Shown here: positions 1 through 64,000 of the stretch, piece after piece
Layout of the letters: every line of letters begins with the position of its first letter
Position numbering within the stretch: the stretch's first letter is position 1
IMG/VR virus record: IMGVR_UViG_3300021957_000004
Source: a virus
Reading direction: 5' to 3' (one strand)
Length of the DNA: 64,000 nucleotides
The notes under the pieces: generated by a model
Told to the model about the DNA's origin: nothing
Database searches by the model: none
The model's input: only the letters and a program-made list of their open reading frames with translations
Translations under genes and position numbers: made by a program

Positions 1-618
1 AAATACAAAAAAGATACTCCGAAGATGGAGCTAAAAGATTCACCTTATAATAAAATAGTTAAAGACAATACGATCTTATCCTTCGGTAAGAAGAAAGATA
101 AGAAAGAAGGTTATAACGACGGTGATTCTTCCCGTGGAGATAAAAATTACGATTCATTTAAGACTGGAAAAAAATCTACAGATTCTAAAAGAAGAGCTCA
201 GCAGAATAAGCAAAAGGATATGAAAGATGATAATCCAGATGCATACAAAGATTTACCAGGTGATAAGAAAGCAAGAAAGAAAGGTTTACCACAATCTAAG
301 TTTACAAGTAAATATAAACAGATGTATGGTGAAAACTTTGAAATGACTTTTGAAGATTTTATTATAGAGAATAAAGGTCAGGTAAAAACAGCTTTAAAAA
401 AGAAATCAAAAGCAACAGGTGTTTCAATGTCTATACTAAATAAAGTATTTGATAGAGGATATGCTGCATGGAAAACAGGTCATAAACCAGGAACAACTCC
501 AGTACAATGGGGATTGGCAAGAGTTAACTCTTTCTTAGTTGGCGGTCCAGTTTGGAAAAAGTTTGATAGCGATCAAGCGGAACTAGCAAGAAAGGGCGGA
601 TTTAGCCCAGGAAAATAA
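1..618 (+). CDS. Conserved phage protein, 5'-truncated, probable head-associated/internal protein
   Basis: Frame is open from base 1 (KYKKDTPKM...). C-terminal block VFDRGYAAWKTGHKPGTTPVQWGLARVNSF is familiar from large marine phages. Internal MTFEDFIIE resembles a capsid-targeting/cleavage motif. Confidence 0.55.
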   Translation, partial: KYKKDTPKMELKDSPYNKIVKDNTILSFGKKKDKKEGYNDGDSSRGDKNYDSFKTGKKSTDSKRRAQQNKQKDMKDDNPDAYKDLPGDKKARKKGLPQSKFTSKYKQMYGENFEMTFEDFIIENKGQVKTALKKKSKATGVSMSILNKVFDRGYAAWKTGHKPGTTPVQWGLARVNSFLVGGPVWKKFDSDQAELARKGGFSPGK

Positions 619-629
619 AAAGGAATAAA

Positions 630-1088
630 ATGAAATCATTTAAAGAATTAAGAGAAAATAATACTAAGTTTAAGTCATCTAATCCTACGAAAGATGTTGC
701 AGGATATCCTGAAGCAAAGGGCGTAGTTGGAAAAATTATTAAGTTTAGTGATAGAGATGGCAGAGGAGTTGGCATCGGAACAACAGTCTTAGATAATGGT
801 AAACCTGCAAAAAATGGAAGTAGAGACGAAGTTATTAAAGTAATTAAAAAACATGATATTAAAGGATTTAGATTTGGTGGAGACTTTATGAGAAAAGAAG
901 TTAACGCAAACAAAAACCTAGAATATCCAACTTCTCTTGCTAAGAAAACCGGACTAGTTAAATCAATAGATGGTTATAATGCATCTAAATTTTTACTAGA
1001 CGTAATTAAAAAATTTCCAAAAACGGAAACAAAAGGTAAAGAATATGTGGATTACGATAATGTAATGATCCACTTCATCGAGGTATAA
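630..1088 (+). CDS. Putative internal head protein
   Basis: AAGGA RBS; N-terminus MKSFKELRE resembles the T4 internal-protein capsid targeting sequence. Confidence 0.5.
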   Translation: MKSFKELRENNTKFKSSNPTKDVAGYPEAKGVVGKIIKFSDRDGRGVGIGTTVLDNGKPAKNGSRDEVIKVIKKHDIKGFRFGGDFMRKEVNANKNLEYPTSLAKKTGLVKSIDGYNASKFLLDVIKKFPKTETKGKEYVDYDNVMIHFIEV

Positions 1089-1089
1089 A

Positions 1090-2106
1090 ATGAAATTTAA
1101 AGAATTAAGAGACGTAGTAGAAAAAATGTCAGGTTCTAAATTAACAGGACAAGAGATATCTGTTTGGTACAGAAAGAACAAAGACGTAGATAAAGCAGCT
1201 AAGAAAGACAAGAATATTAAAAAAGCTGTTGAGATAGCATTAGATCACGGCGGAGCTATGAACTTTGCTATTAAGAAGATCGAAAAGATTAAAAGAGGTT
1301 TAGCTGACAATCCTCATGTAGCTAAAGCACTATCTTTTGCAAACTTTGGTGAAGACAAAGATACTATTTCAGAAGGTACATGGGCAGTTCCTGATTCATA
1401 TGAGAATTTACAAAAACTACAATTTAATTTCTTAAATAAAAAAACCCCTGGTACTAAAGCCAATGCTAAACTACTCGCTAGAAAAATATACGGCATATTC
1501 GGGGATGATTCTTTCTTTGATGATTTACTAAGAATAGAAACCGATCCAGACCCTAAAGTCGATCTAAGAGATATAATTGTTAAGCATCTAGAAGATTGGA
1601 ACATGAAATTTAAAAAGGGTGGAGTCTATGTAATCACCCACGCACCTAAAGACTGGTGGGAAAAAGAAGGAGTAGGTGAATCAGCTAAGAAAAGAAAATC
1701 TGGTAATATTAAACCAACAGGTCTTGGTTCTCCTGTAAGAGGTAAACTTATGCCTGTAACGGAAGGTGTTAAAAAAGTAGATTCATTGGATAAAGCAGAA
1801 AGAATGCTTAACTATAAGATTAAAGAACTACAATATAAAACAGCATTAAAAACGTTTAATGAATATGATGCAGATCCAGAAGTAAAGAAAGAAGCTAAAG
1901 GAGCTACAGGATTAAACAATGCAGCTTTAGCAAAAAGAGTTCCAGAAAGATTTAAAGGGATAGATCAAAAAACAGCCCAAAGAGTAGCAGATGCAGTTAA
2001 GCCAAAAGGTATGATTAGCACTAAACTCTATATGGAGTTAGGTGATCTTTGGGATAAAAAGAATACAAAAGGGTTTGAAGCTCTTCTTAAGAAACATAAG
2101 GTATAA
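1090..2106 (+). CDS. Putative internal head protein (Lys-rich)
   Basis: GAGG RBS; MKFKELRDVVE start; several hydrophobic-X-E sites. Confidence 0.5.
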   Translation: MKFKELRDVVEKMSGSKLTGQEISVWYRKNKDVDKAAKKDKNIKKAVEIALDHGGAMNFAIKKIEKIKRGLADNPHVAKALSFANFGEDKDTISEGTWAVPDSYENLQKLQFNFLNKKTPGTKANAKLLARKIYGIFGDDSFFDDLLRIETDPDPKVDLRDIIVKHLEDWNMKFKKGGVYVITHAPKDWWEKEGVGESAKKRKSGNIKPTGLGSPVRGKLMPVTEGVKKVDSLDKAERMLNYKIKELQYKTALKTFNEYDADPEVKKEAKGATGLNNAALAKRVPERFKGIDQKTAQRVADAVKPKGMISTKLYMELGDLWDKKNTKGFEALLKKHKV

Positions 2107-2108
2107 AC

Positions 2109-2624
2109 ATGAGAAAATATAATCCAACAAATTCAAAAATTACAGTAGACGAAAGCGGTAGAGTAAAATTTAAATATCCGCAAGAAGATATATCTGAAGC
2201 TAAGATGAAAGATCTTCTTCGTAAACATAAAAGAGAATTACAAAAAGCACAAAGAAGCGGTAATTTAGAATTATCTAAAAAAGCAGAAGAAGATCTAATG
2301 CAATGGGCAATGGATGCTGGAGAAATTAAAACTGACGATCCAGATGATTTTAGCGATTGGTTAGATGATAACCTTGACGATATAATTAAAGGTAGAATTA
2401 AAGAAGATGTAGATTTATCAGAAGCTAAATTTAATTCAAAGAAAGAATTATCAGATGTTGCAAAGCTAGATAAACTACTAGAGAATGCATACAAAGGTAT
2501 GGGTAAATTACAACATGGTAAGTCAGAATACCTAAGAAAATTAAATGATGGTATTGTAGAAGCTAGAAGAGCTCTAGATACTTACGTTGATGCTATTAAG
2601 AGTGGAAAGTTAGACGACAAATGA
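2109..2624 (+). CDS. Hypothetical protein, probable internal head protein
   Basis: Tight packing with neighbours; repeated ISEAK/LSEAK motifs. Confidence 0.5.
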   Translation: MRKYNPTNSKITVDESGRVKFKYPQEDISEAKMKDLLRKHKRELQKAQRSGNLELSKKAEEDLMQWAMDAGEIKTDDPDDFSDWLDDNLDDIIKGRIKEDVDLSEAKFNSKKELSDVAKLDKLLENAYKGMGKLQHGKSEYLRKLNDGIVEARRALDTYVDAIKSGKLDDK

Positions 2625-2953
2625 AAAAGTTTAAAGCATTTAAGAAAGAAGAAGATTCACCTTGTTGGCCTGGATATAAGCAGGTTGGAACTAAGATGAA
2701 GAATGGTAAAGAAGTTCCTAACTGTGTTCCAATTGGGGAAGATTTAGACGAAGCTCCATTAGTAATGAATGATATGGATATGGTAAAAGCTATATTAAAA
2801 AAGGTCGAAGATGATATAGCAAAGCTTAGTTTAAGGAAGAAAATAGAACAAGCCTGGCCGAAGATTCAGATACTAGCTAAAATGGCTGGTTATAAAGTAA
2901 CCAAAACTGCACAAGAAAAAGGCAGAATATTTAGGTCGGACATTAAGAAATAA
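2621..2953 (+). CDS. Hypothetical protein with CWxGY...PNCVP motif
   Basis: PCWPGYKQVGTKMKNGKEVPNCVP is a module common in phage head-region proteins; MKKFKAFKKEE start. Confidence 0.6.
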   Translation: MKKFKAFKKEEDSPCWPGYKQVGTKMKNGKEVPNCVPIGEDLDEAPLVMNDMDMVKAILKKVEDDIAKLSLRKKIEQAWPKIQILAKMAGYKVTKTAQEKGRIFRSDIKK

Positions 2954-3327
2954 TGTATACTTTTAAAGAAAAGGATTTTGGAATGTATGAAGGTAAAACT
3001 TATCCACTAGAAACTCCTATGTTAGAAGGTGGACCAGAGCCAGAGTTAAATAAACCAAAGCGAAGCGGACCAGATGATCCTAAAAAATTCGTGGTTTATG
3101 TAAAAGACCCAAAGACAGGAAACGTTAGAAAAATAAATTTTGGTAATGAAAAAGATTTTGATGGCGGTAACGCTAAGATAAATAATAAAGATAGAGCTAA
3201 GGCTTTCTCAGATAGACATAATTGTCCAGCTAAGAAAGATAAACTATCTCCAGGTTATTGGTCTTGTAACTTACCGAGATATGCTAAAGAGCTAGGACTT
3301 ACAGGTGGTGGAAATTACTTTTGGTAA
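2953..3327 (+). CDS. Conserved phage hypothetical protein
   Basis: KKFVVYVKDPKTGNVRKINFG...RHNC...PGYWSC is a recognisable conserved phage domain. Confidence 0.65.
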   Translation: MYTFKEKDFGMYEGKTYPLETPMLEGGPEPELNKPKRSGPDDPKKFVVYVKDPKTGNVRKINFGNEKDFDGGNAKINNKDRAKAFSDRHNCPAKKDKLSPGYWSCNLPRYAKELGLTGGGNYFW

Positions 3328-3580
3328 ACCATACGAAGACTCTAGTAACATAAGAGAATTCGATGTTAAACGGGATGATGCCGAATATGTATGGCATAAG
3401 GATCCTGAGAACAGAGAATGTGAAATATTGGAAGGGGATGGATGGCAATTCCAATACGAAAATGCACTACCTTGGGCTATTCACCCAGGGATGATTTTTG
3501 AAATAAGAGGAAAGAATCATATGCATAGGTTAATTAAAGGAAAGAATAACTTAAAAATTAGGATAAAAAAACATGAGTAG
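3305..3580 (+). CDS. Hypothetical protein, possible cupin-like fold
   Basis: WHKD...E...H.HRLIKG pattern. Confidence 0.5.
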   Translation: MVEITFGKPYEDSSNIREFDVKRDDAEYVWHKDPENRECEILEGDGWQFQYENALPWAIHPGMIFEIRGKNHMHRLIKGKNNLKIRIKKHE

Positions 3581-3890
3581 AGAAACTCAGGCGACCAAAC
3601 TTTCGCGTATAGAGGCGGATGCTACCGCAAGATTTGATCGTATAGAAAACAAAATGGACAAACTGTCCGAAGCAATCATCGCGCTTGCGAGGGCAGAAGA
3701 AAAGATTTTAACTCTTACATCTTTCAGTAAACAACAATCTGAACAGATTCAAAGGGTTATAAATAGGGTTGATAGTATAGAAGAACTGGTTACATCCAAT
3801 GCTTCAACTATCAATATTATTAACAAGATATTCTGGATTATCATGGCCTCAGCGGCCACTGTGATTACTGGAATGCTTATATTGCAATAG
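3573..3890 (+). CDS. Coiled-coil protein with C-terminal TM helix
   Basis: Heptad-rich body; hydrophobic C-terminus IFWIIMASAATVITGMLIL. Confidence 0.6.
   Translation: MSRETQATKLSRIEADATARFDRIENKMDKLSEAIIALARAEEKILTLTSFSKQQSEQIQRVINRVDSIEELVTSNASTINIINKIFWIIMASAATVITGMLILQ
3768..3775 (+). promoter_or_regulatory. T4-type late promoter TATAAATA
   Basis: Exact gp55 consensus upstream of ORF 3903. Confidence 0.45.
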
Positions 3891-3902
3891 AGGAAAATAT
3901 AA

Positions 3903-4742
3903 ATGAATAATTTATGGAACGATGACCTAACTCAAAGCATTGCTAGCACAGTAAACGATGTACTAGAAGGTAAAAAGAGTTATAAAAAAGAAGAAATGGA
4001 TCCAAAAGATCATGTCAAATCTGGCAAAGATGGTGGATTCGATGTTGTAGATGCTAATGGCGACGTAGTTAAATCTTTCGGTAAGAAAGAAGAAGCTGAA
4101 GGTTATGCTATTAAAAACCACGACAAATTAATGTCTGCTAAAAACGAAGTAGCAGAACCAGAACCAAAAGGCGAGAAGGAATTCAAAGCTAAGCATAAGG
4201 TTAAAAAGTCTGGCGACAAAGAAGACGGTACTAACATGAAAGAAGAGATTACTATCTCTATTGATTACATGCATAAGATCGACGAAAAGCTTAAGCCAGG
4301 AAAAGGTAAAGAAACAATCGATGTAGATTACATTGGTGATAAAGGTCTTACCAAAAAACTAGAAAGCAAGTTTAAAGTAAAGATTAAACAAACTGGTTCT
4401 ACAACAGCTGATATAACAGGCGAGAAGAAAAATATTCTATCTTTCATGAAATCAGATGCTTATATGATGGATGATGGAGATATCGAAGAACTATTTCCAG
4501 AACTATTAGAATCTGTTTCTCCAGAGATGGCAGACGAACTTCCAGCAGCTGGTAAAGAAACTGGTTACATGGACGAAGAAGAAAAAGATCTTTCTCCAGC
4601 TCAGAAAAAATATCAAGCGTTTTTTAAGAAAGCTCTTAAGAAATTTGACGCTGAATCACCAGCTGATTTAGACGACGAAAAGAAAAAAGAATTCTTTAAC
4701 TACATTGATAAAAATTATAAAGGCGACAACGAAAGCGACTAA
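3903..4742 (+). CDS. Charged protein, probable prohead core/internal protein
   Basis: GAGGA RBS; K/E/D-rich with multiple hydrophobic-X-E sites. Confidence 0.55.
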   Translation: MNNLWNDDLTQSIASTVNDVLEGKKSYKKEEMDPKDHVKSGKDGGFDVVDANGDVVKSFGKKEEAEGYAIKNHDKLMSAKNEVAEPEPKGEKEFKAKHKVKKSGDKEDGTNMKEEITISIDYMHKIDEKLKPGKGKETIDVDYIGDKGLTKKLESKFKVKIKQTGSTTADITGEKKNILSFMKSDAYMMDDGDIEELFPELLESVSPEMADELPAAGKETGYMDEEEKDLSPAQKKYQAFFKKALKKFDAESPADLDDEKKKEFFNYIDKNYKGDNESD

Positions 4743-4754
4743 ACAGGAAAAAAA

Positions 4755-5210
4755 ATGAAAACATTTAAAGAAATGAAACAATACATTCAGGTACATGAAA
4801 GGTTTAAAGCTAAACCGCCTATGTCAGGTATGCACTTAACAGGGTTTGAGGGCAAATTAAAACTAAATCAACAATCTGGGCACGAAGATAATCATAGTGA
4901 TGCAGTTATTAAGGACTTCAAAGCTGCGGTTAAAATAGTAGATAAACATCTTAAAAAATTAGGAATGAAATCTGTTCCTGAAGTTTTTGTTGGACCTAAA
5001 GACGTTGCAAAAGAAAAAGGCGTTAAGGTTGGAGCATTTGCTAGTGATTTTGCTATTAGCGTATATCCAGGATTTCGAGATGGCCCTAAATTGCCATCTG
5101 GTAAAAAAGATTCTGAAATTAATTTAGACCCAATGGTAGCTGAATTAGGCAAGCTAAAATCCTTCGTCAACTTTCCAAGAAGCGACTGGAGCGATAACTG
5201 GGACAAATAA
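4755..5210 (+). CDS. Putative internal head protein
   Basis: Starts MKTFKE, like T4 IPI. Confidence 0.55.
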   Translation: MKTFKEMKQYIQVHERFKAKPPMSGMHLTGFEGKLKLNQQSGHEDNHSDAVIKDFKAAVKIVDKHLKKLGMKSVPEVFVGPKDVAKEKGVKVGAFASDFAISVYPGFRDGPKLPSGKKDSEINLDPMVAELGKLKSFVNFPRSDWSDNWDK

Positions 5211-5228
5211 GCTATCATAGATAGTTAC

Positions 5229-5600
5229 ATGATGAAAATATTTGACGAGCTAAACGCTAAGAACTTTAAACTGTTCGCAGCCAAACATTATAGCAATCCA
5301 GAATGCACTGATGCATCTGAGTTTGAAGAAGATCTTTCTAGATTTAAATATCTAAAAAGGTTATTAAGACGATATGAAGAAGCAGAAGATTTACAGGAAC
5401 GACTGATTCTTAACCATATAATTGTCTTATATAATGTATTTGGAATAAAAGCTGCGAACAAAATGATGTGGTATAAAATACAACCAGAATACTGGCATTA
5501 TATAAAACCGTTCTTAGTATTTTTAAATTATCTACCTGAACAGGAAAAGGTAGATGTACCATTAGATCCATTAATAGTAGAGAGGTTACGAAATATATAA
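5229..5600 (+). CDS. Conserved T4-like phage hypothetical protein
   Basis: FDELNAKNFKLFAAKHYSNP...ERLILNHIIVLYNVFG is recognisable from marine T4-like phages. Confidence 0.7.
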   Translation: MMKIFDELNAKNFKLFAAKHYSNPECTDASEFEEDLSRFKYLKRLLRRYEEAEDLQERLILNHIIVLYNVFGIKAANKMMWYKIQPEYWHYIKPFLVFLNYLPEQEKVDVPLDPLIVERLRNI

Positions 5601-6187
5601 TGGGAATATTATCAAGAGCAGCAGATTTAGGATATGCATTTAGATTCCTAAAACTTTTGACCACTAAGTGGGAAAAGCTACCTGCCTATGAATTAGGTAT
5701 AATTGATAAGCGTGGACGTAATATTAAAAAAGCAAAAGAGCTTACAACCCCAGAAGAAAAATCTGCATATACTATTTTTCATAGATTAGTATTTAATGTT
5801 AAAAGATTAATACAATTAGTTCCTGGTGGTAAATCTACCTTAGGTTCTTATGCAGCAGCTTTATTTTTAATTAAAGAACATACGGGTATGTCTGACAATA
5901 AGATAGAAGAAGTATTAGGTAAAGCTCTTGATGGTGATTTAGATAATTCTATTACAGAAAGTACTTGGTTTATAAAAGAGGGAATGCTAAACCCTGGTGT
6001 GTATTGTTTAACTAAAGACATAGTTTCATATAATACAGGTGAAATCATAGCACAAAAGAATTCAAAAGTAAAAGTAGATGAACATTCTGATCCATATTCC
6101 TCAATATTTGGTCATAACATCTATGAGGTTAAACACGTTTTAACAAAACAAAACTTATATATAAGTAATGAGGATATAAAAAGATGA
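5600..6187 (+). CDS. Conserved hypothetical protein
   Basis: FRFLKLLTTKWEKLPAYELGIID...FHRLVFNVKRL; coupled to upstream stop. Confidence 0.65.
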   Translation: MGILSRAADLGYAFRFLKLLTTKWEKLPAYELGIIDKRGRNIKKAKELTTPEEKSAYTIFHRLVFNVKRLIQLVPGGKSTLGSYAAALFLIKEHTGMSDNKIEEVLGKALDGDLDNSITESTWFIKEGMLNPGVYCLTKDIVSYNTGEIIAQKNSKVKVDEHSDPYSSIFGHNIYEVKHVLTKQNLYISNEDIKR

Positions 6188-6420
6188 GACGAACATTTCA
6201 AGAATATATAAAACAATGGGAAGATTCCGCAGCTAATAGCGTCGGAAATGGTGGTGTTTCCATGCCTTCTGATATGATGCCAAAAGATAAACATAAGAAA
6301 CACAAAGATAATAATAAAATCCAAAAAAGAATCTATGACGGACGTACTAAAGAAGGGCGTAAATTTGTAGAAAGGATTATGGCTAAAAGAGCAGCAAGAG
6401 AAGCAGCTAAGAATAAATAA
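6184..6420 (+). CDS. Small basic protein
   Basis: MRRTFQEYIKQWED start; YDGRTKEGRKF motif. Confidence 0.6.
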   Translation: MRRTFQEYIKQWEDSAANSVGNGGVSMPSDMMPKDKHKKHKDNNKIQKRIYDGRTKEGRKFVERIMAKRAAREAAKNK

Positions 6421-6701
6421 TGAGAAAATATTTTGTTATAATAGGTAATTTTTTATCCAGAGCCTGGCAATTCTTACTTTCCTTATTCGAGGAACATCAG
6501 CACTTACATGTAACCCATGCGAAATATAATTCCGAAGGTGAAGTGGTAGATGTATTAATTAAATCATTTAAAGTCCGTAAGTTTTATAAAAAAACTCCAA
6601 AGCACATGAAGTTTAAGACAATGGAAGGAACATTCGTAGAGCTAAATGCAGCTACGCCTATGGATTACATGACAGAATCAATGTTAAAGTCGGAGATATA
6701 A
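6420..6701 (+). CDS. Hypothetical protein
   Basis: Stop/start overlap with neighbours. Confidence 0.55.
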   Translation: MRKYFVIIGNFLSRAWQFLLSLFEEHQHLHVTHAKYNSEGEVVDVLIKSFKVRKFYKKTPKHMKFKTMEGTFVELNAATPMDYMTESMLKSEI

Positions 6702-6702
6702 T

Positions 6703-7098
6703 ATGCAACAATTTTTTATAGCAATAATATTAGTATTAGGTTTAGGATGTTGGTGGCTATACAGCGAAAACCAAACCCTTACATTTAATAATATGCAATT
6801 AGAAGTAGCAATAACTCAACAAGAGGAAGCTATGGAAGCGATGAGAGAATCGTATGAAAAACAAGGTGAAAGCCTTAATCAAATGATGAGTAGGAATGCT
6901 CAGATAGAAGCTGAAAAGAACAGATACATGGATATATTTAAAAGACATGATTTAAACAAATTAGCTATAGCAAAACCTGGTTTATTAGAAACCAAAGTGA
7001 ATAGAGGTACAAAAAATGTTTTTGACACAATTGAAAACGACAGCCGTGAGTTGGACTCGCTTGACGATCCTTCCGGCGATATTAATCCTAACAACTAG
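6703..7098 (+). CDS. Rz-like inner-membrane spanin
   Basis: N-terminal TM followed by coiled coil; overlaps a downstream lipoprotein gene. Confidence 0.6.
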   Translation: MQQFFIAIILVLGLGCWWLYSENQTLTFNNMQLEVAITQQEEAMEAMRESYEKQGESLNQMMSRNAQIEAEKNRYMDIFKRHDLNKLAIAKPGLLETKVNRGTKNVFDTIENDSRELDSLDDPSGDINPNN

Positions 7099-7612
7099 TT
7101 GTTCGACATTCGGGGTTAAACCTATCCAGGTTAGTTCCAAGCCGGTAGAGATTAATATTATCCAACCAGCAATGCCACGTGGTATTGATTTAGAAGATAT
7201 TAAATGGAACGTAGTTTCAACTGCACCTATTGCTAATCCATGTGTTAAGAATAGTGACTCAGACCCAGACAAACCAGGTGCTAGAGAAAAAGAAGATCAT
7301 CCAGATGGATTATTAAAAGAAGATGGTACGCCAGTAAGAGTGTGCAAGAACGGAAAAGAAAATCCAGAATGGCCAGAAGGTTATTCTTATTTAGATCAAT
7401 TCTTAGACAACAATAGAAAATTAAATAATGGTGATGTGGTTTTTATGGCTATATCAGTAGGTGATTATGAAATTATGAGTGGTAATATGCAAGAGCTTCG
7501 TAGGTACATAAGAGAAGTACAAGAGGTTGTGGTTTATTATCGTAATGTTACAATCAAAACTCCAAAAGGCGACGTAGATGCAGTTGGGGTAAAAGCTAAG
7601 GTAAAACAATAA
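7016..7612 (+). CDS. Rz1-like outer-membrane lipoprotein (o-spanin)
   Basis: Signal peptide with lipobox LTTSC; Pro-rich; overlaps Rz-like gene in another frame. Confidence 0.55.
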   Translation: MFLTQLKTTAVSWTRLTILPAILILTTSCSTFGVKPIQVSSKPVEINIIQPAMPRGIDLEDIKWNVVSTAPIANPCVKNSDSDPDKPGAREKEDHPDGLLKEDGTPVRVCKNGKENPEWPEGYSYLDQFLDNNRKLNNGDVVFMAISVGDYEIMSGNMQELRRYIREVQEVVVYYRNVTIKTPKGDVDAVGVKAKVKQ

Positions 7613-8370
7613 TGGCAAGCACAAAACATAAAGAAGAAATGACCCAAATGGAAAGAGCACTAATAGGTGCAAAGCTATCTGCACATGCTTATAAGACAGA
7701 GAAACAAGCAATTGCAGCTACAAAGAAAATGGGATTTCCATGGTGTAAATTAATATCTAAAGATGGAGCAGAATGTTTAGTCGTAAAAGATAGAAACGAT
7801 TTATGGTTTGCATTTAGAGGAACAGAACCTAGTAAACTAAACGACGTTATGGCGGACTTAAATGTAATTAAGAATTCGGCTATGGCAGGCGGCAAAGTTC
7901 ATGGCGGATTCCAGCAAGAGGTTAATGACCTTTGGATGGATATATTAGCAGAGATAGAACATAACCAACAATTAAAAATACAGAAAGACATTTATATGAC
8001 CGGACATTCTTTAGGTGCAGCAATGGCAACAATCGCAGCCACTCGTCACCAACCGGTTGAACTATTCACATTCGGATCACCAAGAGTTGGTGGACATAAA
8101 TTTATTAAAAATATAAAATGCCCACACTTAAGGTTTATGAATAACAACGATATCGTGGCACGAATCCCACCAGCATGGCTAGGGTTTACACACCACGGAG
8201 AGATGATTTACTTTAACAGGTTTGGCGAAAAGCAAGATAAACCAACATGGAAAGATATGTTCCATGGTATGTTAAATAGTTGGAAGAGATGGAAATTCTT
8301 TGATGGCATAGTAGATCACGGTATGCCAAACTATGTGAAAGCAATTGCTAAGCTTGCAAAGGTAAAGTAA
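7612..8370 (+). CDS. Lipase class 3 family protein
   Basis: FRGT, VHGGF, GHSLGAA nucleophile elbow, TFGSPRVG, NDIV, terminal DH. Confidence 0.9.
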   Translation: MASTKHKEEMTQMERALIGAKLSAHAYKTEKQAIAATKKMGFPWCKLISKDGAECLVVKDRNDLWFAFRGTEPSKLNDVMADLNVIKNSAMAGGKVHGGFQQEVNDLWMDILAEIEHNQQLKIQKDIYMTGHSLGAAMATIAATRHQPVELFTFGSPRVGGHKFIKNIKCPHLRFMNNNDIVARIPPAWLGFTHHGEMIYFNRFGEKQDKPTWKDMFHGMLNSWKRWKFFDGIVDHGMPNYVKAIAKLAKVK

Positions 8371-8372
8371 TT

Positions 8373-8693
8373 GTGTATTTGCTTTTCATCCTAACAGTAA
8401 AGTCTATATTTACTTCTGTTGTAGGTTCCAAATTTTATAAATGGTATCAAACAACAACCCTCGGGATTAGATCTCAAAAGCGTTTAGATGACTTTATGGA
8501 ATACTTATCTAACAAGTATGACATAGAGCTAATTAAACAGCAATCCAAATTTGAAGCGGACTATCCGTTAATTATGAAGAGAATAGAAGAGCTAGAAAAA
8601 ATAGCCCATCCGAAATGTGGCATCGAAAGCTTTGATGGTTATCAAGATATAATTGATAGCATCGAAGCATGTAATAAAAAACACGATAAATAA
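8373..8693 (+). CDS. Hypothetical protein
   Basis: GTG start; fills the gap before the nrdA promoter. Confidence 0.5.
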   Translation: MYLLFILTVKSIFTSVVGSKFYKWYQTTTLGIRSQKRLDDFMEYLSNKYDIELIKQQSKFEADYPLIMKRIEELEKIAHPKCGIESFDGYQDIIDSIEACNKKHDK

Positions 8694-8696
8694 ATA

Positions 8697-8725
8697 TTTA
8701 CTTTCTCACGAAAGTATGATATAAT
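8697..8725 (+). promoter_or_regulatory. Early (sigma70-type) promoter of nrdA
   Basis: TTTACT-17 nt-TATAAT with TG extension. Confidence 0.65.
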
Positions 8726-8733
8726 ATATTATT

Positions 8734-11034
8734 ATGAACGGAACTAATGTAATGGAAATTAAAGTCGCTAAACGAGATGGAACACATCAAACTTTTGATT
8801 TAGATAAAGTACACAAAGTATTGGAATGGGCAGTAGAAGACATAACAGGTGTTTCTATGTCCGAGATAGAAATAAAAGCCAATATCCAATTGTACGATAA
8901 AATCCCAGCTTATGATATACATGAGCTATTAATTAAATCAGCAGCTGAGCTTATCTCAGAACACACCCCAAATTATCAATTTGTAGCAGCAAGGTTAATA
9001 TCCTATAAGCTAAGAAAAGAAGCTTATGGTCAATACAAACCTTTGCCACTTGTTGATATTATAAAACGAAATATTAATTTAGGAGTATATGATAATGCTA
9101 TTCTAAATAGTTATTCAGAAAATGAATTAAACGAATTAGATGCTTATATTAAACACGACCGAGATGATAACTTTACCTATGCAGGTATGGAACAATTTAG
9201 AGGTAAGTACTTAGTCCAAGATAGAAGCACTAAAGACATATATGAAACTCCACAGGTTTTGTATATGATGGTTGCGGCAACTTTGTTTGCTAAATATAAT
9301 GAAGGAAGAATAAAATATGTTAAAGATTATTATGATGCAATATCTCAATTCTATATCTCTTTACCTACGCCGATTATGGCTGGTGTACGTACTCCAACCC
9401 GTCAGTTTTCAAGTTGTGTGCTTATTGAATCTGGCGACAGTCTTGATTCTATCAATGCTACTGCAACTTCCATAGTAAGATATATCTCTAAGAAAGCTGG
9501 TATAGGCATCGGTACGGGCTCCGTACGTGCTGCAGGAGCGCGCGTAGGCGATGGTTCAATAGTTCATACGGGTTTAATTCCATTTTTAAAGTACTTTCAA
9601 TCGGCCGTTAAGTCGTGCTCGCAGGGAGGCGTACGCGGGGGCGCGGCGACCGTGTACCTACCATTATGGCATTATGAGTTTGAAGATCTTGTTGTATTAA
9701 AAAATAACAAAGGTACTGAAGAGAATAGGGTTAGGCATATGGATTATGCTTTCCAATTAAACAAACTAATGTATGAAAGACTTATAACTGGTGGTAATAT
9801 AACATTGTTTGATCCTAATGACGTACCAGGACTATACGATGCATTCTATGAAGACCAAGACAAGTTTAAAGAACTATATGAAAAGTATGAACGTGCATAT
9901 AGTGTAAGAAAGAAAACATTACCTGCTTTAGAAGTATTCCAAGCTTTATTGACAGAAAGAAAAGATACTGGTAGAATATATATTATGAACGTAGATCATG
10001 CGAATGAGCACGGTTCATTTAAACCAGATTTAGCTCCTATCCGTATGAGTAATTTATGTTGTGAAATTGATTTACCAACTAAGCCTTTAGAATATCCAGA
10101 TGATCCAAATGGTGAAATATCTTTGTGTACTCTGTCTGCTATTAATTGGGGATTAATTAATGCACCACATGAATTTAAAAAGTATTGTAATCTAGCAGTT
10201 AGAGCATTAGATGAACTATTAGATTATCAAGACTATCCTATTCAGGCAGCTAAAAAAGGTACTATGAATCGTAGACCTCTAGGTATAGGTATTATTAACC
10301 TTGCTTATTTCTTAGCTAAGCGTGGATTAAAATATGACGAATCTGCATTTGAAGTTGTAGATGAATATGCAGAAGCATGGAGTTATTACTTAATTAAAGC
10401 TTCTTCTAAGCTAGCACGAAAAAAAGGTGCATGTTTATTAAATAATCAAACAAAATACGCGTCTGGAGAGTTGCCAATCGATACATATAAGAGTGCGATA
10501 GATAATTTAACAGAGCATAAAACACGCATGCCATGGGAAGAGCTCAGAACTGATCTCAAAGAAAATGGCATTCGTAATTCGACTCTCATGGCATTAATGC
10601 CCGCAGAAACAAGCGCACAGATTTCTAATAGTACAAATGGTATTGAACCACCAAGAGCTTTAGTATCTTACAAGCAATCTAAGGATGGGGTAATGGCACA
10701 GGTAGTGCCTGGGTATCATCACCTTAAAAACAAGTATGACCTTTTATGGGATCAAAAATCCCCAGATGGTTATTTAAAGATCTGCGCTATTTTACAGAAA
10801 TATATAGATCAAGGTATATCTGTAAACACATCTTATAATCCAGAACATTATGAGGATAATAAGATACCAATGTCTGCTATGATCCAAGATCTAGTGACAG
10901 CTTACAAGTATGGTTTAAAACAACTATACTATTTTAACACACATGACGGCTCAGGCGAAATGAAAGACATTGAATTGCCCGAGCTTGATATTACAATTGA
11001 AGATGACGAGGACTGCGAAAGCTGCAAAATATGA
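8734..11034 (+). CDS. nrdA: Ribonucleotide reductase class Ia alpha subunit
   Basis: N-terminal ATP cone (VAKRDG), FSSCVLI, SCSQGGVRGGA, SNLCCEI, C-terminal CESCKI. Confidence 0.97.
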   Translation: MNGTNVMEIKVAKRDGTHQTFDLDKVHKVLEWAVEDITGVSMSEIEIKANIQLYDKIPAYDIHELLIKSAAELISEHTPNYQFVAARLISYKLRKEAYGQYKPLPLVDIIKRNINLGVYDNAILNSYSENELNELDAYIKHDRDDNFTYAGMEQFRGKYLVQDRSTKDIYETPQVLYMMVAATLFAKYNEGRIKYVKDYYDAISQFYISLPTPIMAGVRTPTRQFSSCVLIESGDSLDSINATATSIVRYISKKAGIGIGTGSVRAAGARVGDGSIVHTGLIPFLKYFQSAVKSCSQGGVRGGAATVYLPLWHYEFEDLVVLKNNKGTEENRVRHMDYAFQLNKLMYERLITGGNITLFDPNDVPGLYDAFYEDQDKFKELYEKYERAYSVRKKTLPALEVFQALLTERKDTGRIYIMNVDHANEHGSFKPDLAPIRMSNLCCEIDLPTKPLEYPDDPNGEISLCTLSAINWGLINAPHEFKKYCNLAVRALDELLDYQDYPIQAAKKGTMNRRPLGIGIINLAYFLAKRGLKYDESAFEVVDEYAEAWSYYLIKASSKLARKKGACLLNNQTKYASGELPIDTYKSAIDNLTEHKTRMPWEELRTDLKENGIRNSTLMALMPAETSAQISNSTNGIEPPRALVSYKQSKDGVMAQVVPGYHHLKNKYDLLWDQKSPDGYLKICAILQKYIDQGISVNTSYNPEHYEDNKIPMSAMIQDLVTAYKYGLKQLYYFNTHDGSGEMKDIELPELDITIEDDEDCESCKI

Positions 11035-12101
11035 TATTAAAGAAAAATAAAAAATCCCATTTAGAAAAGAATATGTTTTTGGATGAAGAAGTAGATATCC
11101 AAAGATTCGATATTTTAAAATATCCAGCACTAGATAAGATTACAGAAAAACAACTAGGATTCTTTTGGAGACCAGAAGAAGTAGATGTGTCAAAAGACAA
11201 AAAAGATTTTAACGGACTAACTTTAAATGAACAACATATTTTCACATCTAATCTCAAAAGGCAAATTTTACTGGACTCTGTACAAGGTCGGGCACCGAAC
11301 CTTGCTTTCCTTCCTATTGCTTCGTTACCCGAGATTGAGAATTGGATTGAAACTTGGAGCTTTTTTGAAACTATTCATAGTCGTAGCTACACCCATATTA
11401 TTAGGAATATCTATCCTAACCCTTCTACTGTTTTTGACGGCATGCTTGATGTAAAAGAAATACTAGAATGTGGAAATGACATAGCACAATACTATGATGA
11501 TCTAATCGATTGTAATAGTTCAGCTACAAATAGAATGCAGCACAAACAAGCTTTATGGATGTGTATGTTATCAGCAAATGCACTAGAAGGAATTAGATTC
11601 TATGTATCCTTCGCGTGCTCGTGGGCGTTCGCGGAACTTAAAAAGATGGAAGGCAATGCTAAGATCATTAAGTTTATCGCAAGAGACGAGAATGTGCATT
11701 TGGCGGCGACCACAACCATAATTAAAAATATGTTAAAAGAAGATCCAGACTTTGTTAAGATACAAAAACAAACAGAAAATGAATCAGTAAATTTATTCGT
11801 AAGAGTTATTGAACAAGAAAAAGAATGGGCTAAGTTCTTATTTAAAAATGGTTCAATGATTGGTTTAAATGAACAAATACTATGTGATTATATAGAGTGG
11901 ATTGGATGTAAACGTATGAGAGCAATAGGATTACCTTGTCCTTATACCGTATCTAAAATGAATCCATTACCATGGACTGAAAAGTGGATTGGCGGTGGTA
12001 ACGTACAAGTTGCTCCACAAGAAACAGAAATAACATCTTATATAACTGGCGGTGTTAAACAAGATGTTGATGATAAAACTTTATCTGGATTAAGCTTATG
12101 A
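11031..12101 (+). CDS. nrdB: Ribonucleotide reductase class Ia beta subunit
   Basis: FFWRPEEVD, ETIHSRSYTH, LEGIRFYVSF, RDENVH, VAPQETEITSY. Confidence 0.97.
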   Translation: MILKKNKKSHLEKNMFLDEEVDIQRFDILKYPALDKITEKQLGFFWRPEEVDVSKDKKDFNGLTLNEQHIFTSNLKRQILLDSVQGRAPNLAFLPIASLPEIENWIETWSFFETIHSRSYTHIIRNIYPNPSTVFDGMLDVKEILECGNDIAQYYDDLIDCNSSATNRMQHKQALWMCMLSANALEGIRFYVSFACSWAFAELKKMEGNAKIIKFIARDENVHLAATTTIIKNMLKEDPDFVKIQKQTENESVNLFVRVIEQEKEWAKFLFKNGSMIGLNEQILCDYIEWIGCKRMRAIGLPCPYTVSKMNPLPWTEKWIGGGNVQVAPQETEITSYITGGVKQDVDDKTLSGLSL

Positions 12102-12316
12102 TGGATAAAATAGTAGAAAAAAGCATGCAGCGAAAAGCTGACCGCCAAAACAAGCTTTTGCAATACGTGAATTTATCACCTAGCGAAAGCTGGATGGAAA
12201 GATTAGAAAACGTTCATCCAATGAAACAAATATTTTGGGCTTCGGTCATACAAGTAAGTGTATTTGGATTTATGTTGGTTTCTTTTAGTTTGATAAATTT
12301 ATATTTAAAAGGATAA
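12098..12316 (+). CDS. Small membrane protein
   Basis: C-terminal hydrophobic helix. Confidence 0.55.
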   Translation: MMDKIVEKSMQRKADRQNKLLQYVNLSPSESWMERLENVHPMKQIFWASVIQVSVFGFMLVSFSLINLYLKG

Positions 12317-12320
12317 TAAT

Positions 12321-12761
12321 ATGAAAGAATTAGGAATGAGTTTAGTAGGATGTTTAGCAATAGGATTATTCTTTGTTGCTAAAGTATATCCAAATCTTGA
12401 GTATACTGGTTATAGCAGTAACCAATCTTGTACTGGTGAATGCTATGAAGAATATGTTAAAGTGAATGGAACATCAGTAGAAATAGAACAAAAAAAGAAA
12501 GCACTAGCTGCGGGTGATCCGTTTAGTTCAATTAAACCTTTATGGGCTGGTTGTGCTGCATGTCATGGAGTAGATGGTGGCGGAGGTGTAGGACCTAAAC
12601 TTGCTGGTCAATCATCAGACTATATAATTAATAGACTTACAGCATACAAGAACAACGAACAGGTAGGACCAATGAGTGCTATGATGTGGGGTCAAGCAGG
12701 TATGCTATCAGATAATGATATAGATACTATAGGAAAATTCATACAGGAGACAATGAAATGA
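12321..12761 (+). CDS. Class I c-type cytochrome (c553/c4-like), membrane anchored
   Basis: CAACH heme motif, GPKLAGQ, distal Met in MSAMM, LSDNDI; N-terminal TM. Confidence 0.88.
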   Translation: MKELGMSLVGCLAIGLFFVAKVYPNLEYTGYSSNQSCTGECYEEYVKVNGTSVEIEQKKKALAAGDPFSSIKPLWAGCAACHGVDGGGGVGPKLAGQSSDYIINRLTAYKNNEQVGPMSAMMWGQAGMLSDNDIDTIGKFIQETMK

Positions 12762-12991
12762 TAGAGATTTATGGAAAAAAACCATGTCCTTTCTGTGATA
12801 GAGCAATACAGCTTTGTGAAAAAGAAAATTTAGAATACACATATAAACTATTGGGCAAAGATTTTAACAGAGAAGAAATGCTAGAAATATTTCCTAATGC
12901 AAGAACCTTTCCTCAGATAAAGATAGAAGGAAAATCAATTGGTGGATATACGGAGCTAGTAGAATGGCACGGAGATCCGCGATATGGATAA
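12758..12991 (+). CDS. nrdC: Glutaredoxin
   Basis: CPFC active site, TFPQI, IGGY. Confidence 0.9.
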   Translation: MIEIYGKKPCPFCDRAIQLCEKENLEYTYKLLGKDFNREEMLEIFPNARTFPQIKIEGKSIGGYTELVEWHGDPRYG

Positions 12992-13133
12992 TATTATAAT
13001 CGATTGTGAATTTTGTTTTATACGTACAGTTATAAAAGTAGAGGATGATCAGGCTATAGCTAAGTACTGCCCGATATGTGGAGAGACTCCAGAGATCGAA
13101 ACCGACGAGGAAGAGCTTTTATTTGATTCATAA
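12984..13133 (+). CDS. Small zinc-ribbon protein (49 aa, not in ORF track)
   Basis: Hand translation MDNIIIDCEFC...YCPICGETPEIETDEEELLFDS; two CxxC; GGAG RBS. Confidence 0.7.
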   Translation: MDNIIIDCEFCFIRTVIKVEDDQAIAKYCPICGETPEIETDEEELLFDS

Positions 13134-13141
13134 ATACTATT

Positions 13142-13564
13142 ATGGATTGGATATATAAAGGCAAAACATTCGTACCACCAGAAGACTTCTCTCCCGAGAA
13201 GATGTATGGATTCATTTATCAGATAAGAAATACTGAGAATGATATGAAGTACATAGGCAAGAAATTCTTTTGGAGTAAGAAAACCCTCCCACCTTTAAAG
13301 GGACAAAAAAGAAAAAGAAGATCAATCGTTGAATCTGATTGGCGTAAGTATTGCGGTTCTTCCAAAAGATTAGTAGAAGATATAGCCGAAGTAGGACTGG
13401 ATAAGTTCCACAGAGAGATACTTTATATTGGTACTATGAAAGGAGAACTAGCCTACATGGAAGCTAAACTCCAGTTTGATCATGAGGTATTACTAAAAGA
13501 TGACTATTATAATGGCATTATTAATATCAGATTGGGATCAAATAGTGTAAATATATTGAAATAA
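13142..13564 (+). CDS. GIY-YIG family nuclease-like protein
   Basis: GFIYQIRNTENDMKYIGKK, Y.GSS, E..LQF, YYN; preceded by late-like CATAAATA at 13129. Confidence 0.75.
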   Translation: MDWIYKGKTFVPPEDFSPEKMYGFIYQIRNTENDMKYIGKKFFWSKKTLPPLKGQKRKRRSIVESDWRKYCGSSKRLVEDIAEVGLDKFHREILYIGTMKGELAYMEAKLQFDHEVLLKDDYYNGIINIRLGSNSVNILK

Positions 13565-13568
13565 AAGG

Positions 13569-13597
13569 TTTACATTGGCTTAAAACTATGGTATAAT
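13569..13597 (+). promoter_or_regulatory. T4-early-type promoter
   Basis: GTTTACA-17-TATAAT with TGG extension. Confidence 0.8.
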
Positions 13598-13603
13598 ACA
13601 TAC

Positions 13604-14029
13604 ATGGTAAAAGATAATATAATACAGTTTCCAACCCCAGAGCAAGTTAGCAAAAAAGAAGCAGAAGAGATTATAAATCAAGCTTCAAATGAATGCAATG
13701 AACTAGCCCAACATCTTTGTCATGTACTAGCAGAAGAGATATTTGCAGCAGACCATTACTTTGAAGATGCGGAATACTTCGATGAGACTTATCAGGAGTC
13801 TCGAGACATATATGTTATAACAAACTTAATTAACGCAATGTTATTAAGACAACTAGAAATACCACACACATTACAAAGATCGCTAGATAAGCTTTACATT
13901 AAGATAAAGCAGTTAGCACAATTACCAGAGCAAGACTTCGAGGTAAGCTTTGACCCTGAGTTCGAGGTAACATTCGAACCAGATTTTGATATAAATGATG
14001 AGGATGATAAGGATGATACAGATACATAA
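13604..14029 (+). CDS. Acidic hypothetical protein
   Basis: DNIIQFP start; acidic tail with short duplication FEVSFDPE/FEVTFEPD. Confidence 0.65.
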   Translation: MVKDNIIQFPTPEQVSKKEAEEIINQASNECNELAQHLCHVLAEEIFAADHYFEDAEYFDETYQESRDIYVITNLINAMLLRQLEIPHTLQRSLDKLYIKIKQLAQLPEQDFEVSFDPEFEVTFEPDFDINDEDDKDDTDT

Positions 14030-15125
14030 GTTACCCACACTTTACAAAAGGGATTCAACAGGAAAAATTAGGGAATGGACTCAGTCATACCAAACAGGTA
14101 TAACTCCAGGCACATTTACTATCTCTGGGGTAAAGAATGGCAAAATGGTTCAGAGCGGATTAAATAGTTCTGAAGCTAAAAACGTAGGTAGATCTAATGC
14201 TACTACAGCAGATGAACAAGCACAGAAAGAAGCCGAAGCCAAATGGCAAATAAACCTAGATGGTGAATATTTCCAAACAATAGATTCAGTAGATACTTAC
14301 GATAAGTTTAAACCTATGTTGGCTCAAGACTATACTAAACGTCCACAAGATTTTGGTTGGTCACAGCCTAAGCTAGATGGTATTAGATGTATTGCTAGAA
14401 AAGATGGATTATATACTAGAGCAGGTAAAGAGATTACAACATGCGATCACATATTCCAAGAACTAAAACCTTTCTTTGAATCACAACCAAATATGATATT
14501 AGATGGTGAACTATATAACCACGAGCTTAAATCAGACTTTAACAAGATTACTTCTTTAGTTAGAAAAGTAAAACCTAGTAGCTTAGAAAAAGAAGAATGC
14601 TATAAACTAGTTCAATATCATGTATATGATGTTTATGATCCATCGTTTAAAGAATGGAACTTCGAACAAAGAATACATTTTGTGCATATTATGATTCCAG
14701 GTAAAACTTGTAAAGCAGTAGAAACAACACAAACTAAAACACAAGATCAACTAGATGCTTTATATTCTGCTTATACTGAACATGGATATGAAGGTCAAAT
14801 GGTTCGTAATAATACACCTTATGAAAACAAAAGGTCTAAGAATCTTCTTAAAAGAAAAGAATTTATCACTGAAGAATTTAACGTATTAGAAGTTATGGAA
14901 GGTGATGGAAATTGGGCAGGTTATGCTAAACACTTTAGATTAGAACTAGGAGATGGAAGAGAATTTAAAAGTGGCGTAAGAGGTAATTTCGATACACTAA
15001 AAGAACTATTAAACAACCCTGACAAACCTACTTGGGTCACTGTTAGATATTTTGAAAAAACACCAGATGGCATTCCCCGCTTTCCGGTTGTAATTGATTG
15101 GGGAAAAGGTAAAAGGATAGATTAA
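13995..15125 (+). CDS. ATP-dependent DNA ligase (start may be 14013)
   Basis: PMLA, QPKLDGIRC (KxDG), LDGELY, YEGQMVR, LLKRK, PRFPV. Confidence 0.93.
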   Translation: MMRMIRMIQIHKLPTLYKRDSTGKIREWTQSYQTGITPGTFTISGVKNGKMVQSGLNSSEAKNVGRSNATTADEQAQKEAEAKWQINLDGEYFQTIDSVDTYDKFKPMLAQDYTKRPQDFGWSQPKLDGIRCIARKDGLYTRAGKEITTCDHIFQELKPFFESQPNMILDGELYNHELKSDFNKITSLVRKVKPSSLEKEECYKLVQYHVYDVYDPSFKEWNFEQRIHFVHIMIPGKTCKAVETTQTKTQDQLDALYSAYTEHGYEGQMVRNNTPYENKRSKNLLKRKEFITEEFNVLEVMEGDGNWAGYAKHFRLELGDGREFKSGVRGNFDTLKELLNNPDKPTWVTVRYFEKTPDGIPRFPVVIDWGKGKRID

Positions 15126-15979
15126 TGATTATAGTAGATTATTCACAGATTGCTCTTAGCAATATAATAGTACAAAAGATAGATGATAAAGACCTAATTA
15201 GGCATATGATTCTAAACTCTCTGCGTATGTACAACAAAAAATATAGAGATGAATACGGCCAAATGGTCTTAGCATGCGATGGTTTTAATACCTGGAGAAA
15301 AGATTTCTTTCCAGAATATAAAGGTGCACGTAAAAAGAATAGAGCTAAATCTGACTTAGATTGGAATAACATCTTTACATCTTTAAATGAAATAAGAGAA
15401 GAGATTAAACAAAACTTCCCATGGAAAGTATTACACCTAGATGGTACTGAAGCAGATGATATTATTGGTACACTAACTAATCAAACCCAAGAGTTTGGTC
15501 AGCATGAACCAGTTATGATTATATCATCGGACAAAGACTTTATACAATTACATAAGTTTAATAATGTAAAACAATTTAGCCCAATACAAAAGAAGTTAGT
15601 TCAAGATCCTCACCCTATTACATATAAGTGGAATCATATCATGCGTGGCGACTCAGGCGATGGTATACCCAACGTCTTATCACCAGATGATACGTTTATG
15701 ACTGAATCACACCAGAATCAATTAAGACAAACTAGAGTCGATGAATGGATAAATAACTTAGATAACCTAAGAGAATTAATGGGGGATGAAATATATCGTA
15801 ACTTCCAAAGGAATCAAACGTTAATTGATTTTGACTTTATTCCAGAAGCTATCCAAAATAACATTATAAATACTTTTAACGAGACAAAACCAGCACCAAG
15901 AATGAAGGTATTGACTTACTTAATAAACAACAGATGCAATCAATTGATTGAATGCGTAGAGGAATTTTACAATGGCTAA
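15125..15979 (+). CDS. rnh: T4-type RNase H / 5'-3' exonuclease
   Basis: IIVDYSQI, WRKDFFPEYK, EADDIIG, SSDKDFIQL, GDSGDGIPN. Confidence 0.93.
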   Translation: MIIVDYSQIALSNIIVQKIDDKDLIRHMILNSLRMYNKKYRDEYGQMVLACDGFNTWRKDFFPEYKGARKKNRAKSDLDWNNIFTSLNEIREEIKQNFPWKVLHLDGTEADDIIGTLTNQTQEFGQHEPVMIISSDKDFIQLHKFNNVKQFSPIQKKLVQDPHPITYKWNHIMRGDSGDGIPNVLSPDDTFMTESHQNQLRQTRVDEWINNLDNLRELMGDEIYRNFQRNQTLIDFDFIPEAIQNNIINTFNETKPAPRMKVLTYLINNRCNQLIECVEEFYNG

Positions 15980-16454
15980 ATTATTAATACCTGAAGTACT
16001 AGAATTAGTATCAAAGGCAAAAACCAAAAAAGAAAAAGTTGAGATATTACAAAAACATAATCATCCAGCTTTAAAAGATATTATAAGGGTCGCATGCGAT
16101 GACGACGTAGTATCTTTATTACCAGAAGGCACCCCGCCTTATCAGAAAGACGATGCACCTATAGGATATAGTGTATCATCTTTATATAAAGTACACAAAC
16201 AATTTAAATACTTTTTTAAAGGACCAATTGGAAATCAAGTAAAGCCAGTCCGTAGAGAAAGTTTATTTATTAATGCATTAGAAAGTATACATCCGATAGA
16301 AGCAGAATTACTTTGTCTAGCAAAAGATAAAAAATCAGACTTAGATCCTAAGTTTTATAATGAAGTTTTCCCAGGGTTAATTGTTAAGGTTCATAAACCG
16401 AAAGCAGTTAAGAAAGCAACAAAAACTAAAAAGGAGAAAAAGCCTATGAAATAA
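15972..16454 (+). CDS. Conserved T4-like hypothetical protein (follows rnh)
   Basis: LLPEGTPPY, RRESLFINALESIHPIEAELL; TATAAATA at 15865. Confidence 0.7.
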   Translation: MAKLLIPEVLELVSKAKTKKEKVEILQKHNHPALKDIIRVACDDDVVSLLPEGTPPYQKDDAPIGYSVSSLYKVHKQFKYFFKGPIGNQVKPVRRESLFINALESIHPIEAELLCLAKDKKSDLDPKFYNEVFPGLIVKVHKPKAVKKATKTKKEKKPMK

Positions 16455-16497
16455 ACTCTTAATTATGTAATTTTAACCGACAACAAAGGGAGATGAT

Positions 16498-16656
16498 ATG
16501 ATTACATCCGAGCGACTTAAGAAAGATCAAAGGGAAGCGTTTCGCTATAAAAGGCGATTAAGGGAGAAAGGGAAAGATGGTAAAGCTTTTAGAATGGGAA
16601 AAAAAGCAATCAATCTAACTCATCACATTCGAGAATTACAAACAATAGGAGGATAG
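16498..16656 (+). CDS. Small basic protein (52 aa, not in ORF track)
   Basis: GGGAG RBS; MITSERLKKDQREAFRYKRRLREK... Confidence 0.55.
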   Translation: MITSERLKKDQREAFRYKRRLREKGKDGKAFRMGKKAINLTHHIRELQTIGG

Positions 16657-16663
16657 ATTATTA

Positions 16664-16695
16664 GGGGAAGCCCTGGTAATCACTAGGGCGAACCC
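16664..16695 (+). other. Intergenic RNA stem-loop with GAA/GAA internal loop
   Basis: GGG-GAA-GCCCTGGT-AATC-ACTAGGGC-GAA-CCC. Confidence 0.6.
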
Positions 16696-16701
16696 ACAAT
16701 T

Positions 16702-16911
16702 ATGATGACAACAAGCACAGAATTACACACCTATCAAAGAGGTGAAAGAAAATCAAAAGTCTTTCGTTCATACGAAGGATTCTACGTAGAATTTTACGTT
16801 GGTGGTAAACTAGTAGAGCGAAGAGCTTTATATGAACACTCAGAAACATATGCAGAAAATGCAGCAGAAAATTTTGTAGACGAGGTGATTACTTTAAATG
16901 AAGGAGAATAA
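16702..16911 (+). CDS. Hypothetical protein
   Basis: HSETYAENAAENFV motif. Confidence 0.6.
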   Translation: MMTTSTELHTYQRGERKSKVFRSYEGFYVEFYVGGKLVERRALYEHSETYAENAAENFVDEVITLNEGE

Positions 16912-17191
16912 ATTTGATCCTAAAGAGCTAGCGAATTCAAAACGAATATTTAAATCAGCAACTCCAAAATATACTCTTGATTGGTATATTAAATGGGTAG
17001 CTTCAGCATTTGTTTTATCAGCTATGTCAATTAGAGGAATAGAAGGATATGCATTTACGGATGTGGTTCTATCTATGATAGGAATATCACTATGGCTTAT
17101 CGTTAGTATTATATGGAACGATAGAGCTCTTATATTACTGAATGGTTTAGGACTAGGTTTACTATTAAGAACTTTTGCACAATCAATTTAG
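16898..17191 (+). CDS. Small multi-pass membrane protein
   Basis: Three hydrophobic segments; WYIKW, WNDRALI. Confidence 0.65.
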   Translation: MKENKFDPKELANSKRIFKSATPKYTLDWYIKWVASAFVLSAMSIRGIEGYAFTDVVLSMIGISLWLIVSIIWNDRALILLNGLGLGLLLRTFAQSI

Positions 17192-17194
17192 GGG

Positions 17195-17223
17195 TTTACA
17201 AACACCTTGAACTGTGGTATAAT
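17195..17223 (+). promoter_or_regulatory. T4-early-type promoter
   Basis: GGGGTTTACA-17-TATAAT with TGTGG extension. Confidence 0.85.
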
Positions 17224-17230
17224 ATACATT

Positions 17231-17551
17231 ATGATTCAAATACTAAGAGAAATAACAGACTGGGGTAACCAGCAAATATCAAATGGCGACTATTATGTTA
17301 ATAGTCATGGATATCTTATTGGCTATATGCCAAGAGGTAAAGCTTACAAAGAGTTTAAAAATCCAATAAAGCAGTTTTCCAAATCAAGACGTAAATTCCA
17401 ACTTATTGGCGAATGGCCAGAAGAATTACCAGATGGAGCAATAACTGTGAAAGGCAGTAAAGGCAATACATACACAATCATCGATAACAAATGCTCTTGC
17501 CCCGGATTTAAATTCAGGGGTCAGTGCAAACACCTGGAGCAAGCAGCATGA
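17231..17551 (+). CDS. SWIM zinc-finger protein
   Basis: GSKGNTYTI...CSCPGFKFRGQCKH; start moved to the ATG after the promoter. Confidence 0.75.
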   Translation: MIQILREITDWGNQQISNGDYYVNSHGYLIGYMPRGKAYKEFKNPIKQFSKSRRKFQLIGEWPEELPDGAITVKGSKGNTYTIIDNKCSCPGFKFRGQCKHLEQAA

Positions 17552-18171
17552 ATATATTCGTATTAAACAATGATCCTATTATTGCAGCACAAGAACAATG
17601 CGACAAACATGTTGTAAAAATGATACTAGAATCCGGTCAAATGCTATCTACAGCACACCGAATGCTAGATGCTACTGAAACACGTGGTCCATCTAAGTCA
17701 GGTAAAACAATGGTCAAGAAATGGATCTTTGAAAATGACGAAAGAGAAGATACACTATACAAAGCAGTTCACATGTATCACCCATGCACAACTTGGACTA
17801 TTGAATCTAAAGATAATTATATCTGGCATTACAAACACTTTGTTGCCTTATGCGAAGAATATACTTACAGATATGGTAAAGTCCACGTAACAGATACAAG
17901 ACTTAGAAAACCATTAGAAAGATTACCAGACAATATAGAAGATAATGGATTAACACAATTTGCATTAGCAATGAAAGCTTTTCCCGATTGTATTACAGAA
18001 TGTCCAGTAGAATCATATCAGAATTATTACCATACTAAATTAGCTTATATGCCAATGGTATGGTCTAAAAGAAAACAACCAGAATGGTTTAATCCTAAGG
18101 CTTATGAAAAAAGCTTTAATAAAATAGACTGGGTAGGTCAAAATTGGGAGCAAGCAAATGCCAACGTATGA
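17548..18171 (+). CDS. Pyrimidine-dimer DNA glycosylase-like (DenV/Pyr_excise family) protein
   Basis: MNIFVL..DP..AA...CDKHVVKMILESGQMLSTAH, HPCT.W, YTYRYGKVH. Confidence 0.75.
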   Translation: MNIFVLNNDPIIAAQEQCDKHVVKMILESGQMLSTAHRMLDATETRGPSKSGKTMVKKWIFENDEREDTLYKAVHMYHPCTTWTIESKDNYIWHYKHFVALCEEYTYRYGKVHVTDTRLRKPLERLPDNIEDNGLTQFALAMKAFPDCITECPVESYQNYYHTKLAYMPMVWSKRKQPEWFNPKAYEKSFNKIDWVGQNWEQANANV

Positions 18172-18409
18172 TTTTAAAAATTTAGAAACTGGTGAGATAG
18201 AGATAGATAGAATAATGACTATTGCTCAGATGGAAGAATATGTTAAAGATCCTAATATCACACAACTTATCAATCCGCCTAAACATAATCTTATTGGCGG
18301 TAAAGATGGTGCAGTATTGAAACAAGCTGGAGATGGTTGGAAAGAGGTTCAAGATAGAATAAAAAGCGGTATGCCGCCAGCTGATAGAGGTTTAATTAAT
18401 ACGAAATAA
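18158..18409 (+). CDS. FmdB-like small protein
   Basis: MPTYDFKNLETGE start; DGWKEV. Confidence 0.55.
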   Translation: MPTYDFKNLETGEIEIDRIMTIAQMEEYVKDPNITQLINPPKHNLIGGKDGAVLKQAGDGWKEVQDRIKSGMPPADRGLINTK

Positions 18410-19065
18410 TGATAGAATATGATCCAATAGAAATCAATACTGATTTAGAACAACACACAAAAAAGACTGGTAGGTATTATACCGATCCAGATGGTAATAG
18501 ATATTATTCTGTTACAACAGTATTATCCATATTAAATAAAGCAGCTATAATGGCATGGCGCAAGCGCGTAGGAAACGAAGAAGCAAATCGTATATCTTCG
18601 CAAGCTGCTACTCGTGGTACAAAAGTACACGATATGATAGAAAAATATATTGTAGGAGAAGATTTTGCTAAGGATAATTTAGTAGCATTATCTAACTTTA
18701 AAGATATACAACCTATTATAGATAAGAATTTAACAAAAATCCATGCAGTCGAAGCAAGGTTATTCTCTAAGCATTTAGGGTTAGCTGGAACAGTAGATTG
18801 TGTAGGTATTTGGGATGGCAAACTTAGCATTATTGATTGGAAAACATCCAAGAAATTTAAAAAGAAAGAGTGGTGCGAAAACTACTTTATGCAAGCTTCC
18901 GCGTATGCAATTATGTGGGAAGAAAGAACTGGTATACCTATTACTAATTTGGTAGTAGCAATTGCTGGTGACGAAGGTACTCAGATCTTTATTGAACATA
19001 GAGATGACTGGGATAAAAAATTAATTGAAACTATAACAGAATATAATAGGAGAAAAAACAAATGA
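18409..19065 (+). CDS. PD-(D/E)XK exonuclease
   Basis: YSVTTVL, RGTKVH, AGTVDC, IIDWKTS, YFMQASAY. Confidence 0.88.
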   Translation: MIEYDPIEINTDLEQHTKKTGRYYTDPDGNRYYSVTTVLSILNKAAIMAWRKRVGNEEANRISSQAATRGTKVHDMIEKYIVGEDFAKDNLVALSNFKDIQPIIDKNLTKIHAVEARLFSKHLGLAGTVDCVGIWDGKLSIIDWKTSKKFKKKEWCENYFMQASAYAIMWEERTGIPITNLVVAIAGDEGTQIFIEHRDDWDKKLIETITEYNRRKNK

Positions 19066-19565
19066 TAGGAGTAAACGAAACGTTCCCGACATTCCATATG
19101 AATGGAGTAGAAGGAGAAGAAATAGTAACAAGAAATAGTTCCGACTATACTGGATGGAGAGTATTTTACTTTTACCCAAAAGACTTTACCTTTATTTGTC
19201 CGACAGAGATCTGTGCAATGGATAAATTACTTGGAGAAGCTATCGTGGTAGGATTTAGTGGAGACAATGAATTCTGTAAAAAAGCTTGGAAAGAATCTAA
19301 CGAAGCGTTAGGTAATATCAGACATCCACTATTAGCAGATTGCGGATTAAAATTATCCCATGAACTAGGTATAGTAGACTTTGGAGCACTTGCATCTTTA
19401 AGAGCAACATACATTGTTGACCCAGAAGACAAGATCCAACATGTATCAGTAAATGCATTAGATACAGGAAGAAATGCAGATGAGGTTTTAAGAACTGTAC
19501 AAGGTCTTAAAGCTGGCGGTTTAACAGGTTGCTCGTGGAATCCGGGTGACGATTTTGTGGTATAA
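19062..19565 (+). CDS. ahpC: Peroxiredoxin (AhpC/TSA family)
   Basis: FYPKDFTFICPTEI, RATYIVDP, GRNADEVLR. Confidence 0.9.
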   Translation: MIGVNETFPTFHMNGVEGEEIVTRNSSDYTGWRVFYFYPKDFTFICPTEICAMDKLLGEAIVVGFSGDNEFCKKAWKESNEALGNIRHPLLADCGLKLSHELGIVDFGALASLRATYIVDPEDKIQHVSVNALDTGRNADEVLRTVQGLKAGGLTGCSWNPGDDFVV

Positions 19566-19568
19566 AAT

Positions 19569-19778
19569 ATGGTAAATTACACAGGACCTTTATTAGAAGC
19601 TTTGATTGTAAAATTAGAAGGCGATATCGCAGTAGCAAAGGCTAACATTAATGTTTACAAAAGAAATGCTGCCGGCATCGGTGAGCATTCAGGTATAGTA
19701 GAATCTTTAGAGATAGAGATAGCTAAAATTGCTGAAGCAGATGATAAAATTGAAACAATAAGAAAACATTTTATATAA
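19569..19778 (+). CDS. Conserved hypothetical protein
   Basis: GIGEHSGI.E...E..KIAE motif. Confidence 0.65.
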   Translation: MVNYTGPLLEALIVKLEGDIAVAKANINVYKRNAAGIGEHSGIVESLEIEIAKIAEADDKIETIRKHFI

Positions 19779-19814
19779 ATAGTAGTTTACAAACCACTAA
19801 AACTGTGGTATAAT
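19774..19814 (+). promoter_or_regulatory. Tandem late (TATAAATA 19774) and early (TTTACA 19786/TATAAT 19809) promoters
   Basis: Both consensus elements exact. Confidence 0.75.
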
Positions 19815-19820
19815 ACTACT

Positions 19821-20417
19821 ATGATAAACTTTAAAACATATCTGTCGGAAGCGTCTAATAAAGGTTTAACGATCTTTGATATTGATGACACTATGTTTAA
19901 GACAAAAGCTAGAGTTAAGGTTATGCCTTCTGGCAAAGTTCTTACCCCAAAACAATTTAACACTTATAAATTAGGTAAAGGCGAAGAGTTTGACTTTGGT
20001 GAATTTAAATCAGCAGAGTTATTTAAACAAACTGCTGTGCCAATTGGTAAGATGATTAATAAGTTTAATGCTATTCTGAAAAACGCTGTTAGATCAGGAT
20101 CAAAAGTTATCATAGTAACTGCTCGTGCAGATATGGACGACAAGAAACTTTTCCTAGATACATTTAGATCTCATGGGATAGATATTGATAAAGCACATAT
20201 TATTCGAGCAGGTAATCTAGGTATGAAATCAAGTGCTGCAGCCAAAGCACAAGTATTCAAACAATTTCTAGACACAAATGAATACAGTAGAATTAGGCTA
20301 TTTGATGATGATAAGAGTAACTTAAAAGCATTGTTATCTCTCAAAAGCGATTATAACGACATAGAGTTTGAAGCTTGGCTAGCGAATGACAAAGGTCAAA
20401 TTAAAAAGGTGAGATAG
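19821..20417 (+). CDS. HAD-superfamily phosphatase-like protein
   Basis: FDIDDT motif I, VTAR motif II, K, FDDD motif IV. Confidence 0.8.
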   Translation: MINFKTYLSEASNKGLTIFDIDDTMFKTKARVKVMPSGKVLTPKQFNTYKLGKGEEFDFGEFKSAELFKQTAVPIGKMINKFNAILKNAVRSGSKVIIVTARADMDDKKLFLDTFRSHGIDIDKAHIIRAGNLGMKSSAAAKAQVFKQFLDTNEYSRIRLFDDDKSNLKALLSLKSDYNDIEFEAWLANDKGQIKKVR

Positions 20418-20418
20418 T

Positions 20419-20631
20419 ATGCCCATTAAATTTAAAGAATCCCAAACAGTAAGGGATAGAAACACTGGTAAGTTAACAACAACAAATTACTGGATGAAAG
20501 GTATTTCGAAAGAAGAGTTATTTGAATATATCAATAACGACAACGGAAGAAATAAAATTAAACAAAAGTGTAGAAACGAATTAGTTCGTAGAGGTGTTGA
20601 AATAGTATATGTCCCGAAAGAAGGAATATGA
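20419..20631 (+). CDS. Hypothetical protein
   Basis: KIKQKCRNELVRRG; AGGTG RBS. Confidence 0.6.
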   Translation: MPIKFKESQTVRDRNTGKLTTTNYWMKGISKEELFEYINNDNGRNKIKQKCRNELVRRGVEIVYVPKEGI

Positions 20632-20715
20632 TTGGATGCTTAAACCTATTAGCGCAAGAGCTAAAAGAATTCGTGACGTTTCTAAAAAGGTAGATGCGTA
20701 TAGAGCAGGTGTAAG

Positions 20716-20946
20716 ATGAGTATTAATAAAAGTAATTGGCATGGTGGAAAGGGTTCCAAAAGAAGAAACTCTAATGAATCCGCGTATGCTGACAATTGGG
20801 AAAAAATCTTTGGTAAAAAGAAGCCAGAAATAAAAGCTAGAAAGACTCAACCCGAGCATTCAAAAACCCAAGTACATAAAGATAAGTCAAAACAGCTCCC
20901 TAGAAAGTATAAATATAACCATATAGAGGATAGCATAAGTACATGA
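20716..20946 (+). CDS. Small basic hypothetical protein
   Basis: GGKGSKRR...YADNWEKIFGK. Confidence 0.6.
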   Translation: MSINKSNWHGGKGSKRRNSNESAYADNWEKIFGKKKPEIKARKTQPEHSKTQVHKDKSKQLPRKYKYNHIEDSIST

Positions 20947-21209
20947 GTATAGACATAGATAAGTTTGATTTTGGGTTTACTGCAGTAGATGAATCTGAAT
21001 TAGAAGCGGTACAAAAAACTACTGCTAAATTAGAATCATCAGATAGTGAATCAGCCGCGTTAGAGGACAAATTAAATAAACTCTATAATGCTATATTACC
21101 TTTATTAAGTAATTTAAAAATGAATCCAGAAAAAGAATATATACTTTGGCCGAATAGGGTAGAAAAAGTAGAAGAATTCGAAGACATGATATCGGAGATA
21201 ATTAAATAA
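20943..21209 (+). CDS. Conserved hypothetical protein
   Basis: FDFGFTAVDE...LLSNLKMNPEKEYILWPNR; late TATAAATA at 20908. Confidence 0.7.
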   Translation: MSIDIDKFDFGFTAVDESELEAVQKTTAKLESSDSESAALEDKLNKLYNAILPLLSNLKMNPEKEYILWPNRVEKVEEFEDMISEIIK

Positions 21210-21958
21210 TGCCACAAGTACCAACTACTAATATTTCAATGTCAGCTATTAATGCTGAGCAAGCTGGGGTTGATAGTACTAATTTAAGAGTATTATCGAC
21301 TACTGGCGCTATAACTACAGGGCAAGCGATTGCTACTCTTGATGGTACAGCACCGCATAGCATGAATGAGTTTGCTGGATATTTACATACCTCTATAGGT
21401 AGTTTCCCAAGCTTAAACGACTGGGATACAAATAACATCCGTCAAGTTTCTTCTGGTGGTTATGATAATGCACAAACTTTTTGTTCAATATCCTTTAATA
21501 ACGAACAGTCGAACAATAGGGTTAAAGTAACATATTACGGCGGAACAAATGCATCCATTGCAACCACATATACTAAATATATAGACTATACTGGGTATAC
21601 AGGAACTATTAAAGTACAATATAATAGCACTGGTTCTTTTCTTGGTAATCCTGGTACTTCTTACTATTATCCACCTTTTGGGTGGCCTGGTCATGCAAGT
21701 AATAGCACAACCATCTCTTATACTAATTCCGGGGCTAAAAAGAATCAAGCGACTGATTATGATATACCAACAAGTGGAGACGTTCAATTTAAATGGCTAG
21801 TGGTAACAAATGCTACGCGAAACCAAAGCCAACAAAGATACACAACGCATAATGGCGTAACTTTTAAAGTTAGTTTTACATCTGGTGGAGATGTTTATGA
21901 CACTACTTCGGGTTCAAAAAACATTACGAATAATGCCATTAAAGGTATGCAGCTTTAA
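21209..21958 (+). CDS. Putative virion structural protein
   Basis: ISMSAINAE...SMNEFAGY N-terminal module; T/S/G/N-rich. Confidence 0.5.
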   Translation: MPQVPTTNISMSAINAEQAGVDSTNLRVLSTTGAITTGQAIATLDGTAPHSMNEFAGYLHTSIGSFPSLNDWDTNNIRQVSSGGYDNAQTFCSISFNNEQSNNRVKVTYYGGTNASIATTYTKYIDYTGYTGTIKVQYNSTGSFLGNPGTSYYYPPFGWPGHASNSTTISYTNSGAKKNQATDYDIPTSGDVQFKWLVVTNATRNQSQQRYTTHNGVTFKVSFTSGGDVYDTTSGSKNITNNAIKGMQL

Positions 21959-21998
21959 TACGTATAAATAAATGGTAAACATAAAAGAGGATTTAAAA

Positions 21999-22439
21999 TT
22001 GGATATTAATAAATTAAGAGAACAACTCATCATAGATGAAGGACAAGTGAATGAAATATATAATGATCACCTTGGTTATCCTACATTCGGCATTGGCCAT
22101 CTCGTCTTGGAAGGAGACGCAGAACATGGGGCTTCGGTTGGCACTCCAGTCACAGAAGAACGTGTTAAAGCATGTTTTGAAAAAGACGTAGAAACAGTAA
22201 TTGGAGATTGTAAAATATTACATGATGCTTGGGATGGATATCCTGAAGAAGCTAAACAAGTAATAGCTAACATGATGTTCAATATGGGTAGAACAAGGTT
22301 AAGTAAATTTAAAAAACATAATACCGCACTGCAAAGTGGGGATTGGAAAACAGCCGCTGCAGAAGGAAGAGATTCCAGATGGTATAAACAAGTGACAAAT
22401 CGAGCAGAACGATTAATGTCAAGATTAGAGGAAATATAA
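21999..22439 (+). CDS. Phage lysozyme (T4 gpe-like, GH24)
   Basis: DEG...IYNDHLGYPTFGIGHL, NMMFNMG, SRWYKQV.NRA.RL; TTG start after GAGG; TATAAATA at 21963. Confidence 0.92.
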   Translation: MDINKLREQLIIDEGQVNEIYNDHLGYPTFGIGHLVLEGDAEHGASVGTPVTEERVKACFEKDVETVIGDCKILHDAWDGYPEEAKQVIANMMFNMGRTRLSKFKKHNTALQSGDWKTAAAEGRDSRWYKQVTNRAERLMSRLEEI

Positions 22440-22440
22440 A

Positions 22441-22692
22441 ATGTCAGTACTAAGATTATTAGGATCAGAAGGCAATTTAGGTTCAGCATCTAATGTAGGT
22501 TTTGCTAAGTTAGTAAGAGTACTAAATAACAAAACATCTGTACAAGTTATCACACATAAAAACGCTGGTGGTACTACACTAGCTACAGTTACTTTAGCAG
22601 CCGGAGAAGTTGCTATGATAGCAAAGTCCGGATCAGATACATTAACAGGCGCAGCAACTTCACTAGCAGTTAGTGTTGGGTTTGCCAATTAA
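22441..22692 (+). CDS. Small hypothetical protein, possibly virion-associated
   Basis: GAGGA RBS; beta-strand-like A/S/T/G/V composition. Confidence 0.55.
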   Translation: MSVLRLLGSEGNLGSASNVGFAKLVRVLNNKTSVQVITHKNAGGTTLATVTLAAGEVAMIAKSGSDTLTGAATSLAVSVGFAN

Positions 22693-22697
22693 GAAAA

Positions 22698-23132
22698 ATG
22701 GCTTACTCAAGTAAGGTAGTAGATCGATTCGAAGATGTACTAAAGAATCCTGCCAAACATGGTGTTGGTAGATTCGACCCCAACGATCCAAATGTTGTAA
22801 CCGGTATGACTGGTGCTCCAGCATGCGGCGATGTTATGAAGTTGGATCTTAAATTAAATCCAGACACAGAAGAAATACTAGATGTTAAATTTAAAACATA
22901 TGGGTGTGGAAGTGCAATTGCATCATCTACACTTTTTGTTGAAATGCTTAAAGGTAAAACAATTGCAGAAGCAAAACTTATTAAAGATAAAGACATTGCA
23001 GCAGCACTTGAATTACCTCCAATCAAACTCCACTGTTCTGTATTAGCAGAAGATTCAATTAGACAAGCAATTACTAAATGGGAAGAAAAAGTTTCTCATC
23101 GTAAACACAATCAACATGATAGATCTAACTGA
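22698..23132 (+). CDS. iscU: Fe-S cluster scaffold IscU
   Basis: GAPACGDVM, FKTYGCGSAIASS, LPPIKLHCSVLAED. Confidence 0.95.
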   Translation: MAYSSKVVDRFEDVLKNPAKHGVGRFDPNDPNVVTGMTGAPACGDVMKLDLKLNPDTEEILDVKFKTYGCGSAIASSTLFVEMLKGKTIAEAKLIKDKDIAAALELPPIKLHCSVLAEDSIRQAITKWEEKVSHRKHNQHDRSN

Positions 23133-23433
23133 TGCTGCGATCAGTCAGGCGATTAGCCAAACGGAGAATAATGGCAACGATACTATTCGAGTTGGCATTA
23201 CTGGCGGCGGGTGTACTGGTTATAAGTATGTTATCCGTTTCGCTGGCTCTATTCATTCAACAGATCACATCCTAGATTACGGCAAGTTTTCTATAGTAAT
23301 AGATGAGGATTCTCTTCCTCTTTTAAAAGGTTCTACTCTTGACTATGTTCAGGAAGGACTTAATCAATCATATAAGATAATCAATCCCCAAGAAACTGCA
23401 TCCTGCGGTTGCGGTGTTAGTATTTCATTCTAG
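23116..23433 (+). CDS. iscA: A-type Fe-S carrier IscA/HesB
   Basis: GGGCTGYKY, GSTLDY, NP...SCGCGVS. Confidence 0.92.
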   Translation: MIDLTDAAISQAISQTENNGNDTIRVGITGGGCTGYKYVIRFAGSIHSTDHILDYGKFSIVIDEDSLPLLKGSTLDYVQEGLNQSYKIINPQETASCGCGVSISF

Positions 23434-23445
23434 CACTTTAAATTA

Positions 23446-23453
23446 TATAAATA
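23446..23453 (+). promoter_or_regulatory. Late promoter driving the curli-type operon
   Basis: TATAAATA, then ATG 5 nt downstream. Confidence 0.7.
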
Positions 23454-23458
23454 GATAC

Positions 23459-23752
23459 ATGGAAATATTTGAACTGATTATGGAAGTAGGTGCACCTGTT
23501 GCAGGCGCATTACTTATGGGTTATTTTATATTCCTAATATTAAAACAGATATTAGGTGGCTTGGTTGATTCGATTGCGACTTTAACTATGTTCTGTAAGA
23601 GCTTAGAAACAAGAGTTACAACAATGAACAACGAGATGATTAAAATAGATCTATTAGTAAGTAGTGCATTAGAGCTTACTCCACCTGTCGATAGAGTTGC
23701 TAGAGCAAGTAACTTTGTTGAAGATGGCAAAATAGACGCAAGGAGAGATTAA
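23459..23752 (+). CDS. Membrane protein (first of a paralogous-looking pair)
   Basis: VGAPVAGALLMGYFIFLIL TM then coiled coil; start placed at MEIFELI. Confidence 0.7.
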   Translation: MEIFELIMEVGAPVAGALLMGYFIFLILKQILGGLVDSIATLTMFCKSLETRVTTMNNEMIKIDLLVSSALELTPPVDRVARASNFVEDGKIDARRD

Positions 23753-23753
23753 A

Positions 23754-24068
23754 ATGGAAGAGGTAGCTTTAGTTACTAGTAGCGATCCAACCATAGTATC
23801 ACTTATTAATGATTATGGTTTTCCAATCGTACTTGCTGTCGGAATGGGATATTTTATCTACTACGTATGGCAATTTATTTCCAATGAACTGGAACCTGAA
23901 ATAGAAAAAATGCACTTTGCATTAATCAGGTTAATTGATCAGGTAAGAATGCTTGATCAAGATATGATTAGATTACAGCAAAAAGTAAATGTTGTTCTCG
24001 AATATAGGGAAAGACAAAAATTCCTAGAAGAAGCAGAAGGAAAAATAAAGAATGAAGAAACCACCTAG
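23754..24068 (+). CDS. Membrane protein (second of the pair)
   Basis: YGFPIVLAVGMGYFIYYVW TM then coiled coil. Confidence 0.7.
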   Translation: MEEVALVTSSDPTIVSLINDYGFPIVLAVGMGYFIYYVWQFISNELEPEIEKMHFALIRLIDQVRMLDQDMIRLQQKVNVVLEYRERQKFLEEAEGKIKNEETT

Positions 24069-24618
24069 CGCAGGAATGAATCCCTGGTTATTAACCGGAG
24101 TTATGTTTGTAGCAATCTTGCTACTTTCTTCTGTCAATATAAAGGCAGATGAGCTTGTACACGAATTTAAGAATCCGTCCTTTTCGGGGATTGGAAGTTC
24201 TGCCCATTACCTAACAGTAGAGAACCAAGAGAAATCTAGAAGAGATGCTATCAAAAAAGATATAGAAGCAGCTCTAAAACAGGCAGAAAGAGATGCAGAG
24301 AATACCACACTTGCTAAATTTATGCGTAACCTCGAAAGTAGGATTTACGCACAACTATCTAAACAACTGGTAGAAGAGTTATTTAAAACATGTTCAGTAG
24401 AAGCAGTAGCAGCTGGAACTTGTTCAGAAACAACATTCGGTAGTTTTGTATTAGAAGGTAATACAATAACATATCAAAAAACAATGTGTGATGCATCCCT
24501 TTGGGCTTGTACTCAAGGAGATGATGTTATTGTTATGACAATCGTGGCAGAAGATGGAACAGAAACTCAAATAGTAATACCAATAGGTGCGGGGACAGTA
24601 GGCAGTGGAGATGGTTAG
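24052..24618 (+). CDS. csgF: Curli assembly component CsgF-like
   Basis: Signal peptide then ELVHEFKNPSFSG, the CsgF N-terminal motif; C-terminal TETQIVIP. Confidence 0.8.
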   Translation: MKKPPSAGMNPWLLTGVMFVAILLLSSVNIKADELVHEFKNPSFSGIGSSAHYLTVENQEKSRRDAIKKDIEAALKQAERDAENTTLAKFMRNLESRIYAQLSKQLVEELFKTCSVEAVAAGTCSETTFGSFVLEGNTITYQKTMCDASLWACTQGDDVIVMTIVAEDGTETQIVIPIGAGTVGSGDG

Positions 24619-25576
24619 AAATCTATTTTTAATATCATTACTTGGCTTACTTGCCAGTTGTGCCTCTGTTGTACCTCCAGGAGGATTAAAATCTACTGGT
24701 TGCAATCCTAATTTAAATTTACAATGTGTAGAAGAACCACAAGTGGTTGAAATGCCTACACATAAAGAATTAAGAAGTTTACCGTCACCAGCTAAACCGG
24801 TTGTTGTAGCTGTATATCAATATATGGACAAGACTGGGCAAAGAAAACAGAAAGGTAATGCAGCAATGTTTAGTACTGCAGTATCACAGGGCGGTGAAAC
24901 AATGCTAATCGATGCATTGAAAAGTGCTGGTGAAGGAACGTGGTTTAGAGTGGTAGAAAGAGTAGGATTAGATCACCTTACTCGAGAACGACAGATCGTT
25001 CGTACTACTAGAGAACAGTATAACACTGATGGAAAAGATGAAACAGGTCTTGCTCCATTATTGTTCGCTGGAATTATTCTTGAAGGCGGTATCATAGGTT
25101 TTGATACTAATATTGAGACAGGAGGAATAGGAGCTAGAACGCTTGGTGTTGGTTACTCACAACAATACCGAAGAGATATAGTTACAGTATCCCTCCGAGC
25201 AGTGAGTACTTTAACTGGAGAAATCCTATTAAATGTACAGACATCAAAAACTATTCTGTCGATCGCAGATGGTTATGATGTATTTAAATTCGTTGACTTA
25301 GATACCCAATTGATAGAGATCGAAGATGGTATGACAGAAAACGAATCAGTAACACGGTCGCTTCGCTCAACAATTGAAGCAGCTGTGTTGGAAATAATCT
25401 ATCAGGGAGATGAACGAGGATTCTGGGAAATCAATTGGCCAGTAAATAAAATAATAGAAGGTAAAGTTGGTGAGATTATCGACGAAGCTGAAATTATTCT
25501 TACTAAGCCTATTGAAAAATCAGATCTACCTATTGAAGTTCCTACTCCTGATAATATAGAGGAAATAAGAGGATGA
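24605..25576 (+). CDS. csgG: Curli secretion channel CsgG-like lipoprotein
   Basis: Lipobox LLASC; AVYQYMDKTGQRK, FSTAVSQG, WFRVVER, LTRERQIVR, EGGIIGFDTN, VSLRAVS..TGEIL. Confidence 0.92.
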   Translation: MEMVRNLFLISLLGLLASCASVVPPGGLKSTGCNPNLNLQCVEEPQVVEMPTHKELRSLPSPAKPVVVAVYQYMDKTGQRKQKGNAAMFSTAVSQGGETMLIDALKSAGEGTWFRVVERVGLDHLTRERQIVRTTREQYNTDGKDETGLAPLLFAGIILEGGIIGFDTNIETGGIGARTLGVGYSQQYRRDIVTVSLRAVSTLTGEILLNVQTSKTILSIADGYDVFKFVDLDTQLIEIEDGMTENESVTRSLRSTIEAAVLEIIYQGDERGFWEINWPVNKIIEGKVGEIIDEAEIILTKPIEKSDLPIEVPTPDNIEEIRG

Positions 25577-26301
25577 AAATGTTTAAAAGATATATCGCAT
25601 TTTTAATTTTATTATGCCCTGTGGTTTTATTTGCCGGAGTAAACGATAACGAAGTTAAGCTTGACCAGGCTGGTGACACACTTAAATTATACATTGACCA
25701 AATAGGTTATGGTAATAAGATTTGTGGAACTATTTCATCTGGAGCTTGTGCTAGTGATTGGACACTAACCGGTAATACCGTAACAATGGATATTGATATG
25801 ATTGGTAATCTAAACCAAATCTTCGGTCCAACCTTATTTGATAGTACTGATGTTGACTTAAAGTTAACTGGTAATAGCAATATATGGGATTGGAACGTAG
25901 GCTATGGTGGAAGTGCTGATAGTTCAACATTAGATGTAGACATTACTGGAAACTCAAATACATTCGATATAGACTGGGCTTATTCAGCTTCAGCCGAAAG
26001 ATTGGATTTTGATTTAGATATTACTGGTAGTTCAAACGTCTGGAATATTGATATTGAAAACGATGATGCAACTTGGAATGTTGATGTTGTAGGAAGTTCG
26101 AATAACTTCTTAACAACCCAATCCGATGGTGCTTATAATTCAATCACTATGGAATACATAGGTTCGAATGGAGACATCGATATATTACAATCTTCAGGTA
26201 CATGCCCAACGGGTATATCTGGATGTTACGGAGTTATAAATGCAGATTTTGATTCAGAGAATGCAATTATTGACATTAAGCAAAAAGATACTGGCGACTA
26301 G
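25573..26301 (+). CDS. Secreted curlin-like beta-solenoid protein
   Basis: Signal peptide; repeats LTGNSN, ITGNSN, ITGSSN, VVGSSN, YIGSNG; next to csgG. Confidence 0.65.
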   Translation: MKMFKRYIAFLILLCPVVLFAGVNDNEVKLDQAGDTLKLYIDQIGYGNKICGTISSGACASDWTLTGNTVTMDIDMIGNLNQIFGPTLFDSTDVDLKLTGNSNIWDWNVGYGGSADSSTLDVDITGNSNTFDIDWAYSASAERLDFDLDITGSSNVWNIDIENDDATWNVDVVGSSNNFLTTQSDGAYNSITMEYIGSNGDIDILQSSGTCPTGISGCYGVINADFDSENAIIDIKQKDTGD

Positions 26302-27403
26302 TTTATTAGTTAGTTCTTTTGCTTTTGCAGATAATATTGGTGATATAACAGAACACAAGGGCAGTGGTGGGATTACTCGCGAAGGTGAGAGCTTTACCAC
26401 TGAACTTGGACTAGGTGTTCAACAACTGGACGCAATTGAAACGGCTAAAGGTCGGATTAAATTGACATTCCTAGATGATACAGTATTAAGGTTAGTAGAA
26501 CACACAGAGGTTATACTAACTGAATACTATTTTGATCCAAATAATACTAAGAAAAATACTCTTGGTATGAAGTTTGTATCAGGTACTGCACGATTCGCTA
26601 CGGGCGGATTAGGATTAGTACCAAAAGAGAATATAGTAATAACAACCCCAACAGCTACCATAGCAGTTAGGGGAACAGATTTTACTACTACTGTGGATGA
26701 ATTAGGCCGAAGTTTAGTTATACTTCTACCGGAAACAGAATGTACAATCGATGGAGATTGTTCACCATCTGGATCTATCACAGTAACAAATGAAGGCGGT
26801 ACAGTAGCTTTAACCGAAGCATACCAAGCAACAATGGTATCAAGCTTTGATAAAATACCTACACAGCCCGTTACATTAGATAATATAAATTTAAATATGA
26901 TAGACAATATGTTTATCGTTTCTCCACCCCAGGAAATAAAAGAGGTGGTAGAAGAAGAAAGTAAAGGCTCAGACACTAGTACTTCTTTACTAGATTTTAC
27001 TGAGCTAGATCAGGATTTATTAAAAGAAGAATGGGAAGAAGAAGATTTAGAATATACTGAACTTGATATGGATCTATTGGATGTAGATTTCTTACAAGAT
27101 GTTTTAGTTGCTATTGAAGAAGTTAATATATTAAAACGTAGTACTCAGTCAGCTAACAATTCATCAGGTACAGCTGATATTCAAGGAACCATTTTAGGCT
27201 TTGATAAAGATACACAATATAATACTATCATAGATCAAGGTATGGGACAGATATGGTTTTATAGAGAGGTGAATGGAATCATTTCTGTAAAAATACCTAT
27301 AGATAGTAACACAACATTAAGGAGCGAGAATGAGGGGAAAGAAAACCTTATCACTGTTGGCGATGGTCAGTCTATCGTTATCGTCATACGTCAAGGCGGG
27401 TGA
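26240..27403 (+). CDS. FecR-domain periplasmic protein
   Basis: Signal peptide; D.IET..GR..LTFLDDT, TPTATIAVRGTDF. Confidence 0.85.
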   Translation: MQILIQRMQLLTLSKKILATSLLVSSFAFADNIGDITEHKGSGGITREGESFTTELGLGVQQLDAIETAKGRIKLTFLDDTVLRLVEHTEVILTEYYFDPNNTKKNTLGMKFVSGTARFATGGLGLVPKENIVITTPTATIAVRGTDFTTTVDELGRSLVILLPETECTIDGDCSPSGSITVTNEGGTVALTEAYQATMVSSFDKIPTQPVTLDNINLNMIDNMFIVSPPQEIKEVVEEESKGSDTSTSLLDFTELDQDLLKEEWEEEDLEYTELDMDLLDVDFLQDVLVAIEEVNILKRSTQSANNSSGTADIQGTILGFDKDTQYNTIIDQGMGQIWFYREVNGIISVKIPIDSNTTLRSENEGKENLITVGDGQSIVIVIRQGG

Positions 27404-28142
27404 TGAACACAACCACGTAGAAATAGACCAAGTTAGTTCTAGTGATAACTTTAACCTGACTATAGAACAGATCGGGTATGAAACCCATGCAAGATTCTCT
27501 TTTGACCACAATAACAATACTGTAAATCTTTTACAATCAGGAAACAATATGTATTTTGGATATTCAGATGCATGGGGTTCTGGTTATAGTTGGGGTGGGG
27601 ATTTAGATGGATTACGTAATGAGATAGATGTAAGACAAAAATGTTCTGTGACTGTTTGTAATGCTAATGATTTCCAATTTCACGTTTGGGGTGATGACAA
27701 TAAAGTCGTATTCGGACAAGGATATGAAAACAATAATAGTACTACACCAAACTGGAATTATGACGGGACAGAGCCAGGTGGAAATTTTGTTAGATTAGAT
27801 ATTCACGGGGACAATAACGAATTTAAGGGAAGTCAAAAGCAGGATACGAATACTATATCCCATTCTATAATAGCAAATATATACACTGATAATAATGATG
27901 TATACGTTAAACAAATGCAAAATGGAAACAAATCATTTACTCTTACAATTAGAAATTCGCATGGTAATGAAGTTGACGTTGTACAGAAAAATGACGGAGC
28001 TCATACAGCAACAGTAAATTTATTAGGATCACAGCCAACAGATTTATCTTTAACACAATCAGGTAGTACAACCCAATCATATACGTTATCCCAAAATTGC
28101 GTGACAGTTGGTGGTTGTAGTATATCAGTAACACAGAATTAG
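27330..28142 (+). CDS. Secreted curlin-like protein
   Basis: Signal peptide; Q-x-G-N-N-like repeats; N/Q/G-rich; ends CVTVGGCSISVTQN. Confidence 0.65.
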   Translation: MRGKKTLSLLAMVSLSLSSYVKAGDEHNHVEIDQVSSSDNFNLTIEQIGYETHARFSFDHNNNTVNLLQSGNNMYFGYSDAWGSGYSWGGDLDGLRNEIDVRQKCSVTVCNANDFQFHVWGDDNKVVFGQGYENNNSTTPNWNYDGTEPGGNFVRLDIHGDNNEFKGSQKQDTNTISHSIIANIYTDNNDVYVKQMQNGNKSFTLTIRNSHGNEVDVVQKNDGAHTATVNLLGSQPTDLSLTQSGSTTQSYTLSQNCVTVGGCSISVTQN

Positions 28143-28164
28143 TATTGCATAGTATAACACTTTT

Positions 28165-30012
28165 ATGAAATATATAACAACGATTTGGACAAGTATTGCA
28201 CTTTGTATTGCACTTTTAGGCATAAGAGTTTTAGACCCAGTTTTAGTAGAACAATTAAGATTAAATAGTTTCGATCAATATATTCAGAGCTTACCCGACA
28301 AGGAATCCGATGTTGTTCTACTATCATTCGGAGAAGAAACTCTAGCTACATATGGCCAATACCCTTTTCCAAGACATACCTACGCACAACTGATATCAGA
28401 TCTAAGAGCTGCTAACGCTGGGATGATTGGGTTTACTATTATGTTTCCAGAAGCAGATAGGTTTGGTGGTGATGAGGTATTTATTTCCTGGGTAAACAAT
28501 AACGGAGTCATTCTCGCGCAAGACGCGTCCTCTCGCGGGCGCTCGGATACGGCCCCGTACGTGGGTACGGCCACGCTCGGCGAGGGCGACGCGTACGACT
28601 TTGTTCCTAAATATAGTGGGTTAGTAACAAATATAAAAGAATTAGAAGACGCTGCATGGGGTGTAGGATTAATAAATGCAGGTCAAGAAGTAGATAATAT
28701 AACAAGACGGATTCCTTTATTGTCCCAAATAAACGGACAGTTATATCCATCAATGCCTTTAGAAATCATAAGAGTAATACAAGATAAAAAGTCTTATTCA
28801 CTAAAAGCAAACTATGATGGTATAGAAAATGTAATGATTCCACCATATGAACCTATTCAAACAGATTACAATAGTTCTATATGGTTAAATATGAATTATA
28901 CTCATAAAGAATATGAATACGGTAAAGATGTATTACCTAATCTTCAAGGTCAAACAGTCTTGGTTGGTCTAACAGCAAGTGGCCTTGCTTCTCAAATACC
29001 AACTCCTCAAGGTTTGTTCTCTGCTCACCAATTGCAGGCGTCGGCACTTCAGACTGTGATAGATGGGAATTCGATATCTCGTCCTGGTTGGACATACTTA
29101 GTTGAATTGTTAGCTCTCGCCATAGGATCGGTTCTGATTGTTCTAGGGATATATCAGATGTCTGTCTTGACAGGTGCTGTATTCTCCGCCGTGATCGTGC
29201 TTGGCTACTCTGTATATGTTTGGTACGTCTGGACCTCAATGGGTATACTCCTTGATCTAACCTATCCTATAATAGTATATATACTTTCTTTTTCCTCAGC
29301 CGCATTTAATAATTTTTATATACAATTTAAATTAAGACAACAGATTAAAGGTCAATTCTCTACATACCTTTCTCCAGATATGGTTAACATGCTAGTCAAA
29401 GATCCTAGCTTAATGAAGCTCGGTGGTGATAGAAAAGAAATGACATTCCTCTTTATGGATATATGTGGTTTTACCCCTATCTCGGAATACTATAAGAACA
29501 ATGATGATCCAGAAGGATTAGTAGAATTAGTCAATGAATTCCTAGATGCTATGACTACTATCATCTTATCCAACGGCGGAACCATCGATAAATATATGGG
29601 TGACTGTATAATGGCATTTTGGAATGCTCCATTACCTTGTAAGAACCATGCTGAAATGGCAGTTAAGTCAGCAATAGAAATAGAAGAAAAAACAAATGAA
29701 CTTAAAGAACTTTATAAAGAACGTGGCCTTCCCGATATTAACGTTGGCACTGGTGTTAACACCGGCGATTGCATTGTTGGTAATATGGGTAGTAAATCCA
29801 GATTTGATTATTCGGTCATTGGAGATGCAGTCAACCTTGCCGCCAGGCTCGAGGCTACCGCGGCTCGTCATGAGTATGTAGAATACAAAACCATTATATC
29901 ATCCTTCACACAACAACTTCTTCCTCAGGGTTATGTCTCTCATAACATCGGAACCATCAAGGTTAAGGGTAAAGAAGAAGAAATCACTATATATTCCCCT
30001 AAAAAGAAATAG
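28165..30012 (+). CDS. CHASE2-domain class III adenylate cyclase
   Basis: N-terminal TM, GQYPFPR CHASE2 motif, TM bundle, FMDICGFT, DKYMGDCIMAFWNAP, DYSVIGDAVNLAARLE, VKGK. Confidence 0.93.
   Translation: MKYITTIWTSIALCIALLGIRVLDPVLVEQLRLNSFDQYIQSLPDKESDVVLLSFGEETLATYGQYPFPRHTYAQLISDLRAANAGMIGFTIMFPEADRFGGDEVFISWVNNNGVILAQDASSRGRSDTAPYVGTATLGEGDAYDFVPKYSGLVTNIKELEDAAWGVGLINAGQEVDNITRRIPLLSQINGQLYPSMPLEIIRVIQDKKSYSLKANYDGIENVMIPPYEPIQTDYNSSIWLNMNYTHKEYEYGKDVLPNLQGQTVLVGLTASGLASQIPTPQGLFSAHQLQASALQTVIDGNSISRPGWTYLVELLALAIGSVLIVLGIYQMSVLTGAVFSAVIVLGYSVYVWYVWTSMGILLDLTYPIIVYILSFSSAAFNNFYIQFKLRQQIKGQFSTYLSPDMVNMLVKDPSLMKLGGDRKEMTFLFMDICGFTPISEYYKNNDDPEGLVELVNEFLDAMTTIILSNGGTIDKYMGDCIMAFWNAPLPCKNHAEMAVKSAIEIEEKTNELKELYKERGLPDINVGTGVNTGDCIVGNMGSKSRFDYSVIGDAVNLAARLEATAARHEYVEYKTIISSFTQQLLPQGYVSHNIGTIKVKGKEEEITIYSPKKK
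28513..28599. other. CpG-dense synonymous patch inside the cyclase gene (one of at least 8)
   Basis: 25 of 29 codons end in G/C in an otherwise A/T-ending gene. Confidence 0.8.
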
Positions 30013-30047
30013 TTTCGTCACAATCTCGTGAACTTTGCAAAAAAAGG

Positions 30048-30076
30048 TTTACATCCATGCTGTTTTACGGTATAAT
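30048..30076 (+). promoter_or_regulatory. T4-early-type promoter with upstream A-tract
   Basis: AAAAAAAGGTTTACA-17-TATAAT. Confidence 0.85.
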
Positions 30077-30105
30077 ACACCTATATTCAACAAAAAGGAG
30101 TTAAT

Positions 30106-30201
30106 ATGAAAACATTAAAAAAGCACGGATTACTAGATTCTGATTTTCTAGGGCCAATGATTACTTTGGCAGTATTTCTAATTATAGGAGAGATAGTATA
30201 A
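30106..30201 (+). CDS. 31-aa membrane peptide (not in ORF track)
   Basis: AAGGAG RBS; MKTLKKHGLLDSDFLGPMITLAVFLIIGEIV; stop overlaps next start. Confidence 0.65.
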   Translation: MKTLKKHGLLDSDFLGPMITLAVFLIIGEIV

Positions 30202-30641
30202 TGAAAATAATATTTGACGTAGACGGAACACTTTTGGATATCGAACACAGAAGACATTTCGTAGAAGGTCCTAATAAAGACTGGGATACATTTATGGATC
30301 CAGCAGAAATGTTTAAGGACATTCCAAATCAACCAGTAGTTGATATAGCCATAGCTATGGAAAAAGCTGGACATGAAATAATCGTAGTTTCAGCAAGAAA
30401 CGAAAGACATAGAACAGTTACAGAAAACAGTCTTAACAGTGCTGGTGTATTTAGATCAGCTCTTTTTCTAAGACCAGATGGTGACTTTAGAACAGATAGT
30501 GAATTTAAGCAAGAAGTTCTTGACAGTCTTATTGCTAACGATTGGAAACCTGATTTGGTCTTCGATGACAGAAATCAAGTGGTTAACATGTGGAGACAAA
30601 ACGGTCTTACATGTGTACAAGTTGCAGAAGGTGACTTCTAA
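30201..30641 (+). CDS. HAD phosphatase similar to the T4 PNKP (PseT) 3'-phosphatase domain
   Basis: FDVDGTL, VSAR, R..GDFR.D...K, FDDRNQVV.MWR..GL.C.QVA.GDF. Confidence 0.88.
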   Translation: MKIIFDVDGTLLDIEHRRHFVEGPNKDWDTFMDPAEMFKDIPNQPVVDIAIAMEKAGHEIIVVSARNERHRTVTENSLNSAGVFRSALFLRPDGDFRTDSEFKQEVLDSLIANDWKPDLVFDDRNQVVNMWRQNGLTCVQVAEGDF

Positions 30642-30705
30642 GATGGGACGAGTGGGTGTAATGCGTAAGGCTTTAAATAGCGAACCGTTTCCCAGAATCC
30701 TTTCT

Positions 30706-30744
30706 TGTGACGTAACTGTGACAATTCGTGACGAAATAGTCACA
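30706..30744. promoter_or_regulatory. Helically phased GTGAC/GTCAC boxes (putative operator)
   Basis: GTGAC at 30707, 30718, 30728 and GTCAC at 30739. Confidence 0.5.
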
Positions 30745-30752
30745 AAAAAAGG

Positions 30753-30781
30753 TTTACAAACTACCAAAACTACGGTATAAT
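30753..30781 (+). promoter_or_regulatory. T4-early-type promoter
   Basis: A-tract, GGTTTACA-17-TATAAT. Confidence 0.85.
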
Positions 30782-30812
30782 ACATACATCATTTAAAAAT
30801 TAAGGAGTTAAA

Positions 30813-31313
30813 ATGAAATTAGTAATTAACACACAATATAGAGAAAACTACGCGGCTCATGACGAAGATTATGTTCACGGTGTTTCTGAAGCATATTGGA
30901 AATTCAAAGGCGGTACTACTTACGTGGTTCCTAATTTTACGGATTCCGTAAACATCACAGAGGTTATGAAAAACCTTACTACTCTTATCGAGTACGGTAA
31001 TGCTGGTTCAGAGGAATATATCCTCGGTTACGAAATCTTTGAAGATAACGCAAAGGTCTGTGAAAACTGGGAAACTGTTACTCAGGTATTTTATAATACG
31101 GATAATGTTACTGCTCTTAAGGTTACAGATAACCGCGAAGATGGTTGGATGAGATCAGAGATCTTGGAAAAGACCGAAGCTTGGACTATGCTTCCTGAAT
31201 CAAAAAGAGGAAAATATGCAGCATCTTACCTAATGCGTGATGGTGACATTTGTGAAAGCCAAAAAGATCTTGAAAACTGGTTCGATACATGCGGCCAAGT
31301 GGAGGTAGTATAA
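30813..31313 (+). CDS. Early hypothetical protein
   Basis: TAAGGAG RBS; TQYRENY.AH...YWKFKGG. Confidence 0.7.
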   Translation: MKLVINTQYRENYAAHDEDYVHGVSEAYWKFKGGTTYVVPNFTDSVNITEVMKNLTTLIEYGNAGSEEYILGYEIFEDNAKVCENWETVTQVFYNTDNVTALKVTDNREDGWMRSEILEKTEAWTMLPESKRGKYAASYLMRDGDICESQKDLENWFDTCGQVEVV

Positions 31314-31540
31314 TGAGAATTAGTACCTATTTAATGACTGTCGATCCTTTAGATGCAGGCGGTATGCTAGAATTAGAAACCATTAGAAAAGCTTTAAAGA
31401 TCGCAGGTAATGTATTTGGTCTACACGTAAGAGGAAGAGGACCAAGAAAAGAAGCTGGTCTAAAAGATGGTAAAAATTATACATCGTATTTACCTCTTAG
31501 ACATGCAACAAGATACGATGTTTATTTAAGGAGAAGATAA
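31289..31540 (+). CDS. Early hypothetical protein (start probably 31313)
   Basis: GGAGG before 31313; RGRGPR motif. Confidence 0.6.
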   Translation: MRPSGGSIMRISTYLMTVDPLDAGGMLELETIRKALKIAGNVFGLHVRGRGPRKEAGLKDGKNYTSYLPLRHATRYDVYLRRR

Positions 31541-31734
31541 TGGAAAGATATTTAATAACAACAGAGTCATACGTATATGCTAAAGACGAGAAAGCTGCAA
31601 AGTCACTCGCAGGATATATTCAAGGCAAACAAAGAAAGTCATATGACAACCAATGTCATGTAACAAAATTAGAGTACGCCCCGTTTGGTGGTGGATTCTC
31701 AGACAAGAATTTAATCGAAGGAGAGATACTATAA
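31540..31734 (+). CDS. Early hypothetical protein
   Basis: AGGAG RBS; translational coupling. Confidence 0.6.
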   Translation: MERYLITTESYVYAKDEKAAKSLAGYIQGKQRKSYDNQCHVTKLEYAPFGGGFSDKNLIEGEIL

Positions 31735-32000
31735 TGCATCAGTCCAAATATAGGGTATCAGTTAACAAAGTTAATAATGGTGTTCAACACATATATTCAT
31801 TTCCAAATGGTTATGGAGCTAGTGTAATTAAACATGATGGTAGCTATGGTGGTAACCTAGGACTATGGGAATTAGCTGTATTAGATGATGAAGGATCTTT
31901 ATGTTATTCTACACCTATTACATCTGATGTTATAGGACATCTTTCCGATGAGGAAGTTATTTTGAAATTAAATGAAATTAGGGGTTTACAAACATCGTAA
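31734..32000 (+). CDS. Conserved phage hypothetical protein
   Basis: FPNGYGASVI...SYGG..GLWELAVL...TPITSDVIG; start moved to 31734. Confidence 0.7.
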   Translation: MHQSKYRVSVNKVNNGVQHIYSFPNGYGASVIKHDGSYGGNLGLWELAVLDDEGSLCYSTPITSDVIGHLSDEEVILKLNEIRGLQTS

Positions 32001-32013
32001 ACTATGGTATAAT
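31985..32013 (+). promoter_or_regulatory. T4-early-type promoter
   Basis: GGGGTTTACA-17-TATAAT. Confidence 0.85.
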
Positions 32014-32047
32014 ACACCCTACAAACAAATATTAATAAGGAGTTAAT

Positions 32048-32365
32048 ATGAATAGATTAGAATTAATCAAACAAGCGGCACTAAAAGCCAAAGCAAAAAA
32101 AGAAAAAACCACAGTCGAAGAACTAAAATTCCAAGAAACAGTTCGTAACCTCGACAAGCGTAAAGCTAAAATCAAAGAAGAAATGAAACTACATAAGAAG
32201 CTTACTGCTTCGGTAAAGAAAGCTGGCAAACAAACCGCTAGCTCTTTAGAATGTTTTGCTCCAGAAAATATGTATTATTCAGAAAAAGATACTAATCGTT
32301 TTTTAGAAAACTCATCTTACATGGATGCATATAATGCTAATAGATCAGCAGATGGAGATTACTAA
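32048..32365 (+). CDS. Early basic hypothetical protein
   Basis: ATAAGGAG RBS. Confidence 0.65.
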   Translation: MNRLELIKQAALKAKAKKEKTTVEELKFQETVRNLDKRKAKIKEEMKLHKKLTASVKKAGKQTASSLECFAPENMYYSEKDTNRFLENSSYMDAYNANRSADGDY

Positions 32366-32544
32366 TGAGAGAAGTTTTATTTAATTATGGTGATGCTAAA
32401 ATCCTTAAGGATAAGTCACCAGGTGGGATACCAAGATGGATTGTACAATGGAATGACGGTTCTATGCAAATATATAATGCAGCTTGGTACCACCTAAAAA
32501 CAGTTAAAGGTTTTGTAGTTAAAACCTTAGGAGAAATGAAATGA
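32365..32544 (+). CDS. Small hypothetical protein (59 aa, not in ORF track)
   Basis: GGAG RBS; MREVLFNYGDAK...GEMK; overlaps both neighbours. Confidence 0.6.
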   Translation: MREVLFNYGDAKILKDKSPGGIPRWIVQWNDGSMQIYNAAWYHLKTVKGFVVKTLGEMK

Positions 32545-32810
32545 GTCAATATGATAGCAGAGTCGAAAAACAAAGATTAAAGATAGAAGCTGAAGAATGG
32601 GCCAAAGGTGTTAAATCACTACACGCACATTCATTGGATTCAATGCACTATGACAATCGACCACAGGATACCGAAGATGGTAAAAATGTTATGGATATAG
32701 AGTTCAATGACGGAAGCGTTAAAAGAACTTTACAAAATGGTGAAGTAGTTATATTAGGAAAAGCCTTAAGAGGTAAAGAATTACTAAATCAATTTATTAG
32801 AAATCAATAA
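32541..32810 (+). CDS. Hypothetical protein
   Basis: AGGAG RBS. Confidence 0.6.
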   Translation: MSQYDSRVEKQRLKIEAEEWAKGVKSLHAHSLDSMHYDNRPQDTEDGKNVMDIEFNDGSVKRTLQNGEVVILGKALRGKELLNQFIRNQ

Positions 32811-32814
32811 GGGG

Positions 32815-32843
32815 TTTACATCTCTTAGAAATTGTGGTATAAT
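32815..32843 (+). promoter_or_regulatory. T4-early-type promoter
   Basis: GGGGTTTACA-17-TATAAT with TGTGG extension. Confidence 0.85.
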
Positions 32844-32850
32844 ATATATT

Positions 32851-33207
32851 ATGAGTACAACAAACTTTTACATGGGTTCATTAAGATATGGACCATCTGG
32901 GAAAAAAAGAAAGAAGCATGCGGCTAACCCAGTTAAAAAAACAAGGCCAAAGTTCATACCTATGGAAATAGATCCTGTTAAACAGGCAGCAGCATTAAAA
33001 GCTGCAGATATCAAAGAGCAAGAAAGAGTAGATTTTCTACAAAGACTTTCCAAGACTCAAAATGATAACATGGGTAAAAAAGAAAATCTCCAATATACCG
33101 GAGAAAGAAAATTAGTAGGTATTGCAACAATGCATAAGTCAAATGCAGTACCAATCTTCGAAGACGATAAGGAACACGCTATAGATATAGCACGTATGCG
33201 AAGATGA
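32851..33207 (+). CDS. Conserved basic hypothetical protein
   Basis: YTGERKLVGIATMHKSNAVPIF...IARMRR. Confidence 0.7.
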   Translation: MSTTNFYMGSLRYGPSGKKRKKHAANPVKKTRPKFIPMEIDPVKQAAALKAADIKEQERVDFLQRLSKTQNDNMGKKENLQYTGERKLVGIATMHKSNAVPIFEDDKEHAIDIARMRR

Positions 33208-33215
33208 ACAATTTC

Positions 33216-33266
33216 GGGGTATGTCGCTCTTTAACTCCTTATCTTTCAGAATGCGACCTCTGCCCC
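33216..33266 (+). ncRNA. Putative regulatory RNA hairpin exposing an anti-Shine-Dalgarno loop
   Basis: Stems GGGGTA/TGCCCC, GTCGC/GCGAC, TCT/AGA; loop TTAACTCCTTATCTTTC. Confidence 0.5.
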
Positions 33267-33285
33267 ACTTTATTATAAGGAAATT

Positions 33286-34467
33286 ATGGCACTTAAAAAA
33301 TTAAATAAGAAAAGAATCTCGATGAGGAAAGATAGAGTTTCTTTAGATGCAAAGATGATGGGTCCAGAACCTCTCTTCACAGAAGAAGATGGACACATGG
33401 ACATTGAAGAACAATACGATGGAAAGATTGGCCGAAAATGGGCTAAAGCTTCCAGATGGTATAATTACTTTTATCAAAACAAAGATTACCTTCCACACGC
33501 AGTAGACTTTCTAAGAGATGTATATGGTTGGGATGATGATAAGTTAAAAGTCTTTTTACGTTTACCCGATTATACAATTAGAAGAGTCGGTGGGGTTGGC
33601 GTTATATGGTCAAGAGGTTACAAATATGATCCATTGTTTATCGAAGGCTTTAAACCTATTACTGATGAACTATATGAAAAAGCTACTTTATTAGAAGAGC
33701 AAAGAGTAGAAGCAGTAAAAGAAAAACCTAAAATGCCTAGTATACAAGAAAGAACTAGAGCAAAGGTATTAGAAACCATTTATATGGAATTTGATGTTAA
33801 CGTAGTTGATGAATGGATGGAAGGTAATTATAAAGTTGACTTCGAAGCATTCTCTCTATTTAAAAACTTTGGATTAAAAGGTAATGCTATTTCTATATTC
33901 CAAGACATGATCGATGTAGAATATCTAGGACTAAAAGAAGCATACGATAAAACATGTCCTGATTGTGTAGAAGCTTATTCACACATTACGAAAGGCAATA
34001 AAAAGAAAATGCTCAACGTATACGACAATATTTATTCTGACCTTGATAAACTTAAAGATAGCTTTAAAGCGACGCGTAAGGCGCGTGTACGTGTCCCTAG
34101 GAGCAACGAACAACAGGTATCTAAGTTAAACTATATGAAAGAAGACTTAGCAGCTAAGTTAACATCTATTAATCCTATCCTTATTCCAACCGCATCTAAG
34201 CTATATGTTTATAATGTTAAACAAGGTAAGCTTGCAGAATACACTGCATTAGATGCTAAGGGTTTCGAGATCGCTGGATCTACTATTAAGAACTATGATA
34301 CTAAACTAAGTAAAATAACTAAGTTAAGAAAGCCAGAGGAAATACTACCGCTTATTCTAAACAAAACAGAAAAGCAAATACTAAAAGTATGGAAAGGATT
34401 AACAACAAAGATTTATGAACCAACAGGCCGAATCAACAAGGACTGTATTTTAATGAGAGTAATATAA
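33286..34467 (+). CDS. Conserved hypothetical protein upstream of gp33
   Basis: 393 aa; C-terminal KLRKPEE...GRINKDCILMRV. Confidence 0.7.
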   Translation: MALKKLNKKRISMRKDRVSLDAKMMGPEPLFTEEDGHMDIEEQYDGKIGRKWAKASRWYNYFYQNKDYLPHAVDFLRDVYGWDDDKLKVFLRLPDYTIRRVGGVGVIWSRGYKYDPLFIEGFKPITDELYEKATLLEEQRVEAVKEKPKMPSIQERTRAKVLETIYMEFDVNVVDEWMEGNYKVDFEAFSLFKNFGLKGNAISIFQDMIDVEYLGLKEAYDKTCPDCVEAYSHITKGNKKKMLNVYDNIYSDLDKLKDSFKATRKARVRVPRSNEQQVSKLNYMKEDLAAKLTSINPILIPTASKLYVYNVKQGKLAEYTALDAKGFEIAGSTIKNYDTKLSKITKLRKPEEILPLILNKTEKQILKVWKGLTTKIYEPTGRINKDCILMRVI

Positions 34468-34706
34468 TGGATATATTAAATGAAAAGATTATGACTAAGA
34501 AAAGATTTAGTACAGCAGTAGAAGAGCTAGTTGCTAAAAACAAAATGTCATATATGGATGCTATGAACTACGTGATAGAAAAAAGAGGTATGGATTATGG
34601 AAACATAAAGAAACTACTATCTGATTCTTTAAAAGAAAAAGTTACAGCAGAAGCCCAGGGGTTAAACCTAATCAGAGATAAGAAAGGTAATACATTACCA
34701 GTATGA
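34467..34706 (+). CDS. gp33: Late promoter transcription co-activator gp33
   Basis: FS..VE.LV....SYMDA...LKEKV.AEA..LNL...LPV; T4 synteny. Confidence 0.85.
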   Translation: MDILNEKIMTKKRFSTAVEELVAKNKMSYMDAMNYVIEKRGMDYGNIKKLLSDSLKEKVTAEAQGLNLIRDKKGNTLPV

Positions 34707-35293
34707 TGCAACCTTTTGATGCATATAGTATGTACAATGCACTTAAGCTGCATTTCGAACAAGACAGCTATGATGCAGTTAAATACAATTTTAAATCTAA
34801 CGTAAGTCCTAAATCGTTCTTTGCTAGGAAAGATAAATACTTCTTTGCCAAACTAGCTAAGACTTATGACGATAAACTCTTACAGTATTATATAGCTAAC
34901 TTTAAGAATGGGATTAGTTACGTTGGGGATATGCTAAACGAAGGTGGTGAAACTAACTTTAAGCAGCATATGAAAGTTCGCGAGTCAATACATCGTGAGT
35001 TTCAAAAAGATATAAATAGTTTAATAGATATGGATATACAGTTTGATGATTTGTTTATGACAAAGCAAACGCATCCATTGATAGTAAAATTATTGATGAG
35101 AGAAGAGATTAGTTTAGAGACTGTTGTTATTCTGGATTCAATATTAGGGTTTATGAAACGTGAAGGATCTAAGATAACTGAGACAATTATTTGGCCAGAT
35201 ATCTCTAGAAAGATTATGAAGTATAAACCTTTTGTAGACTTTAATAAAGATAAATGCGTAAGTATTATCAAAAAAGGGTTTACAAAACCATAG
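34703..35293 (+). CDS. gp59: Helicase loader gp59
   Basis: Y..YNALKLHF...YD..KY, RKDKYFFAKL, ISLETVVILD; synteny 33-59-32. Confidence 0.85.
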   Translation: MMQPFDAYSMYNALKLHFEQDSYDAVKYNFKSNVSPKSFFARKDKYFFAKLAKTYDDKLLQYYIANFKNGISYVGDMLNEGGETNFKQHMKVRESIHREFQKDINSLIDMDIQFDDLFMTKQTHPLIVKLLMREEISLETVVILDSILGFMKREGSKITETIIWPDISRKIMKYKPFVDFNKDKCVSIIKKGFTKP

Positions 35294-35307
35294 GAGTGTG
35301 GTATAAT
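35279..35307 (+). promoter_or_regulatory. T4-early-type promoter of gp32
   Basis: GGGTTTACA-17-TATAAT with TGTGG; late TATAAATA also at 35011. Confidence 0.8.
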
Positions 35308-35370
35308 ATACTCATTATATTATGAACAAAGTGGATAATTCAACAATACAGTGTACATGGAGAAAATAAA

Positions 35371-36279
35371 ATGTCATTCGAAAACTTAAAGAGCGCACGA
35401 GGCTCATCAATCGATAAACTCGTAAAAGCTGCAGAAGCAGTATCCACCCCAAAAGCGGACAACTCATCTTATGGTGATGATCGTCTTTGGAAACCTACAA
35501 GAGATAAAGCAGGAAACGGTTACGCGGTAATCAGATTCTTACCTGCCAAAGAAGGTGAAGATCTTCCTTGGGTAAGATACTGGGATCACGGATTTAAAGG
35601 TCCTAATGGTCTATGGTACATAGAGAAATCATTAACCTCTATTAATCAACCAGACCCTGTCTCAGAACAAAATACTGTTCTTTGGAATACTGGTAGAGAT
35701 GAGGATAAAGCTATTGCACGTGAAAGGAAAAGACGTTTACATTATGTTTCAAACATTCTAGTAATCAGTGATCCTGAACACCCAGAAAATAATGGAAAGG
35801 TATTCCTTTACCAATTCGGTAAAAGAATCTTCGACAAAGTTATGGAAGCTATGCAACCACAATTCGCCGATGAGCAACCTTGTAATCCATACGACTTCTG
35901 GGAAGGCGCTGACTTTAAAATTAAAATCAGAAAAGTAGATGGATGGGTTAACTATGATAAATCAGAGTTCTCAAGTCCTTCAGCATTATTTGATAGTAAT
36001 GAAGCAGAGCTAGAAAGTGTATATGGGAAACTACATTCATTAAGTGAATTCACTGATCCTAAATCATATAAATCATATGACGAACTTAAAGCCAAACTTA
36101 ATAAAGTATTAGGTGTTGATGCTGGAATTACTGCCGATATGGCAACTATGACTAGCGCTCCTGTTCCAACAATGGAACAAACACCTTCAATGATAGAAGA
36201 ATCTCCAGCAATGGAAACCTCTTCTAGCGATGAAGATGATACGTTAAGTTACTTTAATAAATTAGCTAACGAGAGTTAA
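35371..36279 (+). CDS. gp32: ssDNA-binding protein gp32
   Basis: DDRLWKP..DKAGNGYAVIRFLP, PYDFWEGADFKIK, NYDKSEF, acidic tail. Confidence 0.95.
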   Translation: MSFENLKSARGSSIDKLVKAAEAVSTPKADNSSYGDDRLWKPTRDKAGNGYAVIRFLPAKEGEDLPWVRYWDHGFKGPNGLWYIEKSLTSINQPDPVSEQNTVLWNTGRDEDKAIARERKRRLHYVSNILVISDPEHPENNGKVFLYQFGKRIFDKVMEAMQPQFADEQPCNPYDFWEGADFKIKIRKVDGWVNYDKSEFSSPSALFDSNEAELESVYGKLHSLSEFTDPKSYKSYDELKAKLNKVLGVDAGITADMATMTSAPVPTMEQTPSMIEESPAMETSSSDEDDTLSYFNKLANES

Positions 36280-36300
36280 CTAATAGATCTTACGATCGGA

Positions 36301-36326
36301 AGGGGTGCGAAAGCGCCCCTTTTTTT
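36301..36326 (+). terminator. Rho-independent terminator between convergent units
   Basis: AGGGGTGC-GAAA-GCGCCCCT followed by a T-run. Confidence 0.85.
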
Positions 36327-38133
36327 ATCTGCTGGTTACAGATCCAAGAACAGAAGTTGCTCTTGTAATTGGACTTTGTACTACTGTTGATCGAATAGAA
36401 GTAGCATTAGTAACATTACCACCTGTTGCGTTAGTAATTACTGCGCTTACAGATTGACCTGCAGATTTCTGTGCTTCATTGGATTGTGACTTTGCTAATA
36501 TCTCACTGCCATCTACTGTAGTTTTCGGATCTACCTGGCTCGATATATCTGGCATTTCACCTGATAACATTTTTTCCATATCAGCATCTGTTTGTCCTGT
36601 ATCTGGACCTTTCTCTGCCGCAGCTGCTTCATTCTTAGCTCTTATCTCATCAGCTGCTCTTTTACCTCTTCCGGTATCAAGACCCTTAGAGATAGCATCT
36701 AATGCTGACGTGTCGAAATCATCTCCAAATAACCATTTGGCTGCTCTCTTACCTAAGAAGGATATCATTTTTCTTGGGATGTATGTAATCCCATTTACGA
36801 TCGATGCTAAGAAGTCAACAAAATATAACATTGCAACTTTTAACGTATCCATTATACTTGCGCCAGGTCCTAATGAATCTTGTAGCTTTTTAAACCCGAA
36901 GTATAAACCACCTATTAATGCCATGATAGCTAATATAGGTACTAGTATTGGAGCCATCGCAACCACTATTGGTGTTATCGCTGTCATCATACTCATAAAT
37001 GCAGCATATAGAGTTGGGATAAATGTTCCCATCATAAAGATTCTAAATACCCTAGCTGCTTTTAGTGCAGTACCAATAACCTTAATTAACTTACCACCAA
37101 ACAATAATGCTAATGATCCAACTAATAGACCAAAGGTTCCCATGTTTTCTGAAAATAGTGATCCAGCTTCTTCAAAGTCACCACGTAAAAGAGCAGAGAT
37201 CGTATTAAATACAATAGAAGCTTTCTCTATTATATCAACCATGATTGCTTGGAATTTTTCTGGATCTAAGAACATTAAAGCTAAACCAGTTAGTCCAGCT
37301 AGAAGTCCTGCTCCTTTAGCTCCTGCGGAAACCGTTTCATCGAACTTATCACCAAACTCTTCGAAACCTTTAGCCATTTGGAATAATCTAGAGTTAGCTT
37401 CTTCGTTAAGCTTTCGTGCCTCTCTTCTGTTTTCTTCTGATTCTGCACCTTTTGCTATTTCAGCAAGTTGAGCATTAGCAAGTTCTATCCCTCTATCATC
37501 ACCATCTTCTATTGCTGATTTTAGATCTTCGTTTGCTTTATTATATGAATCTTGTAATTCTTTAACTTCACCCTTTAGGTTTCTTCCGAAAGCTCCGCCA
37601 AGTTTTTTTAATGATCTTTGTAGATCTTTATTTAAAGTATCATCATCTAAAACTTTTTTACTTTCTTCAAGCTTTGATATAATACCTTTTACGCCTTCAA
37701 GATTATTTTTACTCTCTTGATCGTTCCAAGTTGTTTGTAATTTTAAAAGATCACTAGATTGTGATTCAATAGCGGTTAGTTCTTTTAATCTATTATCTAA
37801 GGTTTTGTCAGTTTTAGATCCGGCAAGAAGTTCAACAGAAGCATTCAAAGCCTTCTGCATTTTTTCTGCAGATTTATATTCTCCTGTTGCTCTTAACTCA
37901 TCTATTTTTAGCTGAGCATCTTGCATTTTAACAAGAGCATCTGCTTTGACCTGTGCTCGTTTAGATGCTCCGTCCGTGGCATTGATTAACTTATTAAGAT
38001 GTTTATTCGTAGATACAACTTCTTTCTTAGTATCTTTCTCTACTTTTTTATCTTCCTTCTTTGACTTTGCCGGCTCTTTTCTTTCTGCTATCGGCTTTTG
38101 CTTTGAAGTTGTAGGTTTTTTATCGTCTGCCAT
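36325..38133 (-). CDS. Tape-measure-like / baseplate hub protein
   Basis: Long coiled coil plus hydrophobic Ala/Gly segments; located after gp26/gp51. Confidence 0.6.
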   Translation of the reverse strand: MADDKKPTTSKQKPIAERKEPAKSKKEDKKVEKDTKKEVVSTNKHLNKLINATDGASKRAQVKADALVKMQDAQLKIDELRATGEYKSAEKMQKALNASVELLAGSKTDKTLDNRLKELTAIESQSSDLLKLQTTWNDQESKNNLEGVKGIISKLEESKKVLDDDTLNKDLQRSLKKLGGAFGRNLKGEVKELQDSYNKANEDLKSAIEDGDDRGIELANAQLAEIAKGAESEENRREARKLNEEANSRLFQMAKGFEEFGDKFDETVSAGAKGAGLLAGLTGLALMFLDPEKFQAIMVDIIEKASIVFNTISALLRGDFEEAGSLFSENMGTFGLLVGSLALLFGGKLIKVIGTALKAARVFRIFMMGTFIPTLYAAFMSMMTAITPIVVAMAPILVPILAIMALIGGLYFGFKKLQDSLGPGASIMDTLKVAMLYFVDFLASIVNGITYIPRKMISFLGKRAAKWLFGDDFDTSALDAISKGLDTGRGKRAADEIRAKNEAAAAEKGPDTGQTDADMEKMLSGEMPDISSQVDPKTTVDGSEILAKSQSNEAQKSAGQSVSAVITNATGGNVTNATSIRSTVVQSPITRATSVLGSVTSR

Positions 38134-38142
38134 TAGTTAGTC

Positions 38143-38526
38143 CTAATCTGGGTTACTGTCACCGTGTTCTTTTGCTGCACTTGATGTATATAAACCGAAC
38201 CAAGCTGCGCCTGCACCTACTAAGATACTGATTAAGCCTGATTGCTCAAGTGATGGTTCTGGTAATTCCATAAACCAGAATGTAGCATAATATAATAAGT
38301 ACATGTAAATAGATAAGAATAGTCTCGGTATAACTCTCCATGCATCTAGTGTTTTAGCTGCAAAGACCCATTTTTGCCACGGGTTCTTCCTATCATTTGT
38401 TGTTAATTCAAAAATTTCTTGTTTTAATTCACCAATCTCGGTAACCATAGCCATAAACTTTTTAAGGTCTATTTCTACTTCATTACGATCCATGTCACCT
38501 TGAAACTGTCCTGTTGGTTGATTCAT
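38143..38526 (-). CDS. Two-TM membrane protein
   Basis: DAWRVIPRLF...YYATFWFM...LVGAGAAWFGLY; GAGG RBS. Confidence 0.7.
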   Translation of the reverse strand: MNQPTGQFQGDMDRNEVEIDLKKFMAMVTEIGELKQEIFELTTNDRKNPWQKWVFAAKTLDAWRVIPRLFLSIYMYLLYYATFWFMELPEPSLEQSGLISILVGAGAAWFGLYTSSAAKEHGDSNPD

Positions 38527-38527
38527 T

Positions 38528-38671
38528 TTATTTCCTCATTTTAGCTTGCTGTTGTTGCAACCTTTCGTTCTCCTTTTGGATATGATCCTGCAGGAGAGCA
38601 ATGTAAATTTCCCTCTCCCATGGCATCATATTTTCCAATTCGGTTAACGAATAACCGTGATGCTGCATCAT
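38528..38671 (-). CDS. gp51: Baseplate hub assembly protein gp51-like (not in ORF track; possibly made as a frameshift fusion to gp26)
   Basis: MMQHHGYSLTELENMMPWEREIYIALL; the frame stays open upstream to the gp26 end. Confidence 0.8.
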   Translation of the reverse strand: MMQHHGYSLTELENMMPWEREIYIALLQDHIQKENERLQQQQAKMRK

Positions 38672-38718
38672 TGCAAAGTTAGTCTTGTAATGGTTTACAA
38701 GGCTATCATGCGAGAGGC

Positions 38719-39429
38719 CTAAGTAAAAAAACTTTGAAGACCTTTTAGTTCTACTTTGTTTTCTTTACTACACTTAATACATTTATACTCTATATCATGA
38801 GTTAATGTTGGAACTGTTTCAAAGAAAGCAGATATCAATTTGAATTGTGGTGCGGTTAAGTTATTCACAAATGCCTCAACAGATTCTCTTGGTTCGTCTT
38901 TCGTATCATATACTCCATCATCATCAAATATTGTATCAATACAATCAATAACTAAATCAAACGCACCTTCTGCTTTCGCTAGGTGGGATTCATCATATTT
39001 TTCTATATCCATTATTCCAGGATATCTAAGCGTTACGCCTATATCCTTATCTATAATAACGGTGTTAGATTCTGGAAGATCTGTTAGATTTATTTCTTCT
39101 AAATTAACTCGGACTGGTGTAACGGAATTACACGTTTCATCTAAGCATTTAAGTTCTAAATCTACGATCTCGCCAACAGACTTTGAACGTAAGGCTAAAA
39201 ACATTTTTTCGAAATCAAAAAGTGTAAAATGATTCATGTCTAGTTTCTCATATACACAATCTTCGATTATATCTTTTAAAGTTCTAATAATCATTTTTTG
39301 ATCTTTCGATTCTAAAGCAATCATTAAAAGTTTTTCTTCCTTTACATTATAAGGTCTGTATTCTATTTGTTCTCCTGTACTCGGCAAAATTGTCGTGTAC
39401 CTAGAACTATTCACTACTGGCAAAGCCAT
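38719..39429 (-). CDS. gp26: Baseplate hub assembly chaperone gp26-like
   Basis: MALP, YRPYNVKEEK.L..A.ES, FL.LRSKSVGE, C..C, GLQSFF. Confidence 0.88.
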   Translation of the reverse strand: MALPVVNSSRYTTILPSTGEQIEYRPYNVKEEKLLMIALESKDQKMIIRTLKDIIEDCVYEKLDMNHFTLFDFEKMFLALRSKSVGEIVDLELKCLDETCNSVTPVRVNLEEINLTDLPESNTVIIDKDIGVTLRYPGIMDIEKYDESHLAKAEGAFDLVIDCIDTIFDDDGVYDTKDEPRESVEAFVNNLTAPQFKLISAFFETVPTLTHDIEYKCIKCSKENKVELKGLQSFFT

Positions 39430-39440
39430 AATTTATTCTC

Positions 39441-40076
39441 CTAAGTAATAGTATTAATTGCGCTTCTTATTGCTGAACCTGTAGAACTCAAAGGTCCTTC
39501 AGGCACGAATCTATCGTAAGCAAAAGTTACGCTCATTTCAGTTACTGCATCTGTTTGGGCATTATCTAAAGCAATGCCTTCATAACTTACAGGATAAGCC
39601 TTTAAAAGCTTAACTCCATAGACCGGAATGTTCTTCTGGTTCAGTTGCTGTATTATCACGTCAACAGAATAATCATTTTTAAATCCTGTGACATATGATT
39701 CGGTATTAAATATGCCTGACTGCCATTGTTCAAGCATATTTCTCATATAATAATCATTTGTTAAATGGAATGTCATAGTAACATCCTCATCAATAAATGT
39801 ATATGGGTATTTGTTTTGTTGTTTGTCGTGATCGTGCTCAAATGTAGATAATGTTCTACCTGGCATATTAACTGATTTACATAAGATAGATATATCTCTT
39901 GGATCGTTAAGTAAATTACCAGCGCTAAAATTTCCTGATAATAGCGAGCTTACGATTTGTTGTGGATTAATGTTTAATAAAGAAACTGCAGGAGGTGCAA
40001 AAATAACATTGAATCTATTAGCTGGGGCTAATCCACCTTTCTTTGCTATTGTTGATTTTAAATTTTCAATATTCAT
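39441..40076 (-). CDS. Tail tube initiator / tube-like protein (gp54/gp19 family)
   Basis: GGLA.ANRFNV, C.SVNMPGR, L..AYPVS, VTFAY. Confidence 0.75.
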   Translation of the reverse strand: MNIENLKSTIAKKGGLAPANRFNVIFAPPAVSLLNINPQQIVSSLLSGNFSAGNLLNDPRDISILCKSVNMPGRTLSTFEHDHDKQQNKYPYTFIDEDVTMTFHLTNDYYMRNMLEQWQSGIFNTESYVTGFKNDYSVDVIIQQLNQKNIPVYGVKLLKAYPVSYEGIALDNAQTDAVTEMSVTFAYDRFVPEGPLSSTGSAIRSAINTIT

Positions 40077-40078
40077 TA

Positions 40079-40666
40079 TTACCCTCTAATGATTTTATTA
40101 GAATCAGCCCAAACTGCTGATTTACCTTTCTTCTTAAATTGTTCTGTTGGTAAGAATATAGCTATTTCCCATTCTGCCATAGGTACACGAACTATCTTTG
40201 AAGCTACGTGACCTGTTAGATAGTGTTTAAAGCAAGGTTTAAATTCTTTAAACTTTTTACTTGATTGCAATAAATTATATCTAGCTTTTATTCTACTTTT
40301 ATCTGTTATCTTTTTTGGCGCTGTTTTCATTAGCTCATCTAAAAACTTAGCTCTTACTCTCGGATTTAAATAATGTAAATTTAATCCGTAGAATCCACCA
40401 GGTGCAGGTTCAACCATTAGCACTAATGGAAATCTATCATAGTAAGGCAATTCTTCTTTATATTTAGGATCGTAAAAATACATGTACATATTTCCAAATA
40501 CCGTTTTTGTTACTGGATCTAATGCGTCATCTTTTAATAAAGATGTACGATTTACCTGACCTAATTTTTTTATATTAGCCTGAAACCATTTCTTGCTTTC
40601 TTCTGTTCTAGCAGTTATGCCAGCTCGGAATGCGCCTAATTCTAATGTATCAAATAAACTTGCCAT
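40079..40666 (-). CDS. gp2: DNA end protector gp2
   Basis: YFYDPKYKEELPYYDRFPL, GLNLHYL, PCFKHYL, LPTEQF. Confidence 0.92.
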   Translation of the reverse strand: MASLFDTLELGAFRAGITARTEESKKWFQANIKKLGQVNRTSLLKDDALDPVTKTVFGNMYMYFYDPKYKEELPYYDRFPLVLMVEPAPGGFYGLNLHYLNPRVRAKFLDELMKTAPKKITDKSRIKARYNLLQSSKKFKEFKPCFKHYLTGHVASKIVRVPMAEWEIAIFLPTEQFKKKGKSAVWADSNKIIRG

Positions 40667-40670
40667 AGTA

Positions 40671-41123
40671 CTATTTATGCTTTCCTGTTAGTAGTTTGAT
40701 CCCTAAATTCTTTAAAGTATCTTCTGTCCACACCTGGAACTTCCACCCTTTATGTTCAGCAAACTGTGATGCAGCATTCCATTTATCTGTATTTTTAATA
40801 AATGTGGTTACTTCTCTTAAATGTTTCTTGGTTTTTCTTCCGCCTTTTGGTGGAACCGTTTCTTTCTTCGGTTTAATTTCAACTAAATATACATCACCAT
40901 TGGTCATTTCTATTAATAAGTCAACAAAATAACGGTGTATTCTTCCGTCCACTTGCCATTTATATGGTACAACTACTTCTTCACTGTTCCAAAAACGTAT
41001 GTTTGGATTAGCTTCGCACCATTTAAACGCTTGTCTTTCCCATAAAGATCTATATTGTACTTTACTTGCATCGCCTGCATACTTTGATTTGTTTTTTATT
41101 GTGTATTTGCCTTTGTAACTCAT
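40671..41123 (-). CDS. gp4: Head completion nuclease gp4
   Basis: MSYKGKY...KYAGD...YRSLWE, WNSEE, HRYFVD, EIKP, KW.AA; start reassigned to 41123. Confidence 0.92.
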   Translation of the reverse strand: MSYKGKYTIKNKSKYAGDASKVQYRSLWERQAFKWCEANPNIRFWNSEEVVVPYKWQVDGRIHRYFVDLLIEMTNGDVYLVEIKPKKETVPPKGGRKTKKHLREVTTFIKNTDKWNAASQFAEHKGWKFQVWTEDTLKNLGIKLLTGKHK

Positions 41124-41167
41124 ATAAATAAACCTATAATAATTAATTTTATACAGGTATTTATATG
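41121..41167. promoter_or_regulatory. Face-to-face late promoters forming a 10-bp inverted repeat
   Basis: CATATAAATA (41121-41130) and TATTTATATG (41158-41167). Confidence 0.75.
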
Positions 41168-41995
41168 GCTTCAATATTAACTTTCCCAAGAACTCTTCGC
41201 AGTGCAGCGGATGATAAAATGCCACATATTGGATTTTCTCTTACTGGTAAAAATAAACCAGATGCTACAGAAATAGATAGAGTACATTTATTCATTCCAT
41301 CTGGATTTTCAGTAAAAGACGGTGCGTCATTTCAAGGTTTAGAGCTTGGTACTATTAATGCTATGAAACAAGTTGCTGATACCGTAAAGAAAGGCGAAAG
41401 TGTTGATTCTTCAGATATATTTTCAGGTACAGATGCTACTGTAATGGGAATGAAAGCTATTGAAGGTCTTACAGGTGGAGCAGGTGGTGCATCAGCAAAA
41501 GCTGCTATGGATCAAGGCGTTGCTTTTAACCCACAAACAGCATTGGCATTTGATGGTGTTGAATTAAGAACATTTTCCTTTGCGTTTAAGTTAGTACCAG
41601 AATCAAAAGAAGAAGCAGAAGACGCAAGACGAATAGAAAACTTTTTTAGAAAATACTTATATCCAGAAGCTGCAGGAGCTTTTTCACTTAAGTATCCTCC
41701 TAAATTTAAAATACAATTCTTTGTTGGTGAAGAAGAAAACACATATATGCCAATGATACACGATTGCTATTTATCTGGGGTTCAGGCAAACTTTAATCCA
41801 GACGGTAATTCATTCTATATAGATGGACAACCAACTGCCATTGAATTATCATTAGAATTCTCAGAAGCGAAACAACTTACAAGAAATGATTTATATATTA
41901 AGAGCACAGGAGGTAGTGATCCTGAATATGATTACACAAGACCAGGATCATTCCCAAATGAATCTTCAGCTGGTAAATCCGGAGGTCAAGGATAA
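41165..41995 (+). CDS. gp48: Baseplate tail-tube cap gp48-like
   Basis: NP....FDGV.LRTFSFAFKLVPES..EA, YPPKF, L.F.E. Confidence 0.8.
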   Translation: MASILTFPRTLRSAADDKMPHIGFSLTGKNKPDATEIDRVHLFIPSGFSVKDGASFQGLELGTINAMKQVADTVKKGESVDSSDIFSGTDATVMGMKAIEGLTGGAGGASAKAAMDQGVAFNPQTALAFDGVELRTFSFAFKLVPESKEEAEDARRIENFFRKYLYPEAAGAFSLKYPPKFKIQFFVGEEENTYMPMIHDCYLSGVQANFNPDGNSFYIDGQPTAIELSLEFSEAKQLTRNDLYIKSTGGSDPEYDYTRPGSFPNESSAGKSGGQG

Positions 41996-42834
41996 TGGCA
42001 TTCTTTAAACAATTTCCTAAAGTACAATATGACTTCGAAAGAAATGGAATAGTACAAAACGTGGTTAACATTTACAGAAGTGTTAGACCTTTACAAAATT
42101 TTATTGATGACTCTACTGCATATACTTTTTATGAAATTAAAAATGGCGAAAGGCCTGATATAGTTTCACAAAGGTTATATGATAACCCAAATTATTATTG
42201 GACGTTCTTTATTGTAAATGATATACTACATGATGGTATGCGTGCATGGCCAATGAGCCAAGAAGATCTATTTGATTACTTAGAAGTTGAATATGAAGGT
42301 TATGTTATTAATACTAACCCGAGTATTGTTCGAAACACTGATGGTATTATAACTAAGTTTACAGATAGTTTAGCTGGTTCAGTTCCAAATGTTTCAAATG
42401 GAGCATTTAATATGGGTGAAACTGTTACAGGTTCTATATCCGGATTCAGTGGTCAACTAACTAAAAAGAATGTAGATTTAAATCAATTGGTAATACAAAA
42501 CGTAAATTCAAAAGCACCACTTGGTGATCCAGAAGCTATAAGCGGTGGTACTGAATTGTTAATTGGTCAAACCTCAGGTGATTCTGTTGGTACTTATCAA
42601 GCATACAAATATTCAGAAGCACCACATCATTATTATATAACTGGTGATAAAGAAAAAAGACAAGTGACAAATGCACAATTCATACAAGGTGGAGAACCTT
42701 CCTCCAATTTAAGTTTCCAAACAAATAGATCTTATGTGAATGAATTAAACGAGGAAAGGTCCAGAATAAGGGTGGTTGATCCAGCCTATATAGATCGATT
42801 TGCAGATGAGTTTGAGAAAATATTAAATGTCTAG
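41995..42834 (+). CDS. gp53: Baseplate wedge gp53
   Basis: FFKQFP.V.Y, GERPDIVSQRLYDNPNYYW, WPMS, PHHY, NEERSRI. Confidence 0.85.
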   Translation: MAFFKQFPKVQYDFERNGIVQNVVNIYRSVRPLQNFIDDSTAYTFYEIKNGERPDIVSQRLYDNPNYYWTFFIVNDILHDGMRAWPMSQEDLFDYLEVEYEGYVINTNPSIVRNTDGIITKFTDSLAGSVPNVSNGAFNMGETVTGSISGFSGQLTKKNVDLNQLVIQNVNSKAPLGDPEAISGGTELLIGQTSGDSVGTYQAYKYSEAPHHYYITGDKEKRQVTNAQFIQGGEPSSNLSFQTNRSYVNELNEERSRIRVVDPAYIDRFADEFEKILNV

Positions 42835-44140
42835 TGTAAGCAGTAGATCCGTCGAAGGCGTTGATGGAAATATAACCCCTGATTCTTATATATTGGAATC
42901 AGTTAAGTTCTTTCCTAACTCTGGTAAAAAAGAAATTGATATTAAATCTTTCGTACAACAACTAGAATTCTATGAAGATATTAATACGCCTTTTATTGAA
43001 GGTATCATTTATATACAAGATGCTGCTAACTTCCTAGAAGAACAAAAAGTAAATGGTAATGAAAGATTAGAGGTTAAAGTAAAAAGAACTCCTCTCGATG
43101 GTACACAAGAAAAAGTTTCTAAATTCGAATTAACGTTATATATTGCAGAAGTATTTAACTTTGTTCGAGAAGCACCAGGTAAACAATTCTATAAATTTAG
43201 AGTCGTATCAGAACAGTTATATAATAACCAAGGTAAAACATTACAAAGATCTTTTCAAGGATCTATAGGTAAATTAGTAAAAGACATTTGTAAGAAAGAT
43301 CTTAAGATAAATGCTAAACTAAACCTAGACACTAAAGATATTATTAAAGGGGTTTATCCAACGCTAAGACCTATTCAAGCTATTAATTGGTTATTGAAAA
43401 ATGCATACGATAACGGTACACCTTATTATTTCTATGAAACATTAAAAGATGGATTACATTTTAATTCATTAGAGAATTTATACGAGCAAGAACAATATGA
43501 GGAATATGAATTCCTTCCTTATTTTAAACATGACATCGGAACAAGTGGTTCTTATAACGAAATAAGAAAAAGAATAATAGCTTTTGGTAGTGATTTAGGT
43601 ATGGGTAAGTTAAATGATGTTGGTTCGGGTGCGTACGCGAGCACGCTCCATACGGTCGACCTCGCGAAGAAATCATATAAGAAAACATTTTATAACTACG
43701 ATTCAGCTAACCCAAAAAAATTAAACAAAAATAAACCATTTAGCGATAACACTAAAATCTTAGATAGAAACTTAGTTGATCTAAAAGAAGGAAAGAACTA
43801 TTTTATTTCTTTAAATAGTGAAGCATTTCCTTTACACAAGAATTACCACGGTCCAGCTTATACCACAATATTAAAATCAGAATCACATTTACAAACATTA
43901 GGATTTAATACCCACACGATAGCTTTACCAGGGGATTTTGGTTTATGTGTTGGATCTAAAATAGGTATTGTTACAATCAAGCCGACAACAATAGAAGATG
44001 CAGATCAAGCCCCAGTTATGTTAGATAAATACACAGGTGGAAATTACTTAGTCACAAGAATAGTACATAAGTTTGATGACTTCTATACACAAAAATTAAC
44101 TATACAAAGAGATTCAAGTGGGGTAAGTGTAGATGCGTAA
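42827..44140 (+). CDS. Baseplate hub / tail protein (gp27-like position)
   Basis: YEDI..PFI.G, YYFYET, G.YLVTRIVHKF; lies between gp53 and gp5. Confidence 0.6.
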   Translation: MSSVSSRSVEGVDGNITPDSYILESVKFFPNSGKKEIDIKSFVQQLEFYEDINTPFIEGIIYIQDAANFLEEQKVNGNERLEVKVKRTPLDGTQEKVSKFELTLYIAEVFNFVREAPGKQFYKFRVVSEQLYNNQGKTLQRSFQGSIGKLVKDICKKDLKINAKLNLDTKDIIKGVYPTLRPIQAINWLLKNAYDNGTPYYFYETLKDGLHFNSLENLYEQEQYEEYEFLPYFKHDIGTSGSYNEIRKRIIAFGSDLGMGKLNDVGSGAYASTLHTVDLAKKSYKKTFYNYDSANPKKLNKNKPFSDNTKILDRNLVDLKEGKNYFISLNSEAFPLHKNYHGPAYTTILKSESHLQTLGFNTHTIALPGDFGLCVGSKIGIVTIKPTTIEDADQAPVMLDKYTGGNYLVTRIVHKFDDFYTQKLTIQRDSSGVSVDA

Positions 44141-44900
44141 TGATATGTTTGTAGATGGAACCTTTACTTGGTTCATGGGTGTTATAGAAAATGTAATAGA
44201 TCCTAAAAAAAGAAATAGAGTAAAGGTAAGATGCTTTGGTTATCACACCGACGATAAGGCATTATTAGCAACTTCTGATTTACCGTGGGCAACAGTTATG
44301 ATGCCAAACACTTCTCCAAGTGTAGATGGTATAGGAATGAATCACCAGCTATTAACAGGAAGTTGGGTGATTGGATTCTTTAGAGATGGACCAAGTGCAC
44401 AAGACCCTATTGTAATGGGTAGTTTAGCTTCATTCACAGAAGAAGCACCAGATCAATCTAGGGGCTTTACAGGCAACTACGGTAATACCGCAGGCAAAGA
44501 AGATCTGCCTACAGAGGTTGATCTGTTTAATGAAAATCAAGTTATTAAAACCATGGGTGGGCATTTAATTGAATTAGATAATACCTTAGGTCTAGAAAGA
44601 ATTAATGTTAAGCATTTTTCTGGAACAACTATATTAATTGATCCAGCCGGTGGAATACAAATCGATGCGGTAAATGATGTAGTTAATATAGATGGTAACG
44701 TAACTGTTACGGGTTATATACATGCTTCAGGAGATATTTCAACTGCTGCAGGAAATGATATCACTCTCGCATCTCATACGCACACGGAAGTACCTGGAAC
44801 TGGTGGACAAGCTTCACCTAACCCTGCAACACAAGAAACAACTGCTGGTAATGGCGGCGCGGGTCCTGTTGTACCTGAAGAAGAATCCGAATCCACCTGA
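44133..44900 (+). CDS. gp5: Short baseplate spike gp5 (OB-fold, no lysozyme domain)
   Basis: WFMGVIE...DP...RVKVRCFGYH, LPWA, GSWVIGFFRDG..AQDP; C-terminal HTH. Confidence 0.85.
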   Translation: MRNDMFVDGTFTWFMGVIENVIDPKKRNRVKVRCFGYHTDDKALLATSDLPWATVMMPNTSPSVDGIGMNHQLLTGSWVIGFFRDGPSAQDPIVMGSLASFTEEAPDQSRGFTGNYGNTAGKEDLPTEVDLFNENQVIKTMGGHLIELDNTLGLERINVKHFSGTTILIDPAGGIQIDAVNDVVNIDGNVTVTGYIHASGDISTAAGNDITLASHTHTEVPGTGGQASPNPATQETTAGNGGAGPVVPEEESEST

Positions 44901-44908
44901 TAAAAGAG

Positions 44909-44916
44909 TATAAATA
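44909..44916 (+). promoter_or_regulatory. Late promoter of gp25
   Basis: TATAAATA, ATG 5 nt downstream. Confidence 0.7.
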
Positions 44917-44921
44917 GATAC

Positions 44922-45383
44922 ATGGCAAATGAAACATCACCTTTAATACAATCCGACGCTAGTGTTAGTAAATCTATCTCTAAGTCAAAAATTGTTGCAA
45001 GAAGAAAAGGATATAGGGATTTAGACCTAGCATTAAAGATACATCCAATTAGAAAAGATTTAAATATATTAAAGGATGATAATGCTATTAAGAATGCAGT
45101 AAGAAATTTATTAATAAGTAATGCATTCGAGCGTCCGTTTCAACCACAACTTGGTGCTAATCTAAGAGGTTTATTATTTGAACCAGCAGATGCTATAACC
45201 AAGATAGCTATAAAAGAAAATGTAAGTAATGTGATTAAAGATTATGAACCGAGAGTTAAATTACTTTCAGTTGCTATAAACGATTTATCTGATCAGAATG
45301 CTTATAGATTAACAGTTAAATTTTTAATAAAAGAATATGACACAAACGAATCTGTGGAAATATTACTACGAAGGTTAAGATAA
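44922..45383 (+). CDS. gp25: Baseplate wedge gp25
   Basis: DLDL....HP, AIKNAVRNL, ERPFQP.LG, YEPRV. Confidence 0.92.
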   Translation: MANETSPLIQSDASVSKSISKSKIVARRKGYRDLDLALKIHPIRKDLNILKDDNAIKNAVRNLLISNAFERPFQPQLGANLRGLLFEPADAITKIAIKENVSNVIKDYEPRVKLLSVAINDLSDQNAYRLTVKFLIKEYDTNESVEILLRRLR

Positions 45384-45384
45384 A

Positions 45385-47232
45385 ATGGCAAGTAATTTAA
45401 AAGTCACCGAACTAGATTTTGATCAGATCAAAACTAATCTAAAAAACTTCCTAAAAACACAATCAGAGTTTACTGATTATGATTTTGATGGATCAGGCAT
45501 GAGTGTATTACTAGATGTTCTAGCATATAATACACATTACAATGCAATGAATGCTCACTTCTCTTTGAATGAAGCATTCTTAGATTCCGCACAAATAAGA
45601 GGAAACGTTGTAACAAGAGCAAAACTATTAGGTTATGTTCCTCGTTCTATTCTATCACCAAGAGCTACTGTTACTTTTGTAGTTAATGTAAATGGAGTAG
45701 ATGGAACTATCCCAACTACGCTTACGTTAAAAAGAGGAACTAAATTAAATACCTTAGTAGATGGTGAAGAGTTTCAGTACGTTGTATTAGACAATCACAC
45801 AGCAACTATATCGGATAACATATTTACGTTTTCTAATATTATTATTGCAGAAGGTTCTTTTAAAACTTTAAAATATAGGGTTGATAACGATATAGAGAAT
45901 CAGAAATTTCAACTCTCAGACTCAGATGCAGATACTTCTACGTTAAGAGTTAGAGTACAAGACAACGAAGAAAGCTCAGCCTTTGATATATACACAAAAT
46001 TCGAATCATTAAAATCAGTTGATTCAACAACAAAGACTTATTACTTACAAGAAAATTCAAATGAATATTTTGAAATATATTTTGGTGATGGAGTAACGGG
46101 TTATAAACCTATTAATAATAACATCGTAACTTTGGATTACATTTATACAAATGGAAAAGATTCTAACGGCGCTAATACATTTTTTAAAGTAGATAATATT
46201 GAGGGTTTTGAGAATATAACTATTACAACAATCGTAAAAGCAGCAGGTGGTGTTGATGCAGAAACAACAGAAAGTATTCGATTCAATGCACCATTAACAT
46301 TTACTTCCCAAAACAGAGCGGTTACATCGGACGATTATTCTGCTATTATTAAAAAATCATTTACTAATATCGATTCTATTTCTACTTGGGGTGGTGAAGA
46401 CAATGATCCACCTGATTACGGTAAAGCTTATATAGCTATTAAACCTCTTACATCTACTATATTAACTACAGCAGAAAAGAATGAAATCAAAGATACAATT
46501 TTAAAAGGAAAGAACGTAGTTAGTATTACGCCAGAGATTTTAGATCCTAACTTTACTTATTTAGAATTAGATGTATTTTTTAAATATAATCCTAACCTTA
46601 CAGATAGATCTAGTTCGGACTTACAATCCGTTGTAAGAGATACAATAAGCGATTACAACTTTAATAACTTAAATAAATTCGATGGTGTGTTTAGGCATTC
46701 CCAATTATTAAAGAACATTGATAACGCAGATCCATCAATTCAAAACAGTACTGTTAGACCTCGTATGTTTCAAAACATACCAGCAACAACTAACATAACT
46801 ACGAATAACTTTTCATTAACGTTTACTTCGCCTTTTTATCAATCAGGAGAATCAACCAAGCATATTATATCTTCTACTGCATTTACTATTAATGGTGAAG
46901 ATCATTACTTTGGTGATGAACCTATTACAGGATCAACAAGCAGAAAGGTTATAGTATATAAGGTTGTATCAGGTTCAAACGTAATTGTTATTTCAGACGC
47001 AGGAATAGTTAACGTAGACAGTGGAACAATTACATTAAATAGTTTTGCACCAGCTACTAATACAACTATTCGAATAACAGTTATACCAAACTCATTAGAC
47101 TTAGCGCCAAAAAGAGATCAATTACTTTCTATTGAAAACACAAGAGTAACAATTACTCCTGAAGTTGATACGATATCAGTAAGTGGATCCGCTGGTTCTA
47201 TTCGATACACAACTACCCCAAGACTTAAATAA
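45385..47232 (+). CDS. gp6: Baseplate wedge gp6
   Basis: LDFDQIK.NL, DYDFDGSG, LAYNTHY, FLDSA, QNRAVT..DY, WGGED. Confidence 0.95.
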   Translation: MASNLKVTELDFDQIKTNLKNFLKTQSEFTDYDFDGSGMSVLLDVLAYNTHYNAMNAHFSLNEAFLDSAQIRGNVVTRAKLLGYVPRSILSPRATVTFVVNVNGVDGTIPTTLTLKRGTKLNTLVDGEEFQYVVLDNHTATISDNIFTFSNIIIAEGSFKTLKYRVDNDIENQKFQLSDSDADTSTLRVRVQDNEESSAFDIYTKFESLKSVDSTTKTYYLQENSNEYFEIYFGDGVTGYKPINNNIVTLDYIYTNGKDSNGANTFFKVDNIEGFENITITTIVKAAGGVDAETTESIRFNAPLTFTSQNRAVTSDDYSAIIKKSFTNIDSISTWGGEDNDPPDYGKAYIAIKPLTSTILTTAEKNEIKDTILKGKNVVSITPEILDPNFTYLELDVFFKYNPNLTDRSSSDLQSVVRDTISDYNFNNLNKFDGVFRHSQLLKNIDNADPSIQNSTVRPRMFQNIPATTNITTNNFSLTFTSPFYQSGESTKHIISSTAFTINGEDHYFGDEPITGSTSRKVIVYKVVSGSNVIVISDAGIVNVDSGTITLNSFAPATNTTIRITVIPNSLDLAPKRDQLLSIENTRVTITPEVDTISVSGSAGSIRYTTTPRLK

Positions 47233-49610
47233 TGTCACACGATAAAGAATATAGCTCACCAGGATACGTAGAAACCGTAGTGTCTTCTAAGAAGAAAACA
47301 AAAGAGCATATTAATTATAAACAATTAGTTCCATCAGAGATATTACAAAACTCCTCTAGGATGGAATCTTTGATGAAGTCATATTATACCTTTATGAATT
47401 TAGAGGAGTTTATATATTCACAAACTAAAACATTTACAGATGTTGTGCTAGATGATAAAGCAGTATTTAGAATATTGGATCCAAAAAACGAGAATGATGA
47501 ATTCTTTACAGATGAAACAGGTGCTGAATCTACATTAGTTATAACTGATACCGATGGAACAACTACCCCAATCTCTTTAGATCCACAAAACGTAGCAATT
47601 ACAAATGGTAATGAATTACCTGGAACCTTAGCTATAGAAACATCTGAAATTGGTAAAACATATACTGTTACTGGTTTATCAACACATAATTCTAAAACAG
47701 CAACATTAACTACAGTGATTAAAAACTGGGTTGGACCAGGACCTTCGAACGTAATGAATACAATCGAAGAAGCTATGGATATAGATGGCAATGCTTCTAA
47801 CTATTTAGAGTTTATGCAAAAAGAAATAGCATCAGCTATTCCAAGAGACGTAACAGTTAACAAAAGAAATTTATATAAGAATATAATTGATTTTTATAAA
47901 GTAAGGGGATCAAGTGATAGTATAGAAATATTCTTTAGATTATTATTTAATGAAGTGGTAGAAGTAGAAAGACCTTACGATAAAACATTAATACCTTCAA
48001 GTGGTAACTGGGATTCAGGATCAAATGCATTCTTGGATAACAAAGGATTTTTATCAGATAGAATAAGAATACAAGATAGTTTAAGATATCAAAAGTTTAG
48101 TTATTTAATTAAAACTGGTAAAAATATTTCTGATTGGTCAGATGCTTTTACAAGATTAGTTCATCCAGCAGGTTTTAAATTCTTTGGCGAGATTTTATTG
48201 CTATTAAACTTTGTTAATATAGGTACGGTAAACAATAAAAAAATGATGAGTACTCTGGCCAGATTATTTTCTGCAATGCCAGGTATACAACCAGGTGTAA
48301 TTGGGGTTGAAGATTTACCAGTATTAGTGGAAATGTTTGCATCTGCTTTCTTACCACAGGTCACAGCGAATATTCACCAAAGTGCTACACTTTCTACCTC
48401 ATTAAAGAATGGGGTAATTACCGGATCATCTATTACTAATGGTGGTACTGGATATATAGTAAATCCAACACTGACATTCTCTGATGGCTCTAGTGGAAAA
48501 ACAATTCCTGTAGGTGCCGCGGCGGGGACAGATGGTTTTGGTACCGTAAATTCTATTGGATTAGGTGATGGTGGAAGAGATTTCCAAGCACCAACTGCAA
48601 CATTTTCTGCACCAGAACAACATGTATTTAATGGATCAAGTTCATCTATAGTGAGTACATCAGCTAACACTATAACATTAACTGCTCCACAAGCAGCAGT
48701 ATTCCAGGCAAATGATCAACTAACATATACAGCTGATGTTGGTGCAATACCAGGTTTAGTATCTGGAACAGCTTATTTTGTTAAAACTAAAGTGGGTAAT
48801 GCTATAACCTTATCCGCAACAGTAGGTGGAGCAGTAATTAGTCTAACAGGGGTAGGAAGTGGAGCAGTTCACAAATTCCAAGGTGTAACAGCTACAGCAA
48901 CATTTGTAAAAACAGATGGTTTACTTGATGTTGTAACGATAGATCAACCTGGATTTGGATATTCATCTGCACCGACTGTTGGACTCAATGGTACTGGTAC
49001 TAATATGAATAATCCAGTTGTGACACTTACTATTGATTCTAAGGGAAGAGTCAATGGTGTAACTATTTCAGATAGGGGTTCTGGTTTCAACACTATATTC
49101 TTAACCCCAACAGGTAATACAAACGTAGGTAAAATAGCTGCTATAAATATAATTGAAGGCGAACCTAAAAATTATAGAGTTGCTCCTACGTTAATAATTG
49201 ATCCTCCGACTGCTAAAGATGCAGATGGAGAATTATCAGGAACAAATGTACAGGCAGTAGCTACATTACCTTTAGATGGTAATGGAAACTTAACTGGCTC
49301 AGCAGCAATATCTAATTTTGGTAATGGTTATATATCAGAACCCCAAATTAGATTAGGAAGTCAAGTACATAACGAAATTCGTGCTAAGGATGTACAAGAT
49401 ATATTAATACTATATCTAAACCATAAGGAAGATCGTAGTGAAACACTTGATGAAACACATCTATTTGATCTAAAAGCCCCGTTTGATACAACGGCAAGGT
49501 TATACGATCAAAATGGAACTTTAGAACATTTTGGGTCCACAGAGATCCAAAACATGAATACAACTAGTATAAATAGATATAACGTGAACAGTTTTGTTCA
49601 TACAGATTAG
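47232..49610 (+). CDS. Baseplate wedge gp7-like
   Basis: FYKVRGS..SI..FFRLLF, IQDS..YQKFSY, VHPAGFKFFGE; G.GY...PT repeats. Confidence 0.7.
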   Translation: MSHDKEYSSPGYVETVVSSKKKTKEHINYKQLVPSEILQNSSRMESLMKSYYTFMNLEEFIYSQTKTFTDVVLDDKAVFRILDPKNENDEFFTDETGAESTLVITDTDGTTTPISLDPQNVAITNGNELPGTLAIETSEIGKTYTVTGLSTHNSKTATLTTVIKNWVGPGPSNVMNTIEEAMDIDGNASNYLEFMQKEIASAIPRDVTVNKRNLYKNIIDFYKVRGSSDSIEIFFRLLFNEVVEVERPYDKTLIPSSGNWDSGSNAFLDNKGFLSDRIRIQDSLRYQKFSYLIKTGKNISDWSDAFTRLVHPAGFKFFGEILLLLNFVNIGTVNNKKMMSTLARLFSAMPGIQPGVIGVEDLPVLVEMFASAFLPQVTANIHQSATLSTSLKNGVITGSSITNGGTGYIVNPTLTFSDGSSGKTIPVGAAAGTDGFGTVNSIGLGDGGRDFQAPTATFSAPEQHVFNGSSSSIVSTSANTITLTAPQAAVFQANDQLTYTADVGAIPGLVSGTAYFVKTKVGNAITLSATVGGAVISLTGVGSGAVHKFQGVTATATFVKTDGLLDVVTIDQPGFGYSSAPTVGLNGTGTNMNNPVVTLTIDSKGRVNGVTISDRGSGFNTIFLTPTGNTNVGKIAAINIIEGEPKNYRVAPTLIIDPPTAKDADGELSGTNVQAVATLPLDGNGNLTGSAAISNFGNGYISEPQIRLGSQVHNEIRAKDVQDILILYLNHKEDRSETLDETHLFDLKAPFDTTARLYDQNGTLEHFGSTEIQNMNTTSINRYNVNSFVHTD

Positions 49611-49621
49611 AGGAAACGAAA

Positions 49622-51211
49622 ATGACAGCAATAGTCACATCAAAATTCAGAACAGTTAACGCTGAGAATTTTAAGGAAGATATCGGAGCAAATAGCGTAT
49701 ATGTAGCTATTGGTAAACCAGATGTCTGGTCTTTTACAACATCAGATACAACTGATACAACCCCATTTACCCCAAATGATCATAGTGATGACATTGGTGA
49801 AGCAAGAGCAAACCTTATGGCTATGCAAAAAGTTTCGTCAACAGACGTTACTCATGTCGTACCAAGATACACATGGGCTACTGGATCAGTGTATTATGCA
49901 TGGGATTCTAACGATGGAGCAATATTTGATAAAAAATTCTATGTAATTACATCAGAGTTTAAAGTTTATAAATGTATCATTGCACCAGCAACAGCATCTA
50001 CTGTTCAACCAACACAAACATTAACTGCACCAACACCAGAATCAGATGGTTATACATGGAAATATATGTATACCTTAACTGTTGCAGATTCAGAAAAATT
50101 CCTAACCACTTCATACCTACCAGTTAAGACCGTTTCCCTTGGTGGACAAGGTACAGTATTAGGAGCAGTTTCTTCAAGCGCGACTGTTATACTATCAGAA
50201 ATTAATTCAAAAATACATACTGGAATGACAGTATCGGGTACAGGAATCTCTGGAACACCAACAGTTCTATCTATTGCAGGTTCAGTACTCACTTTATCAG
50301 CAGCACAATCTATATCAAATGCAGTTATTTTAACTTTTGCATATGCTACCGATGGAGCAGCAGAATTAGCTTTATCAGAAGGAGATTATGCACAATATCT
50401 TAACCAAAAGGCTTCAAGAGACGTTGCAAATGCAGCTGGTATCGAGAGAATAGAAATTAGTAATGGCGGTGGAGATTACTCTGCAAAACCTACTGTAACT
50501 ATTACAGGTGACGGAACAGGCGCAACAGTATCTGCCGGTAATATTACAATGAGTGGTTCTGGTTCAACACAAAGTGTTGCTAGTATTACTTTAAACAATA
50601 AAGGTAATGATTATACTTTTGCAGATATTTCTTTCTCAACAGGTTCAGCATCAGCTAATGCTACAATCGCACCACCAACAGGGCATGGAACAGATCCAGT
50701 ATCAGAATTAGGTGGATTCTTCGTAGGTATTAATACACAACTATCCGGCACAGGCGGAGCAGGTGCAGACTTAACTGTTGGTAATGACTTTAGACAAATA
50801 TCTTTAATTAAAAACCCAACTAATTATGGAACAACAACTATATCAACAGCTTCTACATTAAAAGCTATGAGCTATTTAGATTTTGCCGATGGCGTAACAG
50901 TAGCTAATTACACAGTGGATGAATTACTAGTTGGTGGAACATCAGGAGCTCAGGCTTACGTAGTTTCTATAGATAGTGGGACTGGATTTATTTACTACAC
51001 ACAAAATAGTAAAACCGGATATGGGAATTTTGCAAATGGCGAAACAGTTACTGGACAAACCTCTTCTACAGCAGGAGCATTACACACGAGTGCAAATGGT
51101 AATCCAGAAGTTAATCGTAGTTCAGGTGAAATGTTATTCCTAGAAAACAGAAATCCTATTAATAGAACAACTACACAGATTGAAGATATAAAAGTAATTA
51201 TAGAATTCTAA
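49622..51211 (+). CDS. gp8: Baseplate wedge gp8-like
   Basis: M.AIVT.KFR..NA, VPRY.W, VYKC, DGYTWKYMY, ENR.PI.R...QIEDIKVIIEF; TATAAATA at 49568. Confidence 0.85.
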   Translation: MTAIVTSKFRTVNAENFKEDIGANSVYVAIGKPDVWSFTTSDTTDTTPFTPNDHSDDIGEARANLMAMQKVSSTDVTHVVPRYTWATGSVYYAWDSNDGAIFDKKFYVITSEFKVYKCIIAPATASTVQPTQTLTAPTPESDGYTWKYMYTLTVADSEKFLTTSYLPVKTVSLGGQGTVLGAVSSSATVILSEINSKIHTGMTVSGTGISGTPTVLSIAGSVLTLSAAQSISNAVILTFAYATDGAAELALSEGDYAQYLNQKASRDVANAAGIERIEISNGGGDYSAKPTVTITGDGTGATVSAGNITMSGSGSTQSVASITLNNKGNDYTFADISFSTGSASANATIAPPTGHGTDPVSELGGFFVGINTQLSGTGGAGADLTVGNDFRQISLIKNPTNYGTTTISTASTLKAMSYLDFADGVTVANYTVDELLVGGTSGAQAYVVSIDSGTGFIYYTQNSKTGYGNFANGETVTGQTSSTAGALHTSANGNPEVNRSSGEMLFLENRNPINRTTTQIEDIKVIIEF

Positions 51212-51238
51212 TATAAATATTAGAAACAGGTAAAAAAT

Positions 51239-54200
51239 ATGGCAACAAGCAAAGTTAAAAACTATAACATCCCACCATACTACGATGATTTTGATGAAAC
51301 AAAAAATTATCATAGGATCTTATTTAGACCAGGATATGCAGTACAAGCAAGAGAATTAACACAATTACAAACTGCTTTGCAATCTCAGATAGATCGATAT
51401 GGTCAGTATGCATTTAAAGATGGTTCAAGGGTATTGGATGGTAAGGTTACAGTTAATACTAAGTATGACTTTATTAAACTTAAATCTTCTTTTGATCACA
51501 GCGTTGGAGGATCATTAAATACAGATACTTACTTATCAGACTTTTTAGGATCAACTATTACTGGTTATGCTAATGGTACAAACAAAGTTACCGCAAAGGT
51601 AATAGGATTTGAAACTAAAACAGATGCTTCTAATCCAAACACTTTATATATTTCATATGAAAGTAAAGGTGGAAATGATAGAGACGTTGGTACGTTCGTA
51701 GGTGATGAAGAAATTATTTCGGATGCAAATACAGTTTCAGGTAATGTTCGATACGGTGAATTAGTTGCTAATAGTGGCACACCAACAGGATATGGTTCAG
51801 CTGTTAACGTAGAGCAAGGCGTATACTTTATTGCAGGTACATTTGTTTATGTAGAAGCACAATCTTTAATTTTAGATAAGTATACAAATACCCCAAGTTA
51901 TATTGTTGGTTTATCAGTCACAGAGAATTTAGTTTCTTCTGATACTTCTGGCCATTCAGCATTGGTTGATAATGCTGCAGGTACTCCTAACTTTGCAGCT
52001 CCAGGCGCAAATAGATATCAGATCTCCACATCTTTAGTAAAAGAACCTTTAGCAATTGCTTCTAGATCAACAGGAAATTATATTCCATTGGTCACAGTGG
52101 AATTAGGAAAAGTCCAATTCGATAAAACAGATAAGAATAATGACACTGCCCTTACTCGTAGATTAGCAAGACGTACTTTTGAAGAGTCTGGAAATTACGC
52201 AGTACAACCTTTTGAATTAAACATTAGAGAATATTTAAATGATGGTTCAAATAAAGGATATAAAACAAATACACAAATCGTAGCAGACGGAGATGCAGGA
52301 AGTAATTCAGCTGGTACAACATTTGGTTCTTCTAGATTAGCAGTTGGTGTAGAACCATCAGTAGCTTACGTGAAAGGATTCAGGAATGAAAACCTTGCAA
52401 CTAAATATGTTAAAGTAGAAAAGCCAAGAGGAGCAGATGCTACTAATGATGTTAATAATGCTACAACACAAATTAGATTAGGAAATTATATTAGATTAAC
52501 TAATTCAACTATTTCTGGTATACCAGATATTAATAATTTCACGCCAATTACTTTACTGAATCAATCTGGTTCTAATATTGGAACTTGTCGTGCAAGAGGT
52601 ATGGAACAACCTATAATAGGTACAAGTGGATATACAGCATTATATATTTTTGATATTGCTATGACTGGCGGAGCTACATTTAATCAGGTAAGAGCAGTTT
52701 CACAAGCAGGTACACCAGCATTTTCAGCACATTTAATTAATAAGACTGGATCAGTTGGTCCATCTCCACAACCATCTGCAAATTCAGATGCATTAATATA
52801 TGATTCTGGTTTTAGTTCATTAGTATATAAATTACCATACGATGCAATAAAATCACTTAACACAGCAAGTGAAGATACTATCTTTAGATCAAAAGAATTG
52901 TTTACAGGAACTTCAGATGGATCAGGTAGTATAACATTCTCAGTATCGGGAACAAATACATTTGTTGATAGTGATGATAACTTAATTTTTGCAACAGGTG
53001 GAAACTTTGGACAACTAGCTAATTCCGGTGGAACGTATAACTATACTACATCGAACACAACTACACTTACAATTGGTGGACTTCCAACAAGTGCTGTTAT
53101 TAAAGTATTAGCAACAGTGCAAAGAAACGAAGCAGCTATTCCCAAGACAAGAGTACCCAATGCAACAAAGGCAGCTACAGTAAGTTCTGGTTATATTGGA
53201 TTAGCAAAAGCAGATATCATTCGAATAGTTTCTATCACAGATGGAAACAGCCTAGATGTTACAGAAAGATTTTCATTAGATAACGGCCAAAGAGATAATT
53301 ATTACGGAGTAGGTAAAGCAGTTCTTAAACCTAACTTCCCAACTCCAACCGGGACATGTACAGTCACATTTGATTATTATTCACACGGTGCAGGTAAATA
53401 TTTCTCAGTAGATTCTTATCCAGCATTAGATTATAGTACTATACCAACTTTTACGGGTATTAATGGGGAATTACAACTAAGAGATTGTATTGACTTTAGA
53501 CCAAGAAAAGATGATAACGATGCAAACTTTACTTCTTCTGGTTCAGCATTAACTGTTGCACCACATCCATCTTCTACATTGACTGCAGATATAACATACT
53601 ATATGTCACGTATCGATAAGCTATATGTAAACAGAGAAGGCGAATTCTTAATAGAAAAAGGTGTTCCATCAGATATTCCTAGTTCACCAGAAGTACCAGA
53701 TGATGCAATGGCATTATATGACTTACAACTTAAGCCATACGTATTTTCTTTATCAGATATAAAACCTAGAATTATTGATAACAAACGTTATACAATGAGA
53801 GATATAGGTGGATTAGATAAACGTATTAAAAATTTAGAATATTATACTTCATTATCTTTGCTAGAACAAAGTGCAGCTGATGCTCATATAGTAGATGCAG
53901 CTGGATTAAGCAGATTCAAAAATGGATTCTTAGTAGATTCATTCCGTGGACATCAAGTTGGTGATACTGCAAATAATGATTATCAGGTATCGATTGATAA
54001 GAATAATGGATTACTTAGACCTAAGTTTGATGAAAGAAGTGTTAACCTAATTAGAAAAAGCGGTGATTCAGGTTCAGTAGTAATTAGTTCTTCATTAGCT
54101 CATTTACCTATAGCATCGAATACAACTATTATCGAACAACCGTACGCGAGCTCGTACGTAAACGTAAACCCGTATAACGTATTTTCCTGGGATGGTGTAG

Positions 54201-56512
54201 TTAAACTTTCACCAGACTCAGATGAATGGAAAGAAGTTGATCAGCGTCCAGCTATTTTAATCGACGATACTTCTCAATATGATCAGTTTGTTAAAATGGC
54301 TGAGGAACAAGGTATATTAGGTACAGTTTGGAACGAATGGGAAACAAACTGGTCAGGCCAAGACATCCAAGAAACATTCCAAAGAGAACAAATTATTGGT
54401 GGTGGACCAAACGGGGAAAATATTAAAGAGACAACAACTACTACTACAACCACAACTTCTAATCAGTCAAGAACAGGATTAAGAAGAGACGTTAGTTTTG
54501 ATGTAGTTAAAAGAGAATCAGCTAGCAGAGTGGTAGAGGTTAACTTTATACCATTTATGAGATCAAGAGAGATATTCTTTTCAGCTCAAATGTTAAAACC
54601 AAATACTAAATTCTATGCATTCTTTGACGGATCAGATATTACAGCTTATTCTAAGCAAAAAGCCTTTGAAGAGTTTGCAGGTAGATCTAATATTGTAAAC
54701 CATAGAGATGCTACATCTCACCCTGATTCAAGTTCAGGCACATTGGTATCAGACGGTAATGGTGATCTTGATGGTTCAATTATTATACCAAACAACTCAG
54801 CATTACAATTTAAAACAGGTTCAAGAGAATTTAGATTAACAGATTCTCCTACCAATACAATTGCCACAGAAACTTCTTCAGCAGAAGCACAATATCAGGC
54901 AAGAGGATTATTAGAATCTAAACAATCAACTATTACTTCTACAAAGGTTCCACAGTTATCAACACAGGAATTAAACGACGGAAGATCAATTGTAGAAACA
55001 GAAGTTTCAGAAACAGTAGAATGGATTGATCCAATTGCAGAATCAATATTAATAACAGAACCAGGTGGGACATTTGCAACAAGCGTAGATATATTCTTCC
55101 AGAGTAGAAATGCTGAAAACATTCCAGTTAGATTAACAATCAGAGAAATGGAAAATGGTTCACCAACGCAAAGAATTGTACCAGGAGCAGATAAAGTATT
55201 AGCACCAGGTTCAGTTAATATATCAGCAACAGCAGCTTCAGCAACAAACTTTGTATTTGATCATCCAGTATTTTTAGAACAAGATCACGAATATGCAATC
55301 GTACTTACTTCTCAGTGTGATGATTATAATGTTTGGATTGCAGAAATGGGTAAATTTGATGTTGCAAATCAATCATTCAGAATTACTAAACAACCATATA
55401 ACGGTGTATTCTTTAGTTCAGCTAATGCTTCCACTTGGACTGCAGAGCAAGCTAAAGATCTTAAGTTTAAATTAAACTCAGCGGTATTCCAGACATCAGG
55501 CGAAATAACATTAGTAAATGATATATTACCTGTTAGAACTTTACCATCTAACCCATTTACAACTGCATCCGGTGATGCTACAGTGACTGTAAATCATCCT
55601 AACCATGGTTTACCTAATAATAGTTCTAAGGTAACGTTTGATAATACAGATAATGTTAACGGGCTTACAGGAGCTAGTCACATTGATGGACAACGAACTG
55701 TTACAGTAGTAGATCACGATTCTTATACGTTTGAAGCTGGAACAACAGCAAATGCAACTGGTTCAGGTGGTGGTACATCTGTAACCGCTACAGAAAACAG
55801 ACACATTGATGTTATGAATAACTACATACAGAATTTAACTTTACCGAATACACAACTAAGGTTACATGCTACAACATATAGCGGTAAATCTATAAGTGGA
55901 ACAGAAACGCCTTATCAAGCACAACCAGAGTTTGAAATATTACCGAATTCAAATGTTATATTTGCAGTTCCAAGGTTAATAGCTAATGCTGATAATGAAT
56001 CACAACAAGGTAATAATAAAGGTTATGCATTAAGATGTTCAATGAGCACAACTAAGACTAACTTAACTCCTCTTATTGATTTAAATAGAGCTTCAGTAGT
56101 TACAGTACAAAATAGAATCAACTCAGGATCAGCAACAGAAACTGCAGCATCAGGCGGAAATAACCTTGCAAGATATATTACTAAAACAGTAGAACTGGCA
56201 GATGATGCAGATGTAATTACAGCTTTCCTAGCAGTAAATAGGCCTTCTGCTTCAAGCGTAGAATTATATTATAGAGTACTAACATCTGGTTCAGCTGCTT
56301 CAATGGTTGATACAACATGGGTATTAGCTACACCAACTGCTTCTATTTCTATTAACGATAACCCAGCGATATTTGAAGAAGTACAATATGATTTAGATCC
56401 ATTAGGAGCTAACGTAAGTTTTGGTTCAATGCAATTTAAGATTGTAATGAGATCAACAAATACTTCAACTGTTCCATCAATAAGAGACTTTAGAGCCATT
56501 GCGGCAACGTAG
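51239..56512 (+). CDS. Large virion structural protein (DUF4815/VrlC-like)
   Basis: PYYDDF...KNYHRILFRPGYAVQARELTQLQ, RRTFEESGNY, RIKNLEYYTSLSLLE, NPYNV; TATAAATA at 51212. Confidence 0.85.
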   Translation: MATSKVKNYNIPPYYDDFDETKNYHRILFRPGYAVQARELTQLQTALQSQIDRYGQYAFKDGSRVLDGKVTVNTKYDFIKLKSSFDHSVGGSLNTDTYLSDFLGSTITGYANGTNKVTAKVIGFETKTDASNPNTLYISYESKGGNDRDVGTFVGDEEIISDANTVSGNVRYGELVANSGTPTGYGSAVNVEQGVYFIAGTFVYVEAQSLILDKYTNTPSYIVGLSVTENLVSSDTSGHSALVDNAAGTPNFAAPGANRYQISTSLVKEPLAIASRSTGNYIPLVTVELGKVQFDKTDKNNDTALTRRLARRTFEESGNYAVQPFELNIREYLNDGSNKGYKTNTQIVADGDAGSNSAGTTFGSSRLAVGVEPSVAYVKGFRNENLATKYVKVEKPRGADATNDVNNATTQIRLGNYIRLTNSTISGIPDINNFTPITLLNQSGSNIGTCRARGMEQPIIGTSGYTALYIFDIAMTGGATFNQVRAVSQAGTPAFSAHLINKTGSVGPSPQPSANSDALIYDSGFSSLVYKLPYDAIKSLNTASEDTIFRSKELFTGTSDGSGSITFSVSGTNTFVDSDDNLIFATGGNFGQLANSGGTYNYTTSNTTTLTIGGLPTSAVIKVLATVQRNEAAIPKTRVPNATKAATVSSGYIGLAKADIIRIVSITDGNSLDVTERFSLDNGQRDNYYGVGKAVLKPNFPTPTGTCTVTFDYYSHGAGKYFSVDSYPALDYSTIPTFTGINGELQLRDCIDFRPRKDDNDANFTSSGSALTVAPHPSSTLTADITYYMSRIDKLYVNREGEFLIEKGVPSDIPSSPEVPDDAMALYDLQLKPYVFSLSDIKPRIIDNKRYTMRDIGGLDKRIKNLEYYTSLSLLEQSAADAHIVDAAGLSRFKNGFLVDSFRGHQVGDTANNDYQVSIDKNNGLLRPKFDERSVNLIRKSGDSGSVVISSSLAHLPIASNTTIIEQPYASSYVNVNPYNVFSWDGVVKLSPDSDEWKEVDQRPAILIDDTSQYDQFVKMAEEQGILGTVWNEWETNWSGQDIQETFQREQIIGGGPNGENIKETTTTTTTTTSNQSRTGLRRDVSFDVVKRESASRVVEVNFIPFMRSREIFFSAQMLKPNTKFYAFFDGSDITAYSKQKAFEEFAGRSNIVNHRDATSHPDSSSGTLVSDGNGDLDGSIIIPNNSALQFKTGSREFRLTDSPTNTIATETSSAEAQYQARGLLESKQSTITSTKVPQLSTQELNDGRSIVETEVSETVEWIDPIAESILITEPGGTFATSVDIFFQSRNAENIPVRLTIREMENGSPTQRIVPGADKVLAPGSVNISATAASATNFVFDHPVFLEQDHEYAIVLTSQCDDYNVWIAEMGKFDVANQSFRITKQPYNGVFFSSANASTWTAEQAKDLKFKLNSAVFQTSGEITLVNDILPVRTLPSNPFTTASGDATVTVNHPNHGLPNNSSKVTFDNTDNVNGLTGASHIDGQRTVTVVDHDSYTFEAGTTANATGSGGGTSVTATENRHIDVMNNYIQNLTLPNTQLRLHATTYSGKSISGTETPYQAQPEFEILPNSNVIFAVPRLIANADNESQQGNNKGYALRCSMSTTKTNLTPLIDLNRASVVTVQNRINSGSATETAASGGNNLARYITKTVELADDADVITAFLAVNRPSASSVELYYRVLTSGSAASMVDTTWVLATPTASISINDNPAIFEEVQYDLDPLGANVSFGSMQFKIVMRSTNTSTVPSIRDFRAIAAT

Positions 56513-56520
56513 GATACATT

Positions 56521-56739
56521 ATGCCAAGAAAGAAAAAAGAAAACCAAGTAGAAATAATTGATCAACCTGATCTAGTTAAAGATACTACTTCACAAGCAGT
56601 TATAAATAATAACACATCTGCTTTATTAAACCGAAGAGCACAAATGAATGCTTTAAGAGTTAAAGATCAAGAGTTAGATGATATTAAAAAAGACATCAAA
56701 GAATTACAAGCTTTGGTTAAAAAATTAGGTAAAGGATAA
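56521..56739 (+). CDS. Small conserved protein
   Basis: LVKD..SQAVIN followed by coiled coil. Confidence 0.65.
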   Translation: MPRKKKENQVEIIDQPDLVKDTTSQAVINNNTSALLNRRAQMNALRVKDQELDDIKKDIKELQALVKKLGKG

Positions 56740-59700
56740 TGGCCGAAAATAAAGAAACCAGAATATTAAAATCAAGTTCCATTGAAGAACTCAGACAAAA
56801 GTCTAATGAGATTTCCTTTGGATTAGGGGATAAAACTTTATTAGATTCAGATATATCTGATAAGGTATTTAGTCATACGGCAGCAGCTGGTGATTATTTA
56901 GTTTCTCCTGCAACTACAAGGTTTGAATATAAACCTGAAGAGACAATTGATAATACTGCAGGATATATCCTTTTAACTGGAAGTCCTACGGTTGGTGCAG
57001 GTTTTTCAGCAGGTTCAGCGGTCACACAAAGTGGAGGATATTCCGCTACTATAGTAAGTGCTTCTACTAATAAAATTCTTGTAAAGAACTCCAGTGGAAC
57101 ATTTAGTTCTAGTTCTACATTAACAGCTGGTTCAAGTACAATTGCAGGTTCTGCTATTCGAAGCTTAGTTGCTGAATCATACAAAAAAGCAGAAGTAATT
57201 GTAAAAGTAGGATCAACAGTTTATACCCAAGACTCTACCTCTACTACTGGATTTCATATACCAAATCATGCAGGATCAGTCACACTTACTGGAAGTCCTG
57301 ATGTATCGGATTTTGAAGAAGGCGCAGTTGCATATCAAGGATCAAACCTTGCAAATGCTACTTGGCAAGGAACAATTTTAGATTGTTCTTCTACATTATT
57401 AAGAACAAAAACAGTTTCTGGTTCATTTAGCGCATCAACACAAATAAAAGTTGATGGTGGTACAGATACAATTGCAGGATCAAACCATGGCGATATAACA
57501 AACGAAGATGTAACATTTGGAAAACTTATTGAATTTAATACTCCGTTAAGTGTAAATGATGCAGTTGTAATTACATCAACAAATTTAGTAGATGCTATTA
57601 ACGAAGTACAAGATGATATTGGTACAATCAGTTCATTAGCTTCTGGTATATCAAATAGAACAGACTTAGTAAATGCTACCAACTCTCTTAAAACAGAAAT
57701 CGGTACAGCTTCTCTAGACACATCAGCAAATTCATTAAGAGGTGCAGTTAATGAACTACACACAGAAATAGTTTCTAATGATACAGATATTGCTACAATC
57801 AATACTAAGCTTGGAACAATTACAGCAGGAGCATTTGGAACGACAGCATCGACAGTAAGTACTGCAATCGCAGAATTACATACTGACGTAGATGCTAGAT
57901 TGATGTTAACGAAAGGAACATCACAAACAATTAATGGTAATATATCATTTAGTAACGGTAAAACATTTACATTCCCATCGGGATCTACACTAGATATAAG
58001 ACAAGGTTCTATATTAACTGGATCTGGTGGTGGTGAATTAACATTTGATACCGCATTCTTAACCCTGATAGCTAATGATACAACAGCAGCTGTTAACCAA
58101 TTTGGTCTGGAAGGACGAAGAGTTGGTTCAGGTAAAGATGTAAGAATACAATTTAATGAAACCCAAGTCACTGGAAACAAAGAAGCAAGAGCATGGCAGT
58201 TACAAGGATTAGATGATTCTAATGCTTCAAACACTGCCGATATAGTTACATTCTATAATGCTAAAGAATTAGTTTCCAGTAATACAGAAACAGGTATTGA
58301 TGTAACATGGGATTCAACAAATCAAAACTTTGATTTTGCTTTATCAGCAGATCCAACTATTACATTGGCTGGCGATTTAGGTGGAACAGCAACATTAACT
58401 AATTTAACAAGTGCTACATTAACAGCAACTATTCAGGCTGGTTCAGTTGAGAATAGTATGTTAGCTGGTGGTATTACTAATGCTAATTTAGCTGGTAGTA
58501 TTGCAAATGCTAAATTAGCTAATCCAAGTATTACAGTAAGTGATGGATCAAATACAAGTCCAGTTGCTTTAGGTGGAACATTAACATTCGCAGGAACATC
58601 AGGCGAAGTAACGGTAGCAGAAAATGCTGGAACAGTTACAGTTGGATTACCTGATAACGTAACAGTTGGTGGTAACTTAACAATTACTGGTAACTTAGAT
58701 GTTAACGGAACACAAACAACTATTAATACATCAACATTAGAAATAGATGATACATTAGTATTAATGGGAGCTTCAAATTCAGAACCAACAACAGGTGGTT
58801 TCGGTTTAGAAACAAGAAGCTTCACGGGCGTAGGCACGCACTCGAATAATGCAGCAAACGTAACTGGTTCACACTCTATTGTATATAACTTTGCAACAGA
58901 TAGATGGGAAGCAGATGGTTCATTAATATTATCAAGTGCTACCCAAGGTGCACCTAAAATTGAAGGACAGTTATTTGAATCCAATGATAATTTACAATTC
59001 TCAGCTGGCTCAGGTTTAACCGAATCAGTTTCAGTATCAGGTCTTAACACAACCGTTACATATACAAACTCAGATAAAGGTTCTGATGTAATGACCTTTA
59101 AAAATGTAGCTTCAAGTTCAGGTACTGCGGTTGCAGATAATAATACTGACACACTTACTATACTAGGTGGTAATGATTTATCAACATCAGTAAGTGGAGA
59201 CACATTAACGATTCAACATGATAACTCGGGCGCAAATGCAGGAAGTTATGGAGCACAACATACTGTTCCAAGCATTACAGTAGATGCAAGAGGTCACGTA
59301 ACAAGTATTTCTAATAATAGTGCAATCACACTTTCTTCATTAGGTTATACAGGTCAAACAAACGCAAATAATTATTCATTTAATATTGACGGTGATAGTG
59401 GAACATCTAACGTTATATCCTCTGGAGAAACATTTGAGATAGAAGGTGGAACTCACTGTTCAACCGTAGTTGAATCTAACAAAATTATTATTAATTCTGT
59501 AAATACCGAATATGACACATCCACTGGGTTAACAGATAATAACTTTACAAATGCATTAAAAACTAAACTAGATAATATAGCAGGCAGTGCGAATAACTAT
59601 TCATTTTTAATTGGGTGTAATGGAACAAGTGGAACTTCTACAATAAACAATGGTAATACTTTAACTGTTAATGGTGCAGGAGCAACCAGTGTTACTAGAT

Positions 59701-60395
59701 CGGGTGATGCATTCACTATTACTTCTACAAATAATACATATACAAGTTCAAGTTTTACTATTACCGATCTATCTGGATTCCCTGGAGGATCTACGGGATT
59801 CTTAAGAGCAGACGGATCATTCCAAACACCAAATTATCCAAGCGTACCAGGTGTTGGTGATAATGGATTAACACAAAAGAACTTTACAACCACTTTATTT
59901 AATAAACTAAACGGTATAACTGGAGGAGCAACAGCAAATACAGGTACAGTTACAAATGTAACCGGATCAAATGGTATAAGTGTATCAAGTGGAACAACAA
60001 CTCCTGGTATAAGCTTAGCTGGAACTTATTCTGGAACATGGGCAGTTTCGGGAGCGATTACAGCTACAGGTGATATTACATCATCCGTTTCTGATTCTCA
60101 ATTAAAAGACAGAAAAGCTAATATTGATAATGCATTAGAAAAAGTAGAACAAATAAATGGATTCTATTTTAATTACAATGATACAGCAGTAGAACTACTA
60201 GATGCAGATAAAGAAGAGATGCAAGTTGGTGTATCAGCTCAGGAAATAGCTAAAGTAATGCCAGAGGTAGTTAAACCAGCACCAATAAATCCAGAGAAAT
60301 ATAAAACAGTACAATATGAAAGATTAGTACCGTTATTGATAGAAGCAATAAAAGAGTTAAATGCTGAAATCAAAGAACTAAAAAAGCATAAATAA
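56739..60395 (+). CDS. Tail fibre with C-terminal intramolecular chaperone (peptidase S74)
   Basis: T/S/G-rich repeats; LV.AINE coiled segments; SDSQLK...GVSAQEI..VMPEVV...V.YE.LVPLLIEAIKEL. Confidence 0.85.
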   Translation: MAENKETRILKSSSIEELRQKSNEISFGLGDKTLLDSDISDKVFSHTAAAGDYLVSPATTRFEYKPEETIDNTAGYILLTGSPTVGAGFSAGSAVTQSGGYSATIVSASTNKILVKNSSGTFSSSSTLTAGSSTIAGSAIRSLVAESYKKAEVIVKVGSTVYTQDSTSTTGFHIPNHAGSVTLTGSPDVSDFEEGAVAYQGSNLANATWQGTILDCSSTLLRTKTVSGSFSASTQIKVDGGTDTIAGSNHGDITNEDVTFGKLIEFNTPLSVNDAVVITSTNLVDAINEVQDDIGTISSLASGISNRTDLVNATNSLKTEIGTASLDTSANSLRGAVNELHTEIVSNDTDIATINTKLGTITAGAFGTTASTVSTAIAELHTDVDARLMLTKGTSQTINGNISFSNGKTFTFPSGSTLDIRQGSILTGSGGGELTFDTAFLTLIANDTTAAVNQFGLEGRRVGSGKDVRIQFNETQVTGNKEARAWQLQGLDDSNASNTADIVTFYNAKELVSSNTETGIDVTWDSTNQNFDFALSADPTITLAGDLGGTATLTNLTSATLTATIQAGSVENSMLAGGITNANLAGSIANAKLANPSITVSDGSNTSPVALGGTLTFAGTSGEVTVAENAGTVTVGLPDNVTVGGNLTITGNLDVNGTQTTINTSTLEIDDTLVLMGASNSEPTTGGFGLETRSFTGVGTHSNNAANVTGSHSIVYNFATDRWEADGSLILSSATQGAPKIEGQLFESNDNLQFSAGSGLTESVSVSGLNTTVTYTNSDKGSDVMTFKNVASSSGTAVADNNTDTLTILGGNDLSTSVSGDTLTIQHDNSGANAGSYGAQHTVPSITVDARGHVTSISNNSAITLSSLGYTGQTNANNYSFNIDGDSGTSNVISSGETFEIEGGTHCSTVVESNKIIINSVNTEYDTSTGLTDNNFTNALKTKLDNIAGSANNYSFLIGCNGTSGTSTINNGNTLTVNGAGATSVTRSGDAFTITSTNNTYTSSSFTITDLSGFPGGSTGFLRADGSFQTPNYPSVPGVGDNGLTQKNFTTTLFNKLNGITGGATANTGTVTNVTGSNGISVSSGTTTPGISLAGTYSGTWAVSGAITATGDITSSVSDSQLKDRKANIDNALEKVEQINGFYFNYNDTAVELLDADKEEMQVGVSAQEIAKVMPEVVKPAPINPEKYKTVQYERLVPLLIEAIKELNAEIKELKKHK

Positions 60396-60414
60396 AAGAC
60401 ATAAGGTAAATTAA

Positions 60415-60750
60415 ATGGCAGTTTATTCGAACATGACAATCGACCAAGGAACAGATTTTAGTTCTGCAATCGATGTAACGGATGCAGATGGTGATGCAGT
60501 TAATTTGACAGGCTATACAGTTAAAGGTCAAATTAGAAAATCATATACATCTAGTACTGCGGTTGATTTAACTTGTGCAGTTTCAAATGCAGCAGCTGGA
60601 ATTATCAGCATTGCATTAACAGCAGCGCAGTCAAATGCGATGAAATACGGACGTTATCTCTACGATGTAGAAATGACAAGTTCCGGAGGGGCTAAAACAA
60701 GAGTTTTAGAAGGGCAAGTAGAAATTACACCTGGAGTTACGCAGATATAA
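60415..60750 (+). CDS. Virion structural/adaptor protein
   Basis: IDQGTDF, NLTGYT..GQIRKSY, GRYLYDVE, RVLEG...ITPGVT. Confidence 0.75.
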   Translation: MAVYSNMTIDQGTDFSSAIDVTDADGDAVNLTGYTVKGQIRKSYTSSTAVDLTCAVSNAAAGIISIALTAAQSNAMKYGRYLYDVEMTSSGGAKTRVLEGQVEITPGVTQI

Positions 60751-60965
60751 TGGCAAACTTAAAGGCAAAGATTCGATCTAATCCTAATAAGATTGTTGCA
60801 CAAACCCTAAAAATAGGTAACGTATCTTTGGCGGATTTAACCGACGTAGATACAGGGAATCTAGCAGATGGAGCAATGATCCAGTATAATGCTGGAACGA
60901 GTAAATTTAAAATGACAAACAGTTTAGATGGTAACAATCTAATTATAAATTCAGGAACATACTAA
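60750..60965 (+). CDS. Small fibre-associated protein
   Basis: LADLTDVD...DGA.IQYN; ends SGTY. Confidence 0.65.
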   Translation: MANLKAKIRSNPNKIVAQTLKIGNVSLADLTDVDTGNLADGAMIQYNAGTSKFKMTNSLDGNNLIINSGTY

Positions 60966-60966
60966 T

Positions 60967-62508
60967 ATGGCAGCTTTAACAAGAATTAAAATATTAAATA
61001 CCGCGTCCACAAGTTCGGCGCCAACTAATATTTACACAGGGGAAATGGCGTATTCTTACGTTACTGGAACCCAAGCAAATAATGGAGACAGGTTATACAT
61101 TGGTACTGGTACTGAGAACCCATACGCTCCAAACGTAGACATTATCGGTGGTAAATACTTTACCGAAATGTTAAATCACGTACACGGTACGACAACAGCA
61201 TCGAGTGCATTAATTACAGATGCTAACTCTCATGTTAGTGCTTTAAATACAGCAACATTTAAAGTTGCAGCTACAGGGTCATTAGGATCTGCAGTTGGTA
61301 TTACCAGTATCTTAGATGAAGATAATTTAGCTTCTGATAGTGCTACAGCACTTGCTACTCAACAGTCAATTAAGGCTTACGTTGATACAATTGTAGATGC
61401 ACAAGACTTAGATATTACTACGGATTCAGGTACAATAGCAATTGACCTTGATGATGAAACATTAACCATTTCAGGTGATACAGGTATATCAACAACTGCT
61501 AGTGGAAACGCTATTGAAATAGATCTAGATGATACAGCAGTAACAGCAGGATCTTACGGTTCACAAACAGCTATACCAACATTCACAGTTGATCAACAAG
61601 GTCGATTAACAGCTGCTTCAACAGTAACAGTTGCTACAGCATTAACAGTAGATGGTGATTCAGGAACAGGCGATGTATCCTTATTAACAGATGATTTAAG
61701 AATCGTTGGTACAGCTCAAGAAGTTACAACAGCGGTAGCTAAATCAGGTACAGACGTAACGGTCACCGTTGGTTTACCAAATGACGTTACTATTGGATCA
61801 GATTTAACAGTTACAGATAACTTAGTTGTTAACGGGAACGTAACATTAGGTAATGCTACATCAGACACAGTTCAAACTGGCGGTAATTTAACAGTTGGTG
61901 GTGATCTTACAGTTAACGGTACAACAACATCAGTTAACTCAACTACTACTACTTTAACAGATCCAGTTATTGAATTAGCTAAAGATACTTCTGCAGCAGA
62001 TGGTCTTGATCGTGGTGTTAGTTTCAAATGGCATAACGGTTCAGCAGTTAAAACAGGTTTCTTTGGATTTGATATACAAACTCAAAGGTTCTCCTTCACT
62101 AACGATGAAGATCTATCAGGTGGAGATAATGCTTCCTCACCATGGCATGATGCACAATTCGGTGGAGTTTACGCAGGTAATGTCCAAGTTGGTATTACAG
62201 GCGATAATGAGATCGATACAACCTCTGGCAATTTAACAATTGATTCAGCTGGTGGTACAACAACTATTGATGATATATTAACCGTAACAGGTGCAGCATC
62301 AGCAGCTAGTTTAACACTTACAACAGATTTAGCAGTAGCACATGGTGGTACTGGATTAAGTTCATTCACTGGTAAAGGTGTATTTACATCTAACTCTGGT
62401 GGTACAGCAATTGATTTTGTTACATCTTCTGCAGAAGGTGCAATAATGCAGTTTAATAGTTCTGGTGTACCTATTGCTTCTGTCATCGTAGATGGTGGAA
62501 CATACTAA
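60967..62508 (+). CDS. Tail fibre protein
   Basis: GE.AYS N-terminal module, ATQQSIKAYVD, VTAGSYG...TVDQQGRLT, ends DGGTY. Confidence 0.8.
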   Translation: MAALTRIKILNTASTSSAPTNIYTGEMAYSYVTGTQANNGDRLYIGTGTENPYAPNVDIIGGKYFTEMLNHVHGTTTASSALITDANSHVSALNTATFKVAATGSLGSAVGITSILDEDNLASDSATALATQQSIKAYVDTIVDAQDLDITTDSGTIAIDLDDETLTISGDTGISTTASGNAIEIDLDDTAVTAGSYGSQTAIPTFTVDQQGRLTAASTVTVATALTVDGDSGTGDVSLLTDDLRIVGTAQEVTTAVAKSGTDVTVTVGLPNDVTIGSDLTVTDNLVVNGNVTLGNATSDTVQTGGNLTVGGDLTVNGTTTSVNSTTTTLTDPVIELAKDTSAADGLDRGVSFKWHNGSAVKTGFFGFDIQTQRFSFTNDEDLSGGDNASSPWHDAQFGGVYAGNVQVGITGDNEIDTTSGNLTIDSAGGTTTIDDILTVTGAASAASLTLTTDLAVAHGGTGLSSFTGKGVFTSNSGGTAIDFVTSSAEGAIMQFNSSGVPIASVIVDGGTY

Positions 62509-62597
62509 TTATAAATAGTATTATAACACATTAATATGTGTTTGTAAACATTTTTATTAATTTCTCTATATAGAGATTGAACATATAGGAGCCAAAA

Positions 62598-64000
62598 TTG
62601 GCACGTAAAACGAACATACAACTGAGGCGTTCAGCAACAGCTGGAGGCATTCCAACTACAAGTAATCTAGACTTAGGTGAATTAGCGCTTAATACCTACG
62701 ACGGTAAAGCGTATATGAAGACCACGGAGTCTTCTCTTGATAGTATAATTCAGATTGGCTCCGCAACAGATACTTATCATAAGATAAGAAAAGGTAATAC
62801 AATAACTATTACCGTCACCGTTGCTACAAAAACAACATCGCACCCACATCATGGATCTGGTTCAAGCTCAGCATACTTTTTAAATGGTATTGAATCACCT
62901 CATTTCCATATGGTTCCTGGGAACACATATAAGTTTGATCAAGCAGATAGTTCCAACTCTGGTCATCCATTAAGATTCTATTATGAAGCAAATAAATCAA
63001 CTGCTTATAGTACAGGTATTACGACATCTGGAACGCCAGGAAGTTCAGGCGCGCATACAACTATTGTACCTACTGATGCTACTCCAATGGTATTACATTA
63101 CCAATGTTCAGCACATGGATATATGGGTGGTAGATCAGATTATGCTACAAGAAACTTTACTGGATTTAATACAGGTGATTTAGCAGAAGGGACAAATCTA
63201 TATTACACAGACGCTAGAGCAAGAGCCTCAATTAGTGTAAGTGGAGATTTATCCTATAATAGTTCAACAGGTGTTATATCTTTTACAGAAACAACAGCAG
63301 CTACAACTCGTGCATTAATATCAGTCACAGATGCTGGTGGAGATGGTTCATTAGCATATAATAACACCACGGGCGTGATCACGTACACGGGTCCGAGCGC
63401 GAGCGAGGTGCGAGCGCACATCTCCGCGGGTACGGGCGTAACAGTTTCTAATGGTGCTATATCAATAGGACAAGCAGTTGCAACAACTTCTGATGTAACC
63501 TTTAATGATTTACAAGTAGATGGTAATACAATCATCACTGGTAACTTAACGGTTAATGGAACAAGTACAACTTTAAATGTTGCAACATTAGATGTAGAAG
63601 ATTTAAATATAACAGTTGGTAAAGCAGCAACAACAAGTTCAGCAACTAACGGCGCAGGACTTACATTTGGTGCTTGGTCTTCAGGTACTATACCTACATT
63701 TACATGGGATCATGCTAACCAAAGATTTGCAGCTAACTATGCTATTGCAGCTAATATTACAGGTGCATTAACAGGTAATGCAGATACAGCTACTACATTA
63801 GCTACAGCAAGAACTATATCAGGTGTATCATTTAATGGTTCAGCTAATATAACACTAAACACTTCTGCAATAACAGAAAATACTAATCTATACTATACCA
63901 ATGCTCGAGCAGATGCTAGAATTGCAGCGGCAAGTTTACTAGATTTAAGTGATGTTGGTTCTGACGGAACAAACGGTCAAGTACTAACAACAGATGGTAG
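62598..64000 (+). CDS. Long tail fibre protein, 3'-truncated (not in ORF track)
   Basis: AGGAG RBS, TTG start, MARKTNIQLRRS...GELALNTYDGK; HPLRF...YQCSAHGYMG; EGTNLYYTDARA repeats; TATAAATA at 62510. Confidence 0.85.
   Translation, partial: MARKTNIQLRRSATAGGIPTTSNLDLGELALNTYDGKAYMKTTESSLDSIIQIGSATDTYHKIRKGNTITITVTVATKTTSHPHHGSGSSSAYFLNGIESPHFHMVPGNTYKFDQADSSNSGHPLRFYYEANKSTAYSTGITTSGTPGSSGAHTTIVPTDATPMVLHYQCSAHGYMGGRSDYATRNFTGFNTGDLAEGTNLYYTDARARASISVSGDLSYNSSTGVISFTETTAATTRALISVTDAGGDGSLAYNNTTGVITYTGPSASEVRAHISAGTGVTVSNGAISIGQAVATTSDVTFNDLQVDGNTIITGNLTVNGTSTTLNVATLDVEDLNITVGKAATTSSATNGAGLTFGAWSSGTIPTFTWDHANQRFAANYAIAANITGALTGNADTATTLATARTISGVSFNGSANITLNTSAITENTNLYYTNARADARIAAASLLDLSDVGSDGTNGQVLTTDG
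63363..63437. other. CpG-dense synonymous patch inside the tail fibre gene
   Basis: 22 of 25 codons end in G/C. Confidence 0.8.

Follow-up and report, generated by a model that had tools for sequence, protein, structure and literature searches.

Short CpG-rich islands are written into the genes of an AT-rich T4-like phage and appear to be lineage-specific double-stranded DNA elements laid over codons. Each island would be a GC-rich, CpG-favoring stretch of 25-100 bp built around at least one copy of a word of about 10 bp. The islands would be created and held by a force on the nucleotide sequence, one that can override amino acids at tolerant positions. We consider it possible, with a probability of roughly 40%, that a sequence-specific protein of the lineage, one that binds or modifies DNA, recognizes the islands as clustered sites. 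The window, a stretch of 64,000 nucleotides, belongs to a 130-kb genome that is about 72% complete and carries about 24 islands. A literature search found no paper on such islands, and they fit no system described so far.

CpG-rich islands and their shared word

The islands stand out from a genome of 35% GC in which only a fraction of 0.22 of codons end in G or C (GC3). All nine patches listed in a preliminary description of the window lie at the coordinates claimed and possess 50-74% GC and 4-19 CpG per patch (Table 1). The counts of G/C-ending codons given there are exact, both for nrdA 9601-9657 (16 of 19) and for the patch in the hub gene (13 of 15). Weaker patches had also been proposed. 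Those at 29826-29875 and 48502-48546 are real, the one at 18540-18590 is marginal and the one at 61160-61210 barely exceeds background. The patches stand out against codon shuffling. There are 42 12-codon windows in which 10 or more codons end in G or C, compared to 0.2 in synonymous-codon shuffles (n = 200) where the maximum per window is mostly 9. The genome-wide CpG total equals that of the shuffles (2882 versus 2868) which indicates clustering instead of an excess. A spacing of 5-10 kb, as previously suggested, is not borne out: island placement is irregular (CV 0.87) and indistinguishable from random (P = 0.36).

Table 1. Positions and sequence features of the islands and of the candidate gene pair (window coordinates unless marked as genome)
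Feature	Position	Composition	Sequence features
nrdA island 1	9504-9558	65% GC, 8 CpG	contains GCTCCGTACGTGC, inverted in another island of the genome
nrdA island 2	9601-9666	16/19 GC3, 11 CpG	over motif SCSQGGVRGGAAT; core GGCGTACGCGGGGGCGC
nrdB island	11598-11654		over iron-ligand motif; CTCGTGGGCG, a variant of the word; common to 12 relatives
CHASE2 cyclase island, the longest	28495-28607	25/29 GC3, 19 CpG	CTCGCG twice, CTCTCGCGGGCG, CGTACG twice
Weaker cyclase island	29826-29875		over motif GDAVNLAARLE; site GC-rich in many lineages
Island	34068-34098	65% GC, 6 CpG	ACGCGT and GCGCGTG
Hub-gene island (hub: name from the preliminary description)	43619-43681	13/15 GC3	CGTACGCGAGC and inverted CTCGCG
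Weak island	48502-48546	60% GC, 4 CpG	
Island in 1757-aa structural gene	54131-54181		CCGTACGCGAGCTCGTACG; 11-mer common with hub island
Short island	58814-58849		TTCACGGGCGT
Island in 1204-aa structural gene	63363-63444	22/25 GC3, 13-14 CpG	CACGGGCGTGATC, inverted in gp47 island
Small-terminase gene island	genome 13804-13861		15-mer recurs in another gene
Candidate gene pair: PD-(D/E)XK nuclease-like and amino-methyltransferase-like	genome 45406-46807		about 12 kb before the window

Codon choice in the islands maximizes CpG and not GC alone. NCG is used over NCC at 56:17, CTC over CTG at 9:0 and CGC over CGG at 8:0. The observed/expected ratio is 1.61 for CpG, 0.51 for CC and 0.70 for GG, and the enrichment of CpG goes along with depletion of TpG and CpA. 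CpG steps at codon junctions number 52 versus 44.8 (P = 0.008). Every island is made up of the rarest codons of the genome (NCG 5-8%, CTC 3%, CGC 2%). The richness in alternating purine-pyrimidine steps that had been noted is modest, with 142 versus 105 nt in runs of at least 8 (P = 0.008), and does not extend to run length, the longest run being 12 (P = 0.76). The Z-DNA-prone steps TG/CA are depleted in islands and support for Z-DNA as an explanation is weak. Palindromes in islands are not enriched beyond codon usage and no single 6- or 8-mer dominates genome-wide.

The islands share a word of about 10 bp, CTCGCG-K-R-Y-G, found in both orientations; CTCGCGGGCG and CTCGCGTACG are among its forms. 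The shorter words named in the preliminary description are present where claimed, CGTACG at 9522, 9630, 28556, 28592, 43632, 54141 and 54153, ACGGGCGT at 58824, 63369 and 63432, and CTCGCG/CGCGAG at 28513, 28532, 43636, 43661, 54145 and 63398. Motif discovery by Gibbs sampling recovered the word in all 15 of the 15 strong islands at 9.5 bits, compared to 7.9 ± 0.25 in controls. CTCGCG has 15 genome copies versus 4.5 ± 2.1 in shuffled genomes, with 11 of the 15 located within islands. Four pairs of islands possess a common 12-mer in either orientation, versus 0.3 in controls recoded with amino acids and island codon usage preserved (P < 0.003), and the words shared from island to island are 11-15-mers that occur in either orientation and in differing reading frames. 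For example, CGCCCGCGAGAG-type words occupy three different frames or orientations across four genes, gp16, uvsW, TS and the cyclase. In the TS gene, island lineages encode Leu-Ala (CTC GCG) where others encode NL, SL, LQ or VQ. Creation of the word has come at the cost of amino-acid changes. The presence of the words across orientations and frames, combined with the amino-acid changes, points to the level of double-stranded DNA.

Conservation and distribution among relatives

Alignment of homologues shows that islands hold the same codon positions in independent IMG/VR contigs. The presence of the same islands in independent assemblies tells against an assembly artefact. In the cyclase, synonymous identity is highest within the island, at 0.97, compared to 0.4-0.8 elsewhere in the gene. 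At 4-fold sites in islands, G<->C swaps among relatives are absent (0 of 45) while A<->T swaps are common outside. The first nrdA island is conserved in L001-L005 and more weakly in L006-L013. The second is conserved at the nucleotide level in L001-L013, with AT-ending codons in L014-L080. In the hub island, GGTGCGTACGCG is unchanged in 10 relatives at 69-74% amino-acid identity, and in gp43 the word CTCGCGTAC is constant while its GC-rich flanks are variable. No indels are found at the cyclase island in comparison with 77 homologues. Mobile GC-cluster insertions were rejected because two alignments, with 78 and 14 sequences, show no indels where the islands lie.

Between close relatives, both gains and losses of islands are seen. 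The left edge of the cyclase island has been extended stepwise, as seen by comparing the window, L081 and L082 with L083-L085. The cyclase gene is mosaic, with some blocks at 100% identity and others at 55%. In L002 and L003, the two nrdA islands lie together in a block of about 150 nt that is 100% identical. The left and right flanks of islands differ in divergence no more than those of random positions in the small sample of three genes investigated (rank P 0.90 for the cyclase, 0.19 for nrdA and 0.98 for the hub gene). A 14-mer scan of viral contigs returned mostly chance matches in GC-rich phages. Among AT-rich matches, L174, L201, L215 and L176 represent orthologues of the gp16 and TS islands, and L181, L197 and L250 were taken as chance.

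Island density is specific to a lineage of marine AT-rich T4-like pelagimyophages. Densities per 100 kb are 18 in G000 and 28 in G005, compared to a range of 1-7 in HTVC008M, T4 and two distant relatives. G001 has 3 and G004 has 7 islands per 100 kb, HTVC008M has 5, four of the five being Gly GGC repeats, and T4 has 2. CTCGCGKRYG has no copies in four relatives of 120-139 kb.

The candidate gene pair heads a predicted pyrimidine-modification operon that also encodes a TS homologue, an AsnB-like enzyme and a dCMP deaminase. The nuclease-like gene is variable and overlaps the methyltransferase-like gene by 23 nt. In the 170-aa nuclease-like protein D68, D77, K79 and E80 are invariant. Its model (pLDDT 84) has restriction enzymes as top fold matches, which are middling at Z-scores of 5-6.9 and Foldseek E-values of 0.008 or weaker, and also resembles I-Ssp6803I (Z 6.0). 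The 303-aa methyltransferase-like protein matches PF01555 with an E-value of 5e-8 over the SAM-binding motif only. C5-methyltransferase and Vsr families were not found in the 130 kb of this incomplete genome. Nor were the families GIY-YIG, HNH and HNH_3, which were searched with a view to the islands as possible target or immunity sites of a homing endonuclease.

The operon core is missing from G001, G004 and HTVC008M, and contigs with relatives of the methyltransferase-like gene carry on average 20 islands per 100 kb. Counter-examples to a link with the operon are L334 and L335, each with no islands in 14 kb. L345, L346 and L351 have no islands in 54 kb despite possessing the modification module. 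Two module-bearing contigs at 43-44% GC were excluded from this comparison. Module-bearing contigs devoid of islands refute an association of module and islands as a rule; the link between operon and islands is one of co-occurrence only and is confounded by phylogeny. The trio of TS, AsnB and dCMP deaminase recurs together with the methyltransferase-like gene in unrelated phages. A survey of pelagimyophages describes a group C with two thymidylate synthases and a dCMP deaminase and leaves CpG islands unmentioned (PMC7029224).

Possible functions and origins of the islands

A number of readings were rejected by test. RNA structure was assessed by folding seven islands against dinucleotide shuffles, with the minus strand included for four. 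Folding z-scores range from -0.68 to +1.32 in 11 of 12 folds and reach -2.3 only for the plus strand of the cyclase island. A structured RNA also does not fit the islands because the words are present on both strands. No island has an Rfam match and no tRNA genes are located within the window. Overlapping genes were dismissed as long open frames in other frames are not consistent over the islands, and selection for translational accuracy was dismissed as conservation is unrelated to GC3 in nrdA, the cyclase and the hub gene. A hot spot of GC-biased conversion does not agree with the CpG-specific choice, the absence of G<->C swaps and the lack of flank discordance, the latter based on a small sample of three genes.

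The islands had initially been described as a DNA-level signal overlaid on coding sequence. A DNA-level feature is supported by frozen synonymous sites, words independent of frame and strand, altered amino acids and the absence of RNA structure. The feature may be a signal, with biased repair devoid of function as an alternative. Three outcomes had been named as telling against the proposal, namely equally extreme windows in shuffles, a GC-rich donor and an assembly artefact, and none of them appeared in the shuffles, sequence collections and contigs covered. In the recognition-site mechanism that we infer, the islands would lie inside indispensable genes where deletion would be impossible. 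One candidate reader, a guess, would be the lineage-specific nuclease-like and methyltransferase-like pair. The islands might permit dense modification, protein loading, or programmed nicking or cutting as a step in recombination-dependent replication or packaging. Counting against recognition sites, a single protein site would be expected to be shorter than the 70-100 bp over which islands are conserved, and the word is degenerate with a poor match in the islands at 3840 and 4345 (genome) and 58818 (window). In addition, genomes bearing restriction-modification systems usually avoid their own sites instead of clustering them. The adjacent nuclease-like and methyltransferase-like genes could form a type II restriction-modification module with the island words as its sites; in unrelated phages the methyltransferase-like gene belongs to a TS/AsnB module. 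A more elaborate version is doubtful, in which the pelagimyophage lineage wrote CpG-rich recognition islands into essential genes, to be read by the putative nuclease/amino-transferase pair on hypermodified-cytosine DNA. They would serve either as programmed self-nicking or self-cutting sites that initiate recombination-dependent replication or packaging, or as densely modified marks that set its own DNA apart from that of hosts and competitors.

Context-dependent biased repair or conversion, a drive similar to VSP repair, would produce islands with no function: mismatches in heteroduplexes near CpG- or GC-rich words would be corrected to C/G, and such correction between co-infecting relatives would let islands nucleate, grow at their edges and homogenize. 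Stepwise edge extension in sub-lineages, the loss of TpG and CpA in favor of CpG, rampant recombination as evidenced by the cyclase mosaic and the nrdA block, and island gain and loss in close relatives are all consistent with this drive. The 23-nt gene overlap also resembles that of vsr, which overlaps dcm. We nevertheless regard it as unlikely. Transversions and multi-step changes (CAA to GCG in TS, CTC over CTG at 9:0) go beyond T:G-to-C:G correction, the word is conserved more than its GC-rich flanks and island flanks are not divergence breakpoints. Neither Vsr nor a C5-methyltransferase was found in the 130 kb, the methyltransferase-like protein being of the amino type. Quite unlikely is a physical role without sequence recognition, in which the operon would replace cytosine by a bulky or charged derivative and the islands, being most densely modified on both strands, would act as nuclease shields, roadblocks or condensation nuclei. 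CpG steps do distribute cytosines evenly over the strands, GG/CC runs are avoided, and the TS homologue, AsnB-like amidotransferase and dCMP deaminase are present here, missing in patch-poor relatives and, together with the methyltransferase-like gene, module-like in unrelated phages. A purely physical role would however not depend on the precise bases, whereas G<->C swaps are lacking and one particular word is conserved, and phages with the module but without islands exist.

That islands are GC-rich identity anchors for recombination or annealing between diverged co-infecting phages, akin to linkers of modular exchange, is very unlikely even though no other stretches are as identical between relatives, mosaicism of the genes is high and CG and GC steps form the most stable duplex by nearest-neighbor energies. 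Left and right flanks of the cyclase, nrdA and hub islands differ in divergence no more than at random positions and anchors leave the shared word and the TA enrichment unexplained. Clustering of rare codons is a known phenomenon, and clusters that make ribosomes pause, for instance to allow co-translational folding, would fit the rarest codons making up the islands. This is a highly improbable explanation given that equally rare synonyms are not interchangeable (GCG is used over GCC and G<->C swaps are lacking), that identical words appear in more than one reading frame and also on the antisense strand, that amino acids are altered to make the word and that residue conservation and GC3 are not generally linked. 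The abrupt switches in composition and the location of several islands on motifs conserved universally, the easiest places for homeologous exchange, could suggest imports from GC-rich host or phage homologues, or assembly chimeras. Exact 24-mers of the nrdA and cyclase islands are however found in none of 185,579 species genomes, and 50,697 phage records yield only generic nrdA homology (about 72% identity) and, for the cyclase island, matches of about 25 nt attributable to chance. Islands lack CTG, which differs from typical GC-rich bacterial codon usage, they have grown stepwise in situ in the cyclase and TS genes and the same islands are present in independent metagenomes, making import extremely improbable.

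Should a protein read the islands, they would represent a code at the DNA level that spans the genomes of abundant ocean phages and is invisible to ordinary annotation. Such a code would connect base hypermodification with sequence recognition and genome processing. Recognition islands read by the nuclease/amino-transferase pair would constitute a genome-wide phage cis/trans system without a described counterpart. If biased repair is responsible, the islands would be among the clearest cases of a non-adaptive drive reshaping codons, and even amino acids, in a virus. Either way, strong synonymous constraint in phage genes need not mean RNA or translation, and CTCGCGKRYG islands provide a sharp sequence marker for one pelagimyophage lineage.

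Comparison with known DNA-level elements

Dispersed words read at the DNA level and located mostly inside genes are known from bacterial genomes and include matS, Noc- and SlmA-binding sites, DNA uptake sequences and Chi. Similarly, the islands consist of a short word at tens of genome sites that are mostly coding, kept despite synonymous drift. In contrast to these systems, the island words lie in a CpG-rich context of 25-100 bp and are carried by a lytic T4-like phage, and their orientation is mixed, unlike that of Chi. Cis-acting signals inside phage genes are represented by P22 pac in gene 3 and by T4 sequences in genes 16 and 19. Like pac, the islands are found within open reading frames, one of them in the small-terminase gene, but they number about 24 instead of one or two. 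The GC clusters of yeast mitochondria are mobile, mostly intergenic insertions. They share with the islands short GC-rich patches in an AT-rich genome and common sequence families, while the islands are not insertions and encode homologous residues. GC-biased conversion and the Dcm-Vsr system of E. coli resemble the islands in W->S enrichment, increased CpG, decreased TpG, homogenization and the overlap of nuclease and methyltransferase genes. They differ in that the islands need transversions and a conserved word, and that Vsr, a C5-methyltransferase and a breakpoint signal were not found in the sequences and three genes covered here. Finally, the islands are runs of the rarest codons, as are rare-codon clusters, but their signal is nucleotide-specific and does not depend on frame or strand.

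CpG islands in a T4-like marine phage and its relatives

The window spans positions 58452-122451 of a viral contig that is 130,478 bp long, with a GC content of 35.5% and a CpG observed/expected ratio of 0.71. By gene content, the contig is a T4-like marine myophage. Among named phages it is closest to Pelagibacter phage HTVC008M, which matches part of the cyclase gene at 71% nucleotide identity. Group C of a pelagimyophage survey possesses two thymidylate synthases and a dCMP deaminase, a combination resembling that of this genome (PMC7029224).

The preliminary description listed nine short CpG-rich patches, or islands, written into the codons of unrelated genes. All nine are located where it placed them, with GC contents of 50-74% and 4-19 CpG each. 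GC3 of the whole genome is 0.22. Clustering clearly exceeds the codon-shuffle control, with 42 windows of 12 codons containing at least 10 G/C-ending codons compared to 0.2 expected from 200 synonymous shuffles, where the maximum per window is mostly 9. Approximately 24 islands and one probable GC-rich tRNA gene are found in the whole genome; no tRNA gene is present within the window itself. Because the genome CpG total (2882) equals that of codon-shuffled genomes (2868), what marks the islands is that rare CpG-forming codons are grouped together, not that the genome has more of them. Of the 62 CGCG tetramers, 30 (about half) fall inside islands totalling 1,049 bp. The spacing of islands is irregular (CV 0.87; P = 0.36 compared with random placement).

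Homologues were fetched from IMG/VR for nrdA (n = 80), the cyclase gene (n = 80) and the hub gene (n = 13). The nrdA island over SCSQGGVRGGAAT is nearly letter-identical in the 13 closest contigs, which originate from different samples and show NrdA identities of 85-100%. Remoter nrdA lineages use A/T-ending codons at this site and carry weaker GC3 patches at other codons. The cyclase island is common to five relatives (75-82% protein identity) with no indel there, and the hub core GGTGCGTACGCG is retained in ten relatives at 69-74% identity. Exact 24-mers of two islands gave no matches among 185,579 prokaryotic species genomes, and cultured-phage records returned nothing beyond generic nrdA homology (ca. 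72% identity). By these results, the islands are neither artefacts nor insertions, nor imports from any donor in the genome and phage collections searched.

Island density is 18 per 100 kb in this genome and 28 per 100 kb in a contig of its own lineage, G005 (28.5 kb). Two distant relatives (128-139 kb) contain 3 and 7 islands per 100 kb, the first 50 kb of T4 contain 2 per 100 kb and 100 kb of HTVC008M contain 5, four of which are Gly GGC repeats. These glycine runs are a phenomenon distinct from CpG islands. Island gain and loss are also seen inside the lineage.

Features and their coordinates in the window, the whole contig (genome) or HTVC008M
Feature	Coordinates	Observation
Early operon	genome 45406-49664	12.8 to 8.8 kb before window start; nuclease-like, methyltransferase-like, small protein, TS homologue, AsnB-like amidotransferase, dCMP deaminase
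tRNA-gene-like stretch	genome 44974-45050	before window; GC-rich, with GGTTCGATCC T-arm
Class-3 lipase-like gene	window 7612-8370	absent from distant relatives G001 and G004 and from HTVC008M; G005 copy at 78% identity
nrdA block	window 9475-9640	ca. 150 nt, 100% identity with relatives L002 and L003, covering both nrdA islands and AT-rich spacer; flanks ca. 80% (left) and ca. 90% (right); by its sequence looks like a recent conversion tract
ATP-dependent DNA ligase	window 13995-15125	no counterpart in G001, G004, G005 or HTVC008M
CHASE2 adenylate cyclase gene	window 28165-30012	extreme mosaic among relatives; 100%-identity nucleotide blocks alternate with 50-55% blocks within 2 kb against relative L081
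Inverted repeat	window 36293-36321	GC-rich GGGGTGCGAAAGCGCCCC between convergent genes; probable terminator, no coding island
GGC-repeat glycine runs	L295:5099-5671 (HTVC008M 55099-55671)	in one gene; only GC-rich patches of HTVC008M there

Nucleotide-level constraint and a shared word

Island constraint is on nucleotides, as opposed to RNA or translation. Among five lineage members, synonymous identity of the cyclase gene is 0.97 in the island compared to 0.4-0.8 along the gene. At 4-fold sites in islands, both G and C are found among relatives at 0 of 45 sites; outside islands, A<->T swaps are the rule. Island codon choice is directed at CpG, beyond GC alone, as seen in the ratios NCG:NCC (56:17), CTC:CTG (9:0), CGC:CGG (8:0) and GGC:GGG (13:3), in dinucleotide observed/expected values (CG 1.61, TG 0.61, CC 0.51, GG 0.70) and in 52 codon-junction CpG compared to 44.8 in controls (P = 0.008).

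RNA structure was considered and rejected, with 11 of 12 folds at z values of -0.68 to +1.32; the one fold better than shuffles was that of the cyclase island on its + strand (z = -2.3). An Rfam search gave no match at islands, no long alternative-frame ORFs lie over them and residue conservation shows no relation to GC3 in three genes.

Islands have common 11-15-mers in either orientation, far above controls. There are 4 pairs of 12-mers between islands compared to 0.3 in control sequences retaining peptides and island codon usage (P < 0.003). A CGCCCGCGAGAG-type word is found in islands of gp16, uvsW, the TS homologue and the cyclase, two per strand, and is translated as Ala-Arg-Glu-Ser, Thr-Arg-Glu-Ser, Leu-Ala-Gly and Ser-Arg-Gly. 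Gibbs sampling identified CTCGCG-K-R-Y-G in 15 of 15 strong islands (9.5 bits vs 7.9 +/- 0.25 in controls). CTCGCG occurs 15 times in the genome compared to 4.5 +/- 2.1 in shuffled genomes, and none of four relatives (120-139 kb) contains CTCGCGKRYG. Diverged relatives retain the gp43 word CTCGCGTAC, and its GC-rich flanks are variable. The TS homologue carries Leu-Ala (CTC GCG) in island lineages and NL, SL, LQ or VQ in lineages without the island; the protein itself was altered to create the island word. No palindrome enrichment was found in islands.

Readings of the islands and a co-occurring operon

We tentatively favor, at a probability of about 0.4, islands as clustered recognition sites for a candidate DNA-binding or DNA-modifying protein, because recombination anchors are unsupported and biased repair leaves transversions, multi-step codon changes and the conserved word unexplained. 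Biased-repair drive would account for stepwise growth, homogenisation and TpG depletion, but with Vsr and C5-methyltransferase also absent from the 130 kb it is an unlikely source of the islands; a physical role through densely modified DNA is more doubtful still. Island genes are strongly mosaic, but in the cyclase, nrdA and hub genes the difference in divergence between the left and right of an island is no greater than at random positions. GIY-YIG and HNH homing endonucleases are absent from the 130 kb examined, and a literature search returned no published description of such CpG islands.

For the favored recognition-site reading, the early operon offers candidate readers. Its nuclease-like 170-aa gene overlaps a 303-aa PF01555-type methyltransferase-like gene. 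Both proteins, the TS homologue and the AsnB-like amidotransferase are missing from G001, G004 and HTVC008M; G001 relatives of the operon's 115-aa protein and dCMP deaminase show 38% and 58% identity. D68, D77, K79 and E80 of the 170-aa protein are invariant, and its model (pLDDT 84) is similar to PD-(D/E)XK restriction enzymes, among them NhoI, SwaI, DpnI and EcoRV, and to I-Ssp6803I (Z 5-6.9). The methyltransferase-like, TS and AsnB genes recur together in unrelated phages, a recurrence that suggests a pyrimidine hypermodification module.

Mean island density is 20 per 100 kb across the 28 contigs that carry the methyltransferase-like gene; certain AT-rich contigs with the module have 0. In AT-rich contigs, 2 islands were counted over 76 kb when the nuclease-like gene is missing, compared to 21 per 100 kb in contigs with the gene; the lineages are few and non-independent. 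Co-occurrence of operon and islands is a lead only and no proof. Across the compared operon loci (L313 and L316-L348), the position upstream of the methyltransferase-like gene is occupied by at least two to three unrelated nuclease-like families of 150-190 aa (L316-L338), including A (FAD..IDFKE), B (D..EVEIK) and others, and L334 and L344 have no nuclease-like ORF there. The nuclease-like/methyltransferase-like pair is similar in this respect to restriction-modification or defence modules, where a variable partner is found beside a conserved gene.

Follow-up and report, generated by a model that had tools for sequence, protein, structure and literature searches.

The window analysed here, a stretch of 64,000 nucleotides, belongs to a viral contig of 130,478 bp and 35.5% G+C from a marine T4-type phage. 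The record is 72% complete, and the 130-kb genome containing the window is referred to below as G000. Downstream of the locus of interest lie gp33, gp59 and gp32, and gp32 is 56% identical to its counterpart in Pelagibacter phage HTVC008M. The contig also encodes a curli/cyclase cluster, bS21 and RegA, gene content known from pelagimyophages (PMC7029224). The phage is an uncultured marine T4-like virus and a relative of the SAR11 phages. RegA is encoded at G000:C1:39125-39487 (PF01818, 153 bits). The bS21 gene, at G000:C1:49668-49931 (L149 1435-1686), encodes 83 aa (PF01165, 59 bits), has its own early promoter and adjoins the 5′ side of uvsX; its leader, AAUAAGAGGAAUUAAUG, showed no complementarity to the hairpin loop described below. 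One tRNA-Ala(UGC) gene lies at G000:C1:44976-45051.

The locus consists of a hairpin between two genes of the same orientation. Its features are:

32815..32843, + strand: leaderless-type early promoter nearest the hairpin, TTTACA-N17-TATAAT, conserved in relatives
32851..33207, + strand: leaderless gene of 118 aa (phrog_27048, hypothetical), with its stop 8 nt ahead of the hairpin
33216..33221, + strand: 5′ arm of stem P1, GGGGUA, partner 33261-33266, including U33220.G33262
33222 against 33258-33260, + strand: internal loop, U against CUC, as read from the sequence
33223..33227, + strand: 5′ arm of stem P2, GUCGC, partner 33253-33257
33228..33252, + strand: open hairpin loop of 25 nt, unpaired in the MFE and centroid folds
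33230-33243, + strand: whole complement region of the loop, matching the tagged initiation regions
33233-33243, + strand: anti-tag loop core AACUCCUUAUC, unchanged across clades A, B and C, whose stems are unrelated
33253..33257, + strand: 3′ arm of P2, GCGAC, from the alignment of relatives
33261..33266, + strand: 3′ arm of P1, UGCCCC, followed by the U-rich tail ACUUUAUUAU
33286..34467, + strand: gene of 393 aa (phrog_11903, hypothetical), with the hairpin upstream in every case and gp33 and gp59 next

Segment 33231-33240 of the loop reads TTAACTCCTT. Folded as a single sequence, the hairpin gave −18.5 kcal/mol (z = −1.67), which is not significant alone; since this fold was unremarkable, the case for structure is carried by comparative covariation. 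A three-part stem had been described in an earlier reading made from the sequence only. Two of its parts, P1 and P2, were recovered, and the third, a UCU/AGA pairing, is possible but was neither predicted nor conserved. All six P1 pairs were retained in 12 distinct relatives (alignment A2), two of them with compensatory changes, and the U.G pair at 33220/33262 became U-A or C-G in other relatives. The fourth pair of P2 occurred as G-C, A-U or C-G.

For the 393-aa protein, Pfam, a PDB sequence search and the Atlas returned nothing usable. The protein is conserved beside gp33 in the window's clade, and distant homologues were seen in Caulobacter phage Cr30, Sinorhizobium phiM12-like phages and the Pseudomonas jumbo phage PA5oct. 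The start region of its gene (window 33276-33296, AAAUUAUGGCA, kept in clade A) is similar to the T4 RegA operators AAAUUAUG (PMC3014915).

Conservation and covariation of the hairpin

Relatives were gathered from IMG/VR and JGI metagenomes, with the downstream 393-aa protein as the anchor. From 334 confirmed relatives 80 loci were kept, and 79 of these included upstream sequence and could be assessed. The hairpin was present before the same 393-aa gene in 75 of the 79 metagenomic loci, following the early p105-p59-p89-(p118) block. Such strong conservation of stem and loop answers the concern, raised in the sequence-only reading, that neither might be kept in related phages.

Covariation of the stem, suggested at that stage as a check, was also observed. 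In clade A, to which the window belongs, 98.5% of cells were paired across 12 distinct sequences, compared with ∼40% when partners were slid, and four pairs showed compensatory changes. Clade C has an 11-bp stem, 96.4% paired, in which compensatory changes affected five pairs and G.U pairs were numerous, and clade B stems took the form GGGGG/GGG. More stem designs were found in L005, L194, L235, L236, L249, L255, L274 and L277. At least ten unrelated designs preserved pairing, with stems exchanged wholesale around a near-invariant loop core, (A/G)ACUCCUUAUC(A), in loops of 19-27 nt. The G.U pairs would be C.A on the other strand, which fixes the + strand as the one that folds. In clade B (L137 2349-2500; L023, L024, L031 and L032), an ORF of ∼50 aa encoding a single-pass membrane protein separates the hairpin from the p393 homologue; the window lacks this ORF.

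The hairpin is single-copy in G000, and a genome-wide scan for CUCCU in the loops of GC-stems returned this hairpin alone. A weak match of model R1 at 3025-3084(−) and a loop-like string within uvsX were considered as second copies and rejected as chance matches in coding sequence. The hairpin was absent from cultured HTVC008M, Mosig and Melnitz, and a nucleotide search of the phage collection gave no match. An Rfam cmscan of 32700-33700 with E up to 10 left the element without a match, C4 and ribosomal leaders included. The hairpin is outside every described RNA family. On unrelated contigs, the L051 group carries a GGGGUG...CACCCC hairpin antisense to local genes.

Several other identities were tried for the element. 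A tmRNA/tRNA-like minihelix or RNase P substrate (GGGG...CCCC-ACC) was rejected, with ARAGORN negative and the 3′ ACC and 5′ context unconserved across clades; ARAGORN found no tmRNA in the window or in the 72%-complete genome. Mosig (L151 1830-2168) and Melnitz (L152 3232-3684) have a two-piece (permuted) tmRNA gene directly 5′ of gp33, the place held here by the hairpin and the 393-aa gene, and model R1 gave no match to these tmRNA regions. Pairing of the loop with GAUAAGGAA in the 118-aa gene was discarded; that gene is deleted in L011 and L137, both of which keep the hairpin, so the hairpin is independent of it. A small ORF across the hairpin was dismissed on its unconserved ATG and on loop indels that are not multiples of three. 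A late promoter in or after the hairpin was dismissed as well, TATAAATT being found in some relatives only and lying too near the ATG.

The early leader tag and its match to the loop

Early promoters of the form TTTACA-N17-TATAAT fell into two classes in every genome: leaderless, with the ATG 6-10 nt past the −10 box (132 instances in 61 sequences), and leadered, with the tag UAAGGAGUUA. The leaderless class makes up about half of the early promoters in G000, and the split is kept in all relatives. At the 32815 promoter the ATG lies 7 nt past the −10 box, which makes it leaderless, in agreement with the earlier statement that its first gene has no leader. Promoters of this class in the window include 32815-32853 and 35279-35330; HTVC008M likewise has many of leaderless type. 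The tagged sites in the window lie 20-30 nt 3′ of their promoters:

30095..30104, + strand: tagged RBS 1, AAGGAGUUAA, first gene of early promoter 30048-30076; 10-nt complement, duplex −12.8 kcal/mol
30801..30812, + strand: tagged RBS 2, UAAGGAGUUAAA, first gene of early promoter 30753-30781; 12-nt complement, duplex −15.3 kcal/mol
32035..32046, + strand: tagged RBS 3, AUAAGGAGUUAA, first gene of early promoter 31985-32013; 12-nt complement, duplex −14.9 kcal/mol

Across 40 distinct promoter-proximal leaders, the logo was T.88 A.90 A.95 GGAG T.93 T.90 A.88. Among 155 internal ribosome sites, T followed GGAG in only 12%, A/G being found otherwise, and position −3 showed no preference. All six promoter-proximal AGGAG sites of G000 read AGGAGU, and its internal sites were mostly AGGAGA. 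The tag UAAGGAGUUA is specific to promoter-proximal ribosome sites. It extends beyond the reach of 16S-tail pairing through the anti-SD CCUCC, and its complement is exactly the invariant loop core. Tagged units were also seen outside the window, at G000:C1:31996-34188 (L197) and 34297-35424 (L198); their first genes encode a ‘peptidase’ of 730 aa (phrog_459, CobT-like) and an AAA+ protein of 375 aa (phrog_249, CobS-like). With such genes at the head of tagged units, the tag is not confined to small ORFans.

A genome-wide count, proposed in the sequence-only reading, found four copies of AAGGAGTTAA in the window and the same four in the whole 130-kb genome. Shuffled sequences gave a mean of 0.32 copies, and none of 100 reached four. 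Three copies are on the + strand, at 30095, 30802 and 32037, and the fourth is inverted within the loop, at 33231-33240 (−). The perfect complements of 10, 12 and 12 nt described earlier at 30095, 30801 and 32035 were reproduced. G000 has six leaders with a 10-13 nt match to the loop. Half of them are in the window; the other three match over 10, 13 and 10 nt and lie 38-60 kb from the hairpin, with the best loop match (13 nt, −18.8 kcal/mol) at a distance of 57 kb. All G000 complements of the loop that span at least 10 nt and are followed by an ATG lay behind early promoters, except for one 10-nt match without the SD core. Predicted loop:leader duplexes ranged from −12.6 to −18.8 kcal/mol, compared with −7.7 to −9.1 kcal/mol for duplexes with the 16S tail, and the tagged leaders were predicted to be unstructured.

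Variation among relatives was exploited to compare loop and tag, and the two were found to covary. In G006 (V5 type) the loop is UUUACUCCUUUUUA, and the three leaders, with AAAAAGGAGUAAA or AAAAGGAGUAA, are complementary to it over 13, 11 and 13 nt. When the G006 loop was set against ordinary leaders, or ordinary loops against G006 leaders, only ∼7 nt matched. At tag position −3, G006 has A in place of U, and its open loop has the reciprocal change, A to U. For the G006 change after GGAGU, the mirroring base is part of that lineage's innermost stem, so the case is weaker at that position; in V5, three complementary bases are inside the innermost stem. G001 has the loop CUAACUCC and GGAGUUAG in both of its leaders (matches of 14 and 12 nt), and L168 pairs the loop UAAACUCC with the leader GGAGUUUA. 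The covariation is imperfect: in clade A6, which has the loop CUAACUCC, just one of four leaders carries GGAGUUAG. One uncompensated position each was found in G002 and in V6/G007. Because the loop varies little, the covariation comes from few independent events (V5/V6, B3 and B2, with no correction for the tree).

The occurrence of the two elements was also compared. HTVC008M, Mosig and Melnitz, which are without the hairpin, have one TAAGGAGTT apiece, and L270-272, L285 and L028-30 have neither hairpin nor tag. Among these sequences, phages and loci that lack the hairpin also lack the tag. Two marks of a trans-acting sRNA were found, a multi-target seed in the match to six G000 leaders and compensatory evolution in G006, G001 and L168.

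Alternative readings

The hairpin lies 1.2 kb from the third tagged RBS (32035-46), in the same orientation and without a predicted terminator in between, so that the two would be co-transcribed; this RBS probably shares a read-through transcript with the hairpin. It is conceivable that the hairpin acts strictly in cis, folding onto the tagged leader of its own transcript (from 31985 and upstream promoters) as a first-cistron timer or feedback device with no targets in trans. Every genome has co-oriented tagged promoters 1-3 kb upstream of the hairpin, no strong terminator is predicted in the intervening stretch, kinetics favour intramolecular pairing, and the icaR 3′UTR offers a precedent (PMC3868564). 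The same complementarity, however, is found in the G000 leaders 38-60 kb off with other modules between, the best match among them, and the covarying G006 leader is 15 kb distant, which makes a strictly cis role unlikely. Slightly less probable again is that the loop serves as a site for a protein or ribosome factor, either as a 16S-tail mimic titrating an anti-SD binder such as bS21 or within a terminator or stability hairpin whose loop is kept by a protein, with its likeness to the RBS a by-product. CUCCUU is common to the loop and the anti-SD sequence, the phage bS21 gene is driven by an early promoter of its own, and the hairpins of clade C, L005 and L194 are textbook terminators, with a U5-8 tract and then an early promoter. 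The host anti-SD would nevertheless leave unexplained why loop positions outside CUCCU covary with the phage tag, and HTVC008M lacks the hairpin, yet bS21 is reported to belong to the core genes of all pelagimyophages (PMC7029224). As for termination, loops of 19-27 nt are atypical for terminators; the window loop has 25 nt rather than the short 3-8 nt. The window stem is GC-rich and its tail, ACUUUAUU, has a weak U-tract, a consensus scan made no call, and the tail is variable in clades A and B but a full U6-8 tract in clade C. From 32815 to 35011 no early or late promoter was found, and expression of the 393-aa gene, gp33 and gp59 therefore depends on read-through of the window hairpin. Termination, limited to some lineages, is thus optional, whereas the displayed loop is constant.

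The motif could also act as DNA, with TAAGGAGTTA a double-stranded box for a phage regulator, placed downstream of a number of early promoters, with a single inverted copy ahead of the 393-aa gene. Binding sites of a single protein would likewise co-evolve with it and with one another, and the boxes do lie at +20 to +35 of early promoters. We regard this as improbable, since the inverted copy is always in the loop of a covarying, G.U-bearing repeat that makes sense for + strand RNA alone, the direct copies are always at SD distance from an ATG, and orientation is unmixed across ∼75 loci. Both the DNA-operator and the protein-binding readings are weaker than pairing between RNAs, for they leave unexplained the covarying stem with its G.U pairs, the constant opposite orientation and the covariation at positions beyond the SD core. 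Most doubtful of all, and contradicted by the comparative data, is the proposal, made in the sequence-only reading, of a cis translational switch of the 393-aa gene, by pairing of CCUUAU with AUAAGG (33275-33280), together with the suggestion that the loop is the RBS remnant of a lost minus-strand gene. AUAAGG does lie 6 nt 5′ of the ATG in the window, but it is missing from most relatives, which have no SD there (for example CCCCACCUUAAAAUUAUG); elsewhere the gene is leaderless behind its own promoter, has another SD, or is separated from the hairpin by a small ORF. With initiation of the downstream gene varying in this way, the coupling to late-transcription and replication genes that had been envisaged is not conserved. 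The minus strand has neither an ORF nor a start codon at RBS distance. A remnant is excluded by the purifying selection that has acted on the loop through ten or more stem designs.

Proposed role and relation to known systems

The best reading, to which we assign a probability of roughly 0.6, is that the hairpin would serve as an anti-tag RNA: by pairing with the tagged early mRNAs, both in trans and in cis, it would keep the 30S subunit from binding. This reading draws on the structure and its conservation, the complementarity, the restriction of the tag to one class of site, and the covariation of loop and tag. In this mechanism the + strand RNA would form a stable stem that keeps a pyrimidine-rich anti-tag loop open, and the subset of leadered early mRNAs would be marked by an extended initiation tag, (U/G)AUAAGGAGUUAA. 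Pairing would involve 10-13 nt of the tag, so that the loop would mask the SD together with the spacer as far as the AUG. Competition between this pairing and the 30S subunit would lower translation of tagged early genes and probably also their stability, leaving internal cistrons and leaderless early mRNAs unaffected. Because it stands at the end of the early block served by the promoters at 31985 and 32815, the hairpin could act in cis on its own leader and in trans on distant leaders. In lineages with a U-tract and a promoter next, it would also work as an intrinsic terminator, and the early RNA would have its 3′ end there. The same class of early promoter drives both the hairpin and its targets, and so a temporal switch is not obvious. 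The original proposal that the loop RNA pairs with the initiation regions of SD-led early mRNAs has thus gained support from the invariant loop, the promoter-proximal tag, the covariation and the co-occurrence; pairing in vivo, repression as its outcome and action in trans are what we infer from these patterns.

The closest layout is that of the Staphylococcus aureus icaR mRNA. In this mRNA (PMC3868564), a 3′-UTR UCCCCUG pairs with the mRNA's own SD, blocking the initiation complex and creating an RNase III substrate. Both systems have a pyrimidine-rich anti-SD motif 3′ of a coding region, and the same layout is possible for the 31985 transcript. Compared with icaR, the motif here is displayed in a long hairpin loop and reaches 4-6 nt past the SD into a private tag. 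It is also a phage element, predicted from sequence, and is complementary to a whole class of leaders, distant ones included.

C/U-rich loops that target SD regions occur in the hairpins of S. aureus RNAIII and in RsaE, and the C4 antisense RNA of phages P1 and P7 is phage-encoded and co-transcribed with its target. The present element resembles these in displaying, in a loop, a seed that would pair with the ribosome-binding sites of several targets. It differs in that its target set is defined by a promoter-proximal tag, and in being a predicted RNA with no Rfam match.

To our knowledge, the only agents known to shut off early genes post-transcriptionally in T4-type phages are proteins, namely RegB and RegA. 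T4 RegB cleaves early SDs at GGAG, and RegA acts in competition with the ribosome (PMC3014915). As in that system, control here would be post-transcriptional, class-wide and directed at the initiation region of early mRNAs, but the recogniser would be an RNA rather than a protein. RegB was not detected in the 72%-complete record; RegA is present.

The uniformity of the tagged leaders recalls the PeSL cassettes of T4-type phages, in which a stem-loop, an early promoter, an SD and a start codon recur many times per genome as recombination modules (PMC4122927). Early promoter, leader and SD are similarly uniform here, and in clade C a stem-loop/terminator lies directly 5′ of an early promoter, a stem-loop-promoter arrangement seen in clade C relatives only. 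In contrast to PeSL, there is one hairpin per genome, its loop is conserved, and no promoter follows the window hairpin; PeSL loops are not reported as SD complements. Uniform PeSL-like modules may help to keep the tag uniform, and the uniformity of leaders could stem in part from the spread of such cassettes by recombination (PMC4122927).

More tentatively, early translation in these phages may be organised in two tiers: leaderless mRNAs that are untouchable, and an address-tagged set ruled by one anti-tag hairpin, the two partners co-evolving lineage by lineage as lock and key. Such a system would do with RNA what RegB and RegA do in T4, possibly in concert with the bS21 of the phage. The natural lock-and-key pairs, UAAGGAGUUAA with AACUCCUUAUC versus AAAAAGGAGUAAA with UACUCCUUUUU, are compensatory pairs in themselves, with which the idea can be tested directly in a heterologous reporter. 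The hairpin defines a new and widespread RNA motif, hosted by abundant ocean viruses related to the SAR11 phages, for which genetics is not yet possible. That early mRNAs divide so sharply into leaderless and tagged ones is relevant to the way in which bS21-encoding phages direct host ribosomes, and the comparative data point to an RNA that would use an extended tag at the ribosome site to recognise an entire class of early messages.
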